Shown piece by piece: positions 1-64,000 of a DNA stretch of 64,000 nucleotides. Both the position numbers and the translations under genes were made by a program. Every line of letters starts with the position of its first letter. Within the stretch, counting starts at the first letter, position 1. The DNA is from Pocillopora damicornis (Eukaryota): positions 62,001-126,000 of the forward strand of contig NW_020843846.1 in NCBI RefSeq assembly GCF_003704095.1, in the 5' to 3' direction. Below the pieces are notes generated by a model, which was not told where the DNA came from, ran no database searches, and was given only the letters and a program-made list of their open reading frames with translations.

Positions 1-192
1 CGATCTCAGAAGTGATAAAGCTATTAGTTTGCCGCTTCCTCGCTTATTTTTAAGCTTTTTGTTTAGGTATCACAAGATGTGAGCGAGCGGGGAAAATGGG
101 TATTAACAAGAATTGATATCGCAGAAAAGTACCTTCAATATTTCCTCTTCTCCTTTAAAGGAACCCATTTTACAGCGTTCTCTCTTACTTAG

Positions 193-331
193 GTTTTCGA
201 TGGAAACACAGACGCTGACACTGTTGTATCACATGACCTAGTTCCACCAATAAGAGCTCGCTATGTCCGTTTTCTCCCAGGAGGTTGGCATATTCATATA
301 TCAATGAGAGTGGATTTATATGGATGCGAAG
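193..331 (+). CDS. exon 1: F5/8 type C (discoidin) C-terminal half
   Basis: VFDGNTDADTVVSHDLVPPIRARYVRFLP...SMRVDLYGC; ag/gt flanks. Confidence 0.9.
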
Positions 332-3300
332 GTATTTTACAAAGGTCTAAATTTCGGTGCTCCTTAAAGAGCACTGTACTTATATTCGTAGAAAAGTATT
401 CACACAAAGTTAAGATGGATGGCAATCATCATGGTACTTCGCTCGACTTCTCAAGAAACCTTCAACGATAGCTTAGTCGAACAAACCCATTAAAAGGTTT
501 TTTTGCGTCTAAGGGATCGGCGATCAATGTGAAATTTTTAAATTCAACCATTTCTGTGATCACGAAAATACTGTCAGCATAACTGCACTATTAAATTGTC
601 CATCCACAGAATGTCAAGAAGCTCTTGGAATGGAGAATGGCGTAATCCTCGATGAAAAAATTACTGCTTCTTCTCAGTATGCTGAGAGGACTGGCCCAGC
701 TCGGGCACGACTTTACTTTGAAAACACATTCGGGACAGGAGGTTGGGTGCCAACCCTTCTGGATGACAATCCATGGCTCCAGATTGACTTGGTCAGTCAA
801 TACCGAGTAACACGTGTCGCTACTCAAGGTTGCTATCATAATGTATTATCATTATGGGTAATAAAGTACAAGCTGATATACAGGAGCGAAGGAGAATACT
901 TTAAATACTACAAGGAAAAAGACCAAACTACTGAGAAGGTGAAAATCTTCATGGCTATCTTTTAAATGAATGATGAACCTTTCTCAAAATGATTGAACAA
1001 AATTGAAAAATACATCTTAGGGAAAATATAATCCTAGTTGGGGGGGGGGGGGGGGGGGGTAGGCGATCATAGTACTAACTGAAAATGTCAGCCATATATA
1101 AAACGTCTGCATATGTGCGAGCGTTTTTATGGCATGAAGGGTTTCAGAACAAAGTGGTCTCACTGGAGGCATAAACAATCACACAGGCCTATGACTCGAG
1201 CTGTTTGAAAATAACTTGAAGCTGTGATAAATTTCCTCAAGCAAAACAGAGGGGGCAGCACCAATCCGCGTTAAATCAGCGACAGAAACGCAGTAACCGT
1301 CAAAATTAAAGAAAGCTTGAATGGACGATACGATTAAGGCCTTAAGCTATTGCACTTCTTTTTTATTCAAGCTTTCGCCGATCTACGGTATATCGTCATG
1401 GCATGTATAGGAAATGTTACGCAATGCGTGATACTAAAGATAAATAGGTGATACGAATCGTATCACTCCTGTCAATCAAATTGCTACCGAAAGAAAATTC
1501 GAACAACGTTTGTTGAGAGAAACTAAAATCGGTTCTTTTTTTAAGCAACCAGCAGGAAAATTTTGGATAAAGCATTAAGCATGTGCTGGCCATGAATTCT
1601 TGTTATTGTGTCCACAATTTACATTTCTTTTAAGTGATGATTTCACTATTTTTTACTTTGATCATAAACAAAGGAATTTGATGCAAACACAGACAAGAAC
1701 ACTGTTGTCTTCCACGAGTTATACCCAGGAATCACCGCGCGTTACATACGTTTTTACCCAACACAATATAACACTCAGGTCTCAATGAGAGTGGAGCTCT
1801 ACGGATGTCCAGGTACTGTACAGAACGGTTTTTTTATATGAGGAACTTAGTTATACAGGCATTTTGATTGGTTATTACTTGTGATCCTTTGGAAGACAGA
1901 CGCAAAAATTACATTAACATTTAAATGGATTCCGTGTTGCCGTGCGCCTGTTCATCAATAAACCATAGAGGAGCTCAGATTAAGAACATCTACAATCTAT
2001 TACTGAACAGCCGGATGGCAAAATGCAATCTTGTTGTTTACTGTCATCCACTTCAGTTTCAGTTTTACAAAAACTCATGTTGCCGTCCGTCAGTTCTGCA
2101 ATAAATCACAGAAAACGTCAAAATATGGAAAGAACAAATTAGTGGTACACGAGGTACAGCCGCGTATTCATCATGACGCTTACTTTGATCGGCTACTAAA
2201 CAGACACACGGCGAGATACGTAATCATTTAAAGAATAAGGAAGCAACATTCTGTTATCGGTGACCTAATCTATGCGTTTGTCCTCTAATAGATTATAGAA
2301 ATAACCAATCAAAATGCGATTGTCACTTCGTATTATCTTACGATTAAATTTATTTGCTAAGCCACCGAGAAAAAGATCACTTGATTATTGGCCGAAAGAA
2401 ATGAATGGCTAAGCACTGATTAGGAATGAAGGCCTAGCCACTGTCTTTTAAGTTATTCTTTAAATCTCAGCCATCACTGTCAGTGGCACTTTATATTAGT
2501 AATCGGTAAAATAACTAGACAAAGTTGAAGTTAAAAACTTTGTGTCACACCTTTCAAGTCTGTCCAATACCCACTAACTGATACGATTGGAAATAACGTT
2601 TGCCGATACGTTCGAATCGACAAATCGTGAGGATCGATTAACGACCGGTAGTCGAATCGTATAATGCATATTATTGGTATGTCTTATGGTGACAGTTGTG
2701 GGTATAGGGTACCCTTTACGACTCGTACACGTCACACTTTACAGGAGTATTAGAAAACACTCACACCTATGGCACACTGACGAAGCGTCGTTCGGATGAT
2801 CTTACGTTATCTAAATGACAAAATTTTATGTATTAACTCGTTATCTGTTGAAGACCACGACGGTTATATGATTGCTTCATTATTTCAAGATTGTCAAGTG
2901 GTAGCGTATTACTCAATTAAAAGTCCCAGATATCCCAAAGATTATCCAGGAAATATGGATTGTGTCTACGAAATTCCCATTCTTCATTACAAGGCCCTGA
3001 CATTCACCTTTCAAGATTTTCACCTTGAGGAAAGTTCGTTTTGGTAAGTACAAACGCAGAGGTTGCGGTGAACTAGCATTTTTAAAGTTTTAACTCTAAT
3101 CCTTTTCTTCTGTAGTTCTACAGATTACCTGAAGATCTCTAACGAGAAAAACCAAACATTTGGCACGTTCTGCGGGCAAATCGCATCACAGGCTATCACT
3201 GTGACTGGGGAAAAAGCAATCGTTGCATTCCACTCGGATTACGCTCTTCAAAGAAAAGGATTTCGGATATACTTCACAGCAAGTTAGTTATTATTTAGCC

Positions 3301-6300
3301 TCATTTTCAAGTTTCTATTTTAAAATGTGTGGTCGCAGGAAGTGAAAACGTCAAAGTAGAATGTAAGGCCTAAACAATGGAGGTTTAACAAGGGATCTCA
3401 AACTGAAAATCTCGCCGCCAGGTGATCGCTTTCCCGTTTTTAATTACCTGAGTAGTTTCCTTGGTTTATTATCTTTCAGTCTGTGAGCCAGTCGTGAAAA
3501 ATACATTGAGAAGTCCTGGATATCCAAGTAACTACACAGGAAGACATGATTGTGTTTATAAAATTCCTATTCCAAGACGCAGTGCGATGAATATTTCCTT
3601 TATCGATTTTTCCTTGGAGTTTCATAATTCTTGCAGGTAACTGTAGTTTGTTGGGTTATCCATGAACAAGAAGCCTATATAGGAGTATGAGAAACAAGCT
3701 CGTGATTTTCACATCCAAGGAGTAATCCATCAATCCATCGAACCCTCCGCCCGTCCGCTCGCTCTTCCACACGTCTTTCCGTCAATTCATTCATCCATCC
3801 ATAGTTCTTTCTTTCTTTCATCCTTTCTTTCTTTCAGTCAGTCAGTTAATCAATAAATATAAATCAATCAATAATCAATCGATCCAACGACCGTTCAGTT
3901 AAATCAACGTTGCGAGAATCATTTCGCTTATCAGAATTCATCGGCATTTTCTTTAATCGCATCAATCAATATGAAGAATGGAAAGACGTAAACTCCCTCG
4001 TACAGAACTGCAAAATTTTCAAACACCTTTATCGAGGCTTAAACTCGGATCTTTTGGTCCACATTCCTGCCAGCTGATAATTGGGCCACAGATGTCGTTC
4101 TGAACTTAGAAAAGTGATAAGGAACTAGCAAAAGGAGTTCGGAGCAACAATGCACATCTGGGCTCAAAATCACCGTTAGGAATACATTGTAATGGTGTTA
4201 CAATATGATCGGGATCATGCTCAATTAGAGATAATTTAAAACGTCAGAAGCTCCTTGGGCCTGCATAAACGTTAATAAAGTCTTTCTTAGGGTAAAACCG
4301 TCTTCTTTACTTCTTTGTAGCTACGATTATCTAACGATTGCTAATGATACCAATCATGTTTTTGGAAAGTTCTGTGGCGAGAAGACTGGGAAAACGTTTA
4401 TTGTAACCGGTCGGTTTCTACTCATCACATTCCACACAGACTACGTTGTAGAAAGCAGAGGATTTGACATAAACTTCAACCCTGTACCTCTTGGTGAGTC
4501 TTTTCATCAGATAGGTCACCGAAAATCGTAAACTCACTTGTTTTCTCTATTGCTAATAAAAAATCTATTATTGAACGCAAAAATCATCGCCTCTTTATCT
4601 GGAGTTGGAGTTGCTTTGGAAATCACAAGTATACTCCCTTCGGGTAAGAAAATGTAGTGCAGGGCCTTTTAAAACATGAAGATTGCCGTCATTGCATGGC
4701 CAGAAATTAACACCCTTAAACTCACAACTAATATCCACATGATCTTTGATCCTCTATCAAGAACAACGCGTCAAGCGAGTCACAATTAATTAGACGTCGG
4801 ACTTCGCAACGAGCCACCTGTCGATATTTTTCATGATGCGTGAAACTTCCCTCATCTCGAACATAACCATTAAGACACAAAGAACACGAAAAGGAAAAAA
4901 AAAACACCATAAAAACAAGATCAGCTGAATATGGAGAAGATTACAATTGGTTGCAGACAAAGAATTTGATAAATTGATACTAAAATATTCCAAGATGCAT
5001 AACTGAGAGGTTGCCATTTTCGAGAGTAGTTCTACCATGTATTAGCACCCATTACGGCGCCTCAGTCATTCAGTACAGTGCACTGCTAAATAAAGGACTC
5101 CCTTTTACATAGTAAGACCTATATTTTTCATTCCTAAATTTGTTCGTCTTTAATTCGGTAGTTCATGGACGCGACTGCCTAGATCTGCTTCACAAAGGTT
5201 ACACTGACAGTGGCGTCTATGGCATTAATCCGGACAGAGGAAGATTCATAACAGTCTTCTGCGACCAGCAAACAAACGGAGGCGGCTGGACTGTCTTGCA
5301 GCAACGGTTGGATGGTTCTGTTGACTTTTATCGTAATTGGACTAGCTATAAAAATGGATTTGGAGACTTGACGTCAGAATTTTGGCTGGGAAATGACAAC
5401 ATCCACAAAATAACTTCACAAAGCTCACAGCTATTAATCGAGCTCAAAGACCAAGCCAATTTGACAGCACATGCGTCTTATAATTCTTTTCAAGTTGGTT
5501 TGGAAGCTGAGAAGTATGTTGTTAGAGTAACAGAGTTCTCTGGAACAGCAGGGGATTCCTTAGCTGTTCACAACGGAATGATGTTCAGCACGCCGGACTC
5601 AGATAATGATGTTCACGATCCTTATGCTTGTGCACAAAAATACACAGGGGCTTGGTGGTACAAAGAATGCCATCAATCAAATCTAAATGGTCGATATGGA
5701 AAAAATGAATATGCCGAGGGTGTTATCTGGTATCACTGGAAAGGATATTATCATTCACTCAAGGAATCCTCAATGAAAGTCAAACCTCGTCGAGGTAACA
5801 TCGAAAAACATTGCTTGTTTGGGGTTTATTTGTATATACAACCCCTAGGCCTAAGTTTAAAGACTTAAGAGGCTTTAGACAGCAACGAACACCTAAGGGC
5901 TCAAGAAACATTTCTAACCGGAGGAAATCTTTTCACCTGAATATTTTTTGTATTTCCCTCCCTTAGGCTTAAATGATTTAGAAAAAGTTCAGTATAAAAT
6001 CCATTGCGATATAAAAAAACTTAAAACATTAGGAATAATGCAAACCTATGCGATCGAACACCAGTGGTACATTATATTCAACAACTATTCACCAACGTGG
6101 AGGTGGCTAGTGGTGAATATTTAGTCATCTTCCTTTCGTCATTTACAGAACGTCAATGGTCGTACGAGCTGATCTTTAGCGGGGAGTCATCAGACTACGT
6201 GCTGCTCCCCTACATCACTGACCTTCAAGATGCTACAGCTTGTTGGTGGATGAAGACCGAAAAAACTCCAGGCTGGTCAACAGTTTTCTCGCTTCATAAC

Positions 6301-9300
6301 TATAAAAATGAAAGTCTCCTGAGCTTCTCCTTTCATGACAACGGCAGCTATTCTTTGCACGTGCATAGTGAACAGAAGTGAGTGGATAGGTCTGCTTTCA
6401 TGATTATTTCGCAAGGGATGTCAATTTTTTATCCTTTAGCGTACAGCACTGTCTAAAACTAATCATTGGTTCGCAGTGCAAACGATTATCTTCGAATATC
6501 GCTTTTCTCCTCTCTCAGATATATTAGTAAAATTAAATTGCATTATACTAAACCCGAGTTCAACCGCAACCTAACACAATAGCTTGGAATTGAATCGTTA
6601 CGCAGAACCCGCATAAATACTTACCATTCCATAAAATCATTATTTAATTTTAAACAAAATCTCAGATAAATTATTTTCACATGTTCAGTATCTTTAACGT
6701 GCAAGATGAAGTCCTTTCAGATGGTCTTTGGCATCACATGTGCATCGCAAGGTCCTACTCGGATGGCAAATGGACATTTTACTCTGACGGCGTAGAGAAA
6801 TTGGAAGGTGTAGATCTGGGGACTGACTATAGCACTGAAAAAGGGTTCATGATCATTGGGAAATTCCGAGGCAATATGAGCAGATTTAACATGTGGGACG
6901 AGTACATCGATGATGTTTCCCGGATTGAAAAAATAGCGCATGCATGCTCGTCTATAACCGGAAATGTCGTACCATGGTCAGAGGTTTATCTATGGCGTAG
7001 AGGAACTGTCCTCAAAGAGAATACTTCTGTTTGCAACTTCTTTGGTGAGAGTTATAAATTAAAGGAGAAAACAACTGACCATGTCTTACGAGCATATTGC
7101 TCAGGATACTGCTACATGTTAGCTCAGCAGTTTTTTCTTCCCTCCATCAGAGGAATGACTCCGTCTGGTCACCATTCCTTCCCTTCCTATTGACTGTCAA
7201 CTTCGTTGGTGGCAACATGATTTCTCGCACACTACGGTGTTAAAAAGAATAAGAAAATTTTTCAAAGACACCGAAATTGCAGTTTGTAGTCTTTAAAATT
7301 TTTACAAGTGCTTATTTGCAACAAATTGCTCGAGAAATCATGTTGTTTCTTGGTAATAATTTACATGAAATACGCATCACACTAAGTCAAGCCGGACGAA
7401 ACTTTGGCAGCGCGCGCTATTTAAAATTTTGACTCGTGTTACAACTTTGCATTCGTGTTGCAGGAAAAATGCAATCGTTTTCAGCCAATTAGACGCACGC
7501 TATTTTCCCATGTATATCATTAAAAAGTAAAAGCAACTTACAAGATATGTATGTCCACTATAAGACATTCACCTTCAAGGTTTGTGTCATTACAAATCGA
7601 AACTATGTTGCATCAAGGTAACTAAGTAATATCATCTGAGTAGAAAACGTAAATTGGCCGCCGTAAAGAGTTTAAATTCTGGCGGTTCTAGCATTACCCA
7701 TTCTTCAGGAGCGATGAAAGAAGGGCTAACGCTCGAAACGTCAGCTTTATTCCTTTTTACGGTGGCCAATTTACGTTATCAACTCAGTTGGTATATATGA
7801 TACTGAATTATCCTGTTATACCCTCCTTCATTCATTTACGGTACATCAAGCCAGGCATTTATGCCAATACGTTTCCTACTGATATAACCGTTATGTTTTC
7901 TGTTTTCTTCCTCAGAAGTCGCCCACTGGGATTTTAGAAGACGCAGCGCCTCTAATTCCAGAATGACATATGACCTTCTCTCCTCAACGTCAGGGGTCTT
8001 TAACAAACATGGCTTTAACAGAGTGAAAGGCATGGCGAGCTTACAAGTCTACGAGAACTTGGCCGTGAGCGTCGATGTTCAATCAGAATGCCTTGGTAAT
8101 CCGAGTCTTTGTCATCAAGGACTTTCCCTTGGCTTTTGGTTGCGTCACAAGCGTAAGTACGAGGTCTCTCGGTTGCTTGTTCTTTTAAATTTATAATTAA
8201 AATGGATGGGAAAGCGTCCTTGACAGATCAAGATTTTTTGTTACAACAGCCAAGAAGCAGAACCATGTTACTCATCCCTTTTTTTGCTTTTTGAGGTAAC
8301 AAAAGAGCTTTGCGGAAATTAATTCGGCTCCAGAGGGTAAAACAAGAATTCTAAACATATGAACTTTCTTAGTGTTTTGTTAACAATTTGCGGCAAAATC
8401 GTGCATTCTCAGTCATCCAGGGCCGGGTTGTTCAAAGCTGGGATAAGATAACCAGGGTTAGTCTGAAATCTGATTTCAGGACTAAAAGCTGTAAAAGGAA
8501 ATTCAGTCGAATTCTTTTAGTCTAGAGTATGAATATTTGACGCTTTAAATAGAACACTGAAAATTATCCCAAAAAGGCCTTTGAGTAAAGGAAGAAAGAA
8601 ACCCAGATTAAAATTTAACCCTGGGTTAGCGCTAATCGGCCTTCGAACAACTGGGCCCAGGGTTATTCAAACTGCGCACATACCTTGCTAGCAAAGGTGC
8701 AATGTTAACTGGTATACAGTCCTTGTCTTATGGCAAACACAGAGCGCAATCCTGAATTACATTCATGGAAGAAGTATGGATGTAGAAAATACGCTAGAAA
8801 GGAAGCTTTAAGTGTTGATGATAGTATCAAACAAAGAAAGAGCGATAGGAATTTTTCAAATAAAATTAGGGCCTCCTCAGCTGTATTTCCCCTTTTCCTT
8901 AACAAACATGCCTGCTTAATACTTCTTTCCACTTCTTAACCTGGGATGGACTGACCTTTCAATCAGGGGAAGTAGAACTACTCCAAGTCGCTTCATACTC
9001 CGAAAACGGGATGCGCTTTCGCGTTATGGGCCACGTATCTCGAGTGGGATATCCTGTTACTTTGCAATCTCCCTAGTGTTGTATAATGAGGATAAGTCAC
9101 GTGGAAATAACAGTGACATTTCAACATTGTAGCACGCTTCATTACAACAATTTCTGGGTATAAAGATGAGTACGATAACCTTCTTGGAAAATGGCTTGAC
9201 GCTATACTTCCGAAAGAGGGTGCGTGGCTGCGTTGTTTCAAAGCATCTCCCAATTGGAAAGGTACTCATTTCCACAGTTGCGACGGCTTAGGACCGACTG

Positions 9301-12300
9301 TGACTTTCATTCGGGTACAAAAGAACATTTTTGGAGGATTTCTGTACAGTAACTGGGGAGGTGAGTCGAAAAAACTATCCAACAGACCAACTATAAATTT
9401 AACATCCAAAATTAAAACCACACAGCAATGTAAATTGGTACCAGGACAAGAAGCTTTTATTTATTTATTTATTTCATAATTTTGCACGCTCCCATTCGGT
9501 CACAAACTGTTCCAAATGAAAATGGAGGGAAGAAAATGGGCAAATTCAAATAAATTTATAGTTGTCATCATATAGTGTGAGTGCTCCTGACGGTCATTTT
9601 GTACACTGATCAATCTATATTTGTGATTCTCTCATCAGCTGTAATGATCTTACACAGCGGGAAAAATTTTCTAGCGAGTGAGTGATATGACTCGTTGAAA
9701 ATTAAAAGGCAGGGACGGCCCTAATAAATACCAATCTTATCGTAGGTGCGTAAGTATATTTTAAAAAATTGTTTTTTCAGGTGCGGACGGTTACTTAAAA
9801 AGTAACCATGCATTTATATTCAGCTTGAAAAATTTGCGAGGAATAGCACCTTTTAAGATGGATCTTGAAAACGATAAATCAGATCACGCAGCGACTCAGA
9901 GCAGCACATTTGGACCCATTTTTGGAGAAAATGACATTAACGTCCACTCTTTACCTGCTGGGAGCGCAGAATCCTTCACAAGTCTCAACAACTCGTATAA
10001 GTTCCCAAGCAGTCTGGCTCTTAGTATCGACGAACGAGACTCCCTATTGGCCGGGAGTAAATACTTCATAGTGGATGACTTGGAGGCATTTTATTACGCC
10101 GGTATGGCCAAGAATTTCATTTTACGTAAGGTCATAAACACAAAAACAGACATAATTATTTATCTTTATCACCCTGAAAGCTACTTTCAGCGTTATTGAT
10201 CGAAAAGGGTTCTTGTAGTCACTGAGCGAACATGAACAAGTTTATTCTTTGCCGGAGTGCATTTATATGAATGAAAACTTACGAAACTTAGAAGTCTCTT
10301 CTAGCATACTAGAGATAAACCCTTAATGAACCTTCTCAACCAATTTGTTAGCTGCGAATACAAGGGATAAAAAATAAAGAAATAATCTGCAGTAAAGTCA
10401 TACTGTGGCTCTTACTTTTGCTCTATTTACGATGATATGTGATTTGCGCAGAAATTTAACAGGTTCAGTCTTAGGATGGTGCGGTACTACCCATCCAAAT
10501 TAGAGGTCCGGAAAGGCAGTATCTTGCGTTGAACTAACGTAAATACAGAGGAAGAAGCAACACTGCTGTACAAATATTACTGAAAAACAGAGGTTTATTT
10601 TAGCTTTCGTCATTGTGAAAAGATAAACGGCGGTTATGTGCAGAGGTAGCAATTTTGGAAGTTGCAATGCTGACACGAGCCATTTGGTAACATAAAGTGT
10701 TAAGTCTGCCCTTTTCCTCTCATTTCTTTGTAGCCACTTCTAACGAGCTTGGACTGCGCAAAAGGACGGTTTCTGATTCCCAATTGAGTGCAAGCTCTAG
10801 TCTGGACGATAATGAAGCACCAGGACGGCCGGAACACGCCTTCTTCGACAACAATCAGGGTTCATGGTGTTCTTACACTAATGGCGCAAATGAATGGCTC
10901 GAATTGGACCTTGGGACGGATCAGACCATATATGGCGTGGCAGTTCAAGGATCACATGACTCAAACGCTGAAGTCACCTTGTACAAAATAGGCATGCGTC
11001 TTGATGGATCGTTGGGTGACTCATGGCTCCATGAAGTGGTTAGTAATTCTCATCTACTGGTGCTTGAAGGAGTTAAGGACTCGATTTCTTCTGTGTCTTT
11101 TTCATTTGAAACAAAAAAGCTGACATCTCTGTCTTTGTTTGTAGACCTCGAATGGATCTTTGAATTACTTCTATCCAAACAGTTACACTGCACGTTATGT
11201 GCGATTCACAGTGATACACGCAAAAACGGCCTCCTGCATGAGAGTGGGCGTATTAAAAGGTTAGTCACAAGAATACGGTTGTCCTTATATACATTTAGAA
11301 AATAACTGAGATAACGAGCACCCTTATTGGTCAAAAACTTACCTTTTATTGCAGCAGTAGACTCATAGAATATTGACGTTTATCTTATAAAGGCAATTAC
11401 ACCTACTATCGGTTTATCGGTGTAATAAGGCGCGTCGGATGTTGAACGAACAAGAAAGTTTGTATACGTGACGGAAGTGGATTTTTGTTTGTTTGTTTGT
11501 TTACTTCTTGCATTTCTGCCGACTGAGTCAAAGTCGAATCGTGTACAGCATGATAAGAGCTGTAAGAGCTGTAACCCTCAGGTACACAAGTTTCACCTGA
11601 GAGAAATGCTTCCAGCGATTTACGTAAGTAACTTCGTCGAAGTTCTTTCGTTGTAGTTTTATTATTTTTTTAATTCTTTGTACAGAGTACTGCCTCCCCA
11701 ACTGGAAATACTTCAGAGGCTCTTGTTATTTTTTCTCAACAACTTCAAAGTCTTGGGAAGCCGCGAAAACCACCTGCGTGGGTTCGTCGGCGAGCTTGGT
11801 CAACATTGGATCTAAGAAAGAAAACGATTTCATTGCTGCCAACACAGAGAGCGAAAGGTGGATTGGACTTAAAGAGATTCCAGGGAACAAAATGAACTGG
11901 ACAAATGATCATACAAATTCTGGGTATGTTGCATGGAAGGCAGGAGAACCTGCTTATGAAGTCACCCGAACCGAGTGTGCCTCTCTCTCGAAAAGTTCTG
12001 GAAATTGGTACACAGTAAGCTGTGACAAGGAATTGGATTTCATTTGCGAAAAAGGTAAAATATTTGGTTTCGCTCTGTCTGCAGTAAGAGTTTTAATATT
12101 AGGAAACCACGAGGTCGGCATGTTTGAAGAATTCCCCCGCCCCGAAGCCTATGCAGTAAATCAATATGAGCAAAGAGGTTATCGTTGACAACCAGTAATT
12201 GGTAATGTTTAGACCCAAGCTGGCGAAGGCGAGAAACAGGCCCCGAGTCAAGAGCCCTCGAGGTTATCGACTCGGTGAGACATCTCCAATGGTCATAAAA

Positions 12301-15300
12301 TCAGCCTCTACTTCGTGCAACCATATGGTCTACCAGTACATTGACGTAGACACAATCTGTACACGCCTTTTCCACAACTGACCATGGCAACTCGTATAGT
12401 CATAATAAAACAGAAGCCAACAAGCAGAGAATTTTCCAACCGTGAGAGACAACGAAGAGAAATAACACAGGATGCCATTCGTTTTGTCAAGAGCTTAGGA
12501 AAAGGAAAAAATATCTTCTACAAGCGATCGAAATTCAGAATTAAGATTTCGCGGTCATTTTCTCCTGAGAACTCCTTAACGAGCTGAGCCATACTTTGGG
12601 TTCGTGTGTGACAAGCGTTCTGCTAGGATCATTAATGTTGAGACTTAAGAATCGGTAAAGTAAATAAAAACATAATAATGACGACAAAAAAATAATAACT
12701 GAATACTCTAACGCCTAATCTGCCCCATTCAACGGCTAATTTACCCTGTGTTCACTACTCACAGCTGTCACTCTTCACGACGTCAGTTACTGGTCAACAT
12801 CCTCTTGGAAATGTATGACTGAACCAAGACTAGCTCGGCTGCACGAGTTGAGAAACTGCCACGCCTCCTGGTGTGGAAGCGTGGGGGCCTGGCTTCAAAT
12901 AGACCTTGGTCGAGACTATGACATAAATGGTATAAACACCCAAGGTGCTCGGGACAATTACGGCTTTGTAAAGAAGTTTACATTGGCTTACAAAACGACG
13001 AGTGGAGGTTGGGAGAATTTTGAAGAGGACGGAAACGTTAAGGTACTATGGTGACTCCGTATTAGGAAAACAATTCGGGTCAAAGTTTAGCTCACGGCAG
13101 AAGCGTGAAGCTGTTGATCACCTGTTCCTACAATCGAATGTTTACAGGTCCTTGCTGACTCAATTGCTTGTTCCTATTGCATAGTCAGAAATTGTTTCGG
13201 TTAATATTTGAAGTATTTATACTGAAAAAATTTGTGATTTTTTGGCTGACACCGAAGGTATGATTCTTCATCCTCCTTTAATTTCCGAAGGAAAATCAAT
13301 AAGTATCGACATGGAACAAAACAAAACAATTCCACGTATTTCATTGTGCTTTCAAAGTAGCTGGATGCGAAGGAAACATCACAAGTTACCTGTCTCAAAA
13401 TATTCATAATTAGCCTTGGGTACTAAAATAGTGCAATCTGTGAACTCAGCCCAACGAGTACACTAAGGGTTCCTTCTGGACGACCAGTTCGTAAGTTATG
13501 CGTAACACATGCTTTTATCTGTACCTTACAGGAGTTTGTGGGAAATGTTAATGGCAACGGAGTGGTGAAGCAAACTTTTTTACCTCCATTCAAAGCACAT
13601 TTCGTAAGGTTCAACGCCAGAGAATGCAACACAGCAACTAGTTGTTGCATGAGGGTGGAGATTTATATATCAGGTGAGGATATTTCATTGAGGAAGTTGT
13701 TGAGGTTAGAGGTTGTCTTTTGTTGATGTGCTCCATTTTCTTTTGCAGTCTGTTCACAAAATTTATAATGATAAAGATCATTAAAAAGCTACCCTTAGGG
13801 AAAACTCTATTCTGGAAACATTTCCATGCAGTGGAGGTATTATTGTTTCCGAATGAATTTAAAGCTATATTCAAGTTACATTCAAGTTATATTCACTCCT
13901 TGAAAACTTCTGTCGACGGGATACTTTTTACTGGCAAGAATTTCTCATTGAAAGTCCTCCTGCATAAAATTTCAGTCCCTACTCAGAGGCCGAACTACAA
14001 CACCATAATTGATATTCAACGCTACAGAGACCGCATAGAGACTGAACATTAAAAACCTTGTTCCCCTTTTTGTTTCTTGTCCAGCGCGGTGTCCTTCTGG
14101 TTGGGAATATTTCCAGGGTTCCTGTTACTGGTTTTCGGATCATTCACAACCACAGTCTCACGCTGTAAACACTTGTCGTGTGCGAGGTGCTGACTTACCC
14201 AAAGTGACGTCGATAGAAGAAAACAACTTCCTAAAGAAAAGTGGTTACAGTTGGTGGCTGGATTTACGACGGGATTCCACGCACAAGAGCATATTTAGAT
14301 GGAGTGATGGTTCCTTGGCCGACTTTACAAACTGGAAATCGGGTGATCATAGTGACAATAGCAAAGAATGTGTGGAGCAAGAAGACACTGGAGAATGGAA
14401 CACTGTGCTGTGCACTACAAATCGTAAAATTGCTTGCAAAAAGGGTACCTCTGTTATATCTATGACTTTTTAATTTGCATGCATCTAAACATTTATAAAA
14501 GGCATTATAGTGGCAATGTCAACTTTACCGAATACATTTAATGTGCACGAATATCAACAAGGTTTAAACCAACATTTCACAAAAGTCCTTAACCCTTCCA
14601 AAGCCAATATCACATTAATAAGCCTCCTTACTGTCTGCCATACAATTCTTACGATGTTAATTTGCAGAATTTACTATTGTGTCAACTAATAATCCACTAA
14701 TTGAGATTTTCTTTGCTCCCATTACTTGTCTGCCTGATATTGTGTTGATGCTGTAAGGAGAAATTCTGTTTAAGGGTTAAGGTGGGCAGTTTTCAAGGGA
14801 TCACCGAAGTCTTCCATAATCACGTTCCAGCGAACGGCTAAACTCGACACCAGCTCTCTGCGCTCGACCATAGCGCTCGATCTGCATAGAGTATAATCTT
14901 TAAGTGAAACTCAGATTATCCTCTTTGTCAAGTGTTCTTGACTCAAAGCTTCTACACTTTTTTTGTTCTCTTATCCGATGTGTTATGCAGTGTAATCATT
15001 TTTCACAACGTTAAGGGATTTAAAGTCCTCCATTCAAACACGGGCTCTGTTTGGTATGGCCACACTTCAATTAAAAAGATATCGAGGGTCTAATTTCAGG
15101 CTGGCTAAATTTTTCTACCATGGAATACTATTTCCAAACATGATTTGCTATGTTTTTTTTTCCGAGCAGAAAATATAGACGTCATTTTGGCAACAGGCAC
15201 TGTTAGCAAACGCAGCGCTGGAATTGTCTTTGGCTTTCAAGAGTTTACACAAACATATCATCTGTCGGTATCCGCGGGCCCTCACATTTGGGAAGCTAGA

Positions 15301-18300
15301 CTTCCAGACTACCCTCTGGGATGGGTACACGTGGGTATCACGTGGAGTAATCAATGGGGATTGCGCTTCTATCAGAATGGCGTTCTCACAGTCGAGTCAA
15401 CCAGTCCTGCACGACTTCTTTACGCAACTGAGAGTACCTTCCCACGGTTTTATATCGGAAGGGAGTCAACTACTTCTCCTTTAAAGAGAACACATAATCT
15501 GCAGATTTCCGACCTAAGAATCTGGGAGTCGGTCATTCCACCAGAAAAAATGGAAGACATGCAAGCATGCTCAGGTAATTAGAAGCGAATTTAAAATTCA
15601 GGATATCAAATGTATCAGAAATCATGTACTTAATATATGGTTTAATTGTTTTACCCACGGCTGAGAGTCACAATGAATTATTGTAGAAGTCAAGATGGAT
15701 TTCTAGTTTCGCGTACGTTTTCTGCACGCAAGACAGGCGTAACCAATTCGATTGCCGAGTACAAATCTCTACCGCGCGTTGTTTAGCAAAATCATGCAAG
15801 CCTTTGGCAAAGGCAAGAAAACAACACAAAGCCTGAAAGAGGCATAAAACGGTAAATGACAAAATGTCAGCATCACTTTTCTTGCTTTCCGCGGTAATTA
15901 TCTCTGATGTTTTTTTTAGGAAGATAAGTTCGGTTTTATCAACTGAACCGATAATGTACATTGGCCACCGCAAAGAGTTTCAAAGTTGATGTTTCGGGCG
16001 TGATGGAGGGCTAATGCTCGAAACGTCAGCTTTGAAACTCTTAACGGAGGCCAACTTACATTATCAACTCAGTTGATGAAACCAAATTATCTTGTTGTAC
16101 TCTTCCACCGACGCAGCACCACAGTTTCTTTACAAACTAACCCCCTTTATTCGAATGTTTGTTATTTCGTAAATTTAGCAATTGGATAACAGCTGACATT
16201 ACCACTAACATGCCAACTAAAATCCTCAGATTTTGAGCTTAAAATTGGTAAGCTGATTATATAGCGCGTTTTTTTTCCCGCTGAAACCTTTAGGATGGTG
16301 TCAGGAACACTTGTGTACATACATCGTTATACAACTCAACTTTAAAATTCAGTGGGCTTAGAAACCTTTCATTTCGCGAAATATTTAATGAAACAGAAAT
16401 GCGCTTTCCATGTTAATACACGACCACAAAGCTTAACGATATTTACATTTCTTACTTTAAAAAACAGGATTAGTAAATGAGGAACAGGTCACCATTTATT
16501 AATTATTTATTTATTATTTATTTATAAGAGGAGGCAGGGAAAGATATGCTGAAAAGATTACAATTTCTATAAGCCGACCCCCCCAACCCCTCCCCCCCAG
16601 GCCATGATGTAATTAGCAGGTGACCCCTTCTTCTGTATTCAATATTAAGGTGATGACTCCCTTGTCACCTCAGACCTCCTCTCACATGCCTCGTAATTTT
16701 CAAAATTTAAGTCATATGCAACTTTAAGATGATTGCTTTGCGTGACACCCACCTTGGGTAATGGAGAACTCTTAAAATGTACCTCAGTCTTCTGAACCCC
16801 TAAATTTCTTTATATAAGTTTAGCCCCCCCCTCTTGCCAATCTGAAATAGCCTTGACCCTCCCCCCCCTTCTTTTTTCCTCCCTTTTTTACTTAAATAAT
16901 GACCGGTCCTTAAAGGGTGTACTCTGAACTAACAATTGGTTTGCAATCCATCCTCCATTTTACTATTGGCATCAGAAACTAGGAAGCTTTCCCTCCCTGA
17001 ACGCAAAACTGTTATGATTAAAGTTAAAATGCAAATGTAAGAGGTGAACGTTTCCTCAAACACTGATACAGTCAATATCACAATTATTACAGTAAGTAAA
17101 ATATTCCAGTCAAAAATCATGAATGATCCAAGCTCTAACATTTCTCTCTTAATAGCTCTTCCCTGGTACATGTGGAAAAATACTGGCAATTATGATTATC
17201 CATGGGAGCTAAAACGTGTTCCTCGGGAGAGTCCTGATGAGCAAAGGTTTGACGTAATACCCCAAGACACTAGTAAGTAAGGAAATCGTATCATAAACTG
17301 TCTCTTATTGGAGACAAAAACAACTCCAGAAACCATTTAATGTTCTTCGTCGCCAGAAAAAATTCACTCCTCTTCGCGTGTTGAGATTTTTAAAGATTGT
17401 GTTGAATATTCAACCATGGACACGACCTTTAGGTAACTTAGTAACCAGGCTGCGCACTCTTGGCGCTCCTGAACTCAAATAAGAAGGCGGAAATCAAAGC
17501 ACTCGTCTTACAAATACCAGCGAGATTGATAATCGCATTAAAATCTCTACCTGAAAAAAGTAGGCATCTGTGTCTAGCTCCTTATTGTTCAAAACGCCAC
17601 GAGTCGAAAAAAGAGAAGGGAGGATTTATCTAAGATATATTTGCAATGGTAACAACCATGGAGGAACTCGAAACACATCAGAGAACAGTTTACGAAAAAT
17701 TAGGCTTCTCTGTGGAATCTCGAAACAGGCAGGGGAGGCGGGGAAGGGGGGAGGGGAGGTAGCATGGTGAGAAAAAAAAGATGGATAAGGCAGAGGAGGC
17801 AACTGCGACGTTGGCTAGAAATCTGGTCTCTTCGTGCGAAAATATTTCGAAAATACATCCGACCAGGTATAAAACTTTGGATTAGAGAAATTCCATTCAT
17901 GTATCTGCAAAATATTATATCTCTCAATGTTATTTCTACAGAATACCACAACATGGGCTGTTTTAAAATAGGCTCCGGTCCACCGATACCAAGTCTGGAA
18001 GGTACAGACCCAATACTGAATGGCAACCACGTTTCCAGATTGGGTGCTGTACAAAAATGTCTTCACGCCGCGCGCAGGAAAGGAAACAAAATGTTCGCTG
18101 TAGCGAGTGGAGGGAAATGTTTGTCCGCAGCAGTCGAGTATTCTGATGTCGAGAAAAGCTATACTCAGACATCCCACGGTTGCAAAAATGGCAAAGGAGC
18201 AACTAATTACATGAATATTTACATAGTTAAAGGTATGTGGGGCTAAGCTTGGCGCTTCGCGATTGGACGTTTGGTTTGGCTGTAATCTACTGCAAGGCCT

Positions 18301-21300
18301 GCTAACTATTAAAAGTGAATTGTTGCTTGAATCGATCGTTATTTATCGCCGATTATTGTCTTCTTTGTTGGAAAATGAAAGTTTAAATCTTTTCAAACGT
18401 GCTAAGGACTAAACAGCCATCTCGAATGAACCCTTTATGCTTTGGAAGTGTGTCGGTCAGTTGAAAATATCTCGAGTCACTAGGAATAGTAATCAATTTC
18501 TCAGGCCTGACGCACGGTAAAATATCATTATCATTTATTTAGCGTCGTCTACCCGGTGACCCCTAGTCCATAACTTTCATTAGGAACCTCGAGCTCAAAT
18601 ATTCAGAACGAAGTGTAATAGAAATGTATGATGCAGTCATTTTTCATACAACCATCGCATAACGAATGGCTTGAGAAACGAAAACAAAACATTATCTTTG
18701 TGATAGGCAGTTCCCTACTCACAAATAACTCAAATGTTTTAGCTCAGATCACTCACAGCTATCAAAAGATAGTATTTGGCTTATAAAGGATTCAACTCTC
18801 CCAAGATTGTTTTGATGGGAAAGTCATTAAAATATATTCTGGTGAGACCTAACCTTTGAAAGCAGAAGATTAAAATCGCATGCGATGGGCAGTAGTCGTG
18901 TATGCCCGTTAGCAATTTTTAACCAAGCTATAATGGAACTATGACAAAGAACTTCAATTGAATATTCCTGGGCGAAGCTACCTTCAGCGAAGAGTTTTTT
19001 TCGTTTTCAGACAGTAACAACGCGGCTTTCAAGAAACCTACAGCCCAATCAGGCACAATTAAAGCTTCCTCCTTTGCAACAGATGGCAGTCATTACAATA
19101 TAAACACAGAGAAATGCACTAAAACAACTTCACAGAAGGACCCATGGTGGCGAGTGGATTTGGAAAGAGAAGTTTTAGTTCATGACGTATATATCTACAA
19201 ACACTCTTATGTATCAGTGAACTACTTGCTTCAGATAAGAGTAGGAAATCACGACAACCCCAATCTAAAGAAGAACTCACCGTGTGGGGGATCTTTTAGA
19301 TTTAAACAGTTGCATTGGAAAAGAATTCGTTGCCCCTCGCCTCTGAAGGGAAGATTTGTTAGCATAACAAGGATTGTTGGTAATGGCATCTTGAAATTAT
19401 GCGAAGTTGAAGTTCGAGAAGAGGGTAAGTTTCACCAACATTCATATCAAATTTGCAGTTTCCAAAATGTTTGACCAAATTGCACTGAGACAAAACCACA
19501 AACATTTAAATTTGATTAAATGGTCAATAGTTTGTTACGCCAATAGCGTGAACAGTGGGAAAGCAGGTCTAAGAGGTAAGAAAAAGAAATATTCAGCCCT
19601 ACAAGTTGTTTTTGTTTTCCGGTTCGATGCAAGGATAAAAGAAAGGTGGAGATAAGATACTTCTTGGTAAGAAGGGGAATAGGCTGAAACGAAACAAACC
19701 TCTCTCGACGCGTTTCGTCGGATCTTTCCCGCTCTTTCTCGTGTCAAAAAAAGGTTGCTCCAGTTCAGGCCAATGCGCAGACGCAAGCTGTGTTGTGGTA
19801 AGAAAGGGAAGCAGCTAGGTCGAGAAGCACCAACCTCGGCCGCGGTTCTTCCGGATCTCATTACTCGCCTCATTTTTACTCGTATTTTCTTTTGAGAAAA
19901 ACAAATTACTAAAAGTCCTGGAAAATAAGCATTTAAGATTAATTAGTGCAAAAGAAACGCTTTCAAAAATTAATTCTTGTCTGTCCTGCTTGCATGACAT
20001 AATGCAAAACATTGCTAATTAAATTGATATAATTTTGATACTTTTCTCTCTTATTGTTCAGCAACAGGCTACGTGCAAGCAAGCATGTCCTACCCTCGTC
20101 AAAGAACGACTCTCTCAGCTCTTGAGAGTAATTATCTTGCGGGAACAGTGAATTGCTTAAGCTTTCATTACAGCATGTCAGGAGAAAATGCTAGTAGACT
20201 GAATATTTTTACTGTCGACCAAGAGAACACGATATCTTTACGATGGCGACTTGTTGGTGATCAAGGAAACCAGTGGAAATTTGCTCAAGTTACCCTTAAT
20301 GCAGTCCACGGTTTCAAGGTGATTAGTAGAATTTGTTGTCGTTGACAAAAATGATGATGGTGATAAGGATGATAATGGCGATAATGCTGATGCCATTAAT
20401 GATTAGTAATGTGACAGAAACGGGTGATGACGACAATGAGTAAAGTGACTATGGCGTAGGTTAAAACCACTATGACTCGTCATCCACTTCAAAGCGACCA
20501 CCAAAATCCTCTGCATCGTTCCAATGTCTGAACGACACAACTTGCTTAAATGGGGAAGAGTTAAAGAGGAAATATGTTATTACTTTGGCACAAAAAATTA
20601 TTTGGATGGGTTACGTTTCTTCATTGTGAAAAAATAAAATGGAAAAATTGACTTAAAGGAATCATTCTTGGCTAAAAAGCTGAACGTTTGTGCGTACGTT
20701 TGTACGTACGTTTGTACGTATGTTTGTGCGCACGTTTGTACATGTCTTTCGACCTCTAGGAAATGATACCTACGTATCGTTAAATTTCAGTTCATCACAC
20801 AGCAAACAAATGATGGCATAAGTTAAACTTATCAGCAATAAGGAGTTTATAAAAAAGTAAATGGTAATGCTTGTTGCTTCGATGCATTATTAAACATTAT
20901 CTTTTTATTTATTGTCCTCATGACAGATCAAGTTTGAAGCTCTAAGTGATGGCGGGATCGGTGGGAAGATTGGGATTCGAAACATAAAAGCGGGATTGAA
21001 CTCCAGCTGTACGTGCATTCCAACTGAAGCCTGCCCGAAGATCACAGGTGAAGTTGCATTGCCCCTGTGCATGCATGTACACGTGCCAAGCATCAGTAAG
21101 AATATTTACTTGGAATACAAATTCATGCCGTATTAAGCGCGTCACGCGGTTTTTTTAACAAACATTCCACGAGTGTTGTTGAATGGGACATGTTTGATAG
21201 CCAACCAGAGCGTTGACGCCAAATTGCGAGCATCAATGGCGACCACAGTAATTCCACACACGTCGCTAGTTTTGATTTGCTAGGAAATTTGGTTAAGCCA

Positions 21301-24300
21301 TTCTATAGTGTCTTTTAAAGCAGGCTAAACAATAAAAAAGCCTCAATTTGAACTTTCCAATAACGTAGTTTCAATAATGATGAACATCATACGCAGAAGA
21401 AAAAAAGCTATAAAGCTGTCAAAGCATGACCTATGCGCTGTACCCTTGGGTGATCACACTCCTCGGGTCACAGCTAAATGAGACATGCCAAGTTGATAGT
21501 CTGCTTGATCAAACTTACTTTGTTCTTAGGATTCCACTCAGCCATGATCAGCCACGCTCCTAGTTACCAGGACATGTTAATGAAGTGGCTTTCCGAGGCA
21601 GGGTATGGAGAGAAGTACTGGGTTCCATGCTACAGAGCCCATGTCAATGGATGGCAAAAACTCGTCTTTCACCAAATGTGTGATAATAGAGGCCCCTCTG
21701 TCACTATAGCCAGAATAGATTCATTTGTGTTTGGGGGATTCTCTGATAAAAGCTGGAAAAGTGAGCAACAATTTATCAGCCATTTTGTATCTATGTTGGT
21801 AAACTAGGTTAAATTAACGTGGCATAACTGTACTTCTCTTTTTCATCATTCGCTTTGTATGTATAAAAGCTATCTCTCGTAATGCCATCGGCTCAGTTGA
21901 GTGCAAAGATTTCAAACGCATCAATCACGACTCCAACTTGCCCTCAAAAATTGTTCTATTTTGTCTTAATGGAGCACAGTTCTACTAAGTCCAAGCACAC
22001 ATAACAGTTGATTAGGGCTCGAGGCCAGGTGCGGAATTTTGTCAGAGGAACATTAGAATTGAACTCCTAAATTGAACTCCAGAATCTCAAAGCATTATAT
22101 TTGGGTCAAAATATATTGGCACTCCATCAACAGATATTTTTTACATCATCTACTGACACTCGTTTTGTTCCAGGTTTCCATCCCTATAAAGTATTTCCGT
22201 CTAGCAACGCATTCCTCTTCAGCTTAAAACCTTTCAGCGATAAGCCAAAGAAGCTAGACGTGTTACTGGAAAAAAGACATCAAGCCTTACATATCCACAG
22301 ATATAAAGGGCCGTGCTGGGGGGAGGAGAGACAAGAACTTTGTTTCAACGACCAGAATGTCGCAACGGGAATCATTATCGGTGGAGTATTTAACGTCAGT
22401 GGAATTACTGATGCAACTGTCAGTAAATATTTTACCGGACAAACGTCTTTCCAGGCTGATGATCTTCAGGTTTTTGTAATTGGAGGTAGGCAACAAAGCA
22501 TCCGAATCGAATGCGTAACCGCTCCAGCTATGCCAGATAATTCTTCGGATAAAAATTAATGCCTAACCAGTAACCACAAACCTAAGGAGGAGAATATGCT
22601 GCCTTTCCCGTGCCATCCTCAAATGGGTAGACATTCAAGTCTTTCCGGATAAGGAAAATAAACGCTGGGCCTCTTCTCCTGTAGCTTCTCTGTACTGGTT
22701 AGCAAGGGATATTTAAGGACCCACACACTTCTTGCGAAGACCATGTAACGTAACTCCCGGTGTTGTGATCTGGCCTGTGCTTTTTATATACAGGCCCCCA
22801 CTTAACAGAGTTTTAAATCCCGTCCAAACATCGCAGATTAATAAGTTGCCTGAGAATATCTTCATAAAATAAGATATAATCTCTTGCACGAGGCCATCTA
22901 TTGCTGGACAAATTGGTTCTCGTTCTTACCTCTATGATCTGGGTAAAACCCCTATACAGCACCATTTAAAAGTAGAGGTCCTGTAATAGTTCTACGCCGT
23001 CAAGGAGATAGTGACATGAATATTTCATAACTGAAGGCAAGCATTAATTTCACAGCTTTTCTCTCTGCATGCACACTCGTGGTAAAGTAAATCAACTCAA
23101 TCTCAAATCAATTTACACGTAGATTCTTTATGCGATCCACCTTGTTGGGAAGGAGAAAGCTGTGATGAAATTGCAGGAAAATGCATTTGTGACCCGACCA
23201 GGAGAGAAGAAGAGATGTGCAGAAGGAAGCAAGGTGAACCGAATGGGTCATTCACAATCACACATAACTCTTTTTTTTTTCCTTTGACTAGTTTCGATCC
23301 TTCGTTTTCCATATTTTGTGACTTAAATTCCTGATCACTAGCGTAATGTTGTGGCCACAACATTTGTATAATTCCGAAAGCCCAAACGAACAACTACGAA
23401 GTTTTTTCAAGTATTTAACGTAAGATTTGCTTTTATCTTCCACCTCTGACACCTACTTGTATTATGCAATGGAAAGTAACGTAAGATTTGCTTTTATCCT
23501 CCTACTCTGACACCTACTTGCATTATGCAATGGAAAACACGTAATTCAATATCCAAAGGTACTAAGCACCGATTATCAGGTCTTTTTAATTAGCGACAGA
23601 GTATAAAATGTGATATTTACCTAAAATTCAAATTTGCGATACAAAAGCTTTATATTATTTTTTCTGATATTAATAAATCAAAGAATGCAACATTTCTATC
23701 AGAATTCTCTTTCAGGGTGTTAAATGAAAAATAAAAGAGCAACTGTGTACCCCCAAAAGGGGAGTCTAGAACCACTGCATATGATTTTACGCCATAGCCT
23801 GTTATCTCATCAATGTTAGGTACATTATTTGCCATAAATGACTTATCGTTCACTTCTATTTGTGGTTCAATTATTTCTATTTCTGTCCCGCATTAGAGTT
23901 GCGACAACTAAGGGACAAGAACTGCAAGGAACGATGGGAACATCAAAGGCCAATCAGCTGTTCAGGTCGATTATTTGCACGATACGACATCAGGCATACC
24001 GCTGACTCAGTGCGTAACTGGCGATGCTACTATGAAGATGCTCTAATCAGGGATAGAAGTCGATATGACACAATCAAGAAGTCAAATTGCTATCATACAG
24101 ATAGCGAACTTGAAAGCTTCACAAGTGAAGGTGAATGTAAAGATATGAAGTTATTGCTACAGTACTCAAACTGTATTATGACTGATGCTTACAGATTCTG
24201 ATCAAGTACATAGTCAATACCAATGAATTTAAAGTAAAACCAATAACACGCCGAATTTCTTTGTAAAAACTTGACAAAAGTCTCTCGACGAGCCATGATT

Positions 24301-27300
24301 TATCATACAAAAATTTTAAAAAAGGAACAGAGTACTTAAAATTGCTACCCTCCCTAGTCTATATAGGATAGCATTGTGGCGTCGTATATCATATTCATCA
24401 TTTAGGTTGTTGCTAGACCCTTGCAATCCTTACTGATATCACATGATTTCTTTCCAGAAGACTATTCTAAGAAAAAAATGAACTGAGCTCTGTCAAGTGA
24501 CGACTCTATCTGTTAGAATTTTAGTAATGAAACCCATACCAGGCGCAGTCATAGGCTTAAGCTTCTTGAACCTTACTGTAAGAAAGACGTCTTCAAATTT
24601 TCATTTTTACTTTTGCATTTTGTAAGTGGTTGGTGTGTTGTCTAACCGGCTATTGCCGACCTAATTGAGATGTCGATGAAGGTAATGCGGTTATCACTGG
24701 TGTCTCGAAATTGAACTAAGTTCTGTATCACGAACCACTCGTTACAATTATTCACAAAAATGTAAACAGATTGATTCACTATGTTCCGGTCGTTTGCAGA
24801 TGCCGGTTGTCGTCCCCTGGGTATGGAGAGTGGAAGCATACTTGACTCGCAGATCACGGGCTCGTCTGAATTCGCCCCTTCATCTCATCACGGGGCTCCC
24901 AACGCACGGCTGAACAATGCTGCTAACGCTTGTGCCTGGGCGGCACGCAGAAATGATGTCAACCAGTGGTTGCAAATCGATTTTCTAGTTAAAACAACAG
25001 TATCCAAAGTGGCCACTCAAGGAAGGAAAACCTACCCTCAATGGGTGAAGAGTTATTCCTTGTCTCATAGCTTGGATGGAACGAACTTCGTGGAACATAG
25101 AAAGTGCGGTACAAATGAGGTGAGCCCGACTGACGTAAAATCCAATATGTAAAGGGAAATATTCGAGTCAGGCATTGACCAACCACCAAGTCATTTATTC
25201 TGAAAATTACCTTGTTTACTTTTTCGTTGTTATAATGGCCCAAGGTCATCGAGGCGTATAAAAAAAGCATAAACGAACATGGCCGATATTAAACTTTCTC
25301 AACTGAGCATGGTCAGTCTAAAGGGACTTTAAAAACAATCGCGACGGCGATGGCGATGGCGATGACAGGGTGACGATACATCAGATTTAATGAACTGAAG
25401 AGTAGCTCAGCACGCACGTTTTGCAACTTTTTTCATTTCCTTCCAAAACAAGAACTGAGATCGCATAACTTTGCAAATTCTGAGAACGGGACCACTAACG
25501 GCAATTTTTGGATCAATATCAGTATCTGAGCAACTGCCCACCTACCCCTCCCCTAACTCAACAACAGTTAATGTTAAAGTTGGGTTAGGGGAGGGGTAGG
25601 TGGGTAGTTGCCCAGATACTGATATTGATCCCAAATTTTCCTAGTATTGTACTTCGAACCCTACACCCCATTCCCCTTTCATATTGAGGAGGACACTTGG
25701 CGTCGTTAGAGAAACTTATCACATCCTACTACTCCTAAACTATCTAAGAGGAAAAATTTTTTTTTAAAGTGATATTTTCCCAGGTTTCGTCGTCTAAACC
25801 TCTTTAACTCCATGCGACAACAACGTGTGACCAAAAGATATTCGTGACATCTTTTTTGTCCTTAAACTTTCAGTGAAACTAATCAATTGCATTGTTTGAC
25901 AGATTTTTAACGCCAACTGGGATGAGAACACTGTTGTGTATAACACAATCAATCCAGTCATCTTCGCGCGTTACATCCGGGTTATGCCGAAGACTTGGAA
26001 GTCACACATATCCATGAGGGTGGAGTTTTATGATTGCGGCGGTAACTACATTTGATTCACTTTATACGAAATACTGTGGTGGATTCATCGATCCTTTTGA
26101 ACTTATCCGTCCCCTTTTTTCATCTGACGAGCATAGCCATTTGGAACGAAAATATGCACGGATATTTATCAGCCGACATAGTCCGTTGAAAGATGCAAAC
26201 AGTTTTCCGAGAGCTAAGCTCTGCAAAAAGAAAGGGCGGGGGCTGAGAAGATCAGATAGTGTCCGAGGGCAAATACACGATATCTTTACGCTAAATGGAA
26301 GCTTTTGTGTCTATCATCCCTCAAACATTTTTCAACGCGCGGCATTTATTATTACACTAATATGTCAGTATGTAGCTTTAGAAAAACTCCCGCTGTTTTG
26401 TCTAAGCATCGTATCGGCATAAGGCGTATGCGAAAGAAGAAAACAACACAAACGAAATCATTATAGTGTTCTTTGTGTCAACAAAATAACCTGATGCGCT
26501 CAAAGTTCGTTTCCTTAAAATACAAGTCTAAAAAAATTGAAGTTTGGATGGTTTGGTACGCCATTTTGTTGCTCCGCTTTCCTTGCACCTCCCATTTCCT
26601 TAATATGGCAAAATGCCGGGGTAAGGGAATAATTAATAATCATGATAATAGCGAAACTTTGTTTATGTTAGACAGAAAAACTGATAAACTTATAAACCGA
26701 AATGTGTTGTTATAATGCGAAAAATAAAGTTTCGTAGTACCAAAGAGTTTGTCTTTGCAATTACCAATACAGGGTCTGAATATAACGTTTTCAAGGCAGA
26801 TGAGTTGCTTGCACAAGCAGAGTACGTATGGACGTTTGACCACTTAAACGATATTAAAGACCTTCCGGGAAAAACTTGGGCTGAAAGGAGCGCCCTTTTA
26901 CAATCAACCACTGGTGTGCGAGGCAGAGCTGTTTCAACTGCTGGCGGAGCTGGACCAATCAGATTACACGACGACTCAGAAAAATCATATCTCGTTTGGC
27001 CACTTAAGAGCGCCCAAGTAACGGTAGCTCTGTGGCTTCTGTACCATAGCAAAGTTCCCCCCGACTTCCAAACTTTCCTGGCTTCGGCAGAAGAAGTGTC
27101 AGGTGGAAGAGGGATTCATCTCTTCCAGATGGACGGGAGCAAGGAGGAACTGACATTTCGAGTGACGGTCGGAAATGGGCGATGTTTCGTAAAGTTTCAT
27201 GCCCCTCAAGGAGTCTGGACTCATTGGGTATTCACATGGAAAAAAGTGAATAATAAACTATCTGAGGACATGACTGTGTATCGTAATGGGAAAGCAGTTG

Positions 27301-28649
27301 ATGATTTGCTTCAGAATACTTGTGAGGCCCGTAACTATCCGGAGATAACCAACTTTGACTTCACAATAGGTTCTCACACTTTACCGAAAGCGTCTTTTGA
27401 TGACATCATTGTTTGGTTAAAATTGCTTTCCACGTCGGAGGTGGAAGAGTTGTTCAGTTACTACGAAGGTAAGGATGGTCTCAACTACTACATTTCCCTG
27501 TTATAAAGAGCCAAAAGTCTATCAAGGTAGTCGGTAGAACGTCGGAGCCAGTTTTTAAAAACTGACTTGTCAGCCCTTCTCGCAAAAAAGAAGTAAGGAA
27601 ATCGTCGGATTGGGAAAGAGGTTAACGCAAATTTTCTAAACCAATCACAGATTGTAAAGAGGCGTAACCAATGCAACCCTGGAGGACAAATGACTTTTAA
27701 TCGCAATTTTTTCATCACTGATGCTCATGTGCAAAGTGCATTCCGCCCATAATGGTTGTTTTCTGACGCTATTCTGTGATCTTATATAGGCAGAGCCAAT
27801 CTTCACGTGAATGTGAGTTTGGAATTGACTGATGAAGAATTTAACCTCGAGTATAGGAATATTACTTCTGAAATTTTCAAGCACACATCCACTTGGATAG
27901 AGAGTCAGGTAAGGAGATATTTCAGTTAGCAAGACATGAGTGTAAAACTCACAAAATCTGGAACAAAGAAGATATCCATCGATTTCGTGTACAGTAACCA
28001 GTTGTCTAGTGTCTTTCCTTAACCTTTTCACCCCTAGGGAGGTATCACTGGAAAATTTTGTTTTTATAAACTGAATTAATAATGTGAATTTGCCACCATA
28101 AAGAGAATCTAAAGCTGACGTTCAGAGCACGAGCTTTTCGTCAGAGCGAACTTTCTGCTGTTCGCCTGCCGCTCGCTCTGAGAGGAACCAACTAAGTTAA
28201 CATTCTCAAATTATAGTCAATTGTCCCCAACGGTAGGCGTATCATTATTTTTTCAAAAATTTCTTAGTTTCTCTGTAAGAATTTGACAGAAGTAGACAAT
28301 AAACCTAGAAACGAAGTAACCTGGAGTATAATCAATGGTATTTTCGCAATTTGAAACACATTACACGTGGAATGAATGCTCAGTATTGACTGATACACTT
28401 CATGTTTTCCTTTCTCGCAGGTTATGAGCCTCCATCAGAACAATTCGTTGTTATCAGTGGATAACTTTGTGTTTTGGTAATAACTATCCGCCTATTACAA
28501 ACATCTTAATTACCGTAGATAATTGAGAGAATGATAACAAAAGCTCTCTGTTTGGTGTGATAAAATTGCACAACGTAACATCTCATATCATATGGACCGA
28601 GAGGCATTGCGGTCAATAATTTTCCAACAATTTTTTTAGCCAAATGGAT

Positions 28650-28686
<37 letters not shown>

Positions 28687-30347
28687 GCGGTGGGAGTGTA
28701 TAACGGGGTAATTTAGTATTATTAACTGAGTTGATAACGAAAATTGGCCAACGTAAAGAGTTTAAAAGCTGACGTTTCGAGCGTTAGCCCTTCGTCAGAG
28801 TGAGTTTAGCCAAAGCTATTTAAGCAAGTTTCTCCTTCAGACGTATATAAAATCGAAGACTTTATTGCATTCAACTCTTGCACACCGTGTGTGTGCTCTA
28901 TGTGCTTTTGCATAATGTACCAGCTTACTTAAATATGCTTACACACAATATAACTTACAATAGGTGTTAATTATCACGTAGTAATATGTTACACTCCTCG
29001 CCTGCTTTTCTTTACCAGCTTCTCAAACTGCATTTTCCCTAAGTCTCTCTCGTTCTTTCTGGTTGTCGTCCGGCCATTGGGAAAACTATTCAATCAACCC
29101 CAAAAATCTCTTATTAATATTATCATCTCATGCCATACAAAAGAGACTTCAAAAGCATTGTATAACCATGAATTATGAATGAAGAGATCAACGGCTCTAT
29201 GGGTAGTCATTCTAAGTTAGCATAATGAGTGATTTACTTTTCTCGTTTAACAATTAAAATCTTATCTTTATTAAAACTCTTTTATTTTACAAAAACGTGG
29301 ATGCCTCCTGTCATTGACCATGCGCAAAAGGTTATGGCAATCATGTACAAGAACACCCACAAAGCATTTGGGTCTCTTCGTTCATTTCCAGCGCTTTTTA
29401 ATTGTCAAGGTTTTTACAATGTGGTATATAAAGGCTTTGCACCCAGGTAACACGCTTCTTTGCGACCTAAGTTTTTCTCCTGTTTTCGTTTTAACCGATC
29501 TCTTAGCCGTGAATGTTTTCTGTTTTTGTTTTGTTTTTGTTTTTTTCATTTTTGCACCCTTCACCTCTTTGCAACTTATTTCAAGTAATTCTGTAAACTT
29601 TGTTTTTACTCCTGTTCCTCTTGTGATTACCCTTAAAGAAAGGGTACATCCCACCACCTTGATCAAGAGATAACATGATTTGTGATGCAATTTTCGCAGG
29701 AATGTCACCAACGTGGCGGCGAACTTTACTATCAGATTCAAAGGAACTGAGTACAGAGAGATAGAACCGCTCCAGACAAGCCTCGTGTCGCAAAGCATGC
29801 TGGGTAATCGACCCATAAGATTACTTTCCAAACTGACAGCTAATGACAGTAAGTCCGTCTCCTCTCTTTGTGACAACAAGTCGGCTGTAAGCAAACCTCG
29901 AGGTTTTTTGTTAATGCTGAAATCGAGAACAATCTGACATTTTCGGGTGAAGCAAGAAAATCGCGAGACCGAGAATGGAAATCATCGCAAACTAAGTTTC
30001 AGTTCTTGCAAAATTTAATTTGGAAGTTTAAACTCTATTCCAGAGTCTTAATCATATAGTTTCACAAGACTGTTTAACTAGCAATGTTTTTACTCAGGAT
30101 AATTAGCAAAGTACCAAATGAATAGCATAAATTATTAGCGCGTACAGAGTAAAGAAAAGTGACTCCTATTCTCTGGACGCTTTGATTCCCCCATCAATAG
30201 TCCGCTTCAGTTGGTTATTTAGAGAGCTTCAAGAAAACTTAGATGTGATCAATCGGTATTACAATCTACTGTTTTAGAATTTTTTGTGAACTGTATTATG
30301 TATACTGTAACTGTAGAGAACACAGTTTCTTAAGGTTCTCTTTGAGC

Positions 30348-30402
<55 letters not shown>

Positions 30403-33400
30403 TAATAATAATAATAATAAGACGTTCTAGCTTCCCTGCTGAGTTCAATCTGAACCGAGACCTAGATATTTCAGTTTAAACTAATTACACCGTTTCATCG
30501 AAAAGTAAACCTTATATTTTTCTCACGCCTGTAATGTTGTATCGTCACAACTTGTTCACATTTCTTGCAGTTTACATCCACTCGCTCCACGTAACAGCAC
30601 AGAACAAAAGCTCGACTTCTCTGGCAGTGTCTTGGAATTATCCTGAACAATTAATTCATGGCATTTTTTGCGCGGTCGACATCTCGTACCGTGTAATTAA
30701 CTCAGTAGAGAGACAGATTGTCGGAGTTACGTCTGGGTCGACAGAATTTGAGGTTAAAAACCTAAAGCCTTATACTTTATACGCCATAACTGTCACGCCT
30801 TTTACTCACGAAGGAAAAGGAAAGGAAAGCGATGAGGCGATTGCAAGAACATCCGAAGGTGGTAAGTTATAAACGCGGGTGAATAATTAAAAATTGGACA
30901 CGTTTTGGGATTGAAGTCTACAGATGTACTCAAATTTGAGGTTCACAAACGGAAAATGCACTCAAAAGCGTTCACAGCCAGAACGTTTGCATACTAACAT
31001 AGGTGCCACGAACTCTTTCGATTGCTTGATTATCAACTCGAGTTCCAGAAACTTAAAGTAGCAAGTAAGACCAGTATGAATGGGAATTCTTTCTCAGGTA
31101 ACCTTCCTTATTTCAAATCTCACTGTCAACCGCTTACGCGTCCACATGTGGAAAATATGAGGCTGTGTTACAAGTCAGTCTTTTCGAAATCCGACTCCAC
31201 ATCAAAGATACCAAATTAGGAGAATCTTCTAGATACTATCCTTTTAATGATCTGGGTTTCTCTTTTGAATAATTTTTTTCTTCGTTCCAACTTTGCCACC
31301 ACTGTCATGTCACCACCATGTTACAAGTTAGTCCTTTTGAAATCCCACTCCATGTAACACCACAGTTCAGAAATCCCACTCCACACAAAAGACACCAAAT
31401 TGGGAGAATCTTCTCAATATTTCCCTTTTTCATGATTTGGGTCTCTCTTCTCTTTCATTTTTCCCAGTTCCAACCTCGCCACCGCTGAACGTGAAGGTCT
31501 TCGTCAACAAATCTACCGAGAAGCTAGAAGTCTCATGGGAGCCACTTCCTTCGGAGCACCGTCTCGGTATTATTCTAGGTTACAAAATCACATATGTTCC
31601 ACAAAGTGGTGGAAATTCACGGGGCATGGTGGTGAACACTTCCAGTCTCTCAACAGAACTACAAAACCTTCCGAAAGGGATACCTTACGTGATAGAAATT
31701 ACAGCGTTTAATAGCGTTGGCGAAGGTCCACCAAGTCCAGCAATTGTGGCTAGATCACCCGAAGGAGGTAAGAATCATTTTTGTCTAAACATCTTATTAC
31801 ATACAACATAGTCTTTATGATTGCTCTTTCTTTAGCAATTTCCCTCTTCCCAAATGCAAAGTAGGGTTAGAATGCAGCAACAATACATTTCAACCTTAAA
31901 AAAAACCACGCAGCACAGTGTTTCTCTGCATGAAGCTTAACGAAATTTCTAAAAAAGGTTACTCGTGGTTTTCATAGTAAACTTAACCATTTTTCAACCA
32001 AGAAAGTATTGCGTAACTTCTCTGTTATAACACTTATGACACTATTCACGATTGACCTCCGTTCAAGGAACACAAAATTTTGTTTTTACGAGAAAATGCT
32101 GTAGTAACCGTCGAAATTATAACGTTCATCGAAGAAAACCCTCTAATTAAGGGACACCTTTTTATGTAAATTGGTCACCGTAAAGAGTTTCTAAGCAAAC
32201 GTTTAAAGCGTGAGCACATTGTCAGAGCGAATGAACGAAGGGTGAAAGCTCGAAGAGTTAGCTTAGAAAATCTTTGCGGTGGCCATTTTACATTATCAAC
32301 TTAGTTGATAAAGACGGTTAAGAATATATGAAAGTCATATATTTGAACTGCGGATAAAGACGTGAATGAAAGTGATCCTCGCAGTGATGTGCACTACTTA
32401 GGCAGTAGTGAAAATAAGGCCTGAAAAACGACTGTATATAAAACGATAGGTAACCTTCTGGGCTGCATTCTGAATGAGGGTCTCACTGTTTATAGCCTCC
32501 AATGTCTCACTTCACCTTGATTTATCTTGTTTATACTAGTTCCCAGCCTTGCGCCTCCAGTAGTTATGGCCCACAGCACGAGCTACACAAGCGTAACAGT
32601 AAAATGGATGGCTATTCCAAAGGAAAACACCAATGGAATTATAATGGGTCATGTTGTTGTAGTTGAGGAAATCGATAAATCTTTCTATGTCTGCAAAAAA
32701 AATTTTACCCAGGAGATCCATGGACTGGAGAAATCTAAGGTTTATAAAATCAAAGTGGCAAGCTTCACATCAAAGGGCTTCAGTAACTTCAGTGATTACG
32801 TCACAGTGATTACTAGCGAGGATGGTAGGTTTTTACGCTGGCAAAGAACAACTCCATGATGTCTTTACTATCTCTCTTAACAGAAAATTTGGAGAACTAC
32901 CGAAATGAGTGCATTTCAATCAAACCAAACTATCGGGCTTTCCCATTTTCTTTAACGCAGCACCTCACTCATAATAGTAATACCACAAAAGTAACGGTCA
33001 GCTCTACCAGGAACTAGTTTTATTATTCTCATAATCTAGCCAACCCTTTTGAACACGTACTTGTTCTAAACAAGCACTTGTTCAAGAGGATTTGCAAACT
33101 TAAGATTTAAGCGTTTTGTAACGTGTTGTGATGGTTTCAGATGCTCATGACTTAGCGCTGCACAAAAGTTTCCCGCCCTTTCTTTTTTGTTTCTCATGCA
33201 TTACGTAACGGCTTGCAAATGAGACCGCTATCTTGTTCCGCCGCGGAACCATGCCCGCGCTTTGGCCTAACGATTGCCCAACCAAAAATGAGTCTTCCCA
33301 GTTTTTTTATCACTATCTTTCATAGGTTTCTTGGCTGCCTCTCTCTCTCTCTATTTACTCTATGTTAGGGAAATATTAAATTTTTGATCTGTTTTTACCT

Positions 33401-36400
33401 GGTTTCTTCTGATAGATTGTAACGCCATTGGAATGGAAGACCATAACATAACAGAGTCACAAATAACTGCATCCTCTTTACAAAATGGCGCAACCAACGC
33501 TCGACTGAATTTCAAACCAACGAATCTACTCGCCACTGGAGCCTGGTGTGCTGCCCCGGATGATACAAGCCAACCGTGGCTTCAAATTGACTTTCAAGAC
33601 AAAGTAACTTTAAGCCAAGTAGCCATTCAAGGCAGATTTTATGATGGCAGCGCAGTTAGTAGCAGTTTCTTTCACTGGGTGGAAAAGTACTCATTAAATT
33701 ACAGCCTCGATGGGATGTATTTCAAAGCTTATAAACAGTTTGATGATGTTAAGGTATCATCGTTGCTCATAAGTTATATTTTGTTATTTCCCTCCTTACT
33801 TTTTGAAGTACAAGTCTCTTGTTACCCAAATTGTAAGCTATTTCAAAATATGAACTCCTAGTTTTTCTTCAGTGAGGATTCTTTGAAGTTCGAAATATTC
33901 GAAACTTGACTGAACCCTCTGCATGGACCATAGTTCATTGCAACCATAGGTTAAATACACATATCTTATTGGACGTTTGGATGTGTAGTATCGCTGAGTA
34001 TTTTTATGAGTTGTGCCATACTTTTACAATGGTTTCGTCCAGGAAAAGTGCTATTATAAAACCCCAGACCTATTCTAAAGGTCACTCTTTGGATACTGTT
34101 TTGTCTTCTTGGAAACGAAAAAATCTTCCGCAAAAACACGTCCACAGTTCGTTCCTGATATGGTGTTCATGAAAAATCTCTCTCGTTTACGTCTCCACAG
34201 CTCATTCTCAGACACAGTCTTCTTTTTCTTGGAAGTGCGTTCCCCTTAAAGAGGCACGTTTAGGGGATCCACTTCCATTTACATTAACGAATTTCCACCG
34301 TTCTGTCCCTCCGCAGATATTTCAAGGTAACTGGGATAGCAACACCGTAGTTTTTAACTCCATAACACCAGTGATCTACACGCGGTATATTCGTATTTTG
34401 CCAAAATCGTGGGAAGGGAACCCATGCATAAGAGCTGAGTTCTTTACCTGTCATAAAGGTAACTTAATTAAATTCATCATTATCACTTTGTAAAATAGAA
34501 TTTGATATATTGTAATCAGTTAATTTTTTCGTCGAATTTCGTTCCCAATATTTTCCTGTGGAGTAATCACTCCAAGGGCATAGCATTGGCTTAATAAATA
34601 AGCCTGTCCACAAACCAGGTACATAAACAGAGGCGCTGAGAGCTTAGGGTGCAAAAGGAAGTGACAGTTACACTTCTGCTCTTTGGAGTAAAGATGACGT
34701 GTTACTGTAACCGTGATGTTGTAGGGAACAAGATGAGATACGGCGCAATTAAGGTATAAAACAACAGAAATTATAATAATTCTCAGAGAGAAACCAAAAA
34801 CAATACTAAAATGATGTTCAAGCGACTCCGTTTTCACAAAAATTATCTGTGTGAGTGAAATACAAAGCAGGTAAAATAACCTTATTGACTAATAAACGTG
34901 AGTAGCAAGCAAAGAGTAAAGGAAAATGTAAAAAAAAACCTTCTGTCTTGGAAACTTTGTGCCTACAAGAATTCCTTGCAATTTTGTCTCTCACTAAAAA
35001 CTTGTGATTTGACTTCCACTAGAAATCACGTTAGAAAAAGTTAATATAACGTCCTCTGTTGCGAGCTCAACTGGTGTCGGTCTCCAATGGAAGCCACCGG
35101 ATACGCTAAAGTTGGGCGAACATGTAAAGAGTTATGTAATAGAAATAGTTGATTTGCTGAGAGGAGAAAGCTTTAACTACACGGTTAACTCGTCCATGAC
35201 AAGTGCAGACCTGAACATTTTGAAACCATACACGCCCTATGAATTCAAAGTTTATGGTGTCACAAGTTCATGGGAAGGAAATATCACTGATGTTATCAGC
35301 ATAAAAACACAAGAAGACGGTAGGTTGAGATGAATAACATATCTTAAGGCTTAAGCGGAGGTGGGATTGGATCGAGGCCTCTTAAAACTCCCTGAGCATG
35401 AAATGATAAGGAAGAACTGCTAGACTAGAACTGCTAAGCGTTGTGCACGTCCATCGCCGGTAACTCTCATCATTTCGTTTGATCACTATTACTTCTTACT
35501 CAAGTGCCAGCTGGTATATTCACCGAGAGTTGGACTGTTTATCTGAACATTTATTTCATTGGTTTATCGATGCTCAACAAGGGACGACGAACAGTCCATT
35601 AGGCTCACGCTCAACCAGCCACTCGTCCTTTCTGTCTTTCATGATCGAGTTGATACAGGAGTAAAACATCTTCTAAGTTTTATTTCATTGAAGAGTAACG
35701 GAAAATTAAAGTTCCACTCTGGGTCAGTTAATTCAATGAAAAAATTTTTTGTTCTTGTGTACGTTGTTTATCAACAGTTTAATAAACCCTGAGAGTGACT
35801 CTATACCAGATAATTTTTAATATTTCTATTTTCATCTTTACTCAATGCTTGTGTAAACTCAACAGCTCCCAGCGAACCTCCGAGGAACTTCAGTATTAAA
35901 CACAGCACTGAGTCGGAATTAACCTTCCAGCTGAAACCAGTCGACAAGTACCATATCAATGGTGTACTTCGGGGGTATAAAGTCACCTATGGTAAAAGCA
36001 ATTCTCCAAATCACACCTGGACGACCTTGCTTATCAACGCTACTCACAACAGGCGCAGGAAAAGAAGTACTGAGAACGAAACATTGGGCTTCATTCTCAC
36101 CAACTTAGAAAGTTACTCAACTTACACAGTCACGGTGTTGGCATTCACTGTAAAAGATGGCGTCCCAACTTTGGCAGCAAATTTTACCACAGCACAAGAT
36201 GGTATGACACCATTGCATCTGAAAACGAATGAATCTTGAACGAAGTTTACGGAATATGTGGTGTGGTATTAGGGTTGTGATAAGTCTGACTCATACATGT
36301 TTTTCTAAAACAAGCTATGTTTTCAAAAGGTTATTCAACCTATGACCAAACCTCTACCACCTACCCGCACCTTGATATATCATGACTGACTGTGTTAGAT

Positions 36401-39400
36401 TAGATAAGATCGTTTCTCAATTACCATACGACATATCATCATAAATAACCGCTGAAACTTCAGGAAAACTGACAATCGATGTTTGCATTCGAGGAATTTC
36501 CACTGAATTAAATTCTCATAGGGGAGTGGTATTTGTCACACTTATACGAACAAATGTCAGAGAAGTAAGTCGAGTACAGATCACTTTTCGTCATTTCGTT
36601 GGTTTTTTTCTTTGCCTCAATGGTGCTGATTAGAACCATTTCTGGAATAAAATGTTTTAGGTTACATATTGAACTACAAGGAATGGAATACTATCTACCT
36701 GTGTGTTCATTGTAAGTGACGGTAATCATTCCTTTCTACGCTTTAAGTACCAGATCATCCGCCAACAAACGTGACCGCGTTCAATACCAGTTCCACGAGT
36801 ATTAACGTCACCTGGCAGCCCATCCCTCCAGATCATACGCATGGGATTATCCTGACGTATCAAGTTAAATACTGGAGACGTGATAAACCAAATGATAACG
36901 TTTCCAACGTCACAGTAAACAGTACAGAACTACAAGTGGAACTGAAAGGATTGGGAAAGTACAAAGAATATTCAATTCAAGTCGCTGGATCAACGGTGGT
37001 TGGTTTGGGGAATTACTCGGAAGTTGTTTTTGTGCGAACTGAACAAGACGGTATGTAACCCATTTCTCAGTAGGCAACAATTTGTTCATGTGCTTACTCA
37101 TCTTATTAGCTTTTTCTTGAATTGTGGTAATAAATTCCATTATCGAGGAAATAGCTTTTCAATATAAATTTTTCAGTAGACTTTAAGAAGGACAAGTACC
37201 ATAGTGCCATCCCAGAACTTAAACCATCGCTCAAACTCACTTTACGTATAACAATCTAAATTTTTCTCCAAACCAGTTTTTTCTTGTTACCGCAGTCCCA
37301 GATGAGCCGCCAGTCAACATCAGAGCAAAAGGAATAGAACCCACTTTATTAAAAGTCCATTGGTCTCCTGTGCCTTACGAAACCATTAATGGAATTGGCA
37401 TCGGTTACAAGCTCATCCTTATCCACATAAATGGAACCATTCTAAGAAATTTCACATTAAATACCTCAGCCCTCACGATAGACATCACCGGTTTAGAAAT
37501 ATGGACGAATTACACCATAAAGATGACAGCTTTCACTGTCATGGGAGATGGCCCTTGGAGTGATTTTATAAAAGAAGATACAGATGAAGAAGGTAAACCA
37601 GCAGCTCATCATTTAAATCAGGCTTAAATGCGTCACTTAAGCATACCCCCTAAAAATAGCCATATCTCGCTATTTAAGAAATTGAAATGCATGCTTACTA
37701 AGAATTTCCTAACCAAAGTTCTAAGGTATATTCAACAGCAGAGCGTTGGGCTTCATTCTCAATTACACGATATTTCCTAGTGGCGTTTGTGGGTAAAACC
37801 ACGCTTAAAGATACTGTTCAGTCGAGCGAGCAAAAGGAAATAATTCTTAAATCTTTTTTCATAGCTCCATTCAAACCTCCAGCTAATTTGACAGGAGAAG
37901 CAAAAAGTTCGACATCAATCTTTGTTCAGTGGAGTTCACTTGTTCTACCAAATCTCCGGGGTATTCTCCGAGGTTACACGGTTTATTACAAAGAAGCGCC
38001 AAGTTCTGTTCATCCAAGTGTGTTAAAAAACGTGTCAGTTGGCATATCTGTGACTGAAGTTGAGCTAACCGGCTTATACAAATTTACCAAGTATCAAATC
38101 TGGGCAACAGCCTTTACGACCACAGACGGGTTGCCGAGTAACTCTTTATTTGTAACAACACAAGAGGACAGTAAGTTTTTCTTCTTCAAACTGCCTTTTT
38201 TAAGCATGCATTGCTGACAAGTTTCTTCCTTCAAATTCAACTCAAGCACTAACTTGTCGTTGTCTCGTCATCAATAGCTCCGGACCGACCTCCTCTATAC
38301 ATCACATACTTGGCTCCAAGCTCCACCAGTCTCTTTGTTGAATGGGGTGCAATCCCTCCGCAGTTTGAAAATGGCATCATAAGGGGGTTCAAAATTCAAT
38401 TCCATGAGATTCCATTCAATGGCACAGTGGAAGAGAGGGAAGGCCAACCACTTCTCCGCTGGATGATTCTTGATAATTTAAAGAAATTTACTTTCTACTC
38501 TATTCAAGTTCGTGCCTTCACAACTGAGGGATATGGACCTGAAAACAAACTTAAAGCACGGACGGGTCAAGACGGTATGTTTCTTTCGTATGACGTTATT
38601 GATTGTAAAAACTGGGAATCATACAAGATTCTTGATGGCAGGTTATTTTCATATTATGTAAATTATATGGGCTGACTGGGATTTTATACTCAAAATAATT
38701 ATAGCAATTTTGTTTTTCCTTTTGGTCTTTTACTGACAACCGTTAAAAATGCTGCTTTCCAGTCCCCAGTAAACCTCCACAGAGTATAACTACTGAAAGT
38801 CACGTAACATTGACAACAATTCCAGTTGCCTGGAAACCAATCGTTCCAGATCATATCAATGGCATATTGCTTGGTTACAAGATTAGGTACCAGGCCGTTG
38901 AGATTGGCGAGGAGTCAGTTGAAGACAAACCTATCAGGGAGCAGATAGTGAATTCCTCTACTTTGTCTCTGGTGCTGACAAATCTTGAGATTTTTATCTT
39001 GTACCGGATTGATGTTGTGGGATTTACGATCATGGGCGACGGCCCGCCGGCCACGGATTATGCAGGTTTGTCACGTTCTCGACGGAATGGTGATAATATG
39101 TGATAATATCTCTTATTTTAAAAATTACAATTATTTACAGAAACCTGTCGCTGTCATAAGCGGCTCACAACAAGTTGGTACGAATTTCAACCATATGTCC
39201 GATTGTCCGAAAACGGTCTCCCAGACGGACTTATTCCACCTATCCTTAGCGATCTAGCAGTCACGTGCTGCGAAACCTGTCAATCACATGGTAAATCTTA
39301 CGTGGACATGAATTTAAATGGGTTCAATGTGTCAGCAATGTTCCCGAGTCTACGTGCACTACGGAACGGTATAGAAAATCCCACAGACTTTTTCTTTCCG

Positions 39401-42400
39401 GTGTACGGCTTTAAAGACCAGACACATTTTGCCAAACAGTTTGGTTACCAAGGAATAGTTGAATCACCTGGAATGGCGTTCATAGTTAACACAAACTCCC
39501 AGGATAATATGCCCAATGCTGTCCTGGTAAACATAGCGTCCTGTTGGCCAGCGGTGATGTTGGCTTTGGTAATCACGTACTTGGCAGGGCTGGTCGTATG
39601 GTTTGTGGTAAGTCGATCATTCGGTTTCACTGCATAACGACTGAGGATTGCACAATATTGAGAGCTACCAAGACAGTCTGTGAGGTTAATTCCTGGTCAA
39701 AGATCATGATATTTGTCGTCAAAAGATCCGAAGTGCGTCGCAAAATTGGCATTAGCAAGTTATAGCTTGTTCCAATGCAATTTCAATAAGGTACCCAACG
39801 ACAGAACACAAAACCATTGATGATTTGGGTAACTCTTGGTTTCTGAATTTGCACAGTGCAAAGCTTTAATCAGTGTTCCACTGTCTCCATACGTCGCATT
39901 TCTTTCGCCTCGATTAGCTGCACATTTTGGCGGGAATGGACTACTATATATGTCTTTCAATTGCTAAGGAATAAAAATTTGTTGTTGCCTTTTATTGTCA
40001 TTGTTGTTGACAGACTTGATCAACAACGAATAGTTAGAAAGGGAAATACAGAATCACTTTGATTTAACTCATTTTCCTTCCTTTCATGTGTGCAGGAGTC
40101 GGAGACCAATCCCCAAGACTTTCCACCATCGTTTATAGAGGGAGCGTATGAGTCGTTTTACTGGTCATTTGTATCCATGACAACTGTTGGGTGAGTGTCA
40201 ATCAAGTAATCTTTAGACTAAAATCGAGACTTGAGTCAATCCTTAAGGTCAATATCGATCTAGAAATTGAATGAAGTCTCCTTCTAGGTCGTAAGTGGTG
40301 GTGGACCCTTACTCCGTGAGTGTCTCAAGTCATATACTCACTGTAAAGTTTGGGATAGGACATGATCTAAAGGCCTACAAAATTATACCTTCTCTGAAAC
40401 GAGTTTGTAAATCGACATTCACAGATACGGCGATCGAGCACCAATAACCATCATAGGAAGAATCCTGGCTATAGTTGTCATTTTGTCCGGTTTAATAATC
40501 TTTGGAATTGTGAATGGCGCCATGGCAACGGCCATTACAAGTGTTACAATGGAAACAGATTACAAGATCTACGGAACTAAGGTAAAATAGAGATGGAGAA
40601 AACGAGTTTGATTTCGAAATGGCCACGCAGTTGCTCTTTTTACAGTTTCTCGTTTGGGTAACTGGTCTAACTTTCGAAAAACTAGGTCTATGCTGTTGGT
40701 ATCTGTCTGAGATGGAACACACAGAGATGTGCTTATTTTCTTATTTTCTCAGCAAATCAAAAAAACATCGCGCTGTATCATAACTAGGTAATTTCAATTC
40801 AATACCAACCTGATTATTCCATGTAAGAGTAAAGAGAAGTGTACATTGTTCCAACTGCTCCTGGCCTTGTACGATATTACGCTAGTAAGTTAATCCATGC
40901 TTAATATTGCGTCAACTGAGAGCCTTCCCATCCACTGCCTGTTTGGAAAAACGATTTTGCTCAGTAAACTCATTATTACGTCCCTGCCACGAAAGCGCTA
41001 TTTTTTATCCTACTGAGCGGAAAAAGTATATGAGATGGGGAAAATGGAAAATCATAAGAGCAGATCACGTGGTGCAAAGGTAGCGTTTGGGTCCTCGCAA
41101 ATGGAGAGACATGACTCTTCTACTAATGTAAGAGTTTATCCCACAGACTTGTCCCATACTATCATCAGTTATTAAAACATGGGAAAAAAATAGTGTCGTT
41201 TTAAAAATTAAACCAATTGATGTTAGGGCGATCAACTTCTCCCAAAGATTCCAATGATCAGCACCACCGGGAGGGTGTGCATGAGTTTAAGCTGTATTCG
41301 CCCCTTGTTTTTGTCCATGTAGAAGAAATTAGTTTAAATTTCTAAACGCTCATCTGTAAACAGTGACAGTTAGGAACTTCTAAGTATAAAATGTTACAAG
41401 GCTTCCATATTACATTTTACTTTCGCAGGTAGCAGCAATTGAGGGTTCTCCTGAATATCGAATGGGAGTAAGGAAAAATGCTAACATGGACAAAGGTAAC
41501 ACTACCTAAAACAATCGACGATATTTACCGTTGGAAGAAGCAATGGGTGGTAGAATTGGTAGAGCTATCAGCAGCAGTTTATAAAAAGCCTAAAAAGCAC
41601 CGCAAAGAGTATCATTGACAAAGANNNNNNNNNNNNNNNNNNNNNNNNNNNNNNNNNNNNNNNNNNNNNNNNNNNNNNNNNNNNNNNNNNNNNNNNNNNN
41701 NNNNNNNNNNNNNNNNNNNNNNNNNNNNNNNNNNNNNNNNNNNNNNNNNNNNNNNNNNNNNNNNNNNNNNNNNNNNNNNNNNNNNNNNNNNNNNNNNNNN
41801 NNNNNNNNNNNNNNNNNNNNNNNNNNNNNNNNNNNNNNNNNNNNNNNNNNNNNNNNNNNNNNNNNNNNNNNNNNNNNNNNNNNNNNNNNNNNNNNNNNNN
41901 NNNNNNNNNNNNNNNNNNNNNNNNNNNNNNNNNNNNNNNNNNNNNNNNNNNNNNNNNNNNNNNNNNNNNNNNNNNNNNNNNNNNNNNNNNNNNNNNNNNN
42001 NNNNNNNNNNNNNNNNNNNNNNNNNNNNNNNNNNNNNNNNNNNNNNNNNNNNNNNNNNNNNNNNNNNNNNNNNNNNNNNNNNNNNNNNNNNNNNNNNNNN
42101 NNNNNNNNNNNNNNNNNNNNNNNNNNNNNNNNNNNNNNNNNNNNNNNNNNNNNNNNNNNNNNNNNNNATCAGAGCAAGCTCTTATTTTTTCACTCGAAGG
42201 GTGGCCGATGTAGTTTCTGAGCTTGCTTTACTGCGATGACCGGAGATCGCCATGATGAGCGAGCCGCGATGGACTTCAGCATGATCATATTCGCTCTGAC
42301 ACCGTTGTGATTAGTATGAATGTTAACAGTTGTGCCAGTTTGGTTATATTTTTCATCATTTCTNNNNNNNNNNNNNNNNNNNNNNNNNNNNNNNNNNNNN

Positions 42401-44644
42401 NNNNNNNNNNNNNNNNNNNNNNNNNNNNNNNNNNNNNNNNNNNNNNNNNNNNNNNNNNNNNNNACTAAGATTCCATTAAAGAGAATGCTATTCAGTGAAA
42501 TATGAGGTTTATGAGAATCTAGCGCGAGGAATGAAACTATACGACGTATGCACTAGAAATCAATGCATTCAGTTCTCCGCATGAGCAAAGGGGCAAAGTT
42601 TAAAGAAGTGCTGGGCTTTTTTCTCCAGAACGCGAATACCACACGTTCGACGATATCTACGAAGCCCTACATGAACGACACGTTATTGGGGCCTTAATAG
42701 ATACATACAGTGCTGGAAACAACAAGGATTTGTTTGAACAAGAACATCTACGAGTGAATAAGATCCTCGATTACTCGGCTACCTATGGGGTTGTAATGGG
42801 AGTGGAAGCCCGAAAACTCAGACGCTGTTTCAAACGGTACACTGAAAGGGTATTCGCTAGTAAGATTTCACATCATATTCAAAAGAATACAGAACAGCTC
42901 AAGGCGAGTATCAAATAAAAACATTGATATTTGGTAGAATTATATTGTTGTAGAGCAATTTTTTGGATGTCATTTATATCAAAAATTTATTGAATGACTG
43001 ACAGACTAAAAGATTGACTGACTGGCCAACAAACTGAGACCAACTGACCAACCGACAGGCTTGTTAACTGACAGACTGATTGATTGACTGACTGACTGAT
43101 TGACTGACTGACGCCAACTGACCGACTGACTGACTGACTAACCGAAAACCAGAGAGACCAACTGACCAACTAAACCAAACTAATCTGTTATGCCCCCAAC
43201 GACGCAGCACCACAGTTTCTTTAGAGACTTAACCCCTGTATAACTGACTGACGGATTGGTTACGACCGACTGACTGATTGACTGACTGACTGACCGTTTG
43301 AGACAACTGACCAACTGACTGACTGATCGAAAACATGAGAGAACAGTTGACCAACTAAACCAAACTATCTCGTTATACCCCCAACGACGCAGCACAACTA
43401 TTTTCTTAGAGACGTAACCCCTGTAAAACTGACTGACTGATTGGCTGACGACTGACTGACTGGCTGACAAATAGTGGTTTGATTTTTCTCTTTTAGGAGC
43501 CCGCTGAACCGCTCTCCATGGAAAGATCAACCGGGATATTTGACAGTCACAGCACGGTGTTTCAAAAGACTATGTACATAACTATAATATGGTTAACATC
43601 GTTCCTGTTTTGTGGCATTATCTGGGAAATTATTCAACGCTGCAGAACAAGAGCAAAGGTTACATCACATGGTAATTACATGCACCTTCGGATCTTTTGA
43701 ATACTTTAAATTGTTTTTTTAATGCCTAGATATTAACCTTTTTGCTTTACGCCTTTGATAATTTGCTACCCGTTTCCAGCGCCAATAACCATCCTCGGCT
43801 ATCCCGGTTACTCTATCTCTGTCTATCTTTAGCTTTCAGGTAAACTGTGACATCATTCTTATTCTATTTAGATACACAATGTCTCTGACGTTACTGATCC
43901 TTGCAATATGCAGGACGCTTCTCATGTACTAAGCTAATAGTGCCCTACCACACCCAAGAGTCCTCTGTCTCTCAGCGGTGCAGCAGTGGGCCGGGAGATC
44001 CTGAGGACTAAGGGAGTAAGACTCAAATTGTTTTCTATGTGCCTTGCCCATGGAAAAACACAAAACAACTTTACTTTACACTTTCATGTAACTTTACTTT
44101 ACTTTACAACTTTGCTGTAAAATTTGGAAGTTTCACATACTTAGAAATGCCTCGGATATTTTAAAGTGTTCTGTATTTCTTCCTATCCATCTCATTTCTC
44201 CCTGATTTATCTCATCTTATCAAAATTGTTCGAAAATGTAATAGAGGGAAGATTTTCGCGTTGGCTACCATTTTCTGTACGTGTTCTCCCTATTTTGTTT
44301 TAGATTCACGACAAGAGCTAAGGACCGAGTTGAAAGGAATGGTCGAAAGTTTTAATGAAAACATTCGAACAATTAAAAAAGAACTGGCATCACGACATAG
44401 AAGAGAAAGAAAAGAACTCCTGACAAGTATAGAGAAGCAGCGAGGCAGGAAATATCTTTCGTCAGTTGAAGTTTCAGAGCTGGACAACCCTTACTTTGAA
44501 CCAGAACCGGACGAACAGGTATCACCCAAGGATAAATTTGATGAGTTGGTGTTTTCCAACGATACACCAGACAAAGCGGAACATTGCTGCGATGAACGTA
44601 ACGAGGAGCATTTGCCAAGCAATAAATATCAAACCAATTGCTGA
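193..44644 (+). CDS. Giant multidomain receptor-like protein with C-terminal iGluR/GluR0-like channel carrying a K+ filter (54 exons in window, 5' end upstream of window)
   Basis: Manual splicing gives 54 exons with AG acceptors and GT donors (one GC). Phases are compatible, the total of 13,875 nt is divisible by 3, and it ends at TGA 44642-44644. Domain motifs are recognisable throughout; the exons are listed individually below. Confidence 0.8.
610..938 (+). CDS. exon 2: F5/8 type C N-terminal half
   Basis: CQEALGMENG...ITASS...ARL...WLQIDL...VATQG...WVIKYKL. Confidence 0.92.
1674..1812 (+). CDS. exon 3: F5/8 type C C-terminal half
   Basis: EFDANTDKNTVVFHELYPGITARYIRFYP...SMRVELYGC. Confidence 0.9.
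2890..3043 (+). CDS. exon 4: CUB domain 1 N-half
   Basis: IKSPRYPKDYPGNMDCVYEI...TFQDFHLE; phase-2 donor gtaagt. Confidence 0.9.
3116..3282 (+). CDS. exon 5: CUB domain 1 C-half
   Basis: CSTDYLKI...GTFCG...VAFHSDYALQRKGFRIYF. Confidence 0.9.
3480..3636 (+). CDS. exon 6: CUB domain 2 N-half
   Basis: LRSPGYPSNYTGRHDCVYKI...ISFIDFSLEFHNSC. Confidence 0.9.
4321..4493 (+). CDS. exon 7: CUB domain 2 C-half
   Basis: YDYLTI...GKFCG...ITFHTDYVVESRGFDINF. Confidence 0.9.
5162..5794 (+). CDS. exon 8: fibrinogen C-terminal (FReD) domain
   Basis: [37 protein letters not shown]...EFWLGND...GAWWYKECHQSNLNG. Confidence 0.95.
6149..6377 (+). CDS. exon 9: pentraxin-like domain N-half
   Basis: LIFSGESSDYVLL...DLQDATACWWMKT...TVFS. 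Confidence 0.85.
6689..7044 (+). CDS. exon 10: pentraxin-like domain C-half
   Basis: DGLWHHMCIA...GKWTFYSDG...FRGNMSRFNMWD...C...GNVVPW. Confidence 0.88.
7649..7830. repeat. Palindromic dispersed repeat (same family)
   Basis: gtaaattggccgccgtaaa...tttacggtggccaatttac inverted arms; gaagggctaacgctcgaaacgtcagc. Confidence 0.7.
7916..8152 (+). CDS. exon 11: LamG/ConA-like domain N-half (continues in exon 20)
   Basis: VAHWDF...SECLGNPSLCHQGLSLGFWLR; cag acceptor, gtaagt donor. Confidence 0.8.
8421..8657. mobile_element. MITE with terminal inverted repeats and 3-bp CAG target duplication (PIF/Harbinger-like)
   Basis: Left end ggccgggttgttcaaag, right end cttcgaacaactgggcc; internal inverted accagggtta/taaccctggg; cag on both flanks. 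Confidence 0.7.
9133..9360 (+). CDS. exon 12: TLDc domain 1 N-half
   Basis: WLRCFKASPNWKGTHFHSCDGLGPTVTFIRVQKNIFGGF. Confidence 0.85.
9781..10101 (+). CDS. exon 13: TLDc domain 1 C-half
   Basis: AFIFSLKN...FGPIFGENDI...LLAGSKYFIVDDLEAFY. Confidence 0.88.
10734..11038 (+). CDS. exon 14: F5/8 type C N-half
   Basis: QLSASSS...SWCS...EWLELDLG...GVAVQG. Confidence 0.88.
11145..11259 (+). CDS. exon 15: F5/8 type C C-half
   Basis: NYFYPNSYTARYVRFTVIHAKTASCMRVGV. Confidence 0.8.
11686..12054 (+). CDS. exon 16: C-type lectin domain 1
   Basis: CLPNWKYFRGSCY...SWEAAKTTC...LVNI...ENDFI...WIGL...EPA...C...WYTVSC...FICE. Confidence 0.92.
12765..13042 (+). CDS. exon 17: F5/8 type C N-half
   Basis: ARL...SWC...WLQIDLG...GINTQG...FVKKFTLAY. 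Confidence 0.88.
13532..13673 (+). CDS. exon 18: F5/8 type C C-half
   Basis: EFVGNVNGNGVVKQTFLPPFKAHFVRF...CMRVEIY. Confidence 0.88.
14085..14444 (+). CDS. exon 19: C-type lectin domain 2
   Basis: CPSGWEYFQGSCY...C...LPKVTSIEENNFL...WSDGS..FTNW...CV...WNTVLC...IACK. Confidence 0.92.
14589..14780. mobile_element. TTAA-flanked non-autonomous element (piggyBac-like MITE), copy 1
   Basis: TTAA-CCCT...AGGG-TTAA; internal ctccttac/gtaaggag inverted pair; homologous copy at 59638-59849. Confidence 0.65.
15170..15574 (+). CDS. exon 20: LamG/ConA-like domain C-half
   Basis: WVHVGITWSNQWGLRFYQNG...FYIG...ISDLRIWE; tandem acceptor gagcag (15167 is an alternative start). Confidence 0.85.
15957..16150. 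repeat. Palindromic dispersed repeat (same family)
   Basis: ttggccaccgcaaagagtttcaaag...gctcgaaacgtcagctttgaaactc...ggccaa...ccgacgcagcaccacagtttcttta. Confidence 0.7.
17156..17272 (+). CDS. exon 21: probable MAM domain N-terminal segment
   Basis: WYMWKNTGNYDYPWEL...PQDT; polypyrimidine-tag acceptor, gtaagt donor, 117 nt, phase 1-1. Confidence 0.65.
17942..18232 (+). CDS. exon 22: WSC-like domain
   Basis: YHNMGCFK...KCLHAARRKGNKMFAVASGGKC...C.NGKGATNYMNIY. Confidence 0.78.
19011..19424 (+). CDS. exon 23: F-type lectin (FTP/fucolectin-like) domain
   Basis: NAAFKKPTAQS...ATDG...CTKT...PWWRVDL...IRVG...C...GRFVSI...LKLCEVEV. Confidence 0.9.
20062..20318 (+). CDS. exon 24: MAM domain core
   Basis: GYVQAS...CLSFHYSMSG...LNI...W...GDQGNQWKFAQV. 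Confidence 0.88.
20927..21047 (+). CDS. exon 25: MAM domain C-terminus
   Basis: IKFEALSDGGIGGKIGIRNIKA...C.C.P..AC. Confidence 0.8.
21530..21760 (+). CDS. exon 26: TLDc domain 2 N-half
   Basis: WVPCYRAHVNGWQKLVFHQMCDNRGPSVTIARIDSFVFGGFSDKSW. Confidence 0.9.
22174..22485 (+). CDS. exon 27: TLDc domain 2 C-half
   Basis: SSNAFLFSL...GPCWG...YFTGQTSFQADDLQVF. Confidence 0.88.
23123..23233 (+). CDS. exon 28: short EGF-like Cys module
   Basis: CDPPCWEGESCDEIAGKCICDPTRREEEMC (6 Cys); phase 1-1. Confidence 0.75.
23416..23537. repeat. 61-bp tandem duplication
   Basis: taacgtaagatttgcttttatc...ctctgacacctacttg.attatgcaatggaaa twice. Confidence 0.9.
23897..24130 (+). CDS. exon 29: unassigned 4-Cys module
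   Basis: Open 234-nt phase 1-1 exon: NCKERW...CSGRLFARYD...WRCYYEDAL...SNCYH. Confidence 0.7.
24800..25119 (+). CDS. exon 30: F5/8 type C N-half
   Basis: CRPLGMESGSILDSQITGSS...NARL...AW...QWLQIDF...VATQGR...WVKSY. Confidence 0.93.
25510..25631. mobile_element. Hairpin (foldback) MITE
   Basis: Near-perfect arms of about 50 bp: ggatcaatatcagtatctg...cctacccctcccctaac / gttaggggaggggtagg...cagatactgatattgatcc. Partial relatives near 60360-60425, 61912-61955 and 63945-63985. Confidence 0.75.
25903..26041 (+). CDS. exon 31: F5/8 type C C-half
   Basis: IFNANWDENTVVYNTINPVIFARYIRVMPKTWKSHISMRVEFYDC. Confidence 0.92.
26773..27468 (+). CDS. exon 32: intact LamG/ConA-like domain
   Basis: YVWTFD...GVRGRA...VTVALWL...WTHWVFTW...VYRNG...FTIG...FDDIIVW. 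Confidence 0.88.
27790..27908 (+). CDS. exon 33: SEA-like domain N-part
   Basis: VNVSLELTDEEFNLEYRNITSEIFKHTSTWIESQ; gtaagg donor, phase 0. Confidence 0.78.
28421..28476 (+). CDS. exon 34: SEA-like domain middle
   Basis: Strong acceptor tttctcgcag; VMSLHQNNSLLSVDNFVF(W); phase 0-2 bridges exons 33 and 35. Confidence 0.7.
28660..28802 (-). mobile_element. Dispersed repeat fragment with minimal hammerhead-like core (Penelope-like-element-associated type)
   Basis: Minus strand reads CTGACGA-A-GGGC-TAAC-GCTC-GAAA-CGTC-AG; same family as 7649-7830, 15957-16150, 28085-28150 and 32166-32310. Confidence 0.55.
29700..29848 (+). CDS. exon 35: SEA-like domain C-part
   Basis: NVTNVAANFTIRFKG...LGNRPI; gtaagt donor. 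Confidence 0.75.
30349..30420. repeat. (AAT)n microsatellite
   Basis: Directly visible. Confidence 0.95.
30571..30861 (+). CDS. exon 36: FN3 repeat 1
   Basis: SSTSLAVSW...NLKPYTLYAITV...G.G..S...RT.E. Confidence 0.92.
31186..31450. repeat. Diverged local direct duplication (about 75-bp unit)
   Basis: gaaatcc.actccac...aaaga.accaaatt.ggagaatcttct...atgat.tggg at about 31186 and about 31370. Confidence 0.7.
31468..31767 (+). CDS. exon 37: FN3 repeat 2
   Basis: PTSPPLNV...VSWEP...GIILGYKI...AFNSVGEGPPS. Confidence 0.93.
32166..32310. repeat. Palindromic dispersed repeat (same family, degenerate)
   Basis: gtaaattggtcaccgtaaagag...ctttgcggtggccatttta. Confidence 0.65.
32321..32428 (-). repeat. 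Probable SINE-like repeat fragment
   Basis: Resembles, from memory only, the 3' part of an abundant coral repeat (ttttcaggcc...ctgcgaggatcac...ccgcagttcaaatatatgac); single copy in this window. Confidence 0.35.
32540..32824 (+). CDS. exon 38: FN3 repeat 3
   Basis: PSLAPP...TSVTVKW...NGII.G...GLEK..Y.IKVASFT. Confidence 0.92.
33416..33753 (+). CDS. exon 39: F5/8 type C N-half (within the FN3 array)
   Basis: CNAIGMED..ITESQITASS...NARL...GAWCA...WLQIDF...VAIQG. Confidence 0.92.
34317..34458 (+). CDS. exon 40: F5/8 type C C-half
   Basis: IFQGNWDSNTVVFNSITPVIYTRYIRILPKSWEGNPCIRAEFFTC. Confidence 0.9.
35023..35319 (+). CDS. exon 41: FN3 repeat 4
   Basis: SSTGVGLQWKPP...LKPYTPYEFKV...KTQED. Confidence 0.9.
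35866..36201 (+). CDS. exon 42: FN3 repeat 5, with furin-type site RRRKR|S
   Basis: PSEPPRNF...INGVLRGYKV...NRRRKRS...NLESYSTYTVTVLAFT. Confidence 0.9.
36748..37050 (+). CDS. exon 43: FN3 repeat 6
   Basis: PDHPPTNVTAFNTSSTSINVTW...GLGKYKEYSIQV. Confidence 0.93.
37296..37592 (+). CDS. exon 44: FN3 repeat 7
   Basis: PDEPPVNI...LKVHW...GLEIWTNYTIKMTAFTVMGDGPWS. Confidence 0.93.
37865..38170 (+). CDS. exon 45: FN3 repeat 8
   Basis: PFKPPANL...SSTSIFVQW...GLYKFTKYQI. Confidence 0.93.
38278..38574 (+). CDS. exon 46: FN3 repeat 9
   Basis: PDRPP...SSTSLFVEW...NLKKFTFYSIQVRAFT. Confidence 0.93.
38763..39065 (+). CDS. exon 47: FN3 repeat 10
   Basis: PSKPPQSI...IPVAW...INGILLGYKIRY...GFTIMGDGP. Confidence 0.92.
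39141..39607 (+). CDS. exon 48: periplasmic-binding-protein-like S1 lobe plus first transmembrane helix (M1)
   Basis: WYEFQPYV...DGLIPPILSDLA...DFFFPV...SPGMAFIV, then hydrophobic WPAVMLALVITYLAGLVVWFV; gtaagt donor. Confidence 0.85.
40096..40190 (+). CDS. exon 49: pore helix and first half of K+ selectivity filter
   Basis: ESETNPQDFPPSFIEGAYESFYWSFVSMTTVG; phase-2 donor gtgagt. Confidence 0.92.
40425..40581 (+). CDS. exon 50: YGD filter end plus inner transmembrane helix
   Basis: (G)YGDRAPITIIGRILAIVVILSGLIIFGIVNGAMATAITSV...KIYGTK. Confidence 0.92.
41429..41495 (+). CDS. exon 51: start of S2 lobe
   Basis: VAAIEGSPEYRMGVRKNANMDK; tttcgcag acceptor, gtaaca donor. Confidence 0.85.
41625..42167. 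other. Assembly gap (N run)
   Basis: Ns. Confidence 1.
42364..42463. other. Assembly gap (100 N)
   Basis: Ns. Confidence 1.
42629..42903 (+). CDS. exon 52: S2 lobe (GC donor)
   Basis: YHTFDDIYEALHERHVIGALIDTYSA...YGVVM...LRRCF...; ends AAG|GCGAGT. Confidence 0.82.
42993..43468. repeat. (GACT)n-rich tandem array with a duplicated unit of about 185 bp
   Basis: gactgact runs; cccccaacgacgcagcac...tagagac.taacccctgta twice. Confidence 0.9.
43497..43671 (+). CDS. exon 53: final (M4-like) transmembrane helix
   Basis: STGIFD...MYITIIWLTSFLFCGIIWEII followed by basic QRCRTRAK. Confidence 0.82.
44304..44644 (+). CDS. exon 54: cytoplasmic tail (coiled-coil-like then acidic), terminal exon
   Basis: ELRTELKGMVESFNENIRTIKKELASRHRRERKELL...DNPYFEPE...NC*. 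Confidence 0.82.
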
Positions 44645-47600
44645 TTTACTCAACTCTTTGACTCCCAGAGTGGAGTAATCTTGCGAAACAAGTTTTATTT
44701 TTCTGGACAAGCCGGTTTTTTAATGCTTTATCTTGAGTGATACACGCGAGACTTGGCCATCAAACTAAAAAAATAACTTTGGGGGTTTAAGGTTGGAGAA
44801 ATAAATTTAGAATCAAGCTCAGGATGCCTGCCCATTTCAGTGACGACTCCCGAGCCTTTCTCTTAAGAGCTGTATCATATTGCTATCCTTTAAAGCAGAT
44901 CTTTAATCGGCCAGCAAGGAAGCTGGAAAATAGAGCAAGTATGCATTCTCGTCTTTGCACTTTCGGCAAAACAACCCTTACAAATAAAATGCCCGGGTTT
45001 GAACTGCAAAAAATTAAAAATAATTAATTCATTTGCCTCGGAAATGGAAGTGACTTGCAGGTATTTTACTCGTAATTTTATATTTATTTATGAGCCCTCA
45101 GTTGATACAGGATGGAAATAATTTTCTTCTTCGCTGTCACTCAACCTCGCTAACATAACATCAATACTACTGAGAATGCTCTGTTTACCTCTAAATTCTC
45201 ATTGAACTGACTTAAATATAACCACAAGATAATTCTGTTATTGGAAAAATGAATCACTGGGTAGCAGTTTTCTTTTGTCATTATTTTCTTGCTTGGTCTA
45301 CAAATCACACAAACAAAAACAAAAGGTTCAAAAGAAGGAATGGGCTACGTCAGGAACAAGAATAAACAGCGACAGTCGAAATGCATGCATTGGGCTTTCA
45401 AGACTGGTATGACAGTGGCACAAGTGAAAATTTCGCTGACACAACTTGACTGATGGTCAAAACGAGGCAAAACATGTCTCCTCAGCAAACGCCCAGGGTT
45501 GCATGACAAGCTAAAAACAAAGCAATGAAAAGAAAAAACAAAACAATCCCGTAAATCCTTCACAGAGCACATTATACAACTGCATTATGTAAAGCCGTTG
45601 AAAATCTCGTTGTCACAAAATTTTCTAACCAGCCGCTTAAGTACTTTATCCTTAGGAAATCCCCACACGGAAACTTTCGTGTTGGGGAACGTCTTTCGTG
45701 AAAGGCATCATACAAAATAAAGGAAAATCATATTAAGAGTTGCTAAATTCGACACCTTAAAATTGGGTTGTTGATTGTTTTAAATTAATAGTTTGCGTGA
45801 TGTAGCTTCCATTAGGTACGAAAGATATGCCCTTTTGCAAAAGCATTTTAATAACTTTATTCCAAAGAGCACAATGCATAACACAACGCAAACTATGTTA
45901 CCATGTTTACCGGCTTTTTGGAACATTTGAATTTGGCTGAGTGCCACAAATAAGGCGCTTTTAAGCGTTTTTTTTTTCAATTGAAGGGAAATTCACATTC
46001 GAAAAAAACTTCAAAATGGGTTTGTCAAATAATACTTCAATCTTCAAGTAAGAAAGGGATTAAAAAAGCAAGTGGGTGGCAAGCTGGCTAAATGGATGTC
46101 AACCGTGACAAATAGTCCATTTGCAGGTTCTTAGAAATAAAAATTCGAAAAAACAAAAACTTAATTGTATGGTCGGCTGAGATATTTTACTCCTAGGCTT
46201 ACTTAGCACAAGTACGAAATATCCAAGCCAACGGATTCATTTGCTTTCAAAAACGGGTCTACTTGACCTCTTGCAGACCTCGCATATTGATAAGGTTTAT
46301 TGAAGACTTCAGTTAGGCAGCGACATAAAACATTTAAGAAAGTCACGATATACGAGTTTTCAGAACTAAGACATTGGAAAATCTAAATTGTAAAAATATC
46401 ATTAAGGCAAGATACATAGATTAGATAAGACAGTATCCGTTGAGAAGAAAAAGGTGTTAACAAAAGAAAAAATAAACGTGAGTCCATGGAGGATTGCAAG
46501 CTGAGCCATTACAATTTCGCTGTCGGATGCTTTTTGGAATTGTTCGTGAAACATGATAGAAACTGTGATAACACGTTAGGAAACAACAGAGAAGTAACCG
46601 CTTTTGAAGGTTAAAAAACCTTGCAGCATTTAGGCAAAACACCTGCGGAGCATGATACCATCGCGAGGCGTGTTATGCAACCTATCAATATCGTAACATC
46701 AATATGAACAGGGCGGACTGCAAAAAGACCTAATATCTTAATGAAACAATGGCTTTGGAAACTGTGAAATCCTTACAGATGTCGGAAAAGGGACAATGGA
46801 AATGTCACTTTGGACGCGTATTTTGTATAAATTGCACAACCAATTAGAACGAGAACGAACCAATTACTTCGTAAGCTGTCAGTTAGAAATGGTTAATTCT
46901 CAACACATCTTGGAACAATGCGACACCAACCAAAAAAAAAATAGAAAAACAGCAGGACATAGCGACGAAAAGAGATTAAAAGAATTTTATCTTTTAATAA
47001 CGTGAAGCAGTCTAAACCATGGAAATTTTATACTAGATATGGTGAATTTTTTGCGTATCTCAAAACCATGCAAAGCCAGTAGCTTTCACGATATCCTACA
47101 AGAGTATGAAAACAGAAGAGTATAACGTTACTGGGAGGTTATTAGACTATATATCATTTGCATATAACTCTTGGGATTCTGTGCTACAGTTATTTCGTCC
47201 TATGGAAAACAGCAGTGCTTGTCACATTTAGTAAGAAGTAACTAATTCCTAGTTAGATTTCGTCAAAAAATTGTTGTGATGGATCCTGCTAAATTTCCAA
47301 AACAAATTCTCTGGGTCGTTGAAGAAATAAGTTTTAAAGAGCAAACGTTTCTCCCATAATAGGCGTATGTTTGCTTTACATGTTTTGCATGTAGTAATAT
47401 TCTCGTTTTCCAGTGATGAATTCATGTCCGTTTTCTCACTTTTAATTTGCCGGCTGAGGGTTAAACTTCGGGCTCGGAAAACATCAAAGACGCTTCTTGT
47501 TAAGTCCCAAAGCTTTTTAACGCACAAAATCCTCAGCTACGTGAAAGCCAAGACTTTAAATATAATATATAAGCCCTGGGCTATAAATTCGCCAGATGTA

Positions 47601-50600
47601 TTATTATTGACTCAGAATTGTTATGTCTTCCCTTAATCCACGGTGAGAGGCCCACAACTGAAACACTAAATGCGTGCCCGCGGTTTTATCGTATCTCTAT
47701 TTTGAGTCATAAAAGATTCAGTGGGCACACACGCCTAGACAATGCAAGTACATGCAAGCCAAGAAAAGTATAAGAAAATCCCAAACTTGTGCTTAAATAT
47801 TTCTATATTCATGCATTAAAATACCAATACAACTTGCCACAATTGGGTATAGGTCATTACCTATCGGTTTTCCCAGGGTTTTTTTTCTCTTTTGTTTTTC
47901 CTACCGATGATATGAAATATATTTTAGAGCGAAGAAAGTTACCTTGCGACTCACACTAAAACGCCATTTCAAATCGGTGTTTTGAAGCCGAAACAATTTT
48001 CTTACTGTTAATGTGTATAGTAATTATAAAACCTAAGCTACATTTTCATAATATCAAACTAAAGTAAAAAGGGGGGACGGTACTGTTCATTATTGAACTA
48101 AAGAAAAACGCAAAGATTAAAAAACTTCTGTGTTGTAAAGTTGAAAAAACTTTACTCAAAAAATTTCAAATTGCTCTATCATCATTTTTTTAAAACTACA
48201 TTAGCGTCAGTGAGGCAAAGTTATAGTTAAATTCTTGTCTCTTTCTATGCTATCTTCGAAGAAATAAGCAATTCATACAGAAATTTACGAATAAAAGTAG
48301 GATCATCCATGTTTAGAAACTGTTGGAATTCCTTCGAAGGAAATCACAGAAGACAACTGGTAAGGAAGACAGCAGGTGATAACAATAACAGAAAAAAAAA
48401 CCCACCGGGAAAAAAGTAAGATGCGACGTTTTCCTTTGTAACAATTACAAGAAATGTGCGCAATAATTGGGGAGAATTTAAGAATGAATCTTGGAGAATA
48501 TGAACGGTCTTCTTGGAATCTCATTTGACTAACTTAACAAAGATGTTTTACAACAAAGAAGAGGTGACAAAGCTGAGTTTGACGAACGAAAAATTGTCAT
48601 CGAATTAATTTCTTGGTGAAAAATTTCAAGACAGTTTGCGCTTAAGATTCACAGGCAATCAGGCAAGGGTGTCCTGTTGCTTTCAATTGAAACAAATTTG
48701 TCACATTTTTAAGTCCTCACTCTCAGTTTCGCTGCTGGTCTTGTTAACAGCTCGCAGTGACGAGGGGATAACATCGGCCAATTTTGTTGTTTCTCCTGAA
48801 GTGCGAAACATTTATTACGAAGTTTTAAGCTGCGAGAATGACTCGAAACGTGCCATCATAAGGTGCGATCTCATAAAAAAGTGCAAAGTGTATATCAGCT
48901 GCTGTGGTAGCTTAATGCATGTCAAGTTAAAAAAAAACAAGCTTTTCAAATGAATTCGAGATAACTTTTAGCCAACCTTCGTGATATTTTGGCGCCAAGC
49001 AAATGCTGGCGGCAAAGTTTTATTGATACCTGTTCTGTACACCTTTAATAACTCTTACCCAAGAGAAATAATTACGGTACAATCCAAACAGGGCAATTAT
49101 GTTTTGGTAACACCTGATTGACGCCCGCTAGACAACAGGTCCTTTGCAAGTCGCCAACTATATTTTTTCCCTCCGTCTTTTATTTTCCCATAAGGTAAAC
49201 GGAGATACAAATGCAGCCAAATGACATCTGGTCACAATTCCGTAGTTTAGAACTTACATGTGAATTTTTTTCACTTACATTTTGAATACAAATTACAGCC
49301 AAGAAGCCATACTCTTGTCGTAATTATGTCCACGTCACGTAGCAGACCCTGTCATTTTAAAAAGCAAACTCTTCATGTCAAACTTTAAGAGAGGACAGAA
49401 TTTCGTCGCGAGTGACAGAAACCCGAAAGAGCTCTCAACAACTACTTCCTGGTTGCCGAGTAACTCTTGTCGCCGTCAAAAACTTGTCATGCAAACAAAA
49501 TTAAATTCGCCAAAACTAAAACAGGGGCTGCACTAAAAATAGGACATCATGGAAACTTTAAGCGACGTGCTCTCGCAAGTCTTTGTAAAAATACAGGCAT
49601 CGGTCTGTTTATCTTGTTATATTCCACATGAAAGATCACCGTGATGTACATGATTCTCCATGCTCGTAGTCATTTAAGTTACAACCGAGTGTTACCAGTG
49701 TGCCGATTATGGTCGCGGTCCCACGTAACGATCAAAACATCACTTTTAACTACTTGAGGTGAAAATTTGGCGTGGAATTATCGAGTACCAGAAAGACCTG
49801 GATACATTGAAATTTCATCAGCGCCAGTAATAGTTTTCAATTAGCAAGTTTTTGGAATATCAGATCGATGTTCACACTTTGCATAATTTGAAATTCGTTC
49901 AAAACATGTTTTTTTTGTGTGTTTCTAAAATCTCTATTTTAATGCATATACACCAAAAAGACGTCCAAGTGAGATCAATTAATGGTAATTTCAACTAAAA
50001 ACATAAGTTATTAAGTGAAAAAACACGACCATCCTCCCTATTCTTAGGTTCAAAACATGAAGACATAAAGCCAGCGGGCAAAAGTGTCTGTTGAGCAACA
50101 GCCGCAAAGAGATCTAGTTAAAACTGTCTACAACGGCAGGAGACCTATTAGTAGTTTATAAATAGCGTCACTTGTTTCAAAGAAAGTTACGAGAGTCTTT
50201 TGTTTCTGCTGTATACTCCCTGATAGCGTCTTACACAAGACTACCGCAGCTAAATGTCCATGTAGTAGGCAGGTGTTCGATCGGCGAAGCTTGATTGACA
50301 ACCGGACTAAGTTTCTCGAGCCTGATTGGCTTACCAAGGCAATTACTGCCAAATTTGATTTTATTTCAGCCAGGCGCCTTATCAAACAGTATTTTTGCTC
50401 GTAACATTCAAGCAGATACGATGCCAGAGATTCTCTGGAGTGAAAAGCTACCCGTGGCGCTAAATTGGACTAGCCATCGCAGAAGAGGCAGCGAATTGGT
50501 CGATGTTTGTTTATAGGGTCAACTTCTCCCGCCTACCGAACAGTATTTACACGAGGCATAAATATAATGTATCTTAAATCCACTCAAAATATGCCAGCTC

Positions 50601-50693
50601 TACAGGAATTACTGAGTTTCTCGACGGAGGCTTACTCTTAACGACGAACATCCTGTAAGAATCAGCTTCGAACGAATCCCACGTAGAGAGAGC

Positions 50694-50769
50694 ATGCCGA
50701 TTCGCCGCGGACGTTTTGCCCCACAGAACACTTTTCTAGAGACGATCGCACAGAAATTCGACCGAGGCA
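50694..50769 (+). CDS. Elk/KCNH exon 1 (PAS cap)
   Basis: ATG 50694; [25 protein letters not shown]; gtgagt donor. Confidence 0.92.
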
Positions 50770-53700
50770 GTGAGTGACTAAATAATGTACCATTCTGTTA
50801 TTGTTTAGCAGTACGCTATATTGTCATTCAGCCAAAAGCCAGCGTTGCAGCTACAATTTAACGACAACTTAGAAATGCATTAAATTTAGTCCGGTCGCAT
50901 CAGTTTTATAACTGGTGCTTATTGCCTGACCGATTATTAGTAATAACACTTGGTATTTCCTGCGTGTCCTTAGATAGTAACTTTGTCCTCGGTGGTGCGC
51001 AAGAAAAGAACAACTACCCTATAGTGTATTGCAGTGATGGCTTCTGTGAACTCACGGGCTTTTCGCGAAGCGAACTCATGAGGCGAAGTTGTGGTTGTAA
51101 TTTTTTATACGGCTTGGAGACAAACCAGGACGACATAACGAGCATACAAAAAGCCTTTAAGGCGCAAGTGGAACTGAAGAAGGAGATTATGTTCTACAAA
51201 AAGAACGGTGAGCGTATTTTTCTTACTTTTATTATCGGTTCATAATAATCTTATGTCAACTATTCTGGCAGCATTCGACGTAACACTGAGGCGTTGTTAG
51301 ACTAAAGCACTTAGTTTAATGAAAAAAGAATCGCGCGGTAATATTTGTGGACAATGCTCGGCGACACTATTTTACTCACTGACGAGTTAAACTTTCACTT
51401 TCTTTCATTTATCTTCTTGGACGGGCTCACGCAGAAAACGTATTTTTCTTCTGACTCTTTCTATCGGAAGTTGCAATTAAGTCTGGGCATTCAATGGCTA
51501 TAATACCTTCAAACAACAAAAAACAACTTAGAAAAAATTTACATAAGGAGTTATAAGCACATTATTCGAACTGACGATTTCATCGCTAAAAACTCTAGCT
51601 GGCGAGATAAAGCTTAATCTGTTACAGGCATGTTTGAAGGCAAATCTCTCTGTCGTCCTCCGAGGACCGTTCAGTTCCATAAAACGCACGAAACATGTGG
51701 TCAAACGACAAACACAGTTCTAAAATTCTTCCTTCAACTGAGCACCAAACACAAGGTCATTAACATAAAAAATAAACCTAACCTTCTGTTTTGAATTTCG
51801 CTGACCAGAGGAATATTCTTAGTAAAATTAAACATATGCAACAAAGGATCATCCCCAATTCACCGTAAATTCATAAATTTCCTATAAAAGATTATAATTC
51901 TTGGCAAGAAAAAAACCTTTACCAAGTAACTATAATGATTGTCCAAGAAAAATCTGAAAATGATGTAATATATCGGTTTACAATTTACATGTATGGAAAT
52001 GTTCCTGTGTTCATTTTTATTTCGCTTCTTTACAGATTTCCAATTATCGATTAGCAAAAACCCACAGAAAGGTCATAAATTTCAGATCATTTCCTCTGTC
52101 GAACAATACACTTTAGCGAAACTATGATGAACATATTCAAAGCATTTTTGAGAACGGCTGTAACACAATGGCGTTTAATACGTCAAGGGAAATAACTCGC
52201 ATTTCTTGTAACTCTACCGAAATCAAAACACCTTTACCATTGACTCAATTGTGATAACAATTTCGTTCAACACATGTTCCTTGCTTCGGTCGAAAATTAA
52301 AGCACTAAAAAAAATAACTCAATTTTCTGAGATGACGCGTCAACGAACAGCTAAAAGCCTCGAGTTTTATTTCGACGGAAAAAAACATTAATTCAAGTGA
52401 AATCCAAAACATGATTTGTCAACTCAAGGTCAGAGGCAGACTTTGCAAAACAATTGCACAGCAGTCTCTGAGTATCAGCCTAACAGCGCAGCACATTTTC
52501 CCGCAACACGTTGATTTGTTCAAACGGAATACAAAACCCTTGAGATCGAGCTGAAGCGAACTCAATTCAGCGCTCACGGAAAAGTCACGAACAGATATCA
52601 GCTAGATTTCATTTTTGTACGGGCACGCCAAAATTTCTTTATCTTTTCACCATGTGTTCTTCTAAAAAAAGTGACAATTTTCAACACGGATAACGATTCT
52701 GCACTGATCTTAGAAGCGCGACCCGTAACGTATCATATCATAACATGTCCAGAGACATGACGGGCTGTTTGGTTTCTGAAGTCCTGTGTCAATATCGCAC
52801 GAACAAAAGGGATCTGATGGTTATTCACCACTTCAACCAACAACCTTTGGTTAGAAATCGACGGATGATGTTAGACCCTAACGTAACTCCCCGCGAAGAC
52901 GTCGAGATAACCCGTTGTAACGAAATACGAGATTTATTTCCGAGGCAATACCAGCAAGTTTGACGTAAAGAGATACAAGCCACCACTTAAACCGAAGGCT
53001 TCCTTTTTAATTTTCAATCGATCAATGACGATAGATGTTACTCACGAGCGGGAAATAAGTTCTTCGTCAGATATCGTAAAGTGAAACTGTCAAGGGGGCG
53101 ATACGATGCTTATTTCCCGGACGATGTCGAACATCTGAGAGAAAACACCGAGTAAAGATGCGAACAAAGTTCAGGCTTCGCAAACAAGTAAATTGAACCA
53201 AATTTGTGTGCGTTTCTTCCTAATGAAGAACGAATATATTTTGGACAACATTACGCACGTCGAGAAAAAAATTCAGACTGGCTCACCTACAACGAAAATG
53301 TTTGTAAAACGTTTAGCGCGTTGATGTCTAAAAGAAAACTGTTTTTTTTTGTTTCTTTTTCCATATAATTTTTTCCATAACAATCTGTTCGTGCATGTTA
53401 CGCTTTTCGTTGCCAACACGAGATGTGCAAGTAAATGTGGATTTGACATTAAGTCCATTCGTTCAAATCAGTAATGATTCCCTCAGACTACTTTTGTATT
53501 TTAGGGGAATTTGTTTTCTAATTGTTTATCAAGGGTTGGTCTTTGGTTCGGCCTGGTTAGTTACACTAAGGAACCGACAACGCATTTATTGCTTTATGAA
53601 TACCGAGAGCACTCCATGTAAAAAAAAAACCTCAGGAATAATCAGATATCCAATACATTACCCAAAAGGAAATATTGAACGGATACCAGAACCAAAAAAA

Positions 53701-56700
53701 TTTGACAATAAGCTGAATTGTACAAATTGTACACGCTAAGTTTTAAATAAAAAGTATTTTGAGTTTAATTTTCCTTGACGAAAGTCGCTGGTAAATCCAT
53801 TTTGTTTCGTTGCATTATGTAGACTGATTGTTACATTGTAGTATCTAAGTTTGCTAATCAAACGGGAAATACATCACTTATGGTGAAGATTTAATTGTAT
53901 CTGCTGACCGCGAACGAGAGATCCATGAGTGATGTAGATGTAAAAAAGGTCGCTTGTTAGCAAGGAAACCTAAAGCAAACAACGAAATGATTTTGCTGCG
54001 TTTAGTCAACAGATCTAGCAAAGAAACGCCCTCCACAAGCTTAGGTTTTACAACAGGCATATCAAAAATGACACTTCGTCATTAACAAGAAACGCCAGCG
54101 ATCGCAAAAATAGTCTCGACGTCACTAAACCTATTCGGTTCTTTTTAATTCTTCCTGAAAAAATTTTAATTAATTTGAATTGTTTTCCCTACAGCCTTTA
54201 TGCTTATTTCAATAACACGATAGAGCTGGCGTTTAAGTGCGAATTGCAATAAAAAAGGGACAGCCACTTTACCTAAAATATACACACACTTCCGCGAAAA
54301 ATAAAGAGAAGGCAAATCTTTTGAAAACTGCGAATGGGCTGTACGAGAAACTTATTTCGGAGACTCATTTCATACTGACATTTTGTGCAAATAACTGAAC
54401 AAAGCGCGGTTTCCCAAACGCAATTGTTAGCTTGTAAGGTATTTCAACATCCGTCTGTAAAAAAAGAATTTACAGGTTTTCTTGAATTTATTTTCATGTC
54501 ACGAATATTCTCAACGTAAAAAAAAAAAGGCCTTCTTGATTTTTTTGGCCGAGAAGCGCAATATTTCAGCGAAAATTATCACTTTGTGAATAGGAAATCG
54601 CTACGCTTAGTATGAGTCTTATACAAACAATTGAAGAGCTGAAATAAATCTGACTCCTTTGTCTTCTCCCCACCGATGTAATTACTGCTATGATTCCGTT
54701 TCAACGAACGACATCATATAAGCCGCTTACATTATATTGCGACCACTTAAAACTCTCTGTTAAAAGCCGTTAATAATGAAAAATAGCTGTATCATTACAC
54801 AACGTGCTTTGCACTCAGTCGTCAGCCACAACACAACAACGCAGAGCTCTGTTTTATCATTCGCATTATTATTATTTCTGTAATGGTAATTTATTCGAGT
54901 ATTCCGTTTCGCCTTTTTCATTAGTGCGCGGAAGCAATTCGTTCTAGTATCGGAAACGCGTCGGCTAAAAGCGAGTACATTCTCCAATTTGCACCAGACG
55001 ACAGTTGTCGCGCTTTGCGGTGAGAACATTTCAAACTGTAATTGCAAAAAATACGTGCGGTGGTTATATTTTTCTTTTGGTGTTAATACCCGTGTTTGTC
55101 CAGACTCAAGTAATTTACAGCGCCATGCAAAGAGAAGGAAAGATTTCTGTTGTGATAATGAAAATGAAATGGGTATAGCTTCTTACGACCCTGTGGGGGA
55201 AGCAATTAAAAGTAAGCGATTACTCTGGCATTTTCCCAGAGATAAGTCTTTTTACTATTCACTGAAGAGTAAACTTTCGTAAACGAAGCCGAAGTAAGGG
55301 GATTTTCATGATTAAAAGTGAACATTTTCCAATTCGTCCTCTATTCGAGTGATAGCTCCAGCGAAAGAAAGGTAGAAGACCGTGTATATGAAAGACCCCA
55401 TAATCAAATTATTCTTCTGATTCAAAGCGGATGTATGAAAACACTTCTTTTAGCAGAAATTTCCTTTTTCCTTTTTCCTACTGAGGAGAAAGATATCATC
55501 TACATTTTGAATTTTTGGACTTTTCACGAATCAGGAAGGTATGAAACTTGTGACTTTATCCTGGAACTGAGCGTAACACCGCCTACAAGACTAAAAAAAA
55601 AATTGAAAAACTTTGTTATGTGCGGTGAGCGGAAGAAACTGTTGTAAAAGAAGCCGAAGTAAAGGGATTTTCATGTTTCAAAGTGAATATTTTCCAATTT
55701 CTCCTCTATTTACAGTGATAACTCGAAAGATAAAAGACCGTTTCTACGAAAGACCCCAAAATTAAATCATTCTTCTGATTCAGAGCGAAATTTAGTAGAA
55801 ATTTCCTTTTTGCTTCCTTACAAATGATGGCTTCCAAAACACGAATATGAAATAAAAGGAAAAACCAATTTGAACGATGACAAAGCAAATATTCCATATC
55901 TTTTACGAATCGAAAGTATTTAGCATATTCTTTTCGCAAAATTAGAGGTAGCTTTTGTTTCCAAGCTTCATCCTAATGATAGCTAGCAAGCACAACAAAA
56001 CATGAGGTGCCAATTCCTTTTAGCAGCTCCGTCCGTAGTAACAGAATGATACCGAAATTAGTTAAAACTAATCTGGCTGACAATCGCAATACTTCTAAAC
56101 CAAGGCATGAGCCTATAAATAAGTATCATTTGACAGATTTCTATTTGTTTTTAATTCAGAAAAACCGTAGAGTACATCACAAATTTATAAACCGTTAGGG
56201 GGGTAGTAACTAAGAGGAAAAGCAAAGCAAATTGGAACAAATAAAAACAAAGAACATCTCCAGAAAAAGCGATGTTCCAGATAAGAAGTTGAATTAAGTA
56301 GTTACTTTTTAAAATATCAGAATTTTCAGCACTTTCTCTCCGCTCTCGTAATTTAAAACTTGTCCCTGGCATTTTGTAAACAAATTCACAATGCATTAAA
56401 AAAAAAAGGAAGAAATCAAAATAGCCTTAGGGAACAAATGTCGGAGCCATTTTTGGGCAGCTTGCATATGTATAACGTTAAAGATTCATAAAGCCTGAAC
56501 GTTTTTTTCCCGTTGTTTCTCTGTAACATCCCACTCATTTATGTCGCCGGTAAGTTATTTGCAAGATAACGTCAAAAGATATTTAAATTAACTTTTGTGA
56601 TAAAGTACTGGTTGCTTGGCACATTCAGTGTAAACTGACGACAACTACTCTCTTTAATTGTCAGTTCTGATGCGACGATACGCAGCAACGTGGGAGCTTT

Positions 56701-59700
56701 AAAGGAAATTTGAATTTCTACATTCTTCTTATAACAGCCGTCACATCTTAACGCTATATTCTCTTCTTCTTTTACTTCGCGGCCTTTTTCAGTGAGATTG
56801 CGTAATAAACTCAAAACAGAACCTCTCATTACTGCAGCAGTGAATAAGAACGAAATGGTTTTCTTCTAATTCATACAACAGTAATTTAAAATCAGTATGG
56901 CACAGTGCCTAAAACAATGCGATCGTTATCGACCTGTTCACATGCCCATGAGTATATTTTGATTGCTAGAAGATATCGTAATTATTAACGGTCAAGAACA
57001 AAAATCTCTCAAAAGCAAAAGTAATAGATGGTTAGTCGGCGGGGGGGTTTAGCTGACATTAAAAACCAGACAATCAATCGACTTCTATTGAAAGAATGAC
57101 CTACCAATTAATTATTCTTAAGCTACTGGAAATAATTTTTATTGCCAGAAGAAGAATGGAAAAAGAAACATTTATTGGTCAAAGCAAGCGGCGAGGTGCA
57201 GTAATTTCTTGCAATTAAATAATGCTAAAAATGGGTATGATGAAAACCATCACCCAAAATTTCATTCTCGCGCCTGTTAAGAAAATGTACAACGATAATC
57301 GACAACTGTACATTCAAATTTTTTATTGCAAAGAGAAAGCTTTTTCGCAATTTTTTTTTCATTTAACGTTGTTCAAACCTAAAGGCACAGACAGATATCT
57401 CCAACCCTGAACACGAAAGGTATTTTTCCCCTTATTTTTCTCTCACAAAAAAGAGGCTGGCTTTCAATTCTGAATTCTACTATGTCCTTTTCCAAAGATA
57501 AACATCTTTCACAGTATACTAAATTGCCTGCAGCCTCTTAATTCTTTTTAATTCCAAATTTCTAGTCATCGATTGCACTAAACCTAATCGACCTCAGACG
57601 CTGAAAATTGTTTCTTAATTTTCTCATGGCAGCCACAACTTTACAATACAACAAAAGGTTTTTTCCAATTTGTTCAAAACGTCAGATTGAAGTAAACACT
57701 AATTTGAACGCTTGCATGACTTCTGCCGACGACCACATTAACTTTCCTTTGATTGAGAAAATAGTTGGGGGTAATACTGAAGTTAGATGCGTTTAATGGA
57801 GCTAGCTCAAACAAGAGAAAATCAATCAACGACAGCACGTGGCTTAAATTAAAATTTTAAGAATGGAACCTGTTAACCGGTTAAGATCGACGACGTTTGT
57901 AGCAAGGGTCACAACAATAGACGCTATCGATTTGCATGTGAAGGCGGAGGGGAGGTTGGGAACCGTTAACTTACAAGTGCTACTCAGGTCTCATGTAAAT
58001 TGCCATTCACTGTCGTTTGCGAAGTCCCCTACTTCATTATCAACACGGAAAGCTGTGAGACTGTCTAAGAGAATTCGTTTAAAAATCAAAGCTTCTCAGG
58101 CTGACGATCATTTCCTTTTATTATTCCCATGATCTACATGAACGATTCTGTTGTATGTCTGTAAGAAGAAATTAGATGCTGGTTTCTTTTAGGGTTTATA
58201 GGGTTAGACAGTCTCTTTTAAAAATATAAGCTGCCTTATTCCTTCTTGAGCTATTTTAATGTACAAAGCTTACGTAATTCACGAACTAAACCATTTTCAT
58301 TTAAGACACGCACGTTACATATACAGCTGCAGTTCATCTCATGTTTCCAATTAACAACCCCCACTGAAAATTTCTACGCCTACGAAGAGACAAATGAATT
58401 AACCAAGTACTTTACAGTAAGCCCCTATGTCTTTAAAACACGAAGATCTGACAAGCCCTTCAAGCATTCAATTCGCAGCACGCCATCACAGTGTAATAAC
58501 GTAATTACACGACTCCACGCTTATCTGGACCGCCTCAGCGGTAAATAACAATGGCGCCATTGGATGACTAAAATTTTTCCTGAAAAGAATATTTTCCGGT
58601 ATTTTAGGTTAGGGTAATAACCAATCAAGGAGCATTATTCATGTTCAACACCATGAAAAGCCACTTTATCCAAAAGTTTATTGCAACGTCGCCAATGAGT
58701 CTGATTAGGGAGGGAATAACTCAATACTCCTAATTACGCCAAAAAAATTCGGCGTCTTAAAATCCCAAAACACAATTAAAAGAGGGAAGTAACAGCGTCG
58801 AAGATATTTGTAGTTCTCCGTTTTATTTACCACTCAGCTTGGGGCCGACTTAAAAACACTATCAGTTGTTTACAAAACTCATTAAAATTACACTAAAAAA
58901 AAAACAACTTTTGAATGAACTATAGATCACATAGCGCAAATTAGGAAAAACGTGACAGTTAACCACTTTGGAACGGATAGCTTTTAAGGAATAAGTTGCT
59001 TGAAAATTTTTTGGTCCCCTTAACGTCTCGTGTCATCGTCTAATTGAAAAATTTTATGAAATTTAACCCCCTTTAAAAAAAATTTAAATTTTAAGTCACA
59101 CCTGCAATAATTTGTCTAATATTTAAAAAGCCACATGAAACCAAAAGGAAGTTAGGCAAACCTACAAGGCAATAAATTCACTCGTTAAATAAATAGACAA
59201 AAAGGAAAGAGCTTAAAACTGACAGAAAAGTTAAAAAAATAAAATTAGGCTTTTACTATGAAAAGAGACAGTAGGCAATGGTTATTGAGAGCATCACCAA
59301 AATGTTCAAACTGTTTGAGAACTTACAGGTGAAAGTGGAATTTCAAAAATGAACAAGGCGTTTTACAATTAGAATATTAACTCAATTCAAAAAAAAAAAA
59401 AAAAAGGCAGTGAGATGTTAAATTGTGTTTAAAACTACCAATTGAGATTTAAATCAAAATCAATTTAAATGAAAATTAAAGAAACACCAGGTCTAGTTTA
59501 AACATGATCTCAGATTTAAACATTCAAAACAAAGAAATGACTTCATAAAAATATTTTTTTCTATTCTATACTCACATAAACTTCAGAAAATTTTTGATCC
59601 CAAAAATATGCAGGATGTTTAATACACACAGTACTATTTAAACCTTTCACTCCGAAGGTCAAATTAATAATTCTCCTTACTGTCTGACATATGTTCCTAT

Positions 59701-62700
59701 AATGCTAGTTTGGATAATTTGGTATTCGATCAACTAATAATCCCCTAATTTACAATTTTTCTCTATTCTCGTCACTTGTCAGGTTAATATTGCATATATA
59801 TTGTAAGGAGAAATTATATTTCAGTGACTCATGGGTGTTGAAGGGTTAAGTAACTGATTCACAGGGTGTGCATGACATGCAGTTTGTTATTCAGCTATGT
59901 TAAGGAAAAAGAAGGAAGTTTGAAATAACTTCTTTATTATGGCCACCAAAGAAAGGATTCTTCTTCAGATAACATCAACACACTCGCTTTTCTGATTTTT
60001 GTTTTGTTACTGCTTGGAAATTTAAGATTTGGAATTCACTGTAACTTGTCTTTTTTGTAGTTTTTCAATCTTGTATGTAAAACATCTTATTATTTTGTAT
60101 TGATGCCTTGAATTATCTTATAGGATCCCCATTTTGGTGTTTATTAGACATTGTTCCAATCAAGAATGAGAAAGGCAATGTGGTTCTTTTTCTTGCTTCA
60201 CATAAAGACATAACTAAGAGGAAGATTAGTGGAGAAATCCCCGAGCAGGATGTGGGTATGAAAGTTGAACCAGAGCAAGAGCCTCTTCAAATGAACCTGG
60301 TCCCTCTCCACCTTGTAAAAATGTTTATCTTTTCATATCAGAGCTACTGAGATCTTGGGAAGGGGGTTGAGAGGGTGGGGAACAACAGGATATAAATTTC
60401 CCAGGAAAAATACTGATATTGATCCAGAGTGATAATAAGGATGAAAATTTATAGCCTAAAAGAGGGGTAAAGGTTTCTTCTCTGACCTCTCCACTCCGTT
60501 TACTGGGATTATCGAAGAGGCCTTTGATACCTGGTTATACTATATAAGAATGTACGTAAGAAAAAGGTTGGTAGGACCTGGTATTCAAAGTGAAAGCCAT
60601 GTACGTAGGCAAAATTACTTATACAGGTACGGAAAGAGAATGATTCATAAATTATCTGCAGTAATTCTCATCCTCATTTGACACTGGCAAAATATATACT
60701 CAACCACTTGCCAAATAACTGTTTTGGTTGGTCACGGTGGATATTATTAATACACTTATACCTCTAAGCTACGCTACAAAAAATACTGCAGAGATGACAC
60801 TTACCTATTCACCAGGATCATGACCTCTAGAATCTTTCATAATACGTCCAGTCCAAATAAAGGTCTATATTTTCCGCCACGCTCGTCCGCCATGATGGTT
60901 TTGGGGAAACTCCGCTGATCGCTCATTATCCCGGAAGTTTACATTCGGACTGGACTTAAATTGAATTGGACTGGATTTGGACTGGATTGGAAAATTACTG
61001 ACTTCCTACAATAACATCCAATTAAACACAATGGCTTCTCAAAGTGTGACAGAAACTAAGTTATTCGCTGGGATGCTAGGACCTAATGAAGTATCACTGA
61101 TTTTTTGTTTTGTCTGTGTGTTTTTTTGTTTGCTTCTTTAGCTTCCGTTTCGGGTGGCACTGAAAAGTTGAGTAGGTCTCGTTCTAGGAAATTCAGCAGA
61201 GATGTTCTTCTTCACTTGTCGAGACAATACGCGCAGAGTACTGGTCCTGCGAACAAAGCGAATCCACGAAGACCTATCAAAAGAGCGCGAGTGAGTAAAG
61301 AATAATCCCCGCTAGTAAAACATTTCCAGGGTTCCAGCTTGGTTAAACATTTGTAAATTTGAGATGAACTTACAAAGATCGACGCAGCTAAAAATAAGTT
61401 TATAAAAAAGCGAGGAAAAGAAAAGTTTTGTGGTAAAATAAAAAAGGAAAGGAACAATTAAGTGTCGGCTGGGAAACGAGAGAAATCACTGCACCGACAA
61501 AAATGTGACAAACCGAAAAGCCTGACAAAATGTGATCGATTCTTGATGCGGAAAACGAAGTGAAAATTTAATTGACCTACTAAGGATTGGAAGAAGAAGG
61601 GAGGGATGAATGGGTTAGAAGAAACACTCGCTTTTCTGTGGTCCCCCTTCTAATATTCTGTTAGTGACAGCTGATCCCCCCTCCACTCTCCTGAAAACCA
61701 TGAGATCTCCGACTCTACCCCTGCCGCGGGCGATAGACAATGGCCGATCCCTGATACAGCAAAGAAAGTGATGGGAATAAAAAGACAACAGAAATATTCA
61801 TCAAACGCACGAGAAAAAAAAGCTGACAAAACGTTGTAAGGGGATGGGTGAAAAGTAACAAAGTGTATATTCGATTGAGTCCGTTACAGCAAAAAAAATT
61901 AAATTCTTAAGTGTCTGAGCAACTGCACACTCACCTACCCCTTCCCAGACCCAACTATCATCTAGGTTACTAACATTGATCGATCTATTTGAAGAAAACA
62001 GTCTATGCATACTATGCTATGCATCATACTATACTATGCATCATACTATGCTATGCATCATACTATGCTATGCATCATACTATACTATGCATCATACTAT
62101 GCTATGCATCATACTATGCTATGCATCATGCTACACTATGCATCATACTACACTATGCATCATACTACACTATGCATCATACTGTACTATGCATCATACT
62201 ATACCATGCATCATACTATACTATGCATCATACTAAACTATGCATCTATGCATACGTTCTCTATGTATAGATGCATTAACGTTTTGCTTTGTTATTTTTC
62301 TTTCTTTCTTTTCAGTCGTTTTCGTTTAATTCCGAGCGACTACCTCAATACAAGCGAGAGACAGACAAGAAATCAAAGTTTCTTTTTCTACACTATAGTA
62401 ACACCAAAGGATTCTGGGATTGGTGGATACTCATCTTGACAACCTATATTGCAATCATGGTCCCTTACAACGTCGCTTATAGGAGAAACGATCGGAAAAG
62501 GGACCTAATTATATTTGATATGGTTATAGAGTTATTTTTTATTATGGACATCGTGGTTCACTTTCGTACTTCCTTCGTGGACCCAAGTGGACGGATTATA
62601 TACGACCAGAAAAAAATAGCGATTCATTACCTTAAAGGATGGTTTGTTTTGGACTTTCTGGCAGCATTGCCATTCGAGGCTTTATATTTTGTCAATCAAA

Positions 62701-62705
62701 CTTGG
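50694..62705 (+). CDS. KCNH8: Elk-type (Kv12; KCNH3/4/8-like) voltage-gated K+ channel, 5' part; gene continues beyond the window
   Basis: Five phase-compatible exons: 50694-50769, 50974-51207, 60124-60255, 61142-61290, 62316-62705. They show the PAS cap [21 protein letters not shown] motif [14 protein letters not shown], Elk-type [31 protein letters not shown] and helices S1-S3. The symbol means nearest vertebrate-like member; a co-ortholog of KCNH3/4/8 is expected. Confidence 0.9.
50974..51207 (+). CDS. Elk/KCNH exon 2 (PAS domain)
   Basis: SNFVLGGAQ...[22 protein letters not shown]...FLYG...FYKKN. Confidence 0.93.
55285..55812. repeat. Diverged direct repeat (two copies of about 170 bp)
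   Basis: gaagccgaagtaa.gggattttcatg...aagtgaa.attttccaatt...gaaagaccc...ttcttctgattca at about 55285 and about 55650. Confidence 0.8.
59638..59849. mobile_element. TTAA-flanked non-autonomous element, copy 2
   Basis: Shares ctccttactgtctg...tcaactaataatcc...acttgtc...gtaaggagaaatt...aagggttaa with 14589-14780. Confidence 0.6.
60124..60255 (+). CDS. Elk/KCNH exon 3 (PAC)
   Basis: [32 protein letters not shown]. Confidence 0.92.
61142..61290 (+). CDS. Elk/KCNH exon 4 (N-linker)
   Basis: [14 protein letters not shown] resembles the Elk RRSRAVLYHLS-type linker; good splice sites. Confidence 0.82.
62003..62250. repeat. 17-bp minisatellite (actatgctatgcatcat)n
   Basis: About 13-14 units directly upstream of the Elk exon 5 acceptor. 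Confidence 0.95.
62316..62705 (+). CDS. Elk/KCNH exon 5 (S1-S3)
   Basis: LPQYK...[26 protein letters not shown]...FRTSFV...[21 protein letters not shown]. Confidence 0.95.
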
Positions 62706-63547
62706 GTAAGTAAAGCATTTATGTCGTTTGATAACGATCGATATCAAGTGCGGTGGAGGTAATTCCTACCACGCTCAGATACCAACAATCAAGGTTACAA
62801 CCCATAGCATGACGCGTATATGATATTACAGAAAGCAACAAAAAGAGTTCAGGACTCAGGCATCGAAACTGATAGAGTTTGGGATTTATTCACAACAAAC
62901 CCTCTTGTAAACAGAAATTATTTGAACTAGAGGGTTTCTAATTTTGTCGTCTTTCCTAGCCAACTGTTGTTGCGGTCTCGCACGCAACGCGCTATTGAAG
63001 CGCAATTTTCTATTGAAGTAATAACTTATTATTAACCTCTCCCCGAAAAAAAAAGGAAATTGCTTCCAGTTTAAGTAGCTGTTGGTGAAGGAGAGATCAC
63101 GTTGCGTGAACGATACGGCGCGCGCGTGATGATAGCAAACAACAGCTACAGGTATCACATTAAGTGCTTTTAAACAGAGTCCACTGAGGTGCGGCTTTCA
63201 GCAAAGGTCGAACAATGCCATATACTAACCATGCAAAACTAACTTTAACCGCTGTTCCGTGTAAATGCAACTTGCTTACAACTTGGCTTGAAATAGCTAT
63301 TTCTAACTTAACTTTCCAGATCTAGAATCATGCTAACAAAGCTTTAAAATCATTACAATTGCATTTAACTAACTTATAATACTAGAAACATAACAACGGA
63401 AATTGTAATCGGGCTGAATAAAGTTTTATTTTAAATTCCAAGAAATTTTGCTACTGGTCATCATCGCTATTATCCACTAATGGTCCGCTCTAATGAATTA
63501 GTACGTCGTATCATTGTTATATGCTTTTCTCTCTTTTCGTTATCTAG

Positions 63548-63589
63548 GCTCATTCAACATTTGATAGAAAAGGCTCTTCATTCAATGAG
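63548..63589 (+). CDS. candidate 42-nt Elk micro-exon (S3-S4 linker)
   Basis: Long polypyrimidine tract plus tag; open AHSTFDRKGSSFNE; GAG|gtacct donor; phase 0-0. Confidence 0.4.
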
Positions 63590-64000
63590 GTACCTCGTAG
63601 ATACATTTAGACTATGTACATTTCATCTCGAGTCTGAAAGTCTCACTTAAATTTATGTTTTCGCGTCACAGTAAGGCACCTTTATTGACCTTATTTCATT
63701 ATGTATATATAAATATACGTGTAAACCTTCGTTACTTTTTTTTCTCTTATTCTGATATTTTTTCTACTTTTTCTGACTAAACGCAGATTGTGCAGACCGT
63801 GTTGGTCGACTCTCCTTTGAAAAACAACTTGAGACATATCATTTCACCTTCCTCATCTTTGACTTTAAAACAAGCTTTAAAATTTGAATGACTCAAATAT
63901 CAATCGATAAGGATCTTACATCAAATAATTCGTGTCAATGTCCTTATGTAAGCAACTACGCACCTATCCCTCCCCTAACCCAACAAAATTGGCGAGACCT

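Follow-up and report, generated by a model that had tools for sequence, protein, structure and literature searches.

The window analysed here is a 64-kb stretch of the Pocillopora damicornis genome, positions 62001-126000 of contig C481 in an assembly of 234,350,878 bases and 4,393 contigs. Its G+C content is 38.8%, and it contains two runs of N, at 41625-42167 and 42364-42463. Most of one very large gene lies within it on the plus strand, with at least 54 exons over more than 47 kb (Table 1). The gene must start outside the window, since the N-terminal half of the first discoidin domain and further discoidin half-exons lie upstream: at least five such half-exons, of about 420 residues, are found at C481:58777-61902. 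The upstream signal-peptide exon anticipated by an earlier reading of the sequence without database searches (hereafter the sequence-only reading) was not located, our scan of C481:52.6-58.8 kb having given nothing convincing for a first exon; an assembly gap is present just upstream of the first recognised discoidin exon. The exon cores in the window total about 4,490 residues, of which about 3,970 precede the S1 lobe of a channel module. The extracellular part of the protein would comprise at least some 4,300 residues. Downstream of the gene lies another one, for a K+ channel of KCNH type.

Table 1. Features of the gene, with positions in the window unless prefixed by the contig name.
Feature	Position	Strand	Evidence
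Discoidin (F5/8C), C-terminal half	193-331 (Pfam piece 193-468)	+	Pfam; N-terminal half at C481:61585-61902
Discoidin, two exons	610-1812 (about 610-938 and 1674-1812; Pfam pieces 513-962, 1668-1838)	+	Pfam, splice pairs
Two CUB domains, two exons each	2781-4528 (2781-3044 and 3072-3284; 3452-3637 and 4235-4528)	+	Pfam
Fibrinogen_C globular domain, one exon	5158-5794 (piece 5116-5865)	+	Pfam E 1.7e-74; paralogue 68% identical
Pentraxin/LamG-type (Pentaxin/Laminin_G_3), two exons	6149-7044 (pieces within 6025-7190)	+	Pfam; kept in paralogue and L008
Conserved coding exon, no Pfam match	7916-8152	+	42-49% identity to paralogue and L008
TLDc, two exons	9133-10125 (TLD piece 9117-9476)	+	Weak Pfam; tblastn to Nematostella TLD region 899-1082
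Block of discoidin, C-type lectin-like, discoidin and C-type lectin-like exons	10734-14444 (F5/8C pieces 10691-11302, 12740-13051; Lectin_C pieces 11628-12185, 14039-14470)	+	Pfam
LamG/pentraxin-type exon	15167-15574 (piece 15109-15579)	+	Pfam
Exon without Pfam match ("WSC-like" in the sequence-only reading)	17942-18232 (piece 17704-18243)	+	49% identity to paralogue
Galactose-binding-like domain (F5_F8_type_C_2)	19083-19424	+	Pfam
MAM exon	20062-20342 (piece 20028-20342)	+	Pfam E 6.5e-13
Second TLDc, two exons	21493-22485 (TLD piece 21478-21804)	+	Pfam; tblastn
Two Cys-rich exons	23123-24130	+	EGF-like marginal (E 0.037), MAR_sialic_bdg weak; paralogue 53-76% identical
Discoidin, two exons	24800-26041 (pieces 24775-25149, 25900-26052)	+	Pfam
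Laminin_G_3 domain, biggest exon	26746-27500 (piece 26688-27503)	+	Pfam; P0173, P0187
SEA-like region, three exons	27783-27908, 28394-28477, 29700-29902	+	Weak Pfam SEA (27780-27926); joined in P0187
FN3-1, FN3-2, FN3-3, single exons	30571-32824	+	Pfam; P0187 links FN3-1 to FN3-2
Discoidin within the FN3 stalk, two exons, the first ending near 33753	33416-34458 (Pfam piece 33388-33858)	+	Pfam
FN3-4 to FN3-10, single exons, phase 1-1	35023-39065 (FN3-4 35023-35319; FN3-5 35866-36201; FN3-6 36748-37050; FN3-7 37296-37592; FN3-8 37865-38170; FN3-9 38278-38574; FN3-10 38763-39065)	+	Pfam; RNA joints in 3-4 runs
75-nt phase-1 intron between FN3-10 and S1	39066-39140	+	RNA in 4 runs of 4 studies; same site in Nematostella
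S1 clamshell lobe (starts ETCRC) and M1	39141-39607	+	RNA, family homology, hydropathy; no Pfam match
Pore-helix exon, ending in SMTTVG	40096-40190	+	RNA joints, homology
Exon starting YGDRAP (its YGD completes TTVGYGD) and M2	40425-40581	+	Ion_trans_2 E 4e-6 (piece 40411-40587), RNA
Short linker exon after M2	41429-41495	+	RNA joints; paralogue 80% identical
Intron enclosing both assembly gaps	41496-42628	+	RNA loose end behind 41495 maps to 42629
S2 clamshell lobe exon, GC donor at its end	42629-42903	+	Homology to Nematostella and paralogue
Third TM helix exon (M3, counterpart of iGluR M4)	43497-43671	+	Hydropathy, homology
Last coding exon: charged coiled-coil-like cytoplasmic tail and stop codon	44304-44644	+	

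The plus strand was split into stop-to-stop open pieces, and each piece was scanned singly against Pfam. The scan returned eight discoidin exons, two CUB domains, pentraxin/LamG-type matches in four places, two TLDc and two C-type lectin-like domains, and ten fn3 exons between 30480 and 39100. Most of the modules named in the sequence-only reading (discoidin, CUB, fibrinogen-C, pentraxin/LamG, TLDc, C-type lectin, MAM, a weak SEA and ten FN3) thus correspond to Pfam matches. Its WSC-like module (17704-18243) has no such match, and for its EGF-like module a match exists, which is only marginal. The domain it called an F-type lectin is real as a galactose-binding-like domain, but Pfam labels it F5_F8_type_C_2 instead. 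Both C-type lectin-like domains were inspected for the EPN/QPD and WND sugar/Ca2+ motifs, and neither domain has them; glycan sensing should therefore not rest on these two domains.

For the junction between the FN3 stalk and the channel, four RNA runs were used, each from a different study (metatranscriptomes of corals and of marine samples, most of them poly(A)), and their Logan contigs were aligned to window positions 35700-41600. GT..AG joints were found in all four runs at 37049>37295, 37590>37863, 38170>38278, 38573>38762, 39606>40095 and 40579>41427, and in three runs at 36200>36747 and 40189>40424. The contigs link all exons from FN3-5 to the linker behind M2 and continue into S2, and the loose RNA end before 35865 matches the end of the FN3-4 exon. 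The joint at 39062>39138, also GT..AG and also present in all four runs, skips 75 nt and has 142-255 letters on its shorter side; with its 3-nt ambiguity it equals 39065|39141, that is, an intron at 39066-39140. FN3-8, FN3-9, FN3-10 and the S1-M1 exon lie on single RNA contigs that continue into the pore exon. The proposal that FN3-10 and S1 are parted by nothing more than this 75-bp intron is thus confirmed by an RNA joint from four independent studies. Being assembled contigs, these data attest joints in the libraries, not one full-length molecule, and are compatible with internal promoters. The RNA contigs also contained minor intron-retention or alternative joints in the channel part and a spliced antisense RNA across the pore region, and a conserved segment of 31 nt in the pore exon is covered by transcripts of a paralogue.

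Past 41495, which precedes a GT, contigs of all four runs extend by 147-255 letters, the first 30 of which map uniquely to 42629, directly behind a pyrimidine tract and AG. Since the RNA resumes at this position, both N runs are intronic and the frame is kept (phase 1). No extra conserved exon belonging in the gap intron was found in the paralogue or the Nematostella protein described below. For the whole gene, a script sought frame-preserving GT..AG pairs between consecutive conserved exon cores, and such pairs exist at nearly every junction. Almost all domain boundaries have phase-1 introns; the introns that interrupt discoidin domains have phase 0. The RNA-verified joints were the top-scoring or tied script pair in seven of nine cases; at 38573>38762 the script preferred another pair. 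Two introns were placed by hand: a GC-AG intron at 42904-43496 (donor AAG|GCGAGT), with the frame kept at 43497, and the last one, which joins the M3 exon to the last exon (43671>44304). The single phase-consistent frame leading to the channel, as claimed in the sequence-only reading, is therefore supported by frame-preserving pairs nearly throughout, and by RNA joints in its part from 35.0 to 42.6 kb.

The channel module carries an intact K+ filter, TTVG|YGD, which is split by the intron at 40191-40424 and whose halves are joined in RNA. In a 19-residue hydropathy scan of the exon cores, TM-like stretches occur only at M1, M2 and M3 (peaks of 2.50, 2.67 and 2.07), and all exon cores are open; the earlier statement that no TM segment or stop precedes M1 holds. 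One further hydrophobic stretch, near 33.8 kb, was discarded: it lies past the real donor site of a discoidin half-exon and reflects reading into the intron. Lig_chan (PF00060) matched none of the window exons, and the S1 and S2 exons are without any Pfam match; relatives score 20.5-29.2 bits to Lig_chan, under its cut-off of 30.8. The M2 sequence has no SYTANLAAF-like gate motif. Pfam detected no LIVBP/ANF_receptor domain in any window exon or in the Nematostella relatives, and FN3-10 is spliced directly to S1, so the adhesion/lectin/FN3 ectodomain does occupy the position of the LIVBP-type N-terminal domain, as had been suggested. Judged by motif position only, the family consensus shows no conserved Arg before D-F-x-F-P-x-Y-G, where the alpha-carboxylate would be bound, and S1 is Cys-rich (ETCRC, CCxxC). 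On this motif reading, a classical amino-acid ligand would be unlikely.

For the more distal exons, the connection to the channel was traced through gene models and relatives. An NCBI protein of this coral, "protein sidekick-2-like, partial [Pocillopora damicornis]" (P0187), is 82-100% identical to window exons and joins LamG 27270-27500 > 27783-27911 > 28394-28477 > SEA-like 29701-29892 > FN3-1 30570-30860 > FN3-2 31467-31694. A paralogue lies on the minus strand of the same contig, head to head with the window gene, at C481:18.8-52.6 kb. It matches the window gene exon for exon, in the same order, between the fibrinogen exon and the tail, at 45-85% identity; the distal exons reach 45-60%, those between FN3-4 and S2 70-85%. 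S1 through S2 is the best conserved part between the two, at 77-80%. Another coral contributes a 13-kb contig (L008) that is collinear with the window over exons 5116-14470. This is the orthologue, because it carries the discoidin/C-lectin block at 10734-14444, most of which is missing from the paralogue. A metagenome contig that seemed intron-poor (L013) was set aside as genomic DNA of another species, not cDNA.

[quoted passage not shown] The RefSeq model XP_048579794.1 (LOC5501224, "uncharacterized") has 4,084 aa, with pentraxin/LamG, fibrinogen-C, TLDc, discoidin, MAM, SEA and nine FN3 domains and Ion_trans_2 at 3744-3825, and aligns in the same order to window positions 5173-43691. The 43.9-kb gene that encodes it shares with the coral the intron directly before ETCRC, the intron within TTVG|YGD and the short linker exon. 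The protein starts with a signal peptide, continues for about 3,700 TM-free residues and ends with three TM segments and T(V/L)GYGD. Two of the four other Nematostella giants, P0042 and P0075, show the same pattern of signal peptide, TM-free stretch, three TM segments and filter. P0141 differs only in that its hydrophobic signal peptide is scored as a fourth stretch, and in P0018 the signal peptide is followed by no more than two C-terminal TM-like stretches under the cut-off applied. A search with the whole Nematostella protein returned itself as the sole match. Taken together, P0187, the paralogue, L008 and Nematostella indirectly support the placement of the distal array (193-27,270) in the same gene as the channel.

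The S1-M1 exon gave 400 protein matches at E<=1e-3 among 1.84 billion representatives, and a search with the channel part of P0019 gave five. Named relatives come from Nematostella, Actinostola, Stylophora, Montipora, Desmophyllum and the octocoral Paramuricea, and within the P. damicornis genome itself there are at least 34 matches to the S1/M1 exon. An architecture combining FN3, clamshell and Ion_trans_2, which had been put forward as something to look for elsewhere, is present in Nematostella, and the family as a whole is one of sea anemones and corals. The region before S1 varies greatly among relatives, from a signal peptide alone (Paramuricea, 461 aa) through one FN3 or CUB plus Ig to as many as 3,600 residues. 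Of 16 relatives scanned, 15 have the T(V/L)GYGD filter and 13 have a TM helix after S2, the other three showing two TM-like segments (cut-off 1.7 for 19-residue mean hydropathy). Around the minimal member, the closest clusters in the ESM Atlas are mostly cnidarian, one being a 181-member fn3 + Ion_trans_2 cluster; by structure, the nearest non-cnidarian cluster is bacterial, with Ion_trans_2, SBP_bac_3 and Lig_chan. Automatic names of the relatives (sidekick-1, PTPRQ, contactin-3-like, RPTP-S-like, Kv subfamily F member 1) are misleading, because the family ends in a K+ channel module, and names such as sidekick, contactin, PTPRQ and Kv-F1 hide the family from channel surveys. In a full-text search of the literature we found no paper describing the family or the Nematostella accessions, term checks within iGluR papers likewise gave no description of the family, a full-text term check of the metazoan iGluR phylogeny paper found no mention of K+, GluR0 or fibronectin, and our literature search found no published measurement of conductance, selectivity, ligand or oligomer state for family members. 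The gene models are public, under "uncharacterized" or wrong names; they represent the iGluR/GluR0 superfamily with an animal K+ filter and a novel kind of ectodomain.

The fold of the module was approached through a minimal relative. By sequence, solved structures in the PDB are matched in the pore (KvAP, E 9e-9) and the FN3 parts and nowhere else, and a PDB profile search with alignment A2 gave no information on the clamshell, as FN3 matches swamped the list. An AlphaFold2 model was made of the relative P0150, which is about 24% identical to the window protein; the model was built from a 38-sequence family alignment and has a mean pLDDT of 77.8. In Foldseek it matches best to LBD-TMD chains of iGluRs, aligned over some 455 columns (GluA2, E 3e-11; GluN1/N2B), with low TM-scores (0.34) because the domain orientation differs. 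In a search independent of Foldseek the model matched AtGLR3.4 (Z 15.3), GluR0 cores (Z 14.7-14.9) and the AvGluR1 core (Z 13.9); about 215 of its residues, within the span 28-384, align to the ligand-binding cores of GluR0, GLR3.4, GluD2 and AvGluR1 with Z 13.9-15.3. It also retrieves many amino-acid-binding periplasmic proteins. These matches indicate a class II clamshell made of two segments, set on a pore of K+ type and followed by an extra TM helix of eukaryotic type. In the window gene, M1, a re-entrant pore helix and M2 are present between S1 and S2, and S1 and S2 of the window protein are predicted to form a class II PBP clamshell, with the fold taken from P0150.

We consider it probable that one very large coral gene encodes a giant adhesion/FN3 ectodomain together with a K+ channel of iGluR topology, predicted to work as a K+-conducting tetramer. 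The protein would consist of a mosaic ectodomain followed by a stalk of ten FN3 domains, set on a clamshell-pore module in the order S1, M1, pore helix, TTVGYGD, M2, S2, third TM helix and coiled-coil tail. The ectodomain would take the place of the iGluR N-terminal domain, and subunits would assemble as tetramers that conduct K+. From the intact filter kept in 15 of 16 relatives, we infer that the pore is K+ selective; the iGluR/GluR0 fold suggests that the clamshell gates it. Opening may be driven by the clamshell through a non-amino-acid ligand, or through forces or contacts relayed from the adhesion ectodomain, in which case extracellular binding would hyperpolarise or clamp the cell. Since the ectodomain sits where the N-terminal layer of iGluRs sits, allosteric or mechanical control of the gate from above is plausible by analogy; the coupling of glycan, microbe, symbiont or matrix binding, or of stalk tension, to ion flux that the sequence-only reading put forward is a hypothesis of this kind. 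It is tempting to go further and to speculate about an anthozoan class of adhesion- or pattern-gated K+ channels, in which exon shuffling swaps recognition modules (lectin, matrix, Ig, CUB, FN3) on a GluR0-like core, and contact with matrix, microbes, symbionts or cells, or a pull on the FN3 stalk, is turned into K+ flux. We offer this wider proposal tentatively, and in its full form would rather doubt it.

The locus might instead hold two or more transcription units, with the lectin array (193 to about 27 kb) making a separate secreted or matrix protein, the channel being made from an internal promoter with the SEA/FN3 stalk only, and the full fusion rare or absent. We regard this as distinctly unlikely. 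It is true that direct RNA joints are confined to 35.0-42.6 kb and the model-based join to 27.3-31.7 kb, that the NCBI annotation of this coral has partial pieces only, and that family members with short ectodomains (461-786 aa) exist. However, the exon cores from 193 to 39065 contain no stop, TM segment or signal-peptide-like stretch, so a short form would require an unseen first exon, and the domain-boundary introns keep phase 1 almost throughout. The order from fibrinogen to channel is kept, moreover, in the paralogue, in L008 and in two independent Nematostella models (4,084 and 4,612 aa), and the Nematostella giants have one N-terminal signal peptide and no TM segment until the channel. 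The suggestion that the fusion is an artefact of assembly or annotation (a mis-join at gaps) or a decaying pseudogene could be drawn from the two N gaps inside the channel part and the draft quality of the contig. It is extremely improbable, given that RNA contigs of four studies bridge the gap intron and all channel exons, that all exon cores are open, and that the same structure recurs in the paralogue and in Nematostella.

A different question is whether the channel part, in a single intact gene, acts as a regulated channel at all. Both T(V/L)GYGD and the clamshell persist in 15 of the 16 members checked and in about 30 paralogous loci, which argues for selection on the pore and clamshell themselves, and the high identity of S1 through S2 between the paralogues points the same way. 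This speaks against a module that serves mainly as a tetramerising membrane anchor or a constitutive K+ leak, under an ectodomain that binds its targets without controlling ion flux. Such a role would agree with a clamshell whose consensus, by motif position, shows no conserved Arg for amino-acid binding, with an M2 that has no SYTANLAAF-type gate motif, with C-lectin domains devoid of sugar-binding motifs, and with our finding no functional publication on the family. On balance we hold it to be unlikely.

K+-selective channels of iGluR topology are represented by bacterial GluR0, and a K+-filter signature occurs in one rotifer receptor; such channels are the "missing links" with which textbooks connect K+ channels to glutamate receptors. 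In the present case dozens of them persist in an animal lineage, with K+ filters intact and fused to recognition and adhesion ectodomains that reach about 4,000 residues. Provided that they conduct, these channels would embody a new principle of coupling extracellular recognition or force to the membrane potential. They would also provide a graded set in nature, ranging from no extra domain to about 40, in which to study how an N-terminal layer controls an iGluR-type gate, and would be candidates for coral-specific sensing of matrix, microbes and symbionts. Should they prove to be gated by adhesion, recognition would be read out electrically and directly within a single polypeptide, without second messengers.

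Among known systems, GluR0 and the SBP-gated K+ channels share with the coral protein, whose clamshell is predicted from P0150, a class II clamshell that is split by an M1-P-M2 pore with a TVGYGD-type filter. Unlike GluR0, the coral protein continues behind S2 with a third TM helix and a cytoplasmic tail; its S1 is Cys-rich, a giant ectodomain precedes the channel, the family consensus shows no conserved ligand Arg by motif position, and it is the product of an animal gene with introns. Eukaryotic iGluRs (AMPA, kainate, NMDA and delta receptors, plant GLRs and AvGluR1) have the same S1-M1-P-M2-S2-M(4) topology. In the coral protein, by contrast, FN3 and lectin modules replace the LIVBP-type N-terminal domain, the filter is of the intact K+ type and not a Q/R/N-site cation pore, and SYTANLAAF is lacking. 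Polycystin-1 and giant adhesion-type receptors carry a very long lectin/adhesion mosaic on a polytopic membrane protein and are tied to ion flux. The likeness to polycystin-1 drawn in the sequence-only reading is valid as a concept, that of a long mosaic ectodomain linked to a channel, but does not extend to the domains: Pfam found no GPS/GAIN, PLAT, REJ or PKD-channel domain in the window exons or in Nematostella P0013. Whereas polycystin-1 has an 11-TM membrane part of PKD type, the coral protein has three TM segments, and it combines its ectodomain with a complete iGluR-type P-loop subunit in one polypeptide. Sidekick, contactin, PTPRQ and the LAR-type RPTPs, finally, resemble it in their tandem FN3 stalk (PDB matches include RPTP delta/F, contactins, ROS1 and titin), but these proteins end in one TM segment that carries a phosphatase or a kinase, or else have a GPI anchor, whereas the coral family ends in a K+ channel module.

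The giant gene, in which the lectin/adhesion/FN3 ectodomain is spliced to the channel module, has a paralogue spanning its whole length from the fibrinogen exon to the channel tail, and the two genes lie head-to-head on contig C481. The two are 45-60% identical over the distal ectodomain, a figure that rises to 70-85% from FN3-4 to S2; the paralogue is devoid of the N-terminal discoidin/CUB block and of most of the discoidin/C-lectin insert. A short intronic element that translates to an identical peptide-like string recurs in several introns of both paralogues, and is probably a transposon fragment.

Features of the channel gene and its surroundings (window coordinates unless marked C481, the source contig in its own coordinates)
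Feature	Position	Strand	Evidence
Minor RNA forms of channel gene	39289-39416, 39612-39922, 40555-40940		RNA contigs
Paralogue of whole giant gene	G000:C481:18800-52600, upstream of window	minus	
Exons with PAS_9 domain (E 2.8e-12) and start of Ion_trans domain (E 1.2e-10)	50862-51242, 62280-62759	+	
31-nt match to further RNA contig, pore-helix exon	40162-40192		all four RNA runs
Spliced antisense RNA	~40188-40217, 40810-40938, 60805 onward	minus	RNA contigs
Probable GC-AG intron after S2 exon, donor AAG/GCGAGT	42904-43496		frame and homology
Short repeated intronic element	7707-7817, 16010-16174; C481 at ~35.7 and ~57.4 kb		

A further contig, recovered in 4/4 RNA runs, matches the giant gene over 31 nt only; its flanks are unlike those of the giant gene, and still code for ...WEGFW and ...GDRAPRSVL. 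This contig is a transcript from a different family member, and at the TTVG/YGD position of the K+ filter it carries no intron.

Minor RNA forms of the channel gene itself were also observed. Some contigs read through the donors at 39606 and 40579 unspliced, and the S1 exon contained an internal in-frame joint of 126 nt, seen in a single run at depth 2 and with a short side. The intron following the S2 exon, placed by frame and homology rather than by RNA, is probably of the GC-AG type.

In three runs, RNA contigs covering 40829-40940 extended into sequence placed uniquely at 60807, and the flanks of this junction are compatible with a minus-strand GT..AG intron of ~19.9 kb. One run additionally contained a CT..AC joint (40217>40810). 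This spliced minus-strand RNA crosses the channel gene's pore/M2 region, to which it is antisense, as well as the neighbouring gene.

Directly downstream of the giant gene lies a probable KCNH-type gene, which extends beyond the window end. Its PAS_9 and Ion_trans exons probably belong to a voltage-gated K+ channel gene of the KCNH (EAG/ERG/ELK-like) type.

Follow-up and report, generated by a model that had tools for sequence, protein, structure and literature searches.

Glutamate receptors are presented in textbooks as the product of a fusion between a binding protein and an inverted K+ channel. GluR0 is encoded by slr1257 of Synechocystis, and bacterial GluR0-type proteins combine SBP_bac_3, Lig_chan and Ion_trans_2 domains within about 350-400 aa. 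As natural witnesses of that fusion, reviews name only bacterial GluR0 and a single rotifer protein, AvGluR1. The latter has the full modular architecture of a eukaryotic iGluR, including the amino-terminal domain, and is gated by amino acids (PMC11479355, PMC12332018). Here we describe a further channel module, found in 64,000 nucleotides of the coral Pocillopora damicornis (hereafter the window), where it forms the last seven exons, and thus the C-terminal module, of a very large lectin/adhesion protein. Its most likely function, judging from its sequence, is that of an extracellularly gated, K+-selective and hyperpolarising receptor channel, a reading that we regard as probable.

The seven exons (A to G) lie where the sequence-only reading had placed them, between 39141 and 44644 on the forward strand; on translation all are in frame with zero internal stops. 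Upstream, the ectodomain comprises F5/8C, CUB, fibrinogen-C, pentraxin/LamG, C-type lectin and FN3 domains. The last fibronectin type III exon (38759..39065, Pfam fn3 E 4.4e-08) ends in phase 1 at 39065, compatible with exon A, to which it is spliced directly. Exon A (39141..39607) translates into the S1 lobe followed by M1 (39545-39607), and the lobe carries CxC (39146-39154), CCxxC (39266-39280), DFFFPVYG (39386-39409) and VESPG (39458-39472) together with one NVS sequon. Exon B (40096..40190) supplies the M1-pore linker (NPQDFPPSF) and the pore helix (40144-40179); it also begins the filter, whose T-T-V-G half lies at 40180-40190 plus base 40425. The second half, Y-G-D (40426-40434), opens exon C (40425..40581), which continues through the M3 inner helix (40450-40545, equivalent to M2 of GluR0) and the linker to S2. 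S2 starts in exon D (41429..41495) with VAAIEGSPEYRMG, aligning with the family motif S-x-E-x-R-x-G, and its main part is encoded by exon E (42629..42903), where GALIDTY (42688-42708) and YGVV (42784-42795) are found. Exon F (43497..43671) contains a pre-M4 segment and the hydrophobic M4 (43572-43634). The W-E motif of the family closes this helix, and behind it lies RCRTRAK (43638-43658), a run of basic residues of the stop-transfer kind. Lastly, exon G (44304..44644) encodes a cytoplasmic helical tail (44315-44440) and an acidic C-terminus, with the stop codon at 44642-44644. Introns of the module are GT..AG except for E/F, which is GC..AG, the donor having been read directly, and the position of the intron within the filter (exon B/C) is the same in paralogs. 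Between 41625 and 42463 the D-E intron holds two assembly gaps (41625-42167 and 42364-42463) around an island (42168-42363) of dispersed repeat, for which at least 290 candidate copies were counted (91-95% identity). An Rfam search of 39000-44700 returned no match.

Splicing of these exons is borne out by RNA. Contigs came from metatranscriptomes of three studies (runs X1/X2, X5 and X10) and mostly show 95-99% identity to the window, such that another strain or a sister species may be the source of some. All junctions are present among them: 39065/39141, 39607/40096, 40190/40425, 40581/41429, 41495/42629, 42903/43497 and 43671/44304. The first of these, joining FN3 to exon A, occurs in four RNA runs and 42903/43497 in X1, X2 and X5. 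The intron said to split TTVG|YGD is real as well, the 40190/40425 junction being present in X1, X2 and X10. A single contig covers 38762 to 44700, from the last FN3 exon into the 3' UTR. Moreover, in record 12 of X2 exons C and E are separated by exactly 67 letters, as many as exon D has, and 41495 is joined to 42629; therefore both runs of N lie inside one intron and no exon is hidden there in that transcript. The source is thus a spliced animal gene, as had been proposed, with its splice junctions in RNA from three studies. The module is not a stand-alone channel gene; in RNA the FN3 exon is spliced directly to it.

The P. damicornis genome has at least 39 paralogous loci, of which this module is one, and it belongs to a large transcribed family. 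Exon A has 362 database relatives and 39 matches within its own genome, and the idea of a singleton gene was rejected given these dozens of paralogs. The family extends across Cnidaria and includes one brachiopod and one annelid; in Nematostella and Hydra, RefSeq models likewise combine such an ectodomain with the module. Database entries label the members as uncharacterised or misname them after their ectodomains. Recent surveys of metazoan iGluRs do not include the family, and literature searches, which reached few subscription journals, found no description of it, in keeping with the view that it had not already been characterised.

Outside the family, profile evidence places the bacterial GluR0-type proteins nearest in sequence. 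The family profile (A2) matches the bacterial GluR0-type profile (A3) with an hhalign probability of 100 (E 1e-40) and 306 aligned columns, which run from S1 through the whole of S2. This colinearity holds at the level of the family profile only, exon A alone giving a nonsignificant probability of 3.5 against A3. In a tree in which the window was represented by its exon A fragment, and whose outgroups were bacterial rows and one algal row only (canonical iGluRs, plant GLRs and AvGluR1 being left out), the metazoan members form a clade of their own, separate from the bacterial rows (SH-aLRT 100, branch length 1.52). Among the best 60 PDB matches from phmmer with P0016, a Nematostella relative, and from the family-only profile, neither iGluRs nor binding proteins occur; all are FN3 proteins or K+ channels. 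A mixed profile (A1) matches 2PYY, GlnPQ, GLR3.4 and GluN1, the match to GluN1 spanning M1 to M4 and that to GLR3.4 likewise; this profile contains five bacterial rows and was therefore given little weight. The earlier designation "GluR0/AvGluR1-like" is accordingly kept in its first half, on the E 1e-40 profile match, and dropped in its second, as there is no LIVBP-type amino-terminal domain; M4 is present. Directly before S1, the position of such a domain (ANF_receptor), the exon encodes fn3, and no match to it was found in P0013, P0016, P0083, P0145, P0078, P0022 or P0047.

The fold was examined on P0016 (673 aa), which is 38% identical to the window over exon A, and the exons of the window were analysed singly. 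Pfam gave no match to the single S1 and S2 exons, exon A being without an SBP or Lig_chan profile match. Similarly, Lig_chan (PF00060) has no match in single window exons, and in full-length relatives its scores range from 20.5 to 32.3 bits, P0145 alone exceeding the cut-off of 30.8. Because Pfam on these exons and hhalign of exon A against A3 gave nothing, the link between S1 and binding proteins is drawn from the family profile and from structure. Exons E and F match the family profile with hhalign probabilities of 98.9 (E 3.9e-17) and 96.9 (E 1.8e-10), respectively. In the AlphaFold model of P0016 (mean pLDDT 82), the top VIA-align match of S1 plus S2 is the ligand-binding core of GluR0 (1II5; Z 20.1, 2.6 Å, 209/221 residues, model range 181-527), while amino-acid binding proteins reach a Z of about 18 and iGluRs 16-17. 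That the flanking segments form a PBP type II clamshell, as had been suggested, is thereby upheld on this relative. VIA-align rows extend to residues 592-597 and so take in M4, which starts the long helix of residues 551-640 and is continued past its end. The top Foldseek matches are full-length GluA2, GluK2, GluD and GluN (440-540 columns, E 5e-12 to 1e-10), and the alignments to full-length GluA2 and GluN cover both LBD and TMD. Together with the Ion_trans_2 matches of exons B and C and with M4 in exon F, these P0016 comparisons agree with the S1-M1-P-M3-S2-M4 order first read from the letters. Evidence for the topology also comes from the extracellular domain types that neighbour the module on its N-terminal side and from the basic run after M4. 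Short relatives in the family start with signal peptides.

We therefore read exons A-G as encoding the channel part of a membrane protein of type I whose ectodomain is very large. The ectodomain leads straight into a bilobed PBP type II clamshell (S1 plus S2), into which M1, a re-entrant pore loop and M3 are inserted; after S2 follow M4 and the cytoplasmic helical tail, giving the topology of an ionotropic glutamate receptor. The pore, SFYWSFVSMTTVGYGD, is nevertheless a bona fide K+ channel pore, and in this reading it dips into the membrane from the cytoplasmic face, like that of GluR0. Four subunits may assemble around one pore, a tetramer that we infer from homology to K+ channels and iGluRs. 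An extracellular event would then close the clamshell, and closure would pull on the S1-M1 and M3-S2 linkers and open the gate at the inner helix. The resulting K+ efflux would hyperpolarise the cell. What this model predicts is a tetramer, selectivity for K+, gating through the clamshell and a hyperpolarising effect.

What the clamshell might bind is a separate matter. The bacterial S1 consensus T-x-T-x-x-R-E, whose Thr/Arg pair contacts the alpha-carboxylate, aligns with variable residues in the family (FKDQTHF in the window), and the family alignment, the sole basis for this statement, has no conserved S1 Arg. Since the pair aligns with non-conserved residues, ligand gating may be altered or lost. 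For the same reason the ligand is probably not a standard alpha-amino acid, and the name "glutamate receptor" was judged unwarranted for proteins in which the canonical amino-acid-binding S1 Arg is non-conserved. It could be argued from this that the clamshell binds no small ligand at all and acts as a mechanical transducer only, the channel being opened by the lectin/adhesion array through glycans, matrix, cells, microbes or tension. The module does follow FN3 directly with no LIVBP-type domain between them, and it is paired in the family with ectodomains as varied as CUB-Ig, TSP1-SEA-FN3 and LamG-F5/8C-MAM-FN3, which suggests that specificity comes from the ectodomain. However, many members are nearly devoid of an ectodomain, at 450-570 aa in total, and keep the full clamshell. 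Moreover, S2 conserves positions equivalent to ligand contacts: the Asp of G-x-L-I-D-x-Y, the Ser of S-x-E-x-R, and Y-G. In GluR0-type receptors an acidic residue of S2 contacts the alpha-amino group; in the family the Asp of G-x-L-I-D is kept in at least 90% of members. The modelled P0016 clamshell also superposes on the glutamate-bound form of GluR0. We consider gating by the ectodomain alone unlikely, albeit the most serious of the alternatives.

The earlier claim of an intact K+ signature holds when T-T-V-G-Y-G-D (40180-40190, 40425 and 40426-40434) is read across exons B and C: the TxVGYG of the pore loop is complete. Pfam Ion_trans_2 matches both exons, B at profile positions 26-39 and C at 41-78 (for exon C, E 3e-06 and 27.5 bits against a cut-off of 22.5); as the two stretches adjoin one another in the profile although an intron separates the exons, the match goes beyond chance. 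YGD or FGD exons are present in 10/12 of the own-genome paralog loci examined. A point against the main reading is that M3 lacks the SYTANLAAF gate motif, exon C reading ...FGIVNGAMATAITSV; its family consensus, IFTAxxTSSL, resembles FTATITSxLT of bacterial GluR0-type proteins. We infer from the signature and the profile matches that the module is K+ selective. The GYG signature alone is no guarantee of this: HCN channels, for example, have a GYG pore yet prefer K+ only weakly. Hence the protein could have the shape of a receptor channel and yet conduct cations with weak selectivity, or conduct hardly at all and serve in adhesion or as an organiser, a role long proposed for delta receptors and one that would suit its huge adhesion ectodomain. 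The pore helix in the window also reads YW, compared with WW in the family consensus. Against this, M-T-T-x-G-Y-G-D is invariant in 20 aligned members and bacterial relatives stay near the motif, conservation that is hard to explain without permeation and so counts against a non-conducting protein. Furthermore, the family pore consensus, FWWAFVTMTTVGYGD, is nearly the Shaker pore sequence, and the best matches of the family-only profile in PDB are pores of selective K+ channels (Lmo2059, KvAP, Kv4, Shaker, KCNQ and KcsA; E 5e-15 to 4e-10). A weakly selective or mainly non-conducting protein thus appears improbable. Finally, despite the two assembly gaps within the span and the non-canonical GC donor of the E/F intron, mis-assembly across the gaps, a chimeric gene model of adhesion and channel genes, or a pseudogene can be dismissed as highly implausible, and mis-assembly and pseudogene were rejected on RNA evidence, given that RNA from three studies joins all exons in frame across the gaps and FN3 to the module, that the exons lack stop codons and that the Nematostella and Hydra models share the architecture.

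Returning to the extracellularly gated K+ channel, the family combines the pore and clamshell of GluR0 with the eukaryotic M4 in transcribed animal genes. Because it does so, one can test in living proteins in which order M4 was added, the K+ filter lost and the amino-terminal domain gained in the evolution of iGluRs. A fast, extracellularly gated K+ conductance would constitute a direct inhibitory receptor in simple nervous systems, and the fusion to lectin and adhesion domains hints at surface recognition coupled to membrane potential in corals. K+-based silencing tools have so far been engineered from GluR0 pores, and the family may offer natural scaffolds for them. More speculatively, we hypothesise that these proteins could represent an old animal lineage of four-pass K+ receptor channels derived from GluR0, found in Cnidaria and at least in brachiopods and annelids and expanded to dozens of genes in corals. 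In such a lineage interchangeable adhesion and lectin arrays would have replaced the amino-terminal domain, the clamshell would no longer bind alpha-amino acids, and the proteins might form a hitherto unrecognised class of inhibitory surface receptors. If this tentative scheme is true, they are a living intermediate on the way to iGluRs, in which M4 was gained before the K+ filter was lost, and they convert directly into K+ efflux either the binding of a ligand other than an amino acid or an encounter with matrix, cells or microbes.

Among known systems, the tetrameric K+ channels (KcsA, KvAP, Shaker/Kv and KCNQ) are alike in sequence in the pore helix, filter and inner helix (E to 5e-15). In the family, by contrast, the pore sits the other way up in the membrane, between the two halves of a binding-protein fold on the extracellular side, and there is neither a voltage sensor nor a cytoplasmic gating ring. 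Canonical metazoan iGluRs (AMPA, kainate, delta, NMDA, epsilon and lambda) and plant GLRs have the LBD-TMD-M4 fold in common with the family; in the latter, however, a K+ filter replaces the Q/R/N-site loop, and SYTANLAAF and the amino-terminal domain are missing. Compared with canonical iGluRs, moreover, Lig_chan scores of the family lie at or below the cut-off, P0145 excepted. AvGluR1 is likewise an animal protein; it has four membrane segments arranged as in iGluRs, and its pore loop bears a K+ channel signature. By its published description it differs from the family, which has no ANF_receptor/LIVBP domain and no S1 Arg and carries an ectodomain of FN3, CUB, Ig and lectin types instead. 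With the GluR0-type proteins the family has in common the order S1-M1-P-M2-S2, an inverted K+ pore with TxVGYGD, the pre-pore motif NP-x-EFP and an inner helix of the form FTA..T.SLT. Yet GluR0-type proteins have two TM helices and a pore loop, and the bacterial rows end after S2, whereas M4 and the tail are conserved in the family. The coral gene is an animal one and rich in introns, S1 is Cys-rich (CxC, CCxxC) without the conserved Thr/Arg pair, M4 with its conserved W-E motif is followed by a long cytoplasmic helix, and the whole is often fused to a large adhesion/lectin ectodomain.

The channel module reads as seven open exons of compatible phase on the + strand, as judged by reading the sequence from 38800-45000 and translating the proposed exons. 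Exon A (39141-39607, 155 aa) encodes S1 and M1; exon B (40096-40190) ends in M-T-T-V-G with two bases of a split Gly codon, which base 40425 completes at the start of exon C (40425-40581), where Y-G-D follows. Exon D (41429-41495) is 67 nt long, exon E (42629-42903) carries the main part of S2, exon F (43497-43671) carries M4 and exon G (44304-44644) closes with a stop codon at 44642-44644. The preceding exon, ending at 39065, encodes a fibronectin type III domain (Pfam fn3, E 4.4e-08) and ends in phase 1, matching the two bases with which exon A opens. Intron ends are GT..AG throughout, the sole exception being the GC..AG intron between exons E and F. Here the donor is GCGAGT, and the junction was seen in three RNA runs.

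RNA contigs from four runs of three studies, aligned to 38750-44700, contain all junctions of the model (39065/39141, 39607/40096, 40190/40425, 40581/41429, 41495/42629, 42903/43497 and 43671/44304). The sequence-only reading had placed an intron within the filter, M-T-T-V-G / Y-G-D, and contigs of runs X1, X2 and X10 carry precisely this 40190/40425 joint. Poly(A) RNA runs from coral and marine metatranscriptomes contain words of 39000-40700 at shares of 0.46-0.56, approximately the exonic fraction of that interval. The contigs are assemblies whose identity to the window is mostly 95-99%; they attest presence and joints rather than expression levels, and a closely related strain or species may be the source of some. 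Record 12 of X2, a 1,989-nt contig, spans from the FN3 exon to beyond the stop codon, and exactly 67 letters separate its pieces of exons C and E, which equals the length of exon D. Therefore, the N runs at 41625-42167 and 42364-42463 lie within one intron and conceal no exon in that transcript, and uncertainty about the D-E intron is confined to its length. Between the gaps, the readable sequence at 42168-42363 belongs to a dispersed repeat, of which the assembly has at least 290 candidate copies (91-95% identity); this repeat probably caused the gaps, and it also accounts for the RNA contig depth of 100-190x on the island.

Two further observations concern the introns. Contig joints 39963/40810 and 40217/40810 have CT..AC ends (39579-39963 and 40810-40940, minus strand), indicating a spliced antisense transcript within the channel-module introns. 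The stretch 43128-43326 (units near 43183-43237 and 43364-43420), amid a GACTG-type microsatellite, reaches contig depths of 2,000-10,000x in four RNA runs; an Rfam search of it returned no family match, and it may belong to an abundant RNA, or be a repeat that such an RNA also contains.

In the Pfam Ion_trans_2 profile exon B occupies positions 26-39 and exon C positions 41-78 (27.5 bits against a cut-off of 22.5), thus the two exons are adjacent in a K+ channel profile with one position absent at the split codon. Across a 20-member family alignment the filter keeps M, T, T, G, Y, G and D without variation. We consider K+ selectivity likely. For the flanking lobes we predicted the structure of P0016, a 673-aa Nematostella relative, from a 30-sequence alignment (mean pLDDT 82; most 10-residue blocks in both lobes average >90). 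Foldseek against the PDB ranked full-length AMPA, kainate, delta and NMDA receptors top (E 5e-12 to ~1e-10), with probability 1.00 over 440-540 columns of the ligand-binding and transmembrane domains. On re-alignment with VIA-align the best match was 1II5, the GluR0 ligand-binding core with glutamate (Z 20.1, rmsd 2.6 Å, 209/221 residues), superposed on S1 and S2 within model range 181-527, leaving out the membrane part; next came bacterial amino-acid binding proteins (Z ~18), then iGluRs (Z 16-17). The predicted flanks of this relative are thus a PBP type II clamshell, as the earlier reading had proposed for the locus. Since exons E and F match the family profile (E 3.9e-17 and 1.8e-10), the result extends to this locus by homology. 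We hold the architecture as read to be close to certain.

Exons were searched singly. Against 1.84 billion representatives, exon A retrieved 362 proteins (E<=0.001), mostly single-exon fragments with ~20 full-length models. The latter include Nematostella LOC5501224 (P0013, 4,084 aa), LOC116616082 (P0015, 3,152 aa), LOC125561016 (P0016) and LOC5501882 (P0083, 720 aa), a Hydra protein of 4,218 aa, a Stylophora 'contactin-3-like' protein and Nematostella 'sidekick-1' and 'PTPRQ', names that derive from the ectodomains. In every relative analysed Pfam places Ion_trans_2 (44-53 bits) C-terminal to varied extracellular modules (CUB, Ig, FN3, TSP1, SEA, LamG/pentraxin, F5/8C, MAM, fibrinogen-C, TLDc); Lig_chan is weak (20-32 bits against a cut-off of 30.8), and neither ANF_receptor nor SBP_bac_3 matched in the relatives examined. 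Upstream of the module, 193-38700 on the + strand holds F5/8C, CUB, fibrinogen-C, pentraxin/LamG, C-type lectin and FN3 exons, joined to it in RNA over the last ~0.9 kb of mRNA only. The domain set of P0013 is similar, with CUB and Lectin_C not matched and MAM, TLDc and SEA extra. A module-only query, P0130, found short members of 450-570 aa in Porites, Actinostola, Nematostella, Desmophyllum, Oculina and, once, the brachiopod Lingula, whose protein as query added the annelid Owenia, Actinia, Hydra, Hydractinia and Clytia. Several ESM Atlas clusters comprise 76-181 members each, which are mostly cnidarian and automatically named 'uncharacterized protein', 'Potassium channel domain-containing protein' or 'Fibronectin type-III domain-containing protein'; their nearest structural neighbours outside Cnidaria are bacterial GluR0-type clusters.

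Within the P. damicornis assembly (234 Mb) exon A matches 39 places. The nearest paralog (79% identity over exon A; G000:C481:23774-24238, minus strand) is found ~38 kb ahead of the window on the same contig, in opposite orientation, and its filter is split likewise, MTTVG / YGDRSP. A recognisable Y/F-G-D-x-x-P exon is present in 10/12 paralog loci examined, seven of which also have a recognisable pore-helix exon ending M-[TS]-T-[VL]-G; in six cases it stops at the split position of this gene, and in the seventh (L003) the frame continues through Y. Paralog RNA contigs overlap the pore core in 4/4 runs (loose ends 40162/40192). The family is constrained and expressed. Downstream on the + strand, the next gene (~50860-62760) looks, from ORF translations, like an EAG/ERG-type voltage-gated K+ channel, with a PAS-like ORF (50862-51242), a second such ORF (60081-60347) and an S1-like ORF (62280-62759).

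Extracellular domain types run straight into S1, S1 and S2 must share a side to form the cleft, and a basic RCRTRAK follows M4; thus the pore loop enters on the cytoplasmic side, like that of GluR0 and iGluRs. The conserved S1 motif of bacterial GluR0-type proteins, T-x-T-x-x-R-E-x-x-x-DFS, aligns by MAFFT and hhalign alike with a variable family segment after F-P-V-x-G (G-F-K-D-Q-T-H-F in the window), where neither alignment has a conserved Arg in the family; an acidic residue is frequent 2-4 positions past the Gly. S2 retains the Ser of S-x-E-x-R-x-G, the Asp of G-x-L-I-D-x-Y and the Y-G turn, and S1 has family-specific cysteines (CxC, CCxxC). From these alignments we infer that alpha-carboxylate binding was lost. 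We suggest that subunits would assemble as a tetramer, that an extracellular ligand, probably not an alpha-amino acid, would close the cleft, and that closure would act through the S1-M1 and M3-S2 linkers on the inner helix, with K+ efflux following. As a whole this mechanism seems reasonably probable; gating by a small ligand, taken by itself, is a tentative proposal with slightly less than an even chance. Gating via the adhesion/lectin ectodomain, which adjoins S1 directly, is unlikely, and a weakly selective or non-conducting organiser, set beside the invariant filter residues, is more doubtful still. An artefact has a negligible chance.

After animal members, the P0130 query found bacterial proteins of ~350-370 aa (E 1e-17 to 5e-08) carrying SBP_bac_3, Lig_chan(-Glu_bd) and Ion_trans_2, the GluR0 type. 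A profile of 15 such proteins aligned with the family-only profile in hhalign at probability 100 (E 1e-40, 306 columns), starting at the first strand of S1 and reaching the end of S2. A quick maximum-likelihood tree of animal family, bacterial and one algal rows recovered the animal sequences as a single clade, separated from the others by a branch of 1.52 (SH-aLRT 100); Lingula and Owenia paired (support 98), and window exon A fell among FN3-bearing long forms beside P0013, P0015 and P0016 (support 91). Among natural proteins of the iGluR type that bear a K+ signature, reviews of 2023 and 2025 name only GluR0 and rotifer AvGluR1. The family is not mentioned in metazoan iGluR surveys of 2018, 2025 and 2026, which cover cnidarians and Lingula, and full-text literature searches found no description of it; its sequences are public but unnamed. 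In the membrane part the family is markedly similar to bacterial GluR0-type proteins in NP-x-EFP...G-x-W-E-G-x-WW-x-x-VT-M-TTVGYGD-[RK]-x-P...FTA-x-x-T-S-S-LT. The bacterial proteins lack the pre-M4 segment, M4 (G-x-x-W-E) and the long helix, whereas the animal proteins have all three. We place the locus within the iGluR/GluR0 superfamily as an M4-bearing K+ pore form, in which adhesion ectodomains replace the amino-terminal domain.
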